From Thalia democratica (taxonomy: Eukaryota): DNA of 64,000 nt. Of this stretch, positions 1 to 64,000 are shown piece by piece. The stretch's first letter is position 1; every line of letters starts with the position of its first letter. The notes under the pieces are model-generated. The model made no database searches. It had not been told where the DNA came from and saw nothing but the letters and a program-made list of their open reading frames with translations. Both the position numbers and the translations under genes were made by a program. The stretch is from positions 77,872,001 to 77,936,000 of the forward strand of contig OZ241827.1 of assembly GCA_965202585.1 (NCBI GenBank), read 5' to 3'.

Positions 1-3000
1 TAAATGCGGACTAGACATGTCTTTAGAGGGAAATTCCCCAATATGCAAGTGTAGTTCGGGTTATGCAGGGACTGATTGTCGCAAAAGGAAGGTTTGTGAA
101 GACTTGCCGTGCAAAAATAAAGGAATTTGCCATTCACAAGCTGTTGAAAGTTTTAGGTTGTTGAAATTTAAAGTTGTTTTAGTTATTTCCTCGAATATTC
201 AATACTTATATTAATAAAAAAAGCTTAATCTGTTTTACAGATATGAATTTAATGTTTTTATGAACTAGTTCTTTGCTCACTTTTAGCAATTAGTAGTACT
301 TTACTTATGGGATATAAAAACCATTAGTTTTATCATTATCACAGATGCGAATGTAAAGAAGGTTTTGGAGGAGAATTTTGTGACGTCATATGCAAGGAGG
401 GGTTCACCGGAGTGAATTGTGACGTCATAATAAATAAATGTTTCAGTTACGATGAAAATTTTGCTTGCAACTGCTCTTTATCAAATGAAGGTAAGCTTTT
501 TTACTATGGATATTTGCTTTGGATGTAGTAATATGTAACTACAAGCAACAAACTAATTTTGACTGCAAACATATTCTAAAATTTTTAATATGTAAAAAAT
601 TTGCTGCGAATAAACGTAAAATTTGAAGTTTTCATGAGAAATGCTTTAGACACTTTTTTTTCATAATATGTAAAGTTTATTCAAAAAAAACTCTATGTTA
701 TCTTTTTAAGACGTTATTTACTAATATTAAACATATATGCTTTTAAAAGCTTAAGACTTTAAAATTCAACAGCAGTATTATAATCAACTACCATAGTATA
801 ATTTGTTTAATATGGATTCTTAAAGACGACTTTATCACTTGTTTATTAAAACTAATCCTAATGTTTAAATAGGGATGTATTTTTGTCACGCAATATTTCT
901 TTTTTTTTTATGTCACGCAAAAACTTATTAAATCTACTATTTATTTAAAAGTGATAATAACAACGTAATAAAATACTATTTATTAACTGTATGTGTAAAA
1001 AAATTATAAAAAAGTAGCATAAAAAGTACGTAGTTGAACTTGGAAAATTCATAGAAAAAAAAGCTTAAACAATTGTAATAGTACAAAATAGCTTATAAGT
1101 TCCAAGTTTAAAAATTTTAGCTGAAAATTCAAATCAACAAAATAATAATGATGCTAACAGGTTGCAAAACTATCCTAGAAAATCAGACCAACGCGAAGAA
1201 ATCATCATTTCCTTATTTAATCCTCATAATTGTCATTTTAATTGTCATAATCGTTGCCACCATAGCAACTGCAGTCGGCTGCTACGTAAGAAGAAGGCGA
1301 GGAAAAAAGATGCGAACCGGAAGTACTATTTCCACTAAAGAAAAGTTTTATTTGACACAACTGAAACACAGAGAAGGTTTGAATGGCTTACATTAATTAA
1401 TTTTCAAATTTAATTTTATATAAGTCTTTGAAGTTTAATTCATTAAAAGCAAAATATTAACGATCTATAAAATGACTTATTTCATAGATCACTCGTCAGA
1501 TGGAAACCAGTCGATTCCAAAGCCACCGATTCCTGCAAGACCGGTTGATTATCAGAGATGTTCAAGAGAAATTATTGACAGCATGGTTGAACAAGTAAAT
1601 ATAATTATTGTTATATATTCAGTTCTTAGTTTACAGTTTGCATACTTCTAATTACTACAATTTAACTATTTAATTATCTGCTTTTAAAAAATTTTCAGTT
1701 GAAAACCAAAAATGAAATCAACAATTTATCATTAAAAAAATTAACTACATGTTTTAAAATAATTTTCCAGGAGCTAAAGAACAGGAAACAGTCAAATGAC
1801 GTATTCGACAAAAGTATGACGTCATTCCAGGACAATGAAAAATTGACGTCATACCAGGATAATGGAAAGCTGACGTCATTGGCTTCCGATTCAACTTCGT
1901 TTCAGAAAATTCCCATGTCTTGGTCTGACTATGAGCACAATCATGTAAGTAGTATAATAAATAACACCAAAAATATTAGCTCAATTTGAAGTTGTTATTT
2001 CTGTTAATTAATTATTATAGTTCACACCTGTAAACTGACACAATGGTTATTATATTATTTTAACTAGAATAAAAAAAAAATACAATGTTTATATTTATAA
2101 GTATGATTAAATAAAATTTTAAGTTATTGTAAGCTTTCACTGACTGTTCATTAAAACTATAATAACTTTTTTAAGTAGATATTTAATTTCGTTTAAACAA
2201 AATGCTTCAACTAATTTTTAAACCATCACAGTTCAGCGGAAGTATATCTGGTTGTTCGTCTTACAGCAAAAGAACTCCGATCCCGTCTGCGAAATCACCG
2301 AAACTGTTCACCAGGATTCCCAGACTCCAGCAGCAGTCAGTTCACAAAGTAGCAAGCAAGCAGTCCATTGCAGAACAGCGTAAGTTTTATAACAGTAATC
2401 GAGTGGTAGTCAGGCTTAGACTGATTCTTTATTAACTTTTTCAGTGGACTTTCTTGTTTTATATATTATTTTAATACACTTTTCTCTGTATTTTTAGCAG
2501 TGTTTTAGACTCTAATAATAATAATATGATTTTTTCGGAAAACATTTTAAAAAATCCAATAGTTTTTTTTAAAGCTTTTTTTAATTTGAAAAACATGTCA
2601 GTTCTCACTTTTTAAAATTCTTATAATGTAAAATTTTGTTTAAGACTTGATCTCTTATCATGTATAATCGTTAATAAATTAATTCAATCACAGTTCTAAA
2701 ATATTAACAGTATGTTAGCTAGACGTAGATATACACTGATTTTGTTTTAATTTTTCAGTAAACCTTTATAATTTTTAGTTTTTCAAATTTTTAACATTTA
2801 TTTTACTTTATTGTATCTTTTGAAGAAATTTTTGATTCGTAACGTATTTTTATTACAAGATATACTCACAAGTTTAAAAATATTTAACATCTAATTTCAT
2901 TTCTAAACAAAGTTAAACAAATATTAAATCTTGATTAGAACATCTTTAAAATGTAAGTTTTGTAACTTTGTTTTTTTTTTCTCACTGTTTTCTTAACTAA

Positions 3001-4989
3001 AATTTGTTTAACCACAGTTTTGTAATTCTAAACAGTTGGAAGAAAACCAAAAAAATTGAATTTAGCAGAATTCAACCGTAATACAGGTCTATAAATAAAA
3101 AGCTTGGTTATGGTGATTTTTGTACAAACTTAGCATGTACTCAAAAACGTGGTGTTAATCATTATAATAAAATAACTTCAACTGCTTTTTCTGAAATTAT
3201 CTGAATTTTGAAAGTTACTTGTTTATGTTAACTTTCAAAATCTTTAACATGAAAGACCTGTTAAAATTACATAAAACATTGAAAAATAATTTTGATTTCA
3301 TATAGTTAGGTATATCTAGTTATAAGCTTTTGCTTTATGTTTCAAAATTTAAGTATAAGTATGTCAACCATTATTATCTATCCTGTTATACTTAGTGGTT
3401 TTACATCTGTTGTACTGTTGTTTGTTTCTAAGTTTTATTTTAAAACTTTCATCTAAATAAAAAATTTCTAAGTTTACCATGGTTATTAAAAAAAAATGTG
3501 TTAATTTATCTGGCTTCAAAAATTTTAGTTTTTATTCTAAACGTATTTTTTTAAACTCAAATGATAACACTTATTTTAACTGCCTTTTATTTTTAGCATG
3601 TAAATTATTAAGTTGTGATGAATTTCATTTTTCGTTCAAAACAAAAGTTATTAATGGTTTTATTAGATTGTTATTTTGTAATTCGAAATATAACTTGTTA
3701 CTTTTGTTACGAAATCTCAAAGCATGTTGATAAATCTCATAGCATGTGGTTTTTGCATGTGTATTATCATGTAACTTGCATTTATTTCAGTATGTTATAT
3801 TAGGTTTTTCTATACATGTTTATTTTTTTTACAAGAAGTTGTTTTATTAATTGCATATTTTGAAAAGAAAATTAGTTTAAATAATTATTAAAAAGATTCT
3901 TAAGAACCCATTAACTTTTTAAACTCAATGATAAAATGTTAACATTTTATGTTTAACTTAAAAAGAAACTTTAAAAAAGTTGTAAAAGTTTCTAAAACTC
4001 AATTATAAAATTTGACGAATCCTTTTAAATACTTAAATAATTTTGTTCACCAGATTACGCATGGGACGTTTCTGATTGGATTAAAAACAACTCGTCGGCG
4101 GCCAATCACGTTCCTGAACACGTGACGTCAGTACCAGTGAGGCTGAACAACAGATCCGACGGTGTTACGTCATCAAACAATCGCGTGACGTCACATTACA
4201 ACTTGGCTGGGAGAAAACCGAAAAGGAAGGGGAGAAAATGCAGCGACGCTTCCACAACAGATTCAAAACTGGTTTGTATAAATTTATAAACTTAAAAAGT
4301 TTTATAAGTATAAATATATATATCTAGACACAAAATAGACAAGTTATTGTTGATAAAACTAAACATTTGAAGCTTTTATATAATAAGTATATAAATATTT
4401 ACGTAAGTTACAAGTCAAGATCATTAAATGACAAAGTAATTATTTATTAGTTTTGATTCGAGTATTTATTTTTTCAAACCAGATACGTCATCCGCAAGAC
4501 GACGAAAGCTCCCAGTATGACGTCAGTAGCGAGGTTACGACGGCTGCCAGGCAACCCGGGAGCTTATTACGTAGCAGCTATGACGTCACCAACCCCCGAT
4601 TCGAACCTTCGAACTTCCCGCCATCCGTTTCCATGGAGCACGAGCGTTTCTCATTGGACGAAAAAATCTCTGAGGCCTCGGAGGATTTCTATGACGACAC
4701 GGACGAGTACGAAATTTCCGCTCCGATGCCCACCGACATTATGACGTCACTTTTGGAGGGCGAGATGGAGGTGGACATGCCGACTCCGGCGAGGGCGCGC
4801 AAAAACAAGTTTCACCCCGACCAGTACCTGCCCGCCGTCGTCACCATGGCAACCAGTTCCTCGTCGTCGGTCGACGGTGACGTCACTGTCCAGTTGCTTG
4901 GCAACCAGCTGCAGATGTCGTCGCTTTCCGACTTGGAAGAAGATGACGTCAACAATTCGTTGATGTTACGTCATAATGACAACGCTTGA
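1..4989 (+). CDS. FAT1: Fat1/2/3-like protocadherin, unit A, 3' part only: EGF repeats, transmembrane helix and cytoplasmic tail (5' part lies upstream of the window)
   Basis: Hand-spliced GT-AG exons with consistent phases: 1-156, 345-490, 1161-1376, 1488-1594, 1771-1944, 2232-2379, 4054-4271, 4483-4989 (TGA). They encode EGF (CKCSSGYAGTDC, CEDLPCKNKGIC), TM (YLILIIVILIVIIVATIATAVGCYV then RRRRGKK), and ICD motifs recalled from FAT1/FAT3: PPIPARPVDY, SDSTSFQK, YAWDVSDW, FHPDQYLP. No stops or frameshifts. Confidence 0.9.
352..429 (+). repeat. 39-bp tandem duplication inside an EGF exon (CKEGFGGEFCDVI / CKEGFTGVNCDVI); also at about 40133-40210
   Basis: tgtaaagaaggttttggaggagaattttgtgacgtcata is followed directly by tgcaaggaggggttcaccggagtgaattgtgacgtcata. 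Confidence 0.8.
1817..1880 (+). repeat. 27-bp coding tandem repeat (about 2.4 units) in the cytoplasmic domain: MTSFQDNEK LTSYQDNGK LTSL; also at 41596-41659
   Basis: Units start at TGACGTCA at 1817, 1844 and 1871: tgacgtcattccaggacaatgaaaaat / tgacgtcataccaggataatggaaagc / tgacgtcatt. Confidence 0.85.
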
Positions 4990-5060
4990 AAAACTTTACT
5001 TTTGAGAAACATTCCCTCTTTTCTCGTTTTCAGTGTCGAAGTATTTTTGCTGCTGCTTGA

Positions 5061-5070
5061 AATAAATAAA
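5061..5070 (+). terminator. Putative polyadenylation signal of unit A (overlapping AATAAA x2)
   Basis: aataaataaa about 70 nt after the TGA, conserved in unit B. AATAAA is common by chance in this composition. Confidence 0.45.
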
Positions 5071-6415
5071 AGTTTTAATGAAAGCAGCTTGACGGAAAGC
5101 CTTTTAATTTTTGCTGTGATTTGAGGCTTCATTTTTTAATTACTTTATATTTAAAGCTTACATTTTGACATACAATAAATTTACCTTTTCTAAATAATTT
5201 CTCAGTTACCTTTTATAAATAAAATAGCGTTTTTGTTACTAAGTACTTTTTTCTGTTGTTCAGTTTTTTTAATTAGTTTTTTACAGTAAAGTTACTAAGG
5301 TACTCTCTAGTTTTTTTATCATCCTGTTAATTCAAATAAAAGTGCCTGGAAAAAAATTTCAAATATTCAAGAAGTTTGAATATGTGGGTATTTGTTAATC
5401 GAACATGAGTTTATGTTATATGTGTATTGTGACTGTTTCAAAATTGTGATGTTAAACAAATAAACATAAATCATCTAAATAGTTTTTTATTTATACTGTA
5501 AGTCTTTTGATTTTTTTTTAGTTGTTTATATGTTTAACACTTGATAACGAATATTAAAATACCTAACTGGTTTAAGCTTATAGGCATATTTGAAAACTGC
5601 ATGATTTAGGTTGAACATTATTATAATTTTATTTCAGTGTTAAATTTTTATAAAACAACAATTAAATAAATTGTTTTAATTTACTCTCAATAAATTAAGC
5701 TATTTTATACTCTTGTTTCAATTTAAATTGAAGTTTAAACCACTTTATGTTGCAAGTTTTCTTTTGAAAGTAATAACTGAACATAAACTTCTAAAATCTG
5801 TTCAAACTCATTAATATTAAGTCGCTAGAAGACTCTAAGGAAAAGAAGAATGACTTTTGTTTTTTTAATTTAAAGCACGTTTTGAGACTAAAAATATTTA
5901 TTTCAAGTTTTCTGAACCCTTAATTCAAACACTATTGGCTAATTTTTCAGTTATACTTGGTCGATTTCAAAATACATTTATACTGTCAAACTATGTAGTG
6001 AGAAATAAAACATTGATATTCTTTCGGTTTGCACTTAAACTAGTTTGACCTTTTGGTTAGTTCGTTTGTTATGCTGTAAAGTTGAACCCCTTTTGATCTT
6101 AAATAAAAACTGTCAAATTATACTTTGATTACTAAAAATAATTTTCGAACTGCAAAATAAATTACTTGAATATTGAAACTAGTAACATCTAGTACCAAAG
6201 TGTTTAAAATCAAGATTTTAAAACAAACTAAAACTTTTATTTGGCTTTGCTATACGTGTAACACAGTTATAATCGTTTTATTTCTGTAAAAAGTTCTTTA
6301 TATTGATTGTCAAGAAATAAAAACCAAAATAACCTTTTTGTTACCTGAAAAAAAGACATCTAAACACTAACTTAATCACATTATTAACTTTTAAATACGT
6401 TGATTAGAAAGTTAG

Positions 6416-8562
6416 GTTCCATACGCAATTATAACGTTCTAAAGTCTTCTTGGAAGAATTTATTTATAAAAAATATCAAGGACTTTGATGGTTTATCACA
6501 AGAAACGAATATAAACATGTATAAAGAATCGAAATGGTTAGTTTATTTTTGTTACAGTTTGAAATGTATATAGGAAAAAACTAAATAAACATTAAATTTC
6601 TACTTTTTTGTTAAACCCAATTAATTTTTTAAATGGTTGTTAATAATAAAATTTGTGTTTCATGATATGCTAAATATTACTTTTTTTAATTTTTAGTACT
6701 ATAATTTAGTGATTAAGTTTTTTTATTGCTATTTTGTAATTAAAGTTTTTTAAACTTTTTATTCACTCTTTTTTTAAAAAGTTTACCTGAAATGTTTTCG
6801 TAGTTTGAACTTTTATTTAACTTTGCATTCAACGCTTTGATTATTATAGTTATTTTTTTCCCAGAACCAAAATTTCTGAAACTTAACTATAAACAAAATT
6901 AAACTTTACAATCATGACGTAGAACTTAACATGCTTAAAAACTTCTAAAAGTTTGTGGTTTCATTTTTACTTAGTAAATAGACATTTGAACTTGAATAAA
7001 GTTTTGTAGGAGTGTACTTTGTACAATTATTAAATAGTTAAAAAAATGAAAATGAAACTAAGTCAACTTAGTATGTAGATAATTTTAAAGACTTTGAATT
7101 TCTAGTAAATAAGAGATAATTTGCAATTATTTAGCAAACAACTTATTTTTCGACAAGTTTAATTTTTAGTAAAATTTTAGTAAACATTTTAAACGCTAAA
7201 ATTAACATTTGTTTTTTTTTTGATACTACGCTTAAAATGTAAACTTTCAAAACAGAATGAAATTCTACTCATTCAATTGAAAGCTTATGAAAAATGCGAG
7301 AGAATTTATTTGAGAGAAATTAAAAAAAGTAAACGAAGTGAAGCATAACATACTCTGCCGGGAGATTTATGATTGTAAACTACAAAGAACAAAATATGTA
7401 TCAGTATTCACGATGTCTTTAATTAAACATTATTTATTACAAAGTAAACGTTCGAAGTTTGGTTTAATCGACTTAAATATAAAACGTGTCGTTCTTTATA
7501 AAAAAAATATGTTTCTATTTTACAAGCTAAAATAATTTTTTTCTCTCAACATCATAAATTAACAAAACATTGTTTTATAAATAAACATTTTAGACTTTCT
7601 CAAAATAAGCATGTTACACCATAAGGCTTAAAACTTCCAACAATCTCCTAAACCTTTTACTAGCACTTTAATATAGTTTTTTAAACAAATGTATTTTTTA
7701 TCAAAGATCTAAACAAAGCAGACAACGTTCTGCATGAGTGAGTGGAGTCGAACCGGTGCAATAATCGGTAAATTAACGGGAGAAAATCCGCAGAAATCCC
7801 ACGTTACTTGCCAGATCGTGGATTATAAATCTAAAAGCTGACTCACTTATTAAACTGTGGGTGGCGTGATCGCTTTAATTTTATTAAATTTGCGCACGAA
7901 ACAAATTTACTTCGTTTTTTAGGATCAGCAGAACATAAAAAGTGCGTAGGTCAAATATGATATTTTAGATGATAGAGACCTGAAATTTTGAAATTGCTTA
8001 CAAAAGTTTGTTTAAATACCGAAATAAAATTAACGGTCCTGGAATGAAAGTTTTCACTTATTCTAGTAACTACAACTGTCAAGGATTATAAAGACAACTA
8101 GCTAAAATTTCATTCAGAAAAGTTTAGTGCTGACGTACTTTAAAATTATTTCCATCGTTTATTGGTTGCATGCAAGCGATCAGACTCTAAACTGACCAAT
8201 GGGGTATTTCTTACAGCGCAGTATCAAAAGGAAGCTTAGATGAAGACACTCTGTTTGTGGTGGACAAAGTTAGTGGGTCAATTAGATTAATGGGTCGTTT
8301 AGAGGCAAGAGTTACAGGCTAAGGATAAGAGCAAGAGATTTTACAGGGAAGAGCACTCAAGCCAGACTGGTTGTCAATGTGTTGCCTAGTAACCTTTGTT
8401 CGCGTAATGGCAATATGAAAAATAAACTGACCATGATAAATGTAATTTAAATAACTTCCCCTGGACAAGTGGTTGGTACCATAAACACTACTAGATCTGA
8501 TGTTGTTTATGACATCATAGATGGTTCGGGAAAGGGAGTTTTTAGAGTGTATCGATATACAG
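6416..8562 (+). pseudogene. Heavily decayed cadherin exons at the 5' end of unit B (about repeats 6-10)
   Basis: Exon-like 6416-6536 reads ...KDFDGLSQETNIN. About 6865 reads PKFLKLNY. Exon 7722-8562 reads TTFCMSEWSRTGAIIGKL, VKDYKDN*LKFHSEKF, SIVYWLHASD, FVVDKVSGSIRL, SYRLRIRARD and YDIIDGSGKGVF..YTG across several frames, with many stops. Confidence 0.7.
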
Positions 8563-11500
8563 GTTGGTAAAAGATTGATTAAAAGAAAATTCTAGTCCTA
8601 AAATAAGTACATACTTTAAAATTTTATAAGAAAAAGTTAACTTTTAGTATTTTAACTTTATCAATTGTATTTAATGTGAATAACTTTTAATTTGAACTTT
8701 TTAAATCTAGTTTTTACTATTATGGACAAGTTATTTTCAGTTTAAAATGTTTTAGTAGTATCATAACATGGTGTGTATTTTAAATAATAACTAGCCTGAT
8801 TTTTCTTGTTTTCATAGTTAATATATCCTCTTTTTATACTTTTAAAACTGTCTAAGGTTCAAAGAAAACATAATATAAATTTTTAGTTTTTATAAAAATT
8901 TTGCACATAATTTTAAAGTTAGAACATAAAAGATTTAATTAATTTTACATATAAACATAAAATCCGAATTTAATTAATTTTTTAAAGTTATTTTATTTTT
9001 ATCTGACAATCAAAAAACTTTCTAAAAAAGTTTTTAAATTTTAATTTTTTCAAAACCCAAGGTTTAAGTAAACAAGTTCAGTTGAATTTAATGAATTTTT
9101 GTTCAAACAAAACTTAAATAATTGTTTTGGAATTTTATATATTTCTTAAACAGTCAAACAATTGTTTGATACGTTTTGTTGAATCGTGACTTGTTCATGT
9201 TTGCATGTTTTGTTTTTCATACAAACAAGCAGTAATTGCATACCATACATTTAATCTTTAATTGTTTGTAAATGTTTATAAACTATTGTAAAAATTTCCA
9301 ATTCTCAGTATGTATAAACGTTTAAACTACCATAACATTTTTATACAATATTTATTTTAACAGTTTATTACTAACAAAACTATGTTTTACTCCTATACTT
9401 GCATATAGGAGATCCTCAGTTGTTGTAAATAGATCTGAAAAATATTTTTTGAACCAATGAATGAAAGTTCCATACATAGCTAAACAATAAAATTACATAA
9501 AAGTTTTATAAGTTTAAAGACAGTGTAGTTATATTTGTTAAATTTACTTATAAACAGGGAAAGTATTTTTTTGACATACAAAAGCTTTCAATGTATACAT
9601 ATTAATAACTTGTTTAAACGATCAAGAAATTCGGCAAAAACAACTACTTATGCCTTCTTATTGAAGATTATCGGTTTAAGTAGCAAAAAGGAAATTTATT
9701 TTTCTGAAAAGGATGTGCTCTATAAAGCTTGTTTATCACTAAACTTGGTTATTACGTCACAGTAGTGCCCTTAAGCTGCAATAGTAATTTCTCCTAAGAA
9801 ATTTATATGAAGCTACTTAATGAAGTGAAACAGTTATGATGCTTGATTTTTCTTACTTGAATAAAAAGCTTATACAGACATCCTTAAAAAATATATGTTG
9901 TACAAGCATGTTAAATGTTATTGTTTGTCTACTGTCTAGTTTTATCTGAAAGCAGTTATGTACTTATAAAACAAGTTTAACTATAACTATATTTTCATCG
10001 TGTTTCGTTTTTCTAAAATAAATAAACAAATTAAAACACAAACTTATTTTTGTTCTATGTTTAAATTTTTGGATTTTATTCTTTAAATATCAAAAAACTA
10101 CTTGAGGTTATAGTCGTTCTCTTATCTTAGGAAACAACATAGTTTGAAAAAAATGGTTTCTTACTTATATTTAATGACAAATAAAGTGCAAAATTTCTAT
10201 CTATGTTAATCTTTAAAGTTACAGTGATCTTAAATCAAGACTATCAAGAAAGCACAGTTTTTTGCTATTTTTTCTTTATTAAGTTATATCTTCGAAAAAA
10301 GGTAAAATAAGGAAATTCTTAATCAATTTAAATGACAAATTTCTTTAATATATGATTTTAAACATTTATGAGAGAGTAATTTGAAGTAGAATTAGATTTT
10401 TTTTATTTAAGCCAAGTACTAAGATATTTTTATTTAATTTAGATGTTTTTACTTTTGTTGAAGTTTTAACTGCTTCATGAGCAAGTAATCTTGTGTAATT
10501 TAAAGAAAAAAGACAAAAAAGCATAAGTTGAATACTAGTAAAAAGATTCAAGAAAGTGCTTTACATTTGCTCTAAGTTTAAATTTCGGTTGAAAAATTTA
10601 CAAAGAAGAATTAAACAAGAATAATAACAACAAAAGAAATAAACTTTACCCGCTGTATACACAAATAAGTAGAATGGTAAATACTTGAAGCTTGTTTAAT
10701 TTACACAAAAGGTTCTCGACAGTTTATAAGTCTTTGTGCCAACAAAAAAAATACTTTTTATTTCAAAAAGAGCAAGAAAATAATAATAGGGTCGGGCATG
10801 AGTCATATCTTTTGTTTAGGAAGTTGAGTTTGTACAACGCAGATTCTTAATTTGAAAGTAAAGAATAAATTAACACCTTATTTTCTCCCCCTTTTTATAG
10901 TCATACTTAGTTGGGTTTTAGCTCGCTTTTGTTGTTTTTGTCTTGGTATGATTTAAATAAAATTTAAAGTCTTAAGTACATATACACAATTATTTTAATT
11001 CTAAACAATTTAATTTTTGTAATACAACAAAAATCTTTAAACAATTTTTGAAAAACCATGTAGGGAAAGTACTCTATGTTGTTTAAACTTTAAATGACAG
11101 CAAAATATTAAGTCCCTTGACATTAAAAATCGGTCAAGTACATACAATAAGAAGTATAAAAATACTTGTCAAATTCTACTTTGTCACAAAAACTATCATG
11201 TTGAATTACAGCAGAGAAAATTTCCTCAAAATGACAGCGGGTTTGTATACAAAAGTCTCATTTGTCAGCTGTTTTCTTTTATGCTGCACTTGATTTTAAT
11301 TTCAGATAACAAGCAAAAACTAGAATTTTAACTTCGGGCGCTTGTCTAAAGAACAATTTCAGTCAAATTTTAAGTTTTTCTTTCATAAAGTTCTTTCCTA
11401 AGTTAATGCATATAACTTATGTCAGATATTTGTTTTCGCAAACTATCTGTTTGAAGTAATTTTATATTTTTGTATATAATCCATCCATTTTTTATTAAAA

Positions 11501-12456
11501 ATCTTAGTATTTCTTCTGTGAGATTTACTTCACAGTTTCAGTATAAAACAAATAGCTGTAAAAACATAATAGTTAACTACACAATAATTATACGGTATTA
11601 GTTTCATTCAATATATTTTCCTTGAAAAATGGTTTTTGAAACTAAAAAATCTACTAAAATATACTGATTGTAAAAAATGTGTGAAAACATTTTATCAGTA
11701 ACATATGCATGCCCTTAATTAATTTGATACAGCATATGTTTTAAATGATCCTGTTCTTTTTTTAGTTTTACTGACATTTTAGTAATTTATCATTACGCCT
11801 GTAAGACTTAATTATGAACAGAAGCATACTGGAAATATGTTTGGACATGCTTTTTTAATTACCTTTTTGTGTTGTCTGGTTTAGGAATTACCTCCTATTA
11901 AATCATTTTGAAATTAAATTTTCTTCAATAAACATTTTTTAGCTTTATTTGTGTAACTTTTTTTTCAATTTTAAAATGAAATTTTATCAAGCTAAGTTTT
12001 TATTTTAGTTTAAAAGCATTTCAGTTTATGTATGTTTTAATATAATTATTTCGATATATTTAGCTAATATAGTACTATGACTGTTCTCTCTTTTTTAAAC
12101 ATTAATCATGATCTAAATATTAATCGATCACGTATTTTTTGTACTAAATATTAAAAAAAAACAATTTTTTCAGTTAAAAAAAATTATATACTTTTTAATA
12201 AAATATTTTTTACTACAATTTAGAAAATTTATAGAAAATGACAAAAAAAAACTAAAACTAATGATAAAAATTGTAAACAACTAGAATTAAACTGTAAAAA
12301 AATTGATTAAATACCTGTTGTTTTTGTTTATATAAAAAAAAGTTAAAAACTATTTTTTTAAAGTCGTGTTTTCCTAAACAAATTTTTACTTACTTGAAAT
12401 AAAAAAAACAAACAAACTTAAAAACATGTAAAAAGTAGACTTTTAATATTTTTCAA

Positions 12457-15400
12457 GACAAGTAGTTATTGCTCGATCATATGACAGAGAAATGGAGAAA
12501 TATTATTGGCTGACAATAGCATCACGTGATAAGCAGGGTTCATATCTATCTGAAGACTACATAAAAGTAGCAGTGACAGTTATGGATGTTAATGACAACT
12601 ATCCAGTTTCTGACCAGCCAAGCTACAATATCTCGTTAGTTAAATAGTACATGTTATGTAATAAATAAACTAAATTACTATTAAAAGCTAATTGTTACAA
12701 AAGTTTTAAAAAAAGTACAGTAAAATAAAAAAATTAGTGGAACTTGTTTGTAAATATGATGGTCATTAACTTTACGTTTATTACAAAAACTTAAAGTATT
12801 TTAAAAACTACAAAATCTTGAATGTTTATATATGAAAAGTATAATAAAATTTATTTTAAACGTTAAAGCAAATAGTTGTAAAAAGTAAATTAAATATATT
12901 TAATTACAGTGTGGATTCTGGAACACCTGTTAACACTCCTATATTAAATATACTAGCATCTGACAAAGATGAAGGTTTAAATGGAAAGTTTACATACACT
13001 ATCTTGAAAGCAGAAATATTTAAAATAAACTCTGAAACAGGTTAATTTCAAAAGTATTTATGTGTTTGTTTACTATTTTGGAATTACAGAAATTTTGTAA
13101 AAAAAAAAGTTTATTGAGCTAGTGTTCAGAAACATTAAAGAATTAAAAATTAAATTTTAAACTAAAAATGTGTTATGCATTTAGTTGCTATAGGTCTATT
13201 GGAACATCTTTAATATAACTATTTATAAAAATCTATAAGTTAAAAAAAAAAATAAAAACTGTTCATAGTTTTATATTTTAAGTTCCAAAAGTTGTTTTGT
13301 TTAATATTAGATAACCCCTTAGCTAATATCTGTTTTGTAACGTATGCATCTAATTTTTTGTACTACTTATAACTTTTATTGTTTATTAGTATAAGTTATT
13401 TATAGTTACCGTTTAAATAATGAGTTTGTTTGTAAAATTCTATAGATTGTAATAAGTATTAAAAACTGTAAGTTTAAGCGTATGTTAAAAAAGATCCAAG
13501 CGAAACGAATTCACTGGAATATGTAACAATATTGGAAATCGTAGAACATTCTTAAATTTAAAAAATAACTTATATCAAGTAACTTTTTTATGTAATTAAA
13601 CTTCAACTTGTTGTTGTAAATCCAAATTAAAAAAAAGTTATCATTTACATTCAATTAAAGGCTAAATCATTAGCGGTATATAATTAAATACATTCTCAAA
13701 TTTTTTTTTACAGTTACTGCTGATATATTGTTAGGAAATTTACGTAGTAAAATTTAGTACATACGTCATGAAGTTCAACGTGACGTCGAAATTTTTATAA
13801 GTGGTTTTTTTGTCATTTTAATTGGTTTTTGTCTACTTTTGTATGTACCTAGCTGAAAAATGTAGTCATGTAAAGGTCAAAACGTTTGTCAAAATGGTAG
13901 GTATGCTAACGATAGTAATTAGTATTTAAACTTAAGACATATAATACACTTGTTAAGTACACTTACAAATAAAACGTTCTGCTAGAGCTATAACGAATTC
14001 GGTTACATCAAAAAAAAAAGTTTGATTGAAAAGGTACTGAGTTTTACTCACTTAAATCTGTTTTAAATTTATATTTAATTAAACGTTGTTTCCTTTGTTG
14101 TACATGAAAAATTAGAATTACTAACAAAAAAAAATATATATTTTGATTCTTTAACAGAATACAATAGTCAAGTTGTAAAATGTTAACAAGATTTTAATAA
14201 AGTCTCAAAGTTGACAAAACAAAACTTATATGACCTGTAAGTCACAATAAAAATTAAATTTACTTACAATACCCTGTGGGTTTATAAAAGGAAGCCAAAT
14301 TAAACAATTGAAACCGCTCTCACAGAAAGTGAGCTAATCCCTATTTACTTTTACCGTTTAACTTAGCTAGTCAAAAGCTATTTTGAATGTCTTTTGTTAA
14401 TCAGTAGCGCGTAGAAGTAAAAGGATGACATTTTAATTTACGTGCGATTAGACATATAAAAAGTCGCGGTCTCTATAAGAGCTAATTCCAACCGGATATT
14501 AATAAAGTTTTTAAATTTAGTTTGTCAAATATAATTTAATATAATACTGTTAAATTGCAATAAGTAAAATTTAAAAGATTTTTAATAGTTATCTTAAACC
14601 AAGTCTATAGTTTGGTGAAACTGTTTATTTTTATTTTGAATAAGGGGTTTGTTTGATAAACTGATGTATGGCTGGTTTATTTTATTTCAAAAGCTTTAAA
14701 TTAATATTTTAAAACACATTTAAAGTGTATTATATTATTTTCTAACTTCAAATATCGTTTTTGCTTTAAAAAATTTAAAAATTATCATTTACACAAATAA
14801 GAATTTTATAGTAAAACTAACTTTGATATAGTTTTGGTTATAAAAATGTTTACCTAAAATGTGTTCCACAATAGTGTAAAAAACTACTTATATATATAAA
14901 GTAAAAATAATACACATACCTGTTTCAGTAAATGCGCATAGGTTGTACTTAACACTTATAAAAATTACCTTCAAAACATTAAATTGCCATAGAAACAAAA
15001 AAACCGAAATAAGTTGTAAAATTGCTCATAATAGCCAAGAGTTTGTTTACATTCACTAGGAAGATCAAACGCAGTTATACTGCTCATTTAGCAATTATTT
15101 GTTTTAAAGCAACAATGCTTTGTGAAAGAACTTGTTTTGATTTGAAAGCATCAATCTAATTAAAAAAGAAAATATAATAAAGTAGTAATTATTTCCTGTT
15201 CATTTGATCCCTACCAATTATGCAAAGCAAAGGTTAATTTTATGAGCAAGCATTCTTAAATGATTAATAACTTAAGTAAAGATATTTGCAAAAAGTATAT
15301 AGTTCAGCAACTCAAATATAAAAAAAAATCTGATAAAAAAGTTATATTAATTTTATCCAAGATAAAACTTATCGAAAAATAGATATACTTTTTTTTCTAA

Positions 15401-18400
15401 CAGAGACTTTTATTTAGCATATTGACATTTTTTAAATTTTAGAGAAATATCTGCTTTAAACACTTACAGTCTTTTATTTTGTTTTATTAAAATGCTACAA
15501 AAATGATATTTTTTTTAGTTTTTGAATAAGATAGCAATTGCTTGTGTTACTTAAGTTAAATTTAATTTTTAAATGATGTTACATAACAATATTTGTTTAA
15601 TCTTGCTTTGTGTATTGTCTCAACTATTGTTACGAAATATTGAATGAAGCTTATAAATAAACATAAAACTTTATTTTAAATAATCTTGTTTGTTCAAGTA
15701 ATCATTATTCTTCTGCAATTTAATAAAATCACATGTTTTTATTATATACGAGTAAGGATTGTCTATTCAATGAAACACGTCAAAATACTTGTGTAAACCA
15801 CAATTACTTTAAAAATCTGAAGTTCATCTGATAAAATAATAAAAATAAAATTAGAATCTTTTACATTTTTTGTTGGTTGAATTAAAACATAAAATGGGTA
15901 ATTTATCAACTAATGTTATTGAAATGCCAGTTATGTAGATAAACAAGTATACTTAACTCCTAAATAACAAAACATGTCTTATGCACTGAATTAACCTCAA
16001 ACTAAATGCAGCAAAACATATAATGATTGCTCTCAAGTCTAATACTTGCGTTTAATTCTAATTTTACAAAGTAGATCTTATTATCATTATTTTTGTCAAA
16101 AATATTTTTTAACACCTTATTAAATACAAGAATAAACTTGTTGTAATTCTAAAGGTAAAAATTAAAACATTTTTATTAAAAATGTTCTGTCATAAAACCT
16201 ACATTTTGAAATGAACTTTTATTAAATACGTTGTCAAAAGTTTTATACAGACTTTTGCAATTGATTGTATCCTGTATTTTTATGTTTTTAGTAATCAATA
16301 ATACTAAAGTTTATTTGAAAACTCATATGAACAAAATCTTTCGAACTATTTTACGAATTGTTTGATGTGGTCAGACTTTGAATTTTCATTTCCTTACAAC
16401 AATATGCATTTGACAGCAAAAATATACAAATTTGATGTTACCAGCAAGGTGTTTTAGTTTTTAATTTAAAAGATATTATAAAAATAATACTTTAACAGCT
16501 ACTTGTTTGTCTTAATTATTTGAAATATTAAGCTTACTTAACAAAGCAAAGTGTATGTGTTTAACATCAAAATAAGTTTAAACTAGTCTGAATAACTTGT
16601 TTAAAATGTAAACCTAAAAAAAAATAATTATTTTGATTAATTTGTTTTTCTGTGATGTATAATTTATAAAATTGAACAGAAACTTCGTTAAAAAATCGTT
16701 TTTACTAAATTGTTAAAATACTGACTATTACTGTAAAGTTCATAATATATATGTTATTCATTACATTCGTATATACAGTAAAGTAAACGACTGTTGAAAG
16801 GAAATCTTTTAAAAGCTTCAAGTACTTTATTTTTCTAAATGGAATCAAAAACAAATAATATTAAAAAATAAAAACAATCTAATGAGTAATACACTTGATG
16901 TTATAACACAGTTAAAAAAAGTTGTACGACAACAAAAACAAATCAGTTAAGTTTTTGATAAAAATTTCTTGTGTTTAAAATAAAATTACAGTACGGTACA
17001 TAGGATAATAAAAAAAAAGAACAAATATAAACGTTCATGCAAAACTGTTACTTCTCAGCAGGAGACTAGTTCACAAAATATATTAAAATTTAGACAACTT
17101 GGGTGGTTACTTCAAAGGAAACCAAAAGTCTTAAAAAATTAATTTACCTATAAACTTTATAGAATTGTTTATTGTTTATTACCACAAAGATAAACAAATA
17201 ACGTAATCGTAGAAAAGTAATTTATCATAAATTGTTGTCTTATAAACATTAACCAAGTGGTTCTGTTTATTAACAAAAACGCTACCCTAGCTTATATTAA
17301 GATTTAAATAAACATAAGATTTTAAAGTATTAGTTAATTTTTATTACGTTTTTTCCTTTATATTAGCTTATATTACATAATTAAATTTATAGCATTTTTA
17401 AATGGAATTCTTTTTGTGCTTTTAAAACAGCTTAAAATATTTAAAGTTATGTAAATGAAAAACATCAAAAAAAGTATTTTTATTTTCACAGCATTCCCAC
17501 GCTTTGTAGTTCTGTGTGTTTTTACCGCAATTATGACGTAATTAAGAATATATAAATTGAATTTGTTTAAAGCCAAGTTTCTGTACAACTAAACAAAACT
17601 AAATGTAATTATGTATTTGTGTATTAGGATAATTTATAAACTACTTTTACAATAGTTTTAACTCTATTATTTAATAAACTAACACTAATAAAAATGAACA
17701 AAATGTTTTAAGACTAGAGTATACGTTAGGTAAATAATACTTGTATTTTTCATTTATTAATTTTTTTATAATTGACAAAGTTTAATTTTATTTACATTTA
17801 TACGTAGTTTCTCTATAAATTAAAAAAAGACAACGTTTAATAACTAATAGAAGAAATAAGAATGTTAATTAAAAATTAGTTTATTTATTCAAATGTTTAA
17901 TTCTTAATGGTGTAGTGTATAACTAAATAAAGAAGTAATTCTTAAGTTTAGTATAAAAAGTAAACTAAAAATTTATTTGGTTTTACTATTTTTTAACCGT
18001 TTTAGATTTATTTCTAGGTCAAATTTACACTGCAAAAGAGCTGGTACCAAATGTACTTGATGGATTAAAACAAATTTCGTTCGTTGTAAGTTTTAATTCA
18101 AATATTCATGAAACTATTAATAAAAATTAGTCTAAACTCAAGATCTTATAATGTAATATGACTCAACTTAAAAGCACAAGTTTTAAATTTTAATCTTTAT
18201 TTAGTTTTGTGATGATTTCTGAGGTTTTCAATTTAAAAAAAACTGAACGTAATTTTTTTATAGCTGTGTCGATAGACATATTTATTTATCTTTAAAAGAT
18301 ATATGTGTGGAGTATCTGTTGTATCTTAAAGTAGTTGTTTTGTTTCAAACTTTATTCAAAGTTTTGATTGTGTTTAAAATTGTAAAGATTAAACAACATA

Positions 18401-21400
18401 ATTTTAAAAATCACTTAAAAAATAGAGAATTCATTAAACTTATCAAAAAAATTTTTCAAAGTTACGATTTTATGACGTAAAAAAACTTCCGTCGTGAAAT
18501 GAACTGTAAATTTTTGACACCATTTATTTTTTGTATTTTTGCATAAATCTATATTATTAAATTCTTGTACAATTTGTAACTTCAGACTGAATAATAATGA
18601 AAACTTATTAAACTTACTTTATTTACTTTAAGTTTAATTGAAGCACCTTTTTTCTTTTAATAATGTTTGTTATACCTAAATATTTGTACTAAACTACTAA
18701 AAAATGTTTTATTTTTTGATTTACATGTTGTATACATTTTTAATTATAATTAATCTTAATGATAAGTTTAAACTGTACTTAAATAAAAAGCTAAAATAAC
18801 TTTTATATTTTGATTATATTTCAAAACTAGAATACAGAAACTGACAAAAAGTATAAAGCTGGCTCTATTTTTTCATGTTTTGTTATAATATTAACAACTT
18901 TATCTCAAAGGTTTATGTTGCGACCAGCCAAACTTCTACTTAACAATACATAATATTTTCAAACAAATTTTAATTTGACATGATTAAAGAATATCTTAGC
19001 AAATAATCTACACAATATTAGCAGTAAATTTAAATTCGAATTACTCATAAAATTTTGAGTCAAATCCTTAAAAATAAGTTCTTTCTGATGACAATTTTCA
19101 GATTTTACACTTTAAGTTCGTAACTTTTTTTATTACTAGATTCTTAAGCTCTGCACTTATGTATTCTTTTTCTATGACCTTGCTGATTAAATAAATCAAA
19201 AACTACTAAAAGAAAGCAGTCAATTTATTTTCTTCGCGTAATTAATTATGACAACAATAAATATTTCAAATTGACCTTGACTTACGATTGTTTAGAGAAA
19301 AGGTTTAATAGTTTAAATAAGAAAGTTTTTATTTTCCCAAGAACAAACACTTGTGTTTTTAATTGACCAAAAAGTTATAAGCAAACAACTTTATAATAAA
19401 TATCATGAAGTTTAATGCTATTTTATTTACGGTTTATTTAGGAAACTATTTTGTATTTTTATCTACAATGCGTTTTCAAGCTAAGTAAGTTATCATAATT
19501 AACTGATCATAAATTAAGTCGTCTGTATTTTCACATGAAGTTAGCTTTAGTAATGAACGTCTATTGTTTACTATTAATTGTTAAAATTGAAAAAAATTAA
19601 GGTAAATATGGAAGATAAAGGAGTACCAAGTTTATCATCTCAAGTCCCAGTGACTATAAACTTTAACCAGGAAAACTTTAATGAAGGTGCACTTTTTATT
19701 TGGTGAGATAACAATCTATTGTCGGATATTCGGTTATGGAGAAACGAACAAGATTCACAAAAAATGTCAGTTGTTAATTTAATTGTTTTTTGTTACACGT
19801 TTATTTAATTATTAAGCCAAAAAAAACTTTCTTATACGTTTTTGTTTACACTAAATTAGATAAACTACAATAATGTAGTATATTTTGTGCAAAATTTACA
19901 AACAATTAGTTCAACCAACTAAATTATAAGTTTTTTGTCTTGATTTTTTAAAACCTTACGAAATAATTTCTAAAGTTTTAAAAACCCTTCTATTTTAAAA
20001 TATTAATTATGATAAATAGGTCTAATGGCACGTTTAATACCATTGTGTTGCATTTAAACTACAGAATTCGAATCAAAGCATATGGTACTCAGCAAGAAGC
20101 AGTAAATATTAAATACTCATTGATTGAAACGAATAATTACATAATAAATGAAAATACTGGGGTTATACACACTAGTAGAAGCAACTACAAACTTAACACA
20201 GTGCAAACCATTAGGGTAAATTTTTATTTAAAATAATTTCTACTGTAATTGTTTACTAAAAAATTGTAAGCAGAATACTCTACAGTTTTAACAAATTTTG
20301 TAATTATTCTAGAAGTCCACAGTAGTAACAATATCGTTGAAAAAGAAAATTTTCTTCTCTGTAATCTCTTTTCAAGTTTAAACTAATTTTAATTGTTAAG
20401 ATAATTATTTAAAGGTAAAAGCAACAGACAAGTATTCTAATGAAGCTTCTGTGCAATTAACTATAACCTGGCTTGAACGACCAAGCTTGCAAAGAAGGTC
20501 TAAACTTGCATTTAAAAACAGAATTCACAAGTACAAATATCAGGAACATACGAACTTCAAACCTTACAGAAACAGATTTATTGCAAACATCAAACCTGTA
20601 AAATCAATATACAACAAAAACTTGCAGTACATGATAATTGGTGAGTAAAAAAAAAACTATTCTGTGCAAGTATAACTTCAAAAATAAAAATATCGAAATG
20701 AAAAAAAAAATATTAGCTTATTTTTATATGTATGTTTTAATAAAACATCTCTATTTCTTGCATAACAATACTACTTGAATAATTACAGTCGAATTAGCTC
20801 AAATTCATAAATACTATTTTTATGTTAAAACGAATAATTAAATATTTTTATTTAATTTTACCTATGCATAAAAATACATTTTAAGTAAACTTTGACACAT
20901 TATAAGAGTCAAAATTGTTGTAATTAAGCTTAAAAATGATCAAATACTTAAAGTTGTACCTTTAATAAAAGAAACTTACTTGGTGAAGAAAAACTTTACT
21001 AGCTCTTTTGATAGCCTTAAAAGAATTTTTAACATTCTTTAAACTACTAACTTCAGACGAAAACTAATAAAAACATGTTATTCTGTATCATGATAAAAGC
21101 ATATGTGTAACAAAAACTTCTAATCTGACAACACATTTACCCGATAATCAGACAGAGTAAACCGATAATCCATCTAAAGCGGTTAAACGCGGCCCACAAA
21201 ATGTCTTGATGGTTCTTTAAGGTGTTTACAAACAAAAAGTTATATTTACTAAGTCAAACATAGTTTGATAATTGTTGCTTAAATCTTTCAAGTATTTATT
21301 TTTTATTTAAAAGAAACTTAAACTTATACCTTTTAAAACTGATCGCAGCTAAACAAATTTATTAACTTTTTTTTTTATGTTTTCAAAATGAATAAATATT

Positions 21401-24400
21401 TTTGACTCTCACTTGTTAAAATCTTGCACATAAGTAAAACAACAATAAATGTTGTAAAGTATAATTGAAACAACCCTTAAAAATACATTCATTTTTGAGA
21501 AAGCAATTGATCAACTCAATCGATTTTTTGTCACCAGAGAATATCAATTTACTGCAGCTTATATCCGCCTCAAATATAAAATATTATACAAAAGATGTTG
21601 ATTAATTGCTTTTTCATTTTAGTTTATCTCTTAATTGTATCAGTAACGGCAACGCATTGCTGTTTTATTGATTTTTATATACAGTTAATAGTTCAGCTTT
21701 TATAAAAAAAAGTTTTTTTTTTTCTAATTTGAAGCAAAAAAGGATTTAAAATTTAAGAATAGTAAAAATAACCTTTGTGGTTTGTTTAGGATTATTTTGA
21801 AAAAGTTATAGGTAAAATTATTGAAACCTAAACTTTTAAAGCTGAAAGTAACTGATGTGTTTGGTGAGCTTAAACCACTAAAAAAAAAATAACTTAAACT
21901 AATATAAATTTAATTCAAATTATCCATTTACTCAGATGGAAATGAAGATTTAATGTTCTTTTTGCATCCAAATAGTGGAAATTTGTATGTATTTGGTGAA
22001 CCTGATGCTGAGAAAATAAATAAGTATCAATTAACCGTAACAAGTAATATACTTAGTTTAGATTTACTCAAATACTAAATGCATGTTTTTTAGTGTTTAA
22101 TATAATTAGAATTAAATTTATTATTCTATAATAGGTGTAGTATTAAATGACTTTTTGATTAAACTATGTGTTTACAAAACAAAGTATGTGAAGAAAGAGA
22201 AATTCTAACTCTTAGGTAACAATAGAAATTGAAGATAAAAATGATAATCAACCACGATTTGATTTTCCGATAATTAGTATGAACTTAATGGAAAACGTCC
22301 CAATAAACAGTTTAGTGACAAAATTATCAGCAAATGATGCAGATAGTTAAGCTTCGAACAGAAATTTCGTTTACAAATTAGTTGGTGCTGCAGACAGAAA
22401 TAGTTTGGATAAATTTACTGTCACATCAAACGGTTTGTTTTATTTTATTGCTCATATATTTCTACTCAGCAGTAGTTTTATTTGAACAATTTAAACAGGT
22501 CAAGTAAAAACGTTAAGTAAATGGAATCGGGAACGTCAAAATAAACATCATTTAATTGTTCAAGTCTTTGATCAAGGATCACCTAATCCATTTAAAGTTA
22601 GATATCATCTACTAATACTCCATTATCTTTAATTATTTCTATAATAATGTATAAATTTATTATAAGTTCTAGACTGTAGACTTTATACTTTTGTACATTT
22701 ATAAAGTATAAAGCTATGTTTATTTAAATAGAAAGTTAAAACAAATTTGTTACAGAACAACTGTTACGTCATAATTACTTTGAATGACGTGAACGAAGAT
22801 ACGCCTGCTTTTATCAGTCAAAATTACCGAGCCCAGTTTTTAATCGATGGTGAAAACCCTAGTTTGCCTGAAACCCAACAGGTGTATCGCATGATTGAAG
22901 GTAGCAAGTTAGGCGAAATTATTTTACTTGTAGACGCAGTAGATGACGATATCGGTCGAAATGGTAAAATCACTTACTCTATTGTTAAAGGTAAATACTT
23001 ATTACAGTAATTGTAAATATATATTTTTAAGAACTTTTTTTTTAATTATTAAAACAATTTTACATCAATAGTTTGCTAACAAAATAAAAACTCTTAGAGT
23101 AAAATCACATTTTAAAATATCATATTTACTAAACATTAACTAAAAATTTTTTAGTTAGAACAGTTAAAACTTTAATGTTTCATAATTAAAAATAATACTA
23201 GATAAACTTAATTGTATATTTTTGTTTAAAGAATGTTCTTAAGGTTTTACTAATAAACATTATTATGAGCATTTTTTCAAAGTTTTTGGTTTTGAATAAC
23301 AAAAGGCAATAGCACTTTTATAATTTTGTTTTCATAGCAAATATTTCGAATAATTCGATAAAAATAGTTTTATAACAAGCCAAACCAAACAGAAGTAATA
23401 ACATTATTTTGATTTTAATACCCTTTGTTTAAAGACCTCACCTCTATAATATTCTAATATTCAAAAAATAAAGTTGGTCTTTTTAGTAAATGAAATCTTT
23501 AGTCGCTCCGCTGTATACAATGAGAAAAATCAATCTTTTCTTTACGAACTTGCGCTATGAAGTTTATTTTCTTGTATTTTCGATTTTAAATAAAATTTTT
23601 TGCTCACTTCCAAAACACTTTCAATTTATCCTAGACCGTATTTATTTTTATAAAATATTTCTTTTTGTATTCTAAGTGTTCTAAAATTTTTTGAAAAATC
23701 TTTTTTTTTTCTAATGTACTAGATAATTTATTAAATTTATAAAAGTAAACAATTAGTGAAGTATTTTTTTTTCAAATTTAAAAAGTATTTGATACTAAAA
23801 ATACTGACAAAAAAGTTCAGAACTAAACAAATTGGTTTCCCTAGTAGCATTATGTAAAAAAAAAAGAATAAGTGACAATTTTTTGGGTTCTAAGTTCTTT
23901 GAGGTAAAACTACTAATTTAAAAACTGACAATGAGTTGGAAACGCGTCAGGTTTTCGTATAACTGACAATTAGATGTCACACATGACTTTGCCACTTTGT
24001 AATTACTTTATACTAATAAAAATTTTCAAAAGTTACATTAAAATTGAACATTTTAGCAATGCAAAATCAATTATAGTTTCAGTTTGTTTATTAGCTTACT
24101 TTTATGAAAAATTATGAAATTTTAAGAAATTAGTTTTAAAATTAGGTTGACCTCAGTAAAGTTATACATTTTTTCAAATAGTTTCTCGTATATTTAAATG
24201 TTCTGAAAAAATTTTAACCTAGATAAAGAATAAAATATCCGTACTTACTATAAAATAGTGGTTTTTAGTCCTAAAACATCTGCAATAAAATAATTATCTT
24301 ACTAGAAACAATTATGATTTGCATCAAAACAATAACAGATGTTTACAAAACTTTTAAAATCTGTGTGACACTGATCTTTTTAAAAATTGAAAGTTCTGAC

Positions 24401-27030
24401 ACATAATTCAATAATCCAATTGATACCAGTCTGCATCAAGTAACTTATACCGGTTTCAAAATAATCTAGTAATGCTAATTGTTTTTAATATTTAATTACC
24501 TGTCAGATTAATCACCAATTCGTTTCCTCTGGTTTGTTAAAGATAAAAGAACACAAATAAAATTTCGTGAGTGTCATTTAGAAAATTTAATTAGTTATTA
24601 AATTTACTTTATTGGAATTCATTATTAATGTTAATTTTAGACATACACATGCTATTGAAAATTGTTGCTAACTAAACAGATTGAGATTTTTAAGTTAATA
24701 CTTTTATTGTATAGCAGATTTAGGTAGCTTTAAAACGATTCAACAATTTAAAGCAAATTTACAGAAATTAGTTTATGTTACTATCAAAAACACTATTAAA
24801 ATAACAGTATGTTAGGTTTTAGCAATTTAATGAAACATTTTATTAACGATTTGTGCAAATTTTCCTAGTAGACTTTAACACAAAGTTTTGTAGAGCTTTC
24901 AAGTCCTATTATGACGTACGACTGTTGAAATTTGCTGAAAACAAACAAAAGCACAAACTTTTTGTCTGGCTCAAATTTGTATTATTAAACAAATATTCTA
25001 TACTTAGGGGCATTAAAACATTCAAGAATCTAATATTTACCTTTTAATGAAGTTTTTTGAAAACCAAAGCTTTTCAAGAAATTAGTTCTTAATAATCAGT
25101 TACTTATAAATTAGTACTCGTTTGTACTAACCTAAATTATTAATAATCTTTTTATTTACGACATTGATGTATTAAATAAAAAATTTAGTTTTTAGTTTTT
25201 TGTTCAAGATGTTTGGACGTATATGCATTTATTGTACAACACTAAAAATTATAAACATAACCTTATTTTTTAGGCAACAACGCTGGAGTATAGAGAATTG
25301 ACGAAACCACCGGTGGTTTGAGCGCTGTCAAGTGGCCAACAATTCAAAATGAAAACAGCGACATTGTGCGGACAGAAATTTTAACAGTAGAAGCTCGCGA
25401 TGGCGGTCAAAATTCTCGCAGTTCAAGAATGAACGTTTAAATTGAAATAAGAAACTTTAGAGACAATTCTCCTCAATTTAATAATGACGTCATTCATGTT
25501 AGCATCGCTGAAAACACAACTGTGGGAAGGTAAGATATTAACATAAACACTATTTAGTTATCAAAAGCAAATTAATAACTGTCGATTTTAATTTCAGTTT
25601 GGTTGCCAAGGTAACAGCATCCGGTCCAGCCGGTATATTTTATGACGCCACAACAGGTGATTCTGATCACTTCCGGTTGGATTGGTTCACGGGCAGGGTG
25701 ACTCTTTTGTTGCCGCTCGACTACGAAACTCGTCGCGATTACGTCTTGTGCGTCGAAGCGAGGGGTGGTGACGTAATGATGACATCATCAATGCAATTAA
25801 AAATTCATGTCACTGATGTTAATGATAACAGGTTAAAACTCTAACAATATAAATAACTTGAAGTTTTAACAGCGATTGTTTTACAAACAAAAGTTTTGTT
25901 GTAGTAGTATAAAAAGCAAAAATACATATTTCAGCCCTGTTCTTGATCAGACAAGATATTCATCAAAAATTTACGCGAATTCATCTGATCAAAATGTAAC
26001 GTCGCAATTAATTGACGAAAAAGGTAACGTCTTAAAAGTTAAAGCGCATGATATAGATACTGGATTAGGGGGATCGCTTAAGTACCAAATAATTGCTCTC
26101 TCATCTGAAGATCAGGATTTCATTGATGACAGATTTTTAGTGGACGAAAGAAGCGGTGCTATTCTGAAACTTAATGGAAACCTTCTCTTTGACCATTCAT
26201 ACAATAACATCTATCAATTCATGGTAAAATTAGTATTTTTAGTGTATACGTTAAGAAAAATAGTTAAGTTAAAGAGTTACTTTGATCAGTTATAGTTTTT
26301 TTTTGATTAAACATTTTATTAAGGTTCAAGTGACAGACAGAGGAAGTCCTCTTCTTGTAGCAACTGAAAGAGCTTACGTCACTGTACAATCAATTTCTCA
26401 TTACTCTTTAAAATTTGCTAAAAATCGCTACACGGTAGAAGTACAGCCACCTTTTGTACCTAGACTTTCGATTCCAGTAAATTTAGAAGTTGTTGAAAAC
26501 GGCTTCAATTCAAAATCAAAGTTAGAATACTCAATAGAGCCGGAAGACCCATATTTTGAAATAAACAGACACAATGGCGAAATTAAAACAGTTTCAAATC
26601 TAGTTCCACATCAAAAGAAAACAACACTAAATGTAAAAGTATCAAACAAAGAAACTAGTTCTTATACTATTGTCAAAATAGTTCTTCTTGAACCTTATAG
26701 TGGTGATCTAAAATTAAAAGAGATATATGTCGAAGAAAATTTAAAAAAAGTATGTCAATATAGTTTCATAACACATTTATTTTTATTTCAAATTAAACAA
26801 AGATCTAATTCTGACAAATTGTGTATGAGAACTTTACTACTTTTAAACATTTAATAAGGATTTTAAATTTTCAGGGAAAAGCATAGTATACATTGGCAAG
26901 TATTCACAACACAGTAGATGTTGACTATGTTTACACTTTATTGAATCCAAATCCACATTTCAACGTTGTTGGATCTGCTATTCTTACCACCAATGTAACA
27001 CTAGATAGAGAAACAAATTCTTATCATAAA
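12457..27030 (+). pseudogene. Unit B cadherin exons carrying sporadic lesions (about repeats 10-19)
   Basis: Exons 12457-12634, 12910-13040, 18018-18085, 19602-19765, 20065-20215, 20415-20640, 21936-22043, 22216-22432, 22499-22596, 22756-22990, 25274-25529, 25598-25831, 25935-26223, 26324-26749, 26875-27030. LDRE/LDYE, DxNDN and AxDxD motifs are clear. In-frame stops: TGA 19704, TAA 22348, TAG 25291, TAA 25438, TAG 26884. A net 32-bp deletion lies at 22038. Confidence 0.88.
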
Positions 27031-27168
27031 GTACGTTACAAATGAATTAAAAAACTAATGTCAACATAATTAACATAAATCAAATAAATTTAGATTTATC
27101 ACTATACTTAAGTTTTATTTAAGTTGTTGTATATTTAAACTATTAACAAATAAAATCTAAACTTTCAG

Positions 27169-30100
27169 CTGTTAGTTGAAACAAATTATCCAGCTTCAAG
27201 TCAAAGTAGTCGAACTGAAATAAAGATAAATGTCGTAGATGTGAATGATAATGCACCTGAAACTTTACAACAACCGATTAACATATTTATACCTAGAAAT
27301 GGTAAAATTGGAACAGCTGTCAAACAGGTTAATATTCATTTAGGTGATAGAACATATTTCAAATCAAATTTAATATTTGATTAAAGGCTAAATATTTATT
27401 TTACTAAAATTGTTTATAGAATACTTAACAAACATATCTCCAGATCAAGGCAATTGACAGAGATTTTGGTCCAAACTCCCAAATTAAATTCAGTTTGAAC
27501 GGTCCCGGTACTAAATACCTGAGAATAAATCCTAAAAGCGGATTGGTCACCACCAGAACTTACAAGTCACGTGAAGTCAGAACGACTAATGACGTCACGA
27601 TAATCGCAGAAGATCAAGGTAAACCCCAATTGCGAAAAGAAGTGAAAGCGACTTTGCACTTCACAAACGGAAACCCGCTTTCAAAAGGGGTTAAATCCCC
27701 TGTTTTTGTAAAAGCGCGGGAAAATTTACGCCTAGGAAGTTTATTGACTGATGAAATTGGATCGCAGTTTACAGATTCTGTTGAGAAAGCAAATTTTGAA
27801 ATTGTTGATGGAGATCCTGAAAGTAAATTCCAAATTGATTTTAAAACTGGTAAGTTATTAACTCAAATTAATTTTGAATACAATAAAATTTCTTAAAAAA
27901 ATGAAATGAACAAGCAATTGTTATTAAACTAATTGTTATTTAAAGTAAACTATAAAAGTATTATAAAAAAAAGTAGTTTTCTTAAGTATAAAACACTTGT
28001 TAGGAACTTTATATACTCGAAAAAGTTTGGATAGAGAAAAACAAGATACTTACCAGTTACAAGTGAGAATATTAGAACAAAACAGAAACTCAATCGCTTC
28101 AGTAACTGTTTTTGTTAATATTCAAGACGAAAACGATAATCCACCTATTTTTCAAAATAGCTTTTATTCAGTAAAAATTAAAGAAAACTTGCCATCTAAA
28201 TCGTTTGTTATCAGAGTAAGTTGATGTTAACTAGATATTTCTTTATTAAAAATAAAGTTGTTTTAAGTTTAATTTATATTTGTTATAATAGTTTTTATTT
28301 ACAGTATAATCTAAGCTATACTCAACAAACTTTTCTTAAAAGATTGATTGTGAATGTGATCATGAATTTTTTTACAATTTATTTTATCCTTTAATTTTGC
28401 TGTAACTCAACCTTAAGCTTTACAAATGACATTGTTTTGCCTAAATTTTGAAGCTTAAGTTTTAAAAGTGCGCATGAAATATGCGATTTAAAAATAATAG
28501 TTTTATATTTATTTAGGTACAAGCTACTGATGCAGACATAGAAAGCAACGCAATGATCAAATATACAATTCTATTCGGACACGAAAGTTTTGAAATTGAT
28601 GAACATAGTGGAGTCATATCAACATCTGGTAATATTGACAGAGAAGAAGTTTCTCAGTTTATATTTACAGTAAGAGCAAGTGATTGTGGAAACCCGTCAA
28701 TGTTTTCAGATGCTGAAGTTGTTGTTTTTGTTGATGATGTTAATGATAATCCTCCATTTTTCTCTAATGTAAGTGTTTTTGTTAAAGTAAACATATCAGT
28801 GGAACCTTAAAAGCTTTATTATTAAATATTTTCGTATAAAGTAACTAAAATTCACGATTTTTTTTTCAATGGTTTATGTTTAAGTTTTTATTATTATTAT
28901 TTTTACTAGAAAGTAATGTCTTAAGAAGAACTTAACCTTTAGTAAAATGTTATTAATGCAGAAAAATGAAGTGTTATCTGTATGCACTCTAATTGAGCCT
29001 GGATCAAAAATAGGTCAAGTAAGAGCTTACGATTTAGATGTTACTGATCAAAATAGTTTGAAATACTTCATTGAAACTGATGGTCCAATAAATATAGATA
29101 AGGAGTCAGGTTTGCTAATTTTATAAAATATTATTTTTATGAGTGTTCATTAAAAAACAATAAAGTTGAAAAAAATTAGTATGCAAAGCTTATAAGTTAT
29201 ATAAAATACTCAAATTTAAAATTTACTTATAAAATTTAATTTCTACAACGTTCCTACTTACAGGTGAAGTATTTTTAAATGATCTAACTGAACCATATGA
29301 AAAACGAAACAATATTTGTGCAATAACAATTGTTTCTGATGGAGTATATTCCACATCTACTAATCTTCAAATTAAATTTGTTACTAAATCTGCACGAGTA
29401 TTAGAGTTTCATGATTGCTCAATAAACAAGCCTAAAGTTTTCCGTATAAAAGAAGATGTTCCAATAAACACTTTTGTCGGAAAAGTAAGTATACGCTAGT
29501 TTTAAGATACTTGGTTTAGTATTCCTATACTTTAACTAATATTTTTCAGCTAAATTTATCATCTGGTTCTGTTAATCGAGTAATATTCACCATTGAAACG
29601 ACAACTTCTGATTCTTCTCGATTTAGGGTAATTCCCTCAACTGGAGAGTTGTTCACTCAAGATTCCATCAGAAAAGAGTTTCTCACATCTACAAATGACA
29701 TCATAAGATTTGTTGTTACAGCTCAGTCGAGCTCAGGTTTGATAATTGTTTAAAATTATTTAAATGTATATAAAAACTTATGCTAAATTTTGGTTTTACC
29801 TTATAGTTTTAAACAACATACCTGATTATACTAGGTTAATTTCTTACTTAAACGTCTAATTTGTTTATATATGATACTAATTTGACATAGACTTATTCAA
29901 AGTTAACAACAAATTACGCTATTAATTTAAAAAAAAATGTTTTGAACTATTTTGATATATTGTTAATTTGATATATTCTTCTAGTTTATGTAACTTGTTT
30001 ACATATGTTATAGAAATTAAGATAGCAAACAATTATTTATATGTTACAACTTATTGAAAAGTTATTCGTTTACAGATATAGCAAGGTGTGAGACTGTTAT

Positions 30101-33100
30101 TGTTATTCAAGACGTCAACAATAATAAACCTAAATTTGATAGAAAAAATTATCAGGGAATTGTCGTAATTAATCAAACGATTGCCGGTGAACATTTACTG
30201 AAAGTTTGTATTTTGGTTGTTAATTTTGCAATTTATTATAATAATAAGAAGGATTTATACTTATTTAAAACTAAAAAAACTAATTATGCAATAATTAAAA
30301 AGATAAAAGCATCTGATAATGACATTGGAGTGAATGGAAAAGTATCTTACAACTGGTACGATAAAAATAACAATGCTTTTCAATATTTTGATACTATTAC
30401 TGATAGTGGAATAATCTATTTAAAAAAGCCACTTACGGAAAAAGGTAGGAACTTTAAATTGATTTTTTTTAATTCAAGTTTTTATTATAAATATGATTGA
30501 ATAGTTATTTAGCTTATAATAGTGGAATTGAAACAATATGTGCATATTTCAGTTTATTTAATTGTTTTTCGTAATATAAAGTCAAATATTTGTTGAATGT
30601 CTCAGTCTTGAAGCGAACGGAAGTTTTAAATGGAAGCAAACATTAATAAATAAGTTTAGCACCTGCAACAATAAATTTATTGTCTGAAACAATTTTACAC
30701 TTACTACTTATAAACAGCATAGTTGCAAACAATTGGTTATTTTGTTGCAGATGAAGAAAGTTTTAGTTTTTTTATTCAAGCAATAGACGGAGGTGGAAAA
30801 TATTCTCTTGTTGGAGTGAATATTAATGTTATTTCAACAACAATTCATTTACCAGTTTTTGAAAATAGCATAATACACGTTGTTGTACTTGAAGATATAG
30901 CTATAGGATATAAAGTAAGTTTACCATTTTTTTACAAATTGTCTTTGTATAACTAATCGTTAAATAAACTATGTGTATGCATTGTGACGAAAGAAACTTT
31001 CAGAAATAAGTTGAACAGTAAGTCACAAAATATTATATTTATTTCAACTGTTATACAAATATTTAACTTATATTTAAAAACTTACAGTATTAGTTGAAAA
31101 AGTAGAGAATAAAAACTGATTAGATTTAATTTATATATTATTCATTATAGATTGCTCAACCACAAGCTTTAGCAAAAAACCGAGAAATTTACTACAAATT
31201 TGCAAATCATCAAGGTAATTACTTTTATACATATCAATGCTATCATAATAAACCATGATAACTTGGCAATAATTTTTTGTCAAGTACAAAACTGTTAAGT
31301 AATTTTTGAAGTTTTTGTTGAAAACTATTTTAACCAAGTGAAAATTTTTGCTAAAAAATAAATTAGTAAAGTAAAAAGGTATTTAATGAGAAAATAATCG
31401 TCATAACTAAGTTACAAATATGTGATAATAAAACAAACAGATGGTGATGAAACACAAATGAGAAACTTCAAAATAAACAAACTGAATGGAGCAATTACCC
31501 TAACACAAGAGTTAGATTATGAAAATAAAAATTATTTTGAGCTTATTGTTGTTGCATATGTAAGAGAAGAAACTGAACTTATGGCTGAATCTAAAGTAAG
31601 AAAAACTTTCTTGAAATTTAAAATCTAAGTTTTAAAAAACTGTTTAATTTGAAGTAAACCGTTCAATTTTAAAGTAATTTTACTGTTAGGTTTAATAATA
31701 TATATTTGTAAACAACACAAAATATATTGCTTATTAAGATAACAATTGAAATTGAAGACATAAACGACAATCCACCTCAGTTTGATAGTCTTTCATATAA
31801 AACTTTTGTTGTTGAAAATAAATTGCCATATGAACCGCTTGTACAAGTCAAATGTAGTGATAAAGACTCTACAAAATATTCAACTATCAAGTATAGGTAA
31901 CGATTTGAACTAAAATACCAAATATTTATACTGTCTTTTTTTAAAACTAAAAGAAACTAGATATTACATATAAATTAGATTTCATTTAATTGCTTTTTGT
32001 TGGCAGTAAAGTGTAAAATTACTGAAGTTTACTCAAATTAATTTAATTAAATTTTCGTAAATAAGTTTAGTTTAGTTGATAGTACTGCTTAATTAAAATA
32101 ATATAAAACAACACTTAGTTTTGTAAACTGAATTATTTTTTTTCAGGTTCAATGAAAGTCATCCATCTTTTAATATCAACCCAGTGTCTGGGATGGTTTC
32201 CCTGAAAAAATCTCTGGACAGAGAAAACTACATTGAAACAAAAGGAACAATTAGTCTCAAAGTGTGTTGCACAGACGGAAAATATGTTGATAGTTCAAAC
32301 ATAATTGTCACAATTAAAGATGTTAATGACAGAAAAGCTGTGTTTAAAAGCGACTCAAACCAGTTTAATATTTCTGAAGGGTAAGTGTTGAATAAAAACT
32401 ATAGAAGTTTAAATATTTATGTGGTCAAACAAAATTTTTTTTTTTGTTTCTTTCAGGGCTAAAGCAGGATACAAAACAGCATCAGTAATGTCAGCGGTAG
32501 ATCAAGATTCTTCAACAAATGCTTCACTTGTAACAACAAGTGTTATTAAAGGAGATCCTCTTCATTATTTCGATGTGTTTTTTCAATCGAAACACTCTTT
32601 AGAAGCTTCAGGAATGTACTTAAACATTGGATTTGAAGTAAGGATTTGCTTATGTTTAAACTTAAATGCTTTGTATTACAAAGTTTTGTGATAATTCTTC
32701 TATTCTTAGGTTGCTAATGATATTGATTCAAACATTCCTGATGTAAATGAAGTTACTGTCTCAGTTTTTGACGGAATTCATCACTCTTATGCACAAGCTA
32801 CTATAAACATTGTAAACCGAAAGTACAAACTACCAATTGGAAAACCGCTTTGCAAAAAGGTTGACTTCTTTTATTCCACTTTAGTTACTACGTTTTATAC
32901 TTAAAATAGCTTTACAAATTAAAAAAATACATTATTACAAGATATAACAACTATATGCTACGGTCGTTAAATACATTTTATTTTTTTACAGCATTTTTAC
33001 AACGTATCTGTCAATGAAAACAATAAAGTAAACTCACAAATAGCTACAATCGACATTGCAGACAAATATAGTAAAGCTATTTACACTTTGATTGGAGAAT

Positions 33101-36100
33101 TTAAAAATAGATTTTCATTCGATGAAAGTACTGGTTAGTAAAACTTTAAAAGTAAACCAACAGTTCTATAACTATAATACTATCTAAATATATTTTTTTT
33201 AGGAATAATTTATGCGACTGAAAGTTTAGACAGAGAAGAAAAAGATAGCTACCACTTAAACCTTCAAGTTAAGTACTCGAACGATTTAAAAGTGCCTGAT
33301 ACAGGTAAAAAAAAAATTAAAAACAACTAGATTAATTAACCATTCAAAAAAAAACGAATTATGTCTTACTCAAACTTATTTTCTAGATCTTTATAAAAGT
33401 GTTAGATGTGAATGACAACTGGCCAACATTTACAAAAAGTCAATTGAGGGTTCGAGTAAAAGAAGATTCGGTTGTGGGAAGCGTTGTTTATCAATTTGTT
33501 GCATTTGATGCTGATATTGGTTTGTTTTTTGTTATCAGTTACAACTACCTGAATGAAAAAATAAACTTAGTTTAAAACAAAAAAAAAAACATTTTTTTAA
33601 GATTATTTTTTGTTTCCAAACAATAAATAAGTTTTAATACAAAAACACACATAGTATTTTATTTTAATTTCTTTAACTAACATTTTAGGTGAAAACTCTC
33701 AACTGAAATATGCTCTACAACGTCACAGTTTAGATTCAGTTCCTTTTGAAATTGATGAAAAACATGGTTATTTGATATTACAAAGACCCGTTGATCGTGA
33801 AATTAGAGACAAATACCTTTTCAACATTACTGTTAGTTAATTTTTTCTTGAAATTCATATAACTTTAGTTACAATTTTAATAAAGTTTCTTAAGCAGTTA
33901 AAGCTACAATAGGTGAAGTTTTATTTTGTCGACTAGCTGAAGAAAATTGGCAAACATGCTTTGATTTTCAAACATAGAAAAATATTGTTAACTCTATACA
34001 CGAGATACAACTATAGTTTTACTATAATTCTTTTTAAAGGTAAAAGACCAAGGGATTCCAGTTAAGTCAACATCAGTTCAAGTTAATTTAAGAGTAACAG
34101 ACGTGAATGACAATGCTCCTGTATTCAATCAAACAAGTGTTAGTTTTCAGTATTTAAAATGTTTTATGACTAAAAATCCGTCCACCGTTACTTATTTACC
34201 ATAAATTTTACTTTACAAAGAGTGGTGTGCTTTACTCTAACAAAATACAAAATTTAATAAAGAAACCTTTTAATTGTAAAACTAATATTTATCGACTTTT
34301 TTTTTCAGTACAAAGCTGAGGTTAAGGAAAGTGCCAAAATTAGCCATCTAGTGGCAAAAGTTGAAGCATTCAGTTTAGACGATGGAGTAAATGCGGATTT
34401 GCAATACCTCATTGTTGGAGGAAATGAGCTTAACAAGTTTCAAATCGACAGTAGATCAGGTATAAGAGAATGACTTAAAAATAGCTACTTGAATCATTTA
34501 TATAGTAACCACATTCAAATACAACTTTCATTCAAATACAGGAGAAGTTGTTCTTCTTGATGAAGTGGATTATGAGGTGAACAAATATTTTGTGTTGACA
34601 GTCCGGGCGCAGGATCTTACAGATGACCCACTTATGAGCGACACTTCTCTTAACATACGTGTCATTGACGTCAATGACAACAAACCTACTTTTAACAACA
34701 TCAATTTTCCTGTGAGTATAAACTGTTTGAATAAAAAGGTTTAAATTAAAAGCTAATGTTTTTTGTCTTTCAAATTAAAGATATTCGAAAGTCGACCATT
34801 ATTTATTATTTTGTTAAAAAGTTCAAATCTGGTCATAGTTCGTGCTAAAATCGTAATTTAGATTCAGTTTTCAAACAAGTTGTTAATTTCAGATATTTGT
34901 CAACGAAGATGTCATTGATGACGTCAAAGCAACAATAACCGCTTTTGACAAGGACCAAGGCGCAGGGGGCGAGGTCAAGTACTCGTTGCTAAGCAACGAA
35001 GCGGACCAGCTGCCGTTCCAATTGGATGAGGACAGCGGTCGGCTGTCAGTGGTCGAACCGGGTCTCGACTTTGAAGCCCGCCGTTCGTACGCCTTTGAAG
35101 TAGTTGCCAGGGACAACGGAACTCCTTCCCTAGCAACGAGCGTCGACGTCGCTGTCAAAGTGAGAGACGTCAACGACTGTCGACCGCGGGTGGTGCTTAA
35201 GAGTTTGCATGACAACGTTGCGTTGCGTTGTCAAAGTGACGTCACGACAAAGTGCACTGCGAGCGTGTCGGAAGCAGAATGGAGAAACGTTTTTTCGGAG
35301 GAGGGCATAGTAACGGTAGGGGCGACGGATGATGACGTTGCCAAGGGAAACGCGGCCCCTTTTAAATTTTATCTCGACTCACAACTTGCAGGTTAAATAA
35401 CTTGTTTGTTGTGTGTATACATTTATTTAGCTCAAACTTATTTATATAAGCATTTCAAAAAGCCCATTTCAACTTGTTAGTTAATGTACGGTATCTCTTT
35501 TTATACATGTAACATAATTAAAAAAATTTTTTATGAAGAAAAAATTAAATTAAACTTAACCATATTCATTTAACAGGTGAATTTGTTTTTAATGACAAAA
35601 ATGTGCTGATATCAAACAACCCGTACGAAATAGAAGACATTTTATCAGATAAAGCGGCTAAAACGTTCCATTTCACCATAACTGCTACTGACAGTGGAAA
35701 TCTCGAATCTTTGCCTCTTTATTTAGAAGTTGTCATTTTGAAAGAAAGCAAGTATCCACCGGTTTTGATCTCTCAAAAGATTCAAATTATGACTACTGAA
35801 GGTTTGTCCAAATATAAACTAATTTCGAAAATAATAAAAGGATTTTATTATAACAACCAACATGTATACACGAAAAGATATATTAATAATTTACCCAAAC
35901 TTAGCTACCTTTTATAATTATTTTACTTACTTGAATATTAATTATTCGTCTTAAACTAGTTTTTATTTTTACTGTTCTGTTTCAGATTACTTCAAAGGAG
36001 GAGTGATATCTTCAAAGCTGTACGCCACCGACAAGGACCCCCACGACTTGCAGCGGCTCACCTTCAAGATCGACTCGCTCGCCGACTTCGAGTCGTTTAC

Positions 36101-39100
36101 GGTGAACCCCCTCACCGGCAAGCTGTCGGCGACCAATGGCGTGCGAGGTCGCCACAACGTCACGGTTGGCGTCAGCGACGGCAGCAGGTACTCGACGGGC
36201 CGGGTCGCCATCGAAGTGGTGAAAATTTCAAAAGAGTCGATTCAGAGTTCGGTCCAGGTCACTTTCGAGGGGATTTCCCCAGAAGCGTACCTTTCGACGG
36301 TTCACGGCAAATTTTTAGCGGCCCTCGGTGACATTCTTCCAAGGGGTTCGAACCCCGGTGAAAATGTTGAAATTTTGTCCCTGAAACGCTTGAATGATTT
36401 CAATGCGCAGCTGGTGTTCAGCGTGAGGTCGCCGAAGCGTGACGGCCAGTACCTGAAAGTCGGCCGCCAGCTGAAGGACTCGCTGCCGCTGCTCACCGAG
36501 AAGGCGGGGGTGAGGGTTACGGACGTCAGGGGGGAGGAGTGCGACCTCGAGTGCGCCCACGAGTGCCGGTACGACGTAGTTGTGACGTCATCAGGGGAAA
36601 GTCCCATCACCACGAAAAAGTGGAGCTTGCTGACCCCTCATTGGTTCAATCGCGAGGAGAAGTGCGTGTGCCGGAAAGGTCACGCGGGTGTGAATTGCGC
36701 TTCCGTTTGCGCTGGAGTAACGGACGTGTGCGAGGAAGTAGGCGGAAAGTGCGAGCTGGACGCGAACGAGGTGCGAGGCTACCGGTGCGCGCAGAAGAAC
36801 CAAAGAAACAGCGCAGTTTCTTTCGGGGGAAATTCCCTGATCGAGTACAAGCTGAACAACCCTGAAGTGTTCAGTTTGTCGCTGAGGTTCAGAACCCGGC
36901 AGCGCGACGCAAAACTGCTGGAGGCCGCGGAAGAGTCGGGAGGCAACTTGGCGCGCGTCAGCGTCGACGAAGGGAAACTGAAGCTGGAGTTCGCGTGCGG
37001 GTTGGACGGCGGAAACATGCAAACCATGGAAATGAGCGAGTCGGAAATGAGCGACGGAAACTGGCATGACGTCACAATCGAACCCATTTCCGACAAAGAT
37101 TGCGCTTATAGGTATGAAGTTTTTATTTTAGTTACTATTCAAATTTATTTGCAAAATTTTTGTTGTAAGTTCGTAAAAAACTTATGCTTGTTACTAGTAA
37201 GATATACTAAGTGATAGTTTTCTGGCTTATAGTTTTATTTTAGCTGCTTAGTCTTATTATAACAACTTTTATTAATGCTAAAACATAACTACAAAAGATT
37301 GCGCTTAGATGTATTTAGCTTTAGTTTTCTTTACTAGTTATTTAGTTCTTTATCAGTTAGTTTTATATGCTTTTCTTTGCTAACTGTTAAAAAGCATGCA
37401 TTGGATCTAATTTTACCAATCAAGTTACGACTAGTGATGTACCGGACCCACAATTTTGGGTCCGGCCGGACCCGGATCCGGACTTTTTTTTCAAACTAGA
37501 ATCCGGCCGGAACAGGATCCGGACTTTTTTTTTCAAATTAGAATCCGGCCGGAACCGGACCCGGACTTTTTTTTCAAATTAGAGTCCGGCCGGAACCGGA
37601 TCCGGACTTTTTTTTCAAATTAGAATCCGGCCGGATCCGGATATCAGACAAAAATGGCAATATCCGGCCGGACCCGGATAGTGAGTCCGGTACATAACTA
37701 GAATAAACTAGCCTGAGTCAGAATGAGGTTTTTAAAAACTGAAAAAAAAGAACTTTAATCTAATGAGAAGTAAAACAGCTAGCCACAAAGTTTACAAATT
37801 TAGGTGTTATTTACAATTAAAAATCTGAAATCAAATTCTTGAACAAAATACACTAGAAAATTACAAAATATTGAAAACTGGATCAGCTCAAACTCATTCA
37901 AAATCTAAAAGAAAACTTGCCTGAGTTTTTATAAAGAACTAAACTAGCCTGAGGCAGTCAAAGATTTTCTAAAATTCCCAAAAATTTTCAAAATAGCAGG
38001 GTTGCCACTGTTTAAGTCAATAAAACTAGCTAGAGTGAGTATAAACAAGCCTGAGTCAGAATGAGGTTTTTAAAAACTGAAAAATTACTTTAATCTAATA
38101 ATCAGTAGAACAGCTAGCAAAGGTTGACAATTTGGTAGTAAAGTTGTGGACTGATTGTGGTACACTTAAGTTATTAGTACTACTCATCATAATTAAATAC
38201 TACCTTATTTAATTAATATCTAACAAATACTAAATTCTAACTGAGACTACTTTCTATAATCAGACAAGACAGTTTTGAGTGATGAATCTTTTATATAAAA
38301 CACAACAAGAAATACTAGCATATACAGAATTATTAATTACTTTGGTAACACTTTAAAAACTGGAAGCTATTTAAATCTATATCAAAAGACATAAAACAAA
38401 AAACTAAAAGTTAAATAAAAATTTTAGTAAGCAAGAAACTGTAAAATTTTTAATAAACTATTAAACTATAAACCTGGCTTAAATATTTAAACAATTAAAC
38501 ACCTGTTGAAATATTCACTTTTAAGACAAAACACTACTTACAATAAGCATTCACAAAAACGTTCAAGATATTTTGTTGCTTCAAGCTACACACCAAACTA
38601 ACTAACTGCTTACATATAAACTGCCTGTCATGTTCTGATGTTTTGTTGCATAAGTATTTAGTTTGAAACATTTCGTCATATGATTCTCATTTGCTCGTAC
38701 ATTCAACCGTATTAACTCTAAATATTCTCTGAGCTCAATTTTAAACAATAAATAATGCAAGTATTCATTCCAAAGTTTTCAATTTTACAACATATGTAAA
38801 GAGTTGCATTTCATGAAATGTTTATTTATAGTTTAAATGTACACAATGTAAATTAGTCACGTGTACAAAATGAGCCAATCACGGTAGGTGTTTAATTTTA
38901 ACTGACGAAAATGACTCTTATTAATTTTCACAGGGTTTGTTTTTGAAAATATACTTTTCAGTATGCTCTTTTTTACTAACTAGATCCGGTTCCGGCCGGA
39001 TGTCTGTTAGGATCCGGCCGGACCCGGATCCGGACTTTTTTTTCTAATAAGAATCCGGCCGGAACCGGACCCGGACTTTTTTTTCAAATTAGAATCCGGC

Positions 39101-42100
39101 CGGAACCGGATCCGGACTTTTTTTTCAAATTAGAGTCCGGCCGGATCCGGATATCAGACAAAAATGGCAATATCCGACCGGACCCGGACCCGGATAGTGA
39201 GTCCGGTACATCACTAGTTACGACATGTTGTTGTTAGTAAACATTTGCATGTACTATATATTGCTATATATTAACTATAACTAATTTTGATTATTCTAAA
39301 TAAATTTTTACAGGTTGGTAGTAGACAGTAAATACGAGGCTACAGGAGCATTGGGTGAGAACAAAAAAAGAAAGTTGAAATTTGACAAACTTACACTGGG
39401 AGGATTAGATAAAAATAATGATGGTATCATTGGATGCATTGAAGAAATTAAAATTAACCAAATTTTAATTCAAGATCTTCTTCATTACAATAAATTGAGA
39501 ATTACTAAGAAACAAGAAGTTCTTGATAGGTTAGTTTCTGTTTCTATACTCTTTATACGTTAGAAGAATATATGGTTATGCTAAATAAAAACTATACGAA
39601 ATTCCTACTATGTTTTAAAAAAATGTATAAATCTAACTATTTCGATGCAACATAGACATTTAGTTTTAATAAGATGAATTTCATTGAAGTATCAATAAAC
39701 AATATGTTAAAATCTACCTAATTTTTCAGATGTAGCATGGATATTGGGTCTTGCGTGAATCATTTTTGTTACAACGGCGGTAAATGCGGACTAGACATGT
39801 CTTTAGAGGGAAATTCCCCAATATGCAAGTGTAGTTCGGGTTATGCAGGGCCTGATTGTCGCAAAAGGAAGGTTTGTGAAGACTTGCCGTGCAAAAATAA
39901 AGGAATTTGCCATTCACAAGCTGTTGAAAGTTTTAGGTTGGTGAAATTTAAAATAGTTTTAGTTATTTCCTCGAATATTCAATACTTATATTAATAAAAA
40001 AAGCTTAATCTGTTTTACAGATATGAACTTAATGTTTTTTATGAACTTGTTCTTTGCTCACTTTTAGCAATTAGTAGTACTTTACTTATGGGATATAAAA
40101 ACCATTAGTTTTATCATTATCACAGATGCGAATGTAAAGAAGGTTTTGGAGGAGAATTTTGTGACGTCATATGCAAGGAGGGGTTCACCGGAGTGAATTG
40201 TGACGTCATAATAAATAAGTGTTTCAGTTACGATGAACATTTTGCTTGCAACTGCTCTTTATCAAATGAAGGTAAGCTTTTTTACTATGGATATTTGCTT
40301 TGGATGTAGTAATATGTAACTACAAGCAACAAACTAATTTTGACTGCAAACATATTCTAAAATTTTTATTATGTAAAAAATTTGCTGCGAATAAACGTGA
40401 AATTTGAAGTTTTCATGAGAAATGCAAATTTTTTTTTTCATAATATGTAAAGTTTATTGAAATAAAACACTATCTTATCTTAAAAAGACGTTATTTACTA
40501 ATATTAAACATATATGCTTTATAAAAGCTTAAGACTTTAAATTTCACCAGCAGTATTATAATCAACTACCAAAGTATAATTTGTTTAATATGGATTCTTA
40601 AAGACGACTTTATTGCTTGTTTATTAAAACTAATCCTAATGTTTAAATAGGGATGTATTTTTGTCACGCAACATTTCTTTTTTTTTATGTCACGCAAAAA
40701 CTTACAAATCTACAATTTATCTAAAAGTAATAATAAGAACGTAATAAAATACTATTTATTAGCTGTATGTGTTAAAAAATTATAAAAAAGTAGCATAAAA
40801 AGTACGTAGTTGAACTTGTAAAATTCATAGAAAAAAAGCTTAAACAATTGTAATTGTTTAAAATAGCTTATAAGTTCCAAGTTTAAAAGTTTTAGTTAAA
40901 AACTTCAAATCAACAAAATAATAATGATGCTAACAGGTTGCAAAACTATCCTAGAAAATCAGACTAACGCGAAGAAATCATCATTTCCTTATTTAGTCCT
41001 CATAATTGTTATTTTAACCGTCATAATCGTTGCCACCATAGCAACTGCAGTCGGCTGCTACGTAAGAAGGAGGCGAGGAAAAAAGATGCGAACCGGAAGT
41101 ACTATTTCCACTAAAGAAAAGTTTTATTTGACACAACTGAAATACAGAGAAGGTTTGAATGGCTTACATTAATTAATTTTCAATTTTGATTTTATATAAG
41201 TCTTTTAAGTTTAATTCATTAAAAGCAAAAATATTAACGATATATAAAATGTTTTTTTTTTTTCAGATCATTCTTCAGATGGAAACCAGTCGATTCCAAA
41301 GCCACCGATTCCTGCAAGACCGGTTGATTATCAGAGATGTTCAAGAGAAATTATTGACAGCATGGTTGAACAAGTAAATATAATTATTATTATATATTCA
41401 GTTCTTAGTTTACAGTTTGCATACTTCTAATTACTACAATTTAACTATTTAATTATCTGTTTAAAAATAAATTTCAGTTGAAAACCAACAATGAAATCAA
41501 CAATTTATCATTAAAAAAATTAATTACATGTTTTAAAATAATTTTTCAGGAGCTAAAGAACAGGAAACAGTCAAATGACGTATTCGACAAAAGTATGACG
41601 TCATTCCAAGGCAATGAAAAATTGACTTCATACCAGGATAATGGAAAGCTGACGTCATTGGCTTCCGATTCAACTTCGTTTCAGAAAATTCCCATGTCTT
41701 GGACTGACTATGAGCACAATCATGTAAGTAATATAATAAATAACACCAAAAATATTAGCTCAATTTATAGTTTTTATTTCTGTTAATTAATTATTATAGT
41801 TCACACCTGTAAACTGACACAATGGTTATTATATTATTTTAATTATAATAAAAAAAATACGTTCTTTATATTTTATAACTATGATTAAATAAAATTTTAA
41901 GTTATTGTAAGCTTTCACTGACTGTTCATTAAAGCTATAATAATTTTTTTAAGTATATATCTAATTTCGTTTAAACGAAATGCTTCAACTAATTTTTAAA
42001 CCATCACAGTTCAGCGGAAGTATATCTGGTTGTTCGTCTTACAGCAAAAGAACTCCGATCCCGTCTGCGAAATCACCGAAACTGTTCACCAGGATTCCCA

Positions 42101-44768
42101 GATTCCAGCAGCAGTCAGTTCACAAAGTAGCAAGCAAGCAGTCCATCGCAGAACAGCGTAAGTTTTATAACAGTAGTCGAGTGGTAGTCAGGCGTAGACT
42201 GATTCTTTATTAACTTTTTCAGTGGACTTTCTTGTTTTATATATTATTTTAATACACTTTTCTCTGTATTTTTAGCAGTGTTTTAGACTCTAATAATAAT
42301 AATATGATTTTTTCGGAAAACATTTTAAAAAATCCAATAGTTTTTTTTAAAGCTTTTTTTTATTTGAAAAACAAGTTAGTTCCTTTTTTTTTTAAATTCT
42401 TATAATGTAAAACTTTCTTTAAGACTTGATCTCTTATCATGTATAATTGTTAATAAATTAATTCAATCACAGTTCTAAAATATTAACAGTATGTTAGCTA
42501 GACGTAGATATACACTGATTTTGTTTTAATTTTTCAGTAAACCTTTATAATTTTTAGATTTTCAAATTTTTAACATTTATTTTACTTTATTGTATCTTTT
42601 GAAGAAATTTTTGATTTGTAACGTATTTTTATTACAAGATATACTTACAAGTTTAAAAATATTTAATATCTAATTTCAGTTCTAAACAAAGTTAAAAAAA
42701 TATTAATTTTTGATTAGAACATCTTTAAAATGTAAATTTTGTAACTTTGTTTTTTTTCTCACTGTTTTTTCAACTAAAATTTGTTTAACCACAGTTTTGT
42801 AATTCTAAACAGTTGGAAGAAAACCAAAAAAATTGAATTTAGCAGAATTCAACCGTAATACAGGTCTATAAATAAAAAGCTTGGTTATGGTGATTTTTGT
42901 ACAAACTTAGCATGTACTCAAAAACGTGGTGTTAATCATTATAATAAAATAACTTCAACTGCTTTTTCTGAAATTATCTGAATTTTGAAAGTTACTTGTT
43001 TATGTTAACTTTCAAAATCTTTAACATGAATGACTTGTTAAAATTACATAAAACATTGAAAAATAATTTTGATTTCATATAGTTAGGTATATCCAGTTAT
43101 AAGCTTTTACTTTATGTTTCAAAATTTAAGTATAAGTATGTCAACTATTATTATCTATCCTGTTATACTTAGTGGTTTTACATCTCTTGTACTGTTGTTT
43201 GTTTCTAAGTTTTATTTTAAAACTTTCATCTAAATGAAAAATTTCTAAGTTTACCATGGTTATTAAAAAAAAAATGTGTTAATTTATCTGGCTTCAAAAA
43301 TTTTAGTTTTTATTCTAAACGTATTTTTTTAATCTCAAATGATAACACTTACTTTAACTGCCTTTCATTTTTAGCATGTAAATTATTAAGTTGTGATGAA
43401 TTTTATTTTCGTTCAAAACAAAAGTTATTAATGGTTTTATTAGGTTGTTATTTTGTAATTCGAAAAATAACTTGTTACTTATAAATCGAAACTTCAAAGT
43501 ATGTTGATAAATCTCATAGCATGTGGTTTTTGCATGTGTATTATCATGTAACTTGCATTTATTTCAGTATGTTATATCAGGTTTTTCTATACATGTTTAT
43601 TTTTTTTTTACAAGAAGTTGTTTTATTAATTGCATATTTTGAAAAGAAAATTAGTTATCTAAATAATTATTAAAAAGATTCTTAAGAACCCATTAACTTT
43701 TTAAACTCAATGATAAAATGTTAACTTTTTATGTTTAACTTAAAAAGAAACTTTAAAAAAGTTGTAAAAGTTTCTAAAACTCAATTATAAAATTTGACGA
43801 ATCCTTTTTAATACTTAAATAATTTTATTCACCAGATTACGCATGGGACGTTTCTGATTGGATTAAAAACAACTCGTCGGCGGCCAATCACGTTCCTGAA
43901 CACGTGACGTCAGTACCAGTGAGGCTGAACAACAGATCCGACGGTGTTACGTCATCAAACAATCGCGTGACGTCACATTACAACTTGGCTGGGAGAAAAC
44001 CGAAAAGGAAGGGGAGAAAATGCAGCGACGCTTCCACAACAGATTCAAAACTGGTTTGTATAACTTTATAAACTTAAAAAGTTTTATAAGTCTAAAAATA
44101 TATATCTAGACATAAAATAGACAATTGAATTGGGAAAAAACTTAACATTTGAAGCTTTTATATTATAAGTATATAAATATTTACGTAAGTTACAAGTCAA
44201 GATCATTAAATGACAAAGTAATTATTTATTAGTTTTGATTCGAGTATTTATTCTTTCAAACCAGATACGTCATCCGCAAGACGACGAAAACTCCCAGTAT
44301 GACGTCAGTAGCGAGGTTACGACGGCTGCCAGGCAACCCGGGCGCTTATTACGTAGCAACTATGACGTCACCAACCCCCTCTTTGAACCTTCAAACCTCC
44401 CGCCATCCGTTTCCATGGAGCACGAGCGCTTCTCATTGGACGAAAAAATCTCTGAGGCCTCGGAGGATTTCTATGACGACACGGAGTATGAAATTTCCGC
44501 TCCGATGCCCACCGACATTATGACGTCACTTTTGGAGGGCGAGATGGAGGTGGACATGCCGACTCCGGCGAGGGCGCGCAAAAACAAGTTTCACCCCGAC
44601 CAGTACCTGCCCGCCGTCGTCACCATGGCAACCAGTTCCTCGTCGTCGGTAGACAGTGACGTCACTGACCAGTTGCTTGGCAACCAGCTGCAGATGTCGT
44701 CGCTTTCCGACTTGGAGGAAGATGACGTCAACAATTCGTTGATGTTACGTCATAATGACAACGCTTGA
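27169..44768 (+). CDS. FAT1: Unit B 3' module: stop-free exons for about cadherin repeats 19-34, EGF, laminin G, EGF, TM and ICD (one probable frameshift at 33304/33387)
   Basis: Exons 27169-27327, 27444-27849, 28004-28215, 28517-28768, 28962-29109, 29264-29484, 29550-29736, 30076-30203, 30303-30444, 30751-30914, 31151-31214, 31441-31595, 31739-31896, 32147-32380, 32457-32637, 32710-32859, 32992-33133, 33203-33304, 33387-33519, 33689-33831, 34040-34138, 34309-34459, 34542-34711, 34893-35391, 35577-35801, 35986-37111, 39314-39529, 39730-39936, 40126-40271, 40937-41152, 41267-41373, 41550-41723, 42010-42157, 43836-44053, 44265-44768. All are GT-AG and all phases match except 33304 to 33387. Expression is unknown. 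Confidence 0.75.
35986..37111 (+). CDS. Large GC-rich exon: last cadherin repeat, linker, EGF-like domain and N-terminal part of laminin G domain
   Basis: Covers ORF 36003-37214 up to the donor at 37112. YATDKDPHD...VSDG, then CVCRKGHAGVNC, then VSFGGNSLIEY...LRFRTRQRDAKLL...DGNWHDV (LamG). LamG is completed by exon 39314-39529 (GIIGCIEEIKIN). Confidence 0.9.
37461..37640 (+). repeat. Subterminal 43-44-bp CCGG-rich tandem repeats, left arm (about 4 units)
   Basis: Unit gaatccggccggaaccggatccggac(t8-9)caaatta, containing the palindromes tccggccgga and ccggatccgg. Confidence 0.92.
37703..38135 (+). repeat. Dispersed direct repeat of about 95 bp (period 338 bp) in the core of the hAT element
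   Basis: ataaac(t/a)agcctgagtcagaatgaggtttttaaaaactgaaaaa...ctttaatctaat...aacagctagc at 37703 and 38041; partial third copy aaactagcctgag near 37941. Confidence 0.8.
39011..39150 (+). repeat. Subterminal 43-44-bp CCGG-rich tandem repeats, right arm (about 3 units), same orientation as the left arm
   Basis: Same unit as the left arm, followed by the same tail atatcagacaaaaatggcaatatccg...ggatagtgagtccggtac. Confidence 0.92.
40937..41152 (+). CDS. Transmembrane exon of unit B (A counterpart 1161-1376)
   Basis: Acceptor gctaacag; reads GCKTILENQTNAKKSSFPYLVLIIVILTVIIVATIATAVGCYVRRRRGKK. Confidence 0.88.
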
Positions 44769-44839
44769 AAAACTTTACTTTTGAGAAACATTCCCTCTTT
44801 TCTCGTTTTCAGTGTCGAAGTATTTTTGCTGCTGCTTGA

Positions 44840-44849
44840 AATAAATAAA
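44840..44849 (+). terminator. Putative polyadenylation signal of unit B
   Basis: aataaataaa about 70 nt after the TGA at 44766-44768, as in unit A. Confidence 0.45.
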
Positions 44850-46196
44850 AGTTTTAATGAAAGCAGCTTGACGGAAAGCCTTTTAATTTTTGCTGTGATA
44901 TGAGGCTTCATTTTTTTAATTACTTTAAATATAAAGCTTACATTTTGAAATACAAAAGATTTACCTTTTCTAAATAATTTTTCAGTTACCTTTTACAAAT
45001 AAAATAACGTTTATGTTACTAAGTACTTTTATGTTGTTTAGTTCTTTTAAGTCAGTTTTTTTATTGTAAAGTTACTGAGGTACTCTCTAATATTTTAATC
45101 ATCCTGTTAATTCAACTAAAAGTGCCTGGACGAAAATTTTAAATATTCAAGAAGTTTGAATCTGCGGATATTTTTTAATCGAACATGAATTTATGTTATA
45201 TGTGTATTGTGACTGTTTCAAAATTGTGATGTTAAACAAATAAACACAAATCATCTAAATAGTTTTTTATTTATATTGTAAGTTTTTTGATTTTGTTTCT
45301 TAGTTGTTTATATGTTTAACATTTGATAACGAATATTAAAATACCTAAATGGTTTAAGCTTATAGGCATATTTGAAAACTGCATGATTTAGGTTGAACAT
45401 TATTATAATTTTATTTCAGTGTTAAATTTTTATAAAACAACTATTAAATAAATTGTTTTAATTTACTCTCAATAAATTAAGCTATTTTATACTCTTGTTT
45501 CAATTTAAATTGAAGTTTAAACCACTTTATCTTGCAAGTTTTCTTTTGAAAGTAATAACTGAACATAAACTTCTAAAATCTGTTCAAACTCATTAATATT
45601 AAGTCGCTAGAAGACTATAAAGAAAAGAAGAATGACTTTTGTTTTTTAATTTAAAGCACGTTTTGAGACTAAAAAGATTTATTTTAAGTTTTCTGAACCC
45701 TTAATTCAAACACTATTGGCTAACTTTTCAGTTATACTTGGTCGATTTTGAAAGGAATTTATACTGTCAAACTATGTAGTGTGAAATAAAACATTGATAT
45801 TCTTTCGGTTTGCACTTAAACTAGTTTGACCTTTTGGTTAGTTCGTTTGTTGTGCTGTAAAAATGAACCCGTTTTGATCTTAAATAAAAACTGTCAAATT
45901 ATACTTTGATTACTAAAAATAATTTTCGAACTGCAAAATAAATTACTTGAATATTGAAACTAGTAACATCTAGTACCAAAGTGTTTAAAATCAAGATTTT
46001 AATACAAACTAAAACTTTTATTTGGCTTTGATATACGTGTAACACAGTTATAATCGTTTTATTTCTGTTAAAAGTTCTTTATATTGATTGTCAAGAAATA
46101 AAAACCAAAATAACCTTTTTGTTACCTGAAAAAAAAACATCTAAACACCAACTTAATCACATTATTAATTTTTAAATACGTTGATTAGAAAGTTAG

Positions 46197-49100
46197 GTTC
46201 CATACGCAATTATAACGTTCTAAAGTCTTCTTGGAAGAATTTATTTATAAAAATATCAAGGACTTCGATGGTTTGTCACAAGAAACGAATATAAACATGT
46301 ATAAAGAATCGAAATGGTTAGTTTATTTTTGTTACAGTTTGAAATGTATATAGGAAAAAACTAAATAAACATTAAATTTCTACTTTTTTGTTAAACCCAA
46401 TTAATTTTTTAAATGGTTGTTAATAATAAAAATTTGTGTTTCATGATATGCTAAATATTACTTTTTTTAATTTTTAGTACTATAATTTATTGATTAAGTT
46501 TTTTTATTGCTATTTTGTAATTAAAGTTTATTAAACTTTTTATTCACTCTTTTTTTAAAAATTTTACCTGAAATGTTTTCGTAGTTTGAACTTTTATTTA
46601 ACTTTGCATTCAACGTTTTGATTATTATAGTTATTTTTTTTCCCAGAACCAAAATTTCTAAAACTTAACTATAAACAAAATTAAACTTTACAATCATGAC
46701 GTAGAACTTAACATGCTTAAAAACTTCTAAAAGTTTGTGGTTTCATTTTTACTTAGTAAATAGACATTTGAACTTGAATAAAGTTTTGTAGGAGTGTACT
46801 TTGTACAATTATCAAATAGTTAAAAAAATGAAAATAAAATTAAGTCAACTTAGTATGTAGATAATTTTAAAGACTTTGAATTTATAGTAAATAAGAGATA
46901 ATTTGCAATTATTTAGCAAACAACTTATTTTTCAACAAGTTTAATTTTTAATAAAAATTTAGTAAACATTTTAAACGCTAAAATTAACATTTGTTTTTTT
47001 TTGATACTACGCTTAAAATGTAAACTTTTAAAACAGAATGAAATTCTACCCATTCAATTGAAGGCTTATGAAAAATGCGAGAGAATTTATTTGAGAGAAA
47101 TTAAAAAAAATAAACGAAATGAAGCATAACATACTCTGCCGGGAGTTTTATGGTTGTAAACTACAAAGAACAAAATATGTTTCAGTGTTCACGGTATCTT
47201 AAATTAAACATTAATCATTACAAAGTAAACGTTCGAAGTTTGGTCTAATCGACTTAAATATAAAAAGTCTCGTTCTTTATAAAAAAAATATGTTTCTATT
47301 TTACAAGTTAAATTTTTTTTTTTTTCTCAACATCATAAATTAACAAAACATTGTTTTATAAATAAACATTTTAGACTTTCTCAAAATAAGCATGTTACGC
47401 CATAAGGCTTAAAACTTCCAACAATCTCCTAAACCTTTTACTAGCACTTTAATATAGTTTTTTAAACAAATGCATTTTTCATCAAAGATCTAAACAAAGC
47501 AGACAACGTTCTGCATGAGTGAGTGGAGTCGAACCCGTGCAATAATCGGTAAATTAACGGGAGAAAATCCGCAGACATCCAACGTTACTTGCCAAATCGT
47601 GGATTGTAAATCTAAAAGCTGACTAACTTATTAAACTGTGGGTGGCGTGATCGCTTTAATTTTATTAAATTTGCGCACGAAACAAATTTACTTCGTTTTT
47701 TAGGATCAGCAGAACATAAAAAGTGCGTAGGTCAAATATGATATTTTAGATGATAGAAACCTGAAATTTTGGAATGGCTTACAAAAGTTTGTTTAAATAC
47801 CGAAATAAAATTAACGGTCCTGGAAAGAAAATTTTCACTTATTCTAGTAACTACAACTGTCAAGGATTATAAAGACAACTAGCTAAAATTTCATTCAGAA
47901 AAATTTAGTGCTGACGTACTTTAAAATTATTTCCATCGTTTATTGGTTGCATGCAAGCGATCAGACTCTTAATTGACCAATGGGGGTATTTCTTACAGCG
48001 CAGTATCAAAAGGAAGCTTAGATGAAGACACTCTGTTTGTGGTGGACAAAATTAGTGGGTCAATTAGATTAATGGGTCGTTTAGAGGCAAGAGTTACAGG
48101 CTAAGGATAAGAGCAAGAGATTTTACAGGGAAGAGCACTCAAGCCAGACTGGTTGTCAATGTGTTGCCTAGTAACCTTTGTTCGCGTAATGGCAATATAA
48201 AAAATAAACTGACCATGATAAATGTAATTTAAATAACTTCCCCTGGACAAGTGGTTGGTACCATAAACACTACTAGATCTGATGTTGTTTATGACATCAT
48301 AGATGGTTCGGGAAAGGGAGTTTTTAGAGTTGATCGATATACAGGTCGGTAAAAGATTGATTAAAGAAAATACTAGTCCTAAAATAAGTACATACTTTAA
48401 AATTTTATAAGAAAAAGTTAACTTTTAGTATTTTAACTTTATCAATTGTATTTAATGTGAATAACTTTTAATTTGAACTTTTTAAATCTAGTTTTTACTT
48501 TTATAGACAAGCTATTTTCAGTTTAAAATGTTTTAGTAGTATCATAACATGGTGTGTATTTTAAATAATAATTAGCCTGATTTTTCTTCATTTCATAGTT
48601 AATATATCCTCTTTTTATACTTTTAAAACTGTCTAAGGTTCAAAGAAAACATAATATAAATTTTTAGTTTTTATAGAAATTTTGCACATAATTTTAAAGT
48701 TAGAACATAACAGATTTAATTAATTTTACATATAAACATAAAAACCGAATTTAATTAATTTTTTAAAGTTATTTTATTTTTATCTGACAATCAAAAAACT
48801 TTCTAAAAAAGTTTTTAAATTTTAATTTTTTCAAAACCCAAGGTTTAAGTAAACAAGTTCAGTTGAATTTAATGAATTTTTGTTCAAACAAAGCTTAAAT
48901 AATTGTTTTGGAATTTTATATATTTCTTAAACAGTCAAACAATTGTTTGATACGTTTTGTTGAATCGTGACTTGTTCATGTTTGCATGTTTTGCTTTTCA
49001 TACAAACAAGCAGTAATTGCATACCATACATTTAATCTTTAATTGTTTGTAAATGTTTATAAACTATTGTAAAAATTTCCAATTCTCAGTATGTATAAAC

Positions 49101-52100
49101 GTTTAAACTACCATAACATTTTTATACAATATTTATTTTAACAGTTTATTACTAACAAAACTATGTTTTACTCCTATACTTGCATATAGGAGATCCTCAG
49201 TTGTTGTAAATAGATCTGAAAAATATTTTTTGAACCAATGAATGGAAGTTCCATACATAGCTAAACAATAAAATTACATAAAAGTTTTATAAGTTTAAAG
49301 ACAGTGTAGTTATATTTGTTAAATTTACTTATAAACAGGGAAAGTATTTTTTTGACATACAAAAGCTTTCAATGTATACATATTAATAACTTGTTCAAAC
49401 GATCAAGAAATTCGGCAAAAACAACTACTTATGCCTTCTTATTGAAGATTATCAGTGTAAGTAGCAAAAAGGAAATTTATTTTTCTGAAACGGATGTGCT
49501 CTATAAAGCTTGTTTATCACTAAACCTGGTTATTACGTCACAGTAGTGCCCTTAAGCTGCACTAGTAATTTCTCCAAAAATTTCAATTAAGCTACTTGAT
49601 GAAGTGAAACAGTTATGATGCTTGATTTTACTTACTTTAATAAAAAGCTTATACAGACATCCTTAAAAAATATATGTTGTACAAGCAAGTTAAATGTTAT
49701 TGTTTGTCTACTGTCTAGTTTTATCTGAAAGCAGTTATGTACTTATAAAACAAGTTTTAAAACTTACTTTAACTATATTTTTATCGTGTTTCGTTTTTCT
49801 AAAAGAAATAAACAAATTAAAACACAAACTTATTTTTGTTCTATGTTTAAATTTTTGGATTTTATTCTTTAAATATCAAAAAACTACTTGAGGTTATAGT
49901 CGTTCTCTTATCTTAGGAAACAACATAGTTTGAAAAAAATGGTTTCTTACTTATATTTAATGACAAATAAAGTGCAAAATTTCTATCTATGTTAATCTTT
50001 AAAGTTACAGTGGTCTTAAATCAAGACTATCAAGAAAGCACAGTTTTTTGCTATTTTTTCTTTATTAAGTTATATCTTCGAAAAAAGGTAAAATAAGGAA
50101 ATTCTTAATCAATTTAAATGACAAATTTCTTTAATATATGATTTTAAACATTTATGAGAGAGTAATTTGAAGTTGAATTAGAATTTTTTTAGTTAAGCCA
50201 AGTACTAAGATATTTGTATTTAAATTAGATGCTTTTGCTTCTGTTGAAGTTTTAGCTGCTTCATGAGCAATTGTCTTGTGTAATTAAAAGAAAAAAGAAA
50301 AAAAGCATAAGCTGAATAGTAGTAAAAAGATTCAAGAAAGTGCTTTATATTTGCTCAAAGTTTAAATTTCGGTTGAAAAATTTACAAAGAAGAATTAAAC
50401 AAGAATAATAACAACAAAAGAAATAAACTTTACCCGCTGTATACACAAATAAGTAGAATGGTAAATACTTGAAGCTTGTTTAAGTTACACAAAAAGTTCT
50501 CGACAGTTTATAAGTCTTTGTGCCAACAAAAAAATACTTTTTATTTCAAAAAGAGCAAGAAAATAATAATAGGGTCGGGCATGAGTCATATCTTTTGTTT
50601 AGGAAGTTGAGTTTGTACAACGCAGATTCTTAATTTGAAAGTAAAGAATAAATTAACACCTTATTTTCTCCCCCTTTTTATAGTCATACTTAGTTGGGTT
50701 TTAGATCGCTTTTGTTGTTTTTGTCTTGGTATAATTTAAATAAAATTTAAAGTCTTAAGTACATATACACAATTATTTTAATTCTAAACAATTTAATTTT
50801 TGTAATACAACAAAAATCTTTAAACAATTTTTGAAAAACCAAGTAGGGAAAGTACTCTATGTTGTTTAAACTTTAAATGACAGCAAAACCTTAAGTCCCT
50901 TGACATTAAAAATCGGTCAAGTACATACAATAAGAAGTATAAAAATACACATCAAATTCTACTTTGTCACAAAAACTATCATGTTGAATTACAGCAGAGA
51001 AAATTTCCTCAAAATGACAGCGGGTTTGTTTACAAAAGTCTCATTTGTCAGCTGTTTTCTTTTATGCTGCACTTGTTTTTAATTTCAGATAAATAGCAAA
51101 AACTAGAATTTTAACTTCGGGCGCTTGTCTAAAGAACAATTTCAGTCAAATTTTAAGTTTTTCTTTCATAAAGTTCTTTCCTAAGTTAATGCATATAACT
51201 TATGTCAGATATTTGTTTTCGCAAACTATCTGTTTGAAGTAATTTTATATTTTTGTATCTAATCCATCCATTTTTTATTAAAAATCTTAGTATTTCTTCT
51301 GTGAGATTTACTTCACAGTTTCAGTATAAAACAAATAGCTGTAAAAACATAATAGTTAAGAACACAATAATTATACGGTATTAGTTTCATTCAATATATT
51401 TTGCTTGAAAAATGGTTTTTGAAAATAAAAAATCTACTAAAATATACTGATTGTAAAAAATGTGTGAAAACATTTTATCAGTAACATATGCATGCCCTTA
51501 ATTAATTTGATACAGCATATGTTTTAAATGATCCTGTTCTTTTTTTAGTTTTACTGACATTTTAGTAATTTATCATTACGCCTGTAAGACTTAATTATGA
51601 ACAGAAGCATACTGGAAATATGTTTGGACATGCTTTTTTAATTACCTTTTTGTGTTGTCTGGTTTAGGAATTACCTCCTACTAAACCATTTTGAAATTAA
51701 ATTTTCTTCAATAAACATTTTTTAGCTTTATTTGTGTAACTTTTTTTTCAATTTTAAAATGAAATTTTATCAAGCTAAGTTTTTATTTTAGTTTAAAAGC
51801 ATTTCAGTTTATGTATGTTTTAATATAATTATTTCGATATATTTAGCTAATATAGTACTATGACTGTTCTCTCTTTTTTAAACATTAATCATGATCTAAA
51901 TATTAATCGATCACGTATTTTTTGTACTAAATATTAAAAAAAACAATTTTTTCAGTTAAAAAAAATTATATACTTTTTAATAAAATATTTTTTACTACAA
52001 TTTAGAAAATTTATAGAAAATGACAAAAAAAAAATAAAACTAATGATAAAAATTGTAAACAACTAGAATTAAACTGTAAAAAAATTGATTAAATACCTGT

Positions 52101-55100
52101 TGTTTTTGTTTATATAAAAAAAAGTTAAAAACTATTTTTTTAAAGTCGTGTTTTCCAAAACAAATTTTTACTTACTTGAAATAAAAAAAACAAACAAACT
52201 TAAAAACATGTAAAAAGTAGACTTTTAATATTTTTCAAGACAAGTAGTTATTGCTCGATCATATGACAGAGAAATGGAGAAATATTATTGGCTGACAATA
52301 GCATCACGTGATAAGCAGGGTTCATATCTATCTGAAGACTACATAAAAGTAGCAGTGACAGTTATGCATGTTAATGACAACTATCCAGTTTCTGACCAGC
52401 CAAGCTACAATATCTCGTTAGTTAAATAGTACATGTTATGTAATAAATAAACTAAATTACTATTAAAAGCTAATTGTTACAAAAGTTTTAAAAAAAGTAC
52501 AGTAAAATAAAAAAATTAGTGAAACTTGTTTGTAAATATGATGGTCATTAACTTTACGTTTATTACAAAAACTTAAAGTATTTTAGTTTATGGTTTTTGT
52601 TTTTAAAGTATAAAATCTTGAATGTTTATATATGAAAAGTATAACAAAATTTATTTTAAACGTTAAAGCAAATAGTTGTAAAAAGTATATTAAATATATT
52701 TAATTACAGTGTGGATTCTGGAACACCTGTTAACACTCCTATATTAAATATACAAGCATCTGACAAAGATGAAGGTTTAAATGGAAAGTTTACATACACT
52801 ATCTTGAAAGCAGAAATATTTAAAATAAACTCTGAAACAGGTTAATTTCAAAAGTATTTATGTGTTTGTTTACTATTTTGGAATTACAGAAATTTTGTAA
52901 AAAAAAAAGTTTATTGAGCTAGTGTTCAGAAACATTAAAGAATTAAAAATTAAATTTTAAACTAAAATGTGTTATGCATTTAGTTGCTATAGGTCTATTG
53001 GAACATCTTTAATATAACTATTTATAAAAATCTATAAGTTGAAAAAAAAAAATAAAAACTGTTCATAGTTTTATATTTTAAGTTCCAAAAGTTGTTTTGT
53101 TTAATATTAGATAACCCCTTAGATAATATCTGTTTTGTAACGTTTGCATCTAATTTTTTGTACTACTTATAACTTTTATTGTTTATTAGTATAAGTTATT
53201 TATAGTTACCGTTTAAATAATGAGTTTGTTTGTAAAATTCTATAGATTGTAATAAGTATTAAAAACTGTAAGTTTAAGCGTATGTTAAAAAAGATCCAAG
53301 CGAAACGAATTCACTGGAATATGTAACAATATTGGAAATCGTAGAACATTCTTAAATTTAAAAAATAACTTATATCAAGTAACTTTTTTATGTAATTAAA
53401 CTTCAACTTGTTGTTGTAAATCCAAATTAAAAAAAAGTTATCATTTACATTCAATTAAAGGCTAAATCATTAGCGGTATATAATTAAATACATTCTCAAA
53501 TTTTTTTTTACAGTTACTGCTGATATATTGTTAGGAAATTTACGTAGTAAAATTTAGTACATACGTCATGAAGTTCAACGTGACGTCGAAATTTTTATAA
53601 GTGGTTTTTTTGTCATTTTAATTGGTTTTTGTCTACTTTTGTATGTACCTAGCTGAAAAATGTAGTCATGTAAAGGTCAAAACGTTTGTCAAAATGGTAG
53701 GTATGCTAACGATAGTAATTAGTATTTAAACTTAAGACATATAATGCACTTGTTAAGTACACTTACAAATAAAACGTTCTGCTAGAGCTATAACGAATTC
53801 GGTTACATCAAAAAAAAAAGTTTGATTAAAAAGGTACTGAGTTTTACTCACTTAAATCTGTTTTAAATTTATATTTAATTAAACGTTGTTTCCTTTGTTG
53901 TACATGAAATATTAGAATTACTAACAAAAAAAATATATAGATTGATTCTTTAACAGAATACAATAGTCAAGTTGTAAAATGTTAACAAGATTTTAATAAA
54001 GTCTCAAAGTTGACAAAACAAAACTTGTATGACCTGTAAGTCACAATAAAAATTAAATTTACTTACAATACCCTGTGGGTTTATAAAAGGAAGCCAAATT
54101 AAACAATTGAAACCGCTCTCACAGAAAGTGAGCTAATCCCTATTTACTTTTACCGTTTAACTTAGCTAGTCAAAAGCTATTTTGAATGTCTTTTGTTAAT
54201 CAGTAGCGCGTAGAAGTAAAAGGATGACATTTCAATTTACGTGCGATTAGACATATTAAAAGTCGCAGTCTCTATAAGAGCTAATTCCAACCGGATATTA
54301 ATAAAGTTTTTAAATTTAGTTTGTCAAATATAATTTAATATGATACTGTTAAATAGCAATAAGTAAAATTTAAAAGATTTTTAATAGTTATCTTAAACCA
54401 AGCCTATAGTTTGGTGAAACTGTTTATTTTTATTTTGAATAAGGGGTTTGTTTGATAAACTGATGTATGGCTGGTTTATTTTATTTCAAAAGCTTTAAAT
54501 TAATATTTTAAAACACATTTAAAGTGTATTATATTATTTTTTAACTTCAAATATCGTTTTTGCTTTAAAAAATTTAAAAATTATCATTTACACAAATAAG
54601 AATTTTATAGTAAAACTAACTTTGATATAGTTTTGGTTATAGAAATGTTTACCTAAAATGTGTTCCACAATAGTGTAAAAAACTACTTATATATATAAAG
54701 TAAAAATAATACACATACCTGTTTCAGTAAATGCGCATAGGTTGTGCTTAACACTTATAAAAATTACCTTCAAAACATCAAATTGCCATAGAAACAAAAA
54801 AACCGAAATAAGTTGTAAAATTGCTCATAATAGCCAAGAGTTTGTTTACATTCACTAGGAAGATCAAACGCAGTTATACTGCTCATTTAGCAATTATTTG
54901 TTTTAAAGCAACAATGCTTTGTGAGTGAACTTGTTTTGATTTGAAAGCATCAATCTAATTAAAAAAGAAAATATAATAAAGTAGTAATTATTTCCTGTTC
55001 ATTTGATCCCTACCAATTATGCATAGCAAAGGTTAATTTTATGAGCAAGCATTCTTAAATGATTAATAACTTAAGTAAAGATATTTGCAAAAATATATAG

Positions 55101-58100
55101 TTCAGCAACTCAAATATAAAAAAAAATCTGATAAAAAATTTATATTAATTTTATCCAAGATAAAACTTATCGAAAAATAGATATACTTTTTTTTCTAACA
55201 GAGACTTTTATTTAGCATATTGACATTTTTTAAATTTTAGAGAAATATCTGCTTTAAACACTTACAGTCTTTTATTTTGTTTTATTAAAATGCTACAAAA
55301 ATGATATTTTTTTTAGTTTTTGAATAAGATAGCAATTGCTTGTGTTACTTAAGTTAAATTTAATTTTTAAATGATGTTACATAACAATATTTGTTTAATC
55401 TTGCTTTGTGTATTGTCTCAACTATTGTTACGAAATATTGAATGAAGCTTATAAATAAACATAAAACTTTATTTTAAATAATCTTGTTTGTTCAAGAAAT
55501 CATTATTCTTCTGCAATTTAATAAAATCACATGTTTTTATTATATACGAGTAAGGATTTTTTATTCAATGAAACACGTCAAAATACTTGTGTAAACCACA
55601 ACTACTTTAAAAATCTGAAGTTCATCTGATAAAATAATAAAAATAAAATTAGAATCTTTTACATTTTTTGTTGGTTGAATTAAAACATAAAATGGGTAAT
55701 TTATCAACTAATGTTATTGAAATGCCAGTTATGTAGATAAACAAGGATACTTAACTCCTAAATAACAAAACATGTCTTATGCACTGAATTAACCTCAAAC
55801 TAAATGCAGCAAAACATATAATGATTGCTCTCAAGTCTAATACTTGCGTTTAGTTCTAATTTTACAAAGTAGATCTTATTATCATTATTTTTGTCAAAAA
55901 TATTTTTTAACACCTTATTAAATACAAGAATAAACTTGTTGTAATTCTAAAGGTAAAAATTAAAACATTTTTATTAAAAATGTTCTGTCATAAAACCTAC
56001 ATTTTGAAATGAACTTTTATTAAATACGTTGTCAAAAGTTTTATACAGACTTTTGCAATTGATTGTATCCTGTATTTTTATGTTTTTAGTAATCAATAAT
56101 ACTAAAGTTTATTTGAAAACTCTTATGAACAAAATCTTTCGAACTATTTTACGAATTGTTTGATGTGGTCAGACTTTGAATTTTCATTTCCTTACAACAA
56201 TATGCATTTGACAGCAAAAATATACAAATTTGATGTTAGCAGCAAGGTGTTTTATTTTTTAATTTAAAAGATATTATAAAAATAATACTTTAACAGCTAC
56301 TTGTTTGTCTTAATTATTTGAAATATTAAGCTTACTTAACAAAGCAAAGTGTATGTGTTTAACATCAAAATAAGTTTAAACTAGTCTGAATAACTTGTTT
56401 AAAATGTAAACCTAAAAAAAATAATTATTTTGATTAATTTGTTTTTCTGTGATGTATAATTTATAAAATTGAACAGAAACGTCGTTAAAAAATCGTTTTT
56501 ACTAAATTGTTAAAATACTGACAATTACTGTAAAGTTCATAATATATATGTTATTCATTACATTCGTATATACAGTAAAGTAAACGACTGTTGAAAGGAA
56601 ATCTTTTAAAAGCTTCAAGTACTTTATTTTTCTAAATGGAATCAAAAACAAATAATATTAAAAAATAAAAACAATCTAATGAGTAATACACTTGATGTTA
56701 TAACACAGTTAAAAAAAGTTGTACGACAACAAAAACAAATCAGTAAAGTTTTTGATAAAAATTTCTTGTGTTTAAAATAAAATTACAGTACGGTACATAG
56801 GATAATAAAAAAAAAGAACGAATATAAATGTTCATACAAAACTGTTACTTCTCAGCAGGAGACTAGTTCACAAAATATATTAAAATTTAGACAACTTGGG
56901 TGGTTACTTCAAAGGAAACCAAAAGTCTTAAAAAATTAATTTACCTATAAACTTTATAGAATTGTTTATTGTTTATTACCACAAAGATAAACAAATAACG
57001 TAATCGTAGAAAAGTAATTTATCATAAATTGTTGTCTTATAAACATTAACCAAGTGGTTCTGTTTATTAACAAAAACGCTACCCTAGCTTATATTAAGAT
57101 TTAAATAAACATAAGATTTTAAAGTATTAGTTAATTTTTATTACGTTTTTTCCTTTATATTAGCTTATATTACATAATTAAATTTATAGCATTTTTAAAT
57201 GGAATTCTTTTTGTGCTTTTAAAACAGCTTAAAATATTTAAAGTTATGTAAATGAAAAACATCAAAAAAAGTATTTTAATTTTCACAGCATTCCCACGCT
57301 TTGTAGTTCTGTGTGTTTTTACCGCAATTATGACGTAATTAAGAATATATAAATTGAATTTGTTTAGAGCCAAGTTTCTGTACAACTAAACAAAACTAAA
57401 TGTAATTATGTATTTGTGTATTAGGATAACTTATAAACTACTTTTACAATAGTTTTAACTCTATTATTTAATAAACTAACACTAATAAAAATGAACAAAA
57501 TGTTTTAAGACTAGAGTATACGTTAGGTAAATAATACTTGTATTTTTTATTTATTAATTTTTTTATAATTGACAAAGTTTAATTTTATTTACATTTATAC
57601 GTAGTTTCTCTATAAATTAAAAAAAGACAACGTTTAATAACTAATAGAAGAAATAAGAATGTTAATTAAAAATTAGTTTATTTATTCAAATGTTTAATTT
57701 TTAATGATGTAGTGTATAACTAAATAAAGAAGTAATTCTTAAGTTTAGTATAAAAAGTAAACTAAAAATTTATTTGGTTTTACTATTTTTTAACCGTTTT
57801 AGATTTATTTCTAGGTCAAATTTACACTGCAAAAGAGCTGGTACCAAATGTACTTGATGGATTAAAACAAATTTCGTTCGTTGTAAGTTTTAATTCAAAT
57901 ATTCATGAAACTATTAATAAAAATTAGTCTAAACTCAAGATCTTATAATGTAATATGAATCAACTTAAAAGCACAAGTTTTAAATTTTAATCTTTATTTA
58001 GTTTTGTGATGATTTCTGAGGTTTTCAATTTAAAAAAAACTGAACGTAATTTTTTTTATAGCTGTGTTGATAGACATATTTATTTATCTTTAAAAGATAT

Positions 58101-61100
58101 ATGTGTGGAGTATCTGTTGTATCTTAAAGTAGTTGTTTTGTTTCAAACTTTATTCAAAGTTTTGATTGTGTTTAAAATTGTAAAGATTAAACAACATAAT
58201 TTTAAAAATCACTTAAAAAATAGAGAATTCATTAAACTTATCAAAAAAATTTTTCAAAGTTACGATTTTATGACGTAAAAAAACTTCCGTCGTGAAATGA
58301 ACTGTAAATTTTTGACACAATTTATTTTTTGTATTTTTGCATAAATCTATATTATTAAATTCTTGTACAATTTGTAACTTCAGACTGAATAATAATGAAA
58401 ACTTATTAAACTTACTTTATTTACTTTAAGTTTAATTGAAGCACCTTTTTTCTTTTAATAATGTTTGTTATACCTAAATATTTGTACTAAACTACTAAAA
58501 AATGTTTTATTTTTTGATTTACATGTTGTATACATTTTTAATTATAATTAATCTTAATGATAAGTTTAAACTGTACTTAAATAAAAAGCTAAAATAACTT
58601 TTATATTTTTATTACATTTCAAAACTAGAATACAGAAACTGACAAAAAGTATAAAGCTGGCTCTATTTTTTCATGTTTTGTTATAATATTAACAACTTTA
58701 TCTCAAAGGTTTATGTTGCGACCAGCCAAACTTCTACTTAACAATACATAATGTTATCAAACAAATTTTAATTTGACATGATTAAAGAATATCTTAGCAA
58801 ACAATCTACACAATATTAGCAGTAAATTTAAATTTGAATTACTCATAAAATTTTGAGCAAAATCCTTAAAAAAAAAATTCTTTCTGATGACAGTTTTCAG
58901 ATTTTACACTTTAAGTTCGTAACTTTTTTTGTTACTAGATTCTTAAGCTCTGCACTTATGTGTTCTTTTTCTATGACCTTACTGATTAAATAAATCAAAA
59001 ACTACTAAAAAAAAGCAGTCAATTTATTTTCTTCGCGTAATTAATTATGACAACAATAAATATTTCAAATTGACCTTGACTTACGATTGTTTAGAGAAAA
59101 GGTTTAATAGTTTAAATAAGAAAGTTTTTACTTTCCCAAGAACAAACACTTGTGTTTTTAATTGACCAAAAAGTAATAAGCAAACAACTTTATAATAAAT
59201 ATCTGAAGTTTAATGCTATTTTATTTACGGTTTATTTAGGAAACTGTTTTATATTTTTATCTATAATGCGTTTTCAAGCTAGTTAAGTTATCATAATTAA
59301 CTGATCATAAATTAAGCCGTATGTCTTTTCACATGAAGTTAGCTTTAGTAAAGAACGTCTATTGTTAACTAATAATTGTTAAAATTGAAAAAAATTAAGC
59401 TAAATATGGAAGATATAGGAGTACCAAGTTTATCATCTCAAGTTCCAGTGACTATAAACTTTAACCAGAAAAATTTTAATGAAGGTGGACTTTTTATTTG
59501 GTGAGATAACAATTTATTGTCGGATATTCGGTTATGGAGAAACTGACAAGATTCACAAGAAATGTCAGTTGTTAATTTATTTATTTTTTGTTACACGTTT
59601 ATTTAATTATTAAGCCAAAAACAAAGTTTTCTTATACTTTTTTGTTTACACTAAATTAGATAAACTACAACAATATAGTATATATTGTGCAAAATTTACA
59701 AACAGTTAGTTCAACCAACTAAATTATAAGTTTTTTTTCTTGATTTTTTAAAACCTTACGAAATAATTTCTAAAGTTTAAAAAAAACTAAGATTTTAAAA
59801 TATTATTTATGATAAATAGGTCTAATGGCACGTTTAATACCATTGTGTTGCATTTAAACTACAGAATTCGAATAAAAGCATATGGTACTCACCAAGAAGC
59901 AGTAAATATTAAATACTCATTGATTAAAACGAATGATTACATAATAGATGAAAACACTGGAGTTATACACACTAGTAGCAGCAACTACAAACTAAACACA
60001 GTGCAAACCATTAGGGTAAATTTTTATTTAAAATAACTTCTATTGTAATTGTTTACTGAAAAATTGTAAGCGGAATACTCTACAGTTTTAACAAATTTTG
60101 TAATTATTCTTGAAGTCCACAGTAGTAACAATAGCGTTGAAAAAGAAAATTTTCTTCTCTGTAATCTCTTTTCAAGTTTAAACTAATTTTAATTGTTAAG
60201 ATAATTATTTAAAGGTAAAAGCAACAGACAAGTATTCTAATGAAGCTTCTGTGCAATTAACTATAACCTAGGTTGAACGACCAAGCTTGCCAAGAAGGTC
60301 TAACTAAACTTGCATTTGAAAACAGAATTCATAGATACAAATATCAGGAACATACGAATTTCAAACCTTATAGAGACAGATTTATTGCAAACATCAAACC
60401 TGTAAAATCTGTAAAAATGAAAAAACAAATATTAGCTTATTTTATATGTATGTTTTAATAAAATTCTATAAATAAAATTCTATTTTCTGCAGAACACAAC
60501 TACTTGAATAATTACAGTCGAGTTAGCTCAAATTCATAAATACTATTTTTATGTAAAAACAAATAATTAAATACTTTTCTTTAATTTTACTTATGCATAA
60601 AAATACATTTTAAGTAAACTTCGGCACATTATAAGAGTCAAAATTGTTGTAATTAAGTCATAAAATGATAAAATACTTAAAGTTGTACCTTTGATAAAAG
60701 AAACTTACTTTTTAAAGAAAAACTTTACTAGCTCTTTTGATAGCCTTAAAAGAATTTTTAACATTCTATAAACTACTAACATCAGACGAAAACTAAAAAA
60801 AACATGTTATTCTGTATCATGATAAAAATTAATGTGTAACAAAAACTTCTAATCTGACAACACATTGACCCGATAATCAGACAGAGTAAACCGATAATCC
60901 ACCTAAAGTTGTTAAACGCAGCCCACCAAAATGTCTTGATGGTTCTTTAAGGTGTTTATAAAAAAAAAAGTTATATTTACTAAGTCAAACATAGTTTGAT
61001 AATTGTTGCTTAAATCTTTCAAGTATTTATTTTTTATTTGAAAGAAACTCAAATTTATACCTTTTAAAACTGAGCGCAGCTAAACTAATTAATTAACTTT

Positions 61101-62764
61101 TTTGTTTTATGTTTTCAAATTGAATAAGTATTTTTGACTCTCACTCGTTAAAATCTTACACATTAAAAAAACAACAATAAATGTTGTAAAGTGTAATTGA
61201 CACAATCCTTAAAAAACACATTCATTTTTGAGAAAGCAATTGATCAACTCAATCGATTTTTTGTCACCAGAGAATATCAATTTACTGCAGCTTATATCCG
61301 CCTCAAATATAAAATATTATACAAAAGATGTTGATTAATTGCTTTTTCATTTTAGTTTATCTCTTAATTGTATCAGTAAAGGCAACGCATTGCTGTTTTA
61401 TTGATTTTTATATACAGTTAATAGTTCAACTTTTATAAAAAAAAAGTTTAAAAAAATATTTTTCTAATTTTAAGCAGAAAGGATTTAAAATTTAAGAATA
61501 GTAAAAATAACCATTTATGGTTTGTTTAGGATTATTTTGAAAAAATTACAGGTAAAATTTTTGAAACTTAAACTTTTTAAGCTAAGAGTAACTAATGTAT
61601 TTGGTGAGCTTAAACCACAAAAATAAAAATAATAAATTAAACCAATATGAATTTAATTCAAATTATCCATTTACTCAGGTGGAAATGAAGATTTAATGTT
61701 CTTTTTGCATCCAAATAGTGGAAATTTGTATGTATTTGGTGAACCTGATGCTGAGAAAATAAATAAGTATCAATTAACCGTGCAAATCTCAAATGGACAA
61801 GCTACCAAATCAACACAAGTAATATACTTAGTTTAGATTTACTCAAATACTAAATGCATATTTTTTAGTGTTTAATAAATTAGAATTAAATTAATTTTTC
61901 TATAAAAGGTGTAGTATTTAATTACTTTTTAATTAAACTATATGTTTACAAAACAAAGTATGTGAAGAAAGACAAATTCTAACTCTTAGGTTACAATAGT
62001 AGTTGAAGATAAAAATGATAATCAACCACGATTTGATTTTCCGATAATTCGTATGAACTTAATGGAAAACGTCCCAATAAACAGTTTAGTGACAAAATTA
62101 TCAGCAAATGATGCAGATAGTCAAGCTTCGAACAGAAATTTCGTTTACAAATTAGTTGGTGCTGCAGACAGAAATAGTTTGGATAAATTTACTGTCACAT
62201 CAAACGGTTTGTTTTATTTTGTTGCTCATATATTTCTACTCAGCAGTAGTTTTATTTGAATATCTTAAACAGGTCACGTAAGAACATTAAGTAAATTGAA
62301 TCGGGAATGTCAAACTAAACATCATTTAATTGTTCAAGTCTCTGATCAAGGATCACCTGATCCATTTAAGGTTAAATATATTTAACTAATATTCCATTAT
62401 CTTTAATTATTTCTAATATTAAATAAAAATTTATTAGAAGTTCTAGATTGCAGACTTTATTTTTTTGTACATTTATATAGTATAAAACCATGTTTATTTA
62501 AGTAAATAATTAAAACAATTTTTTTACAGAACAACTGTTACGTCATAATTACTTTGAATGACGTGAACGAACATACCCCTGCTTTTACCAGTCAAAATTA
62601 CCGAGCCCAGTTTTTAATCGATGGTGAAAACCCTAGTTTGCCTGAAACCCAACAGGTGTATTGCATGATTGAAGGTAGCAAGTTAGGCGAAATTATTTTA
62701 CTTGTAGACGCAGTAGATGACAATATCGGTCGAAATGGTAAAATCACTTATTCTATTGTTAAAG
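46197..62764 (+). pseudogene. FAT1: Unit C: 5' part of another truncated, disabled Fat-like copy (continues beyond the window)
   Basis: Exons 46197-46316, 47503-48344, 52239-52416, 52710-52840, 57815-57882, 59400-59563, 59865-60015, 60215-about 60410 (donor deleted), 61679-61818, 61990-62206, 62273-62370, 62530-62764. C shares B lesions (TAA 48230, AG>AA acceptor, TGG-TGA). Private lesions are TGA 59544, TAG 60269, a 4-bp insertion near 60301 and a 90-bp deletion at 60410. Confidence 0.88.
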
Positions 62765-64000
62765 GTAAGTACTTATTACAGTAATTGTAAATATATATTT
62801 TTTAGAACTTTTTTTTTTATTATTAAAACAATTTTAAATCAATAGTTTGCTAACAAAATAAAAACTCTTAAAGTAAAATCACATTTTAAAATATCATATT
62901 TACTAAACATTAATTAAAAATTTTTTAGTTATAACAGTTAAAACTTTAATGTTTCATAATTAAAATAATACTAGATAAACTTAATTGTATATTTTTGTTT
63001 AAAGAATGTTCTTAAAGTTTTACTAATAAACATTATCATGAGCATTTTTTCAAAGTTTTTGGTTTTGAATAACAAAAGGCAATAGCACTTTTATAATTTT
63101 GTTTTCATAGCAAATATTTCGAATAATTCGATAAAAATAGTTTTATAACAAGCCAAACCAAACAGAATAATAAAATTATTTTGACTTTAATACCCTTTGT
63201 TTAAAGACCTCACCTCTATAATATTCTAATATTCAAAAAATAATGTTGGTCTTTTTAGTAAATGAAATCTTTAGTCGCTCCGCTGTATACAATGAGAAAA
63301 ATCAATCTTTTCTTTACGAACTTGCGCTATGAAGTTTATTTTCTTGTATTTTCGATTTTAAATAAAATTTTTTGCTCACTTCCAAAACACTTTCAATTTA
63401 TCCTAGACCGTATTTATTTTTATAAAATCTTTTTTTTTTCTAATGTACTAAATAATTTATAAAATTTATAAATGTAAACAATTAGTGAAGTATTTTTTTT
63501 CAAATTTAAAAAGTATTTGATACTAAAAATCTTGACAAAAAAGTTCGGAACTAAACAAATTGGTTTCCCTAGTAGCATTATGTAAAAAAAAAGAATAAGT
63601 GACAATTTTTTTGGTTCTAAGTTCTTTGAGGTAAAACTACTAATTTAAAAACTGACAATGAGTTAGAAACGCGTCAGGTTTTAGTATAACTGACAATTAG
63701 ATGTCACACATGACTTTGCCACTTTGTAATTACTTTATACTAACAAAAATTTTCAAAAGTTACATTAAAATTGAACATTTTAGCAATGCAAAATCATTTT
63801 TAGTTTCAGTTTGTTTGTTAGCTTTAGTTTTATGAAAAATTATGAAATGTTATGAAATTAGTTTTAAAATTAGGTTGACCTCAGTAAAGTTATACATTAT
63901 ATCAAATAGTTTCTTGAATTTTTAAATGTTTTGCAAAAGTTTAACCTAGATAAAGTACAAGATATCCGTACTTATTATAAAATAATGGTTTTTAGTCCTA

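Follow-up and report, generated by a model that had tools for sequence, protein, structure and literature searches.

In giant cadherins of the Fat1/Fat3 type (Fat-like), a series of cadherin repeats in tandem is combined with laminin G and EGF domains, a single transmembrane segment and a conserved motif in the C-terminal tail. Genomes commonly contain tandem arrays of partial gene copies, but a single copy seldom reveals when each part of it fell out of use. In human MHC class III, the RCCX module (C4, CYP21, TNX) is repeated in tandem units of ~30 kb that include a 5'-truncated TNXA and the CYP21A1P pseudogene, and that are reshaped by unequal crossing-over and gene conversion. Clustered protocadherin loci instead splice alternative variable exons to shared constant exons; there, every variable cassette consists of one 5' exon that has a promoter of its own, and the shared exons lie on the 3' side.

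We analysed a 64-kb stretch of DNA (the window) holding a unit with all of the Fat1/Fat3-type features listed above, repeated head to tail, unlike an ordinary single-copy Fat gene. The unit is colinear with Ciona intestinalis protocadherin Fat 1 (XP_018670260.2, P0006) from residue ~700 to the C-terminus, at ~30% identity, and differs from the Fat1/Fat3 type in lacking the signal peptide and first ~7–8 cadherin repeats and in having disabling lesions. As in RCCX, the duplication junction cuts a large gene, such that internal units carry a 5'-truncated copy, and exchange between copies appears to make mosaic or chimeric units, with pseudogene and functional copy converting each other. Unlike RCCX, the truncated gene here takes up 38 of the 40 kb of the unit, nearly all of it, and there is a 5'-to-3' lesion skew with a selection signal on the 3' part; we know of no description of either the skew or the 3' signal for RCCX. 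The locus resembles clustered protocadherins in its cadherin-coding cassettes arrayed on one strand, but the putative cassettes here are 35-exon 3' halves with their own stop codon and presumably their own polyadenylation site. The combination, in the unit studied (B), of an ancient dead exon, young private lesions and a selected 7.5-kb frame is sharp enough to time the segments. The array is thus well suited, as a natural case, to measuring sequence traffic by unequal crossing-over and gene conversion between a working gene and its dead copies.

Array layout and identity of unit B

Self-alignment matched positions 1–24273 of the window to 39781–64000 at 92–97% identity, giving a period of ~39.78 kb. 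The window holds the tail of unit A, all of unit B (~6.4–46.2 kb) and the head of unit C (from ~46.2 kb). B is the sole complete unit; the B/C comparison reaches 24.3 kb, and the A/B comparison is one of tails. Likelihood-ratio segmentation of the pairwise alignment resolved the divergence between neighbouring units into four sharp blocks, of 3.1%, 0.98%, 6.2% and 3.1%, with breakpoints near 11.3, 19.4 and 22.8 kb. The 0.98% block, flanked by 3.1% (1–11311) and 6.2% (19448–22814), would on this evidence mark a recent exchange between units. Units of equal length, arranged head to tail and diverging block-wise from their neighbours, are the pattern of concerted evolution. No intact full-length Fat gene or donor copy was found within the window.

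Unit B was modelled with a purpose-written spliced aligner, guided by a profile of 24 full-length Fat proteins (Table 1). In total, 50 exons with GT-AG introns were recovered together with disabling lesions, as in an unprocessed (duplicated) pseudogene. Pfam Cadherin matched on single exons, and the long run of tandem cadherin repeats is colinear with Fat profile positions 905–3540; in the spliced product, cadherin linker motifs recur at a spacing of 96–110 residues. Laminin G and EGF domains (Pfam Laminin_G_2, EGF) precede a single transmembrane segment and then a cytoplasmic tail, the Fat arrangement, and the tail motif matches Ciona Fat1 residues 4470–4505. The best protein-library match to the unit was 72% identity over 96 residues. 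Neither a signal peptide nor complete N-terminal cadherin repeats were found, homology beginning at ~8048–8050 (Ciona Fat1 residue ~700). Unit B is without promoter, signal peptide and the first ~700–790 residues, and begins at about cadherin repeat 8–9. Judged by its sequence, it is a truncated, broken copy and not a functional member of the Fat family. In annotation the units should not be called Fat genes, nor does the long open frame prove function.

Table 1. Features of the array, in window coordinates
Feature	Position	Strand	Evidence
Unit A tail: EGF, transmembrane and cytoplasmic exons	1..4989	+	self-alignment with 39781-44768
Spacer between units, includes nominal B start 6416	4990..8049	+	no profile, Pfam or tblastn match
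Dead first recognisable exon of B, cadherin repeat ~8-9	8050..8566	+	lesion-tolerant spliced alignment of B and C
Lowest-divergence B/C block, 0.98%	11312..19447	.	likelihood-ratio segmentation and sliding windows
Head exons, long introns between	12458..22990	+	spliced alignment; profile coverage continuous 1086-1599
Head exons 1-5	12458-12634, 12910-13040, 18019-18085 (weak), 19602-19702, 20065-20215	+	
Head exons 6-10	20415-20640, 21936-22036, 22216-22432, 22499-22596, 22756-22990	+	
Five exons (25274-25529, 25598-25831, 25935-26223, 26324-26749, 26876-27030)	25274..27030	+	spliced alignment
35 open exons, 7,548 nt	27169..44768	+	spliced alignment, Pfam, relative's intron positions
Doubtful junction	33292..33305	+	spliced model against relative's exon
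Single long intron of 3' part, 2.2 kb	37112..39313	+	spliced alignment
Transmembrane exon (…FPYLVLIIVILTVIIVATIATAVGCYVRRRRGKK…)	40937..41152	+	spliced-model translation
Unit C copy of dead exon (lesions 47880, 47922, 47975, 48094, 48230)	47831..48348	+	lesion-tolerant spliced alignment of B and C
Unit C exon with private lesions	60215..60446	+	B/C alignment

The 35 exons without a stop that had been predicted for the 3' part were reproduced by this independent profile-guided alignment: 31 exons to 41373 plus four cytoplasmic-tail exons, all introns GT-AG, encoding ~16–17 cadherin repeats, laminin G, EGF repeats, the transmembrane segment and the cytoplasmic tail, with a stop codon at 44766–44768. 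A related species (L001, L004) has an intact Fat gene whose intron positions and phases agree with these over profile positions 1674–4282, and exon lengths differ from the relative's by multiples of 3 in all cases except one (33203–33304). That exon locates the single doubtful phase mismatch of the original prediction: it comprises 33 codons plus one extra G before a strong donor, ACAG|GTAAAA, and the relative has exactly 33 codons. Splicing at a weak alternative donor (GTGCCT, 33292) would preserve the frame with loss of 4 codons; unless this in-phase donor is used, 33304 is probably a real +1 insertion. The extra base adjoins an A10 run. The exons at 27–45 kb have at most this one lesion.

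A dead first exon and younger private lesions

Many frameshifts and stops had been claimed for 6.4–8.6 kb. Five are present in the exon at 8050–8566 (stops at 8099 and 8448; frameshifts at 8141, 8193 and 8312), but nothing Fat-like was detectable by profile, Pfam or tblastn at 6416–8048. The exon corresponds to Ciona Fat1 residues ~700–883 and is colinear with the next exon by tblastn. All five of its lesions recur at the same sites in unit C, as had been claimed for several of the 5' lesions. The lesion placed at 12456 is probably the TGA formed by the split codon (8565–66 plus 12458) behind an AAG acceptor, also present in C.

Farther downstream, the B/C alignment confirmed the lesions at 22038 and 22348, both private to B: the first is a 32-bp deletion that removed an exon end and its donor, retained by C at 61782–61813, and the second is a TAA at 22348..22350 where C has CAA. 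The three stops reported at 25291, 25438 and 26884 likewise stand in the spliced model. The TAG at 25291 is in frame given donor 22991 and acceptor 25273 (YSIVKGNNAGV*RIDETTG), spliced alignment makes 25438 an in-frame TAA, and the TAG at 26884 falls 3 codons past a strong acceptor; the relative's exon begins at the same point, so this stop is intra-exonic. Position 19704 was dropped from the lesion list, being an ordinary donor (GTGAGA) in phase. Unit C has private lesions of its own in one exon (Table 1), namely a 4-bp insertion, a TGG>TAG change and a ~90-bp deletion taking the exon end and donor; the B counterpart, 20415–20640, is intact. Within the comparable stretch (to 24.3 kb), all private B and C lesions lie inside the 6.2% block. 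No in-exon lesion is common to B and C over 12458–24273, and none is shared by the A and B tails. Since the in-exon lesions in common are all in the first exon, the remainder of the unit must still have been open at a time when that exon had long since died.

Unit B is a patchwork of segments with differing histories: (i) exon 8050–8566 had died before the separation of B and C; (ii) coding lesions were absent at that point from the exons starting at 12458, which have since gained private ones, confined in B to 22.0–26.9 kb; and (iii) no more than one lesion is present in the final 7.5 kb of coding sequence.

The polar decay originally proposed for B survives as a significant 5' skew, but it is stepwise rather than a smooth gradient. 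Along the 10.4 kb of coding sequence, the young lesions fall at 0.09–0.58 of the length (skew test: six lesions, p = 0.009; five lesions, p = 0.003). The step is sharp: the 2.0 coding kb leading up to 27030 contain 5 lesions and the following 7.5 kb 0–1; the B exons from 12458 to 21935 are also clean. The nonsense-mutation target is even along the gene, at 1.5–1.8 per kb, so base composition is not the cause of the skew.

Selection on the 3' end

Had the 3' part of B been neutral since the A/B split, ~9 nonsense mutations would be expected, given the nonsense targets and the 4.0% by which A and B introns differ. Exons of the two tails diverge by 1.9%, against that 4.0% in introns (ratio 0.48; Fisher p = 5e-5), and omega is 0.23–0.34 (p = 0.002 against neutrality). 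Codon comparison of the two tails found 0 stops and a single exon indel, 3 bp and in frame, where 8.6 were expected; A, whose stop codon is 4987–4989, has no disabling lesion. The stretch comparable with unit A thus shows a sequence signature of purifying selection, and the back end appears to have been under selection until very recently. Neutral evolution over the whole length, expected of a pseudogene, fails in the tail exons. Head exons of B and C are not significantly constrained (4.2% vs 5.2% in introns, p = 0.19), compatible with near-neutrality. Both models in the original prediction assume longer protection for the 3' end than for the 5' end; the tail-exon constraint, omega and the indel deficit uphold this assumption.

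Explanations for the intact 3' end

The explanation we favour, tentatively and at somewhat less than even confidence, is that B is a dead 5'-truncated Fat1-like copy, and that its 3' segments belonged until recently to a selected gene, from which unequal crossing-over or gene conversion transferred them. Units would trade sequence through these two processes. A crossover with an intact, selected copy would swap out everything 3' of the breakpoint, such that sequence closer to the 3' end would have spent less time outside the selected gene and the junction-proximal exon would never be renewed. As first proposed, with middle units refreshed at their 3' ends by the functional first gene, this model holds in part: the block-wise divergence shows inter-unit recombination, but there is no donor in the window and the tails are no more alike than the heads. 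Against "fresh" tails, A/B tail introns differ by 4%, no closer than heads. With a single donor, at least half of the A-to-B path would be neutral, which predicts an omega of at least ~0.6, with one tail carrying several lesions. Under a single-donor omega of 0.5–0.6, the observed value has P = 0.08–0.18, and two lesion-free tails have P of ~0.02–0.05 by a rough calculation. One functional gene fits the data poorly; the donor would have to comprise more than one lineage, for instance alleles that have diverged or a number of intact copies.

The 3' modules of several units could themselves be used and selected directly, with exons upstream of the entry point free to decay, an explanation we rate as less likely. 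The promoter would be internal or read-through, coupled with SL trans-splicing; alternatively, an unrecognised upstream exon would give a start codon and signal peptide. Selection on both lineages predicts that both comparable tails are lesion-free and constrained, as we observed, which is better than a single donor does; direct use also suits the sharp step at 27030. For the short Fat product suggested in the original prediction, then, the constraint fits but the reading frame does not help. The first in-frame Met comes 319 codons past the last stop (26884), and each of the first eight in-frame Mets lacks a hydrophobic signal-like stretch after it. Upstream of 27169 and of 12458, a simple scan detected no exon combining ATG, signal peptide and donor in a compatible phase. 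With no signal-like Met and no candidate first exon, a stand-alone 3' product looks unlikely; a Fat ectodomain without a signal peptide is unable to reach the cell surface. Moreover, coding sequence is also free of lesions in the 1 kb from 26884 to the first Met, which would be untranslated in that case, and the probable +1 at 33304 would truncate the B product. If the 3' modules were expressed, they would represent a new way to diversify a giant polarity/adhesion receptor in a chordate relative, of interest to the Fat/Dachsous signalling field.

It is improbable that the truncated copies stayed intact until recently and are now decaying at random, the clean 3' end reflecting chance and youth. 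The units are just 1–6% apart, the test of lesion placement rests on 5–6 young lesions, and the B exons up to 21935 are clean as well. Yet uniform placement was rejected (the skew p-values above) despite an even nonsense target, and the tail exons diverge significantly less than introns and have too few indels. The product of coding length and divergence predicts similar lesion counts for the 6.2% head block and the tails; the counts were 5 and 0 (binomial ~0.03).

We give very little credence to the idea that a single, very large transcription unit, with a full-length Fat at the array head, uses the units as alternative 3' cassettes. Promoter, signal peptide and the 5' cadherin exons would come from the head gene, whose exon n could splice to exon n+1 of any downstream unit; homologous exons being of the same phase, the frame would always be kept. 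A lesion in a 5' exon would merely shift the entry point downstream, and selection would rise with distance from the 5' end, such that polar decay would arise at the RNA level. As in clustered protocadherins, a shared and an alternative part would explain selection on cassettes lacking a complete gene. If true, this would be a Fat family with one outer half and varied membrane-proximal repeats and cytoplasmic tails.

Least probable of all is an assembly or sequencing artefact, whether false tandem copies made by stacking haplotypes (heterozygosity is often high in tunicates) or homopolymer errors faking frameshifts: the genome is very AT-rich (27% GC) and the lesion at 33304 is a single extra base beside a homopolymer, but the lesions are mostly stop-creating substitutions or deletions of 32–90 bp rather than homopolymer slips, five are identical in B and C, and two stacked haplotypes cannot produce three consecutive units that differ block-wise.

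The single long intron of the 3' part (Table 1) holds a pair of direct repeats, at 37497–37701 and 39008–39217.

Array layout and gene identity

Self-alignment of the window, which is very AT-rich (27% GC), revealed a period of ∼39.78 kb (1–24273 against 39781–64000, at 97% identity dropping to 92–95%), giving three successive head-to-tail units of a truncated Fat-type cadherin gene, termed A, B and C. Their coding segments encode cadherin repeats, a laminin G domain, EGF repeats, a transmembrane segment and a cytoplasmic tail. Among 1.84 billion protein representatives there was no protein of Thalia democratica (top match 72% over 96 residues, next 40%); the best full-length match was Ciona intestinalis protocadherin Fat 1, at ∼30% identity. 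By domain order and colinearity the gene is a Fat1/3-type cadherin. The unit lacks the N-terminus and carries lesions, and so does not pass as a functional member. Scanning the window for Rfam families and tRNAs gave no matches, and a literature search on tunicate Fat arrays gave no relevant report.

A profile was built from 24 full-length Fat proteins and aligned to the DNA with a custom spliced aligner that permits introns, frameshifts and stops. Unit B covers the profile without gap from position 905 to the C-terminus, with 31 exons between 27169 and 41373; exons of the poorly conserved cytoplasmic tail were listed by separate enumeration. The original prediction had described 35 exons at 27169–44768, and we recovered the same set: 7,548 nt, open, with every intron GT-AG. 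One cytoplasmic-tail exon (41550–41723; 1771–1944 in unit A) carries a nine-residue short repeat, …SFQGNEKLT SYQDNGKLT SLASDSTSFQ….

For comparison we used a related animal's Fat gene, apparently intact (protein identity ∼37%) and found on two marine metagenome contigs of 47% GC, L001 (ENA k141_478538, 118 kb) and L004 (JGI24159J19872_10000499, 35 kb). It shares intron positions and phases with unit B across at least 24 introns (profile positions 1674–4282), and exon lengths differ by multiples of three with one exception, exon 33203–33304. The laminin G exon is unsplit in the relative, which thus lacks the 2.2-kb intron 37112–39313. No second Fat unit followed the relative's gene in the sequence examined, a stretch too short to deny an array there.

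Units, exons, lesion counts and divergence blocks of the array
Feature	Coordinates	Coding length (kb)	Observation
Unit A tail	1–4989		self-alignment
Unit B	complete within window		self-alignment
Unit C head	from ∼46.2 kb		self-alignment
Cytoplasmic-tail exon, B	41550–41723		strong splice sites, enumeration
Cytoplasmic-tail exon, B	42010–42157		strong splice sites, enumeration
Cytoplasmic-tail exon, B	43836–44053		strong splice sites, enumeration
Cytoplasmic-tail exon, B	44265–44768		strong splice sites, enumeration
Lesion segment, B	8050–8566	0.52	5 lesions, all old and common to C
Lesion segment, B	12458–21935	0.85	0 lesions
Lesion segment, B	21936–27030	2.0	5 lesions
Lesion segment, B	27169–44768	7.5	0–1 lesions
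Divergence block	1–11311		3.1%, neighbouring units
Divergence block	11312–19447		0.98%, neighbouring units
Divergence block	19448–22814		6.2%, neighbouring units
Divergence block	22815–24273		3.1%, neighbouring units

Lesions in unit B

The original prediction held that unit B decays along a gradient, from a ruined 5′ end to a pristine 3′ end. Of the decay that it placed at 6.4–8.6 kb, the part in exon 8050–8566 stood, but no Fat-like sequence was detectable in B at 6416–8048. This first recognisable exon bears five lesions (two stops, three frameshifts), each of which recurs at the identical site in unit C. The exon's junction with the following one forms a TGA split codon after an AAG acceptor, likewise common to B and C. 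Downstream, the two units have no in-exon lesion in common. The first exon had thus been dead for a long time while everything from 12458 on remained open.

Lesions private to B are a 32-bp deletion at 22038 and a TAA at 22348, at both of which the C sequence is intact; those private to C, all in exon 60215–60446, are a 4-bp insertion, a TGG>TAG change and a ∼90-bp deletion. Where B and C are comparable (to 24.3 kb), every private lesion lies inside the 6.2% divergence block. Three further stops in B, at 25291, 25438 and 26884, lie beyond that stretch, with no second copy in the window. That at 25438 is a plain TAA inside an exon, while 25291 and 26884 are each an in-frame TAG once strong acceptors are used; the relative's exon start coincides exactly with the strong acceptor before 26884. 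At normal penalties the aligner masked 22038, 25291 and 26884 by means of weak alternative splice sites, and these were recovered by hand, by a lesion-friendly run and by the relative's exon boundaries. With the B/C comparison and the strong splice sites, all five of these predicted lesions hold, whereas another, at 19704, proved to be a good GTGAGA donor in the correct phase. Two frameshift pairs that the lesion-friendly run placed within open exons (27658/27689 and 32819/32838) were discarded as over-fitting.

A phase mismatch regarded as doubtful in the prediction could be located at exon 33203–33304, which has 33 codons as in the relative plus an extra G ahead of the strong donor GTAAAA. 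The frame is preserved only via a weak donor 13 nt upstream, and the extra G is probably a real +1 lesion.

The young lesions, those from 12458 on, lie at 0.09, 0.10, 0.15, 0.16, 0.26 and, if counted, 0.58 of the 10.4-kb coding sequence 12458–44768. A uniform spread is rejected whether six lesions (p = 0.009) or five (p = 0.003) are taken. Base composition is ruled out as the source of the skew, because the nonsense target, calculated under the non-coding substitution spectrum, stays at an even 1.5–1.8 per kb from one end of the gene to the other. We also looked in the 27–45 kb exons for lesions at similar density, and found 0–1 in 7.5 kb. Thus the 5′ skew of the claimed polar decay is significant, but its shape is stepwise, with no smooth gradient.

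Selection and exchange

Between the tails of A and B, 32 of 1,669 exon sites (1.9%) are changed, against 133 of 3,305 intron sites (4.0%; Fisher p = 5e-5); the exons contain one 3-bp in-frame indel, against 8.6 events expected (p = 0.002). The exon changes, 17 synonymous and 15 non-synonymous, give a tail omega of 0.23 by Nei-Gojobori counting and ∼0.34 when the expectation takes the substitution spectrum into account (neutrality rejected at p = 0.002). In the head (18.9–24.3 kb), by contrast, exons differ by 4.2% and introns by 5.2% (p = 0.19), with omega ∼0.5. Had the 3′ 7.5 kb of B been neutral since the A/B split, ∼9 nonsense mutations would be expected; none was observed. Purifying selection acted on the 3′ part until very recently. 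Protection of the 3′ end, common ground of both mechanisms put forward in the prediction, is seen in the constrained tail exons and the nonsense-free 7.5 kb.

The block-wise divergence of neighbouring units shows exchange between them. Across an 8-kb block (11312–19447 against 51092–59227) B and C differ by <1%, whereas the flanking blocks stand at 3.1% and 6.2%. The block, whose breakpoints lie near 11.3 and 19.4 kb, records a recent exchange of sequence by adjacent units.

Possible origins of the 3′/5′ pattern

Our leading reading, held tentatively, is that the 3′ end of B may have been renewed by recombination with a selected copy. Favouring it are the exchange shown between units, the lack of a stand-alone start, and a module in B that is probably broken at 33304. 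Against it, the window holds no intact donor gene, and tails are no more alike than heads. If only one gene were functional, the path linking two tails would be neutral over at least half its length, so that omega of ∼0.6 or more and several lesions would be expected; the observed tail omega has P = 0.08–0.18 under omega 0.5–0.6, and a rough calculation puts the probability that both tails are free of lesions at ∼0.02–0.05. Renewal survives if the donors were diverged alleles or several intact copies, as is plausible for a tunicate with high polymorphism.

We consider it rather unlikely, though worth weighing, that the 3′ modules are used directly and are themselves under selection. Direct use matches the constraint better than recombinational renewal does, but the first in-frame Met comes 319 codons past the last stop, and none of the in-frame Mets leads into a signal-like stretch. 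Nor was a candidate first exon found: a crude scan, which could miss one, gave no exon upstream of 12458 or 27169 that combines an ATG, a run of hydrophobic residues and a donor in compatible phase. Set beside the rejected uniform spread, chance is an improbable source of the pattern. It is very improbable that shared 5′ exons are spliced to the units as alternative 3′ cassettes, and an artefact is the least credible explanation.

The closest known systems are tandem segmental duplications that interrupt a large gene and undergo concerted evolution, the human RCCX module being one example. The 5′→3′ decay skew and the 3′ selection signal are unusual details and not a new type of system.

Base composition and introns

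GC3 is very uneven within the gene. It reaches 0.74 in the laminin G exon (1.1 kb; 35986–37111), 0.57 in the preceding 499-nt exon (34893–35391) and 0.69 in the last exon (44265–44768), and is just 0.07–0.35 in most small cadherin exons; the unevenness also involves exons 42010–42157 and 43836–44053. The GC-rich exons are the large ones, while intron GC is 0.16–0.32 along the whole gene. The cause could be exon size, or else gene conversion biased towards GC at hot spots of exchange.

Head introns (8567–12457, 13041–18018 and 23007–25273) measure 2.3–5 kb, against 60–350 bp in the 3′ part. The single long intron there, 37112–39313, contains direct repeats of ∼205 bp (37497–37701 and 39008–39217; 93% identity), clear of coding sequence. 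Intron 30204–30302 (99 nt) is in frame and stop-free, merging the adjoining exons into an open reading frame at 30021–30497; it is a real intron and no insertion, since in the related species an intron of 474 nt occupies the corresponding position, in identical phase.
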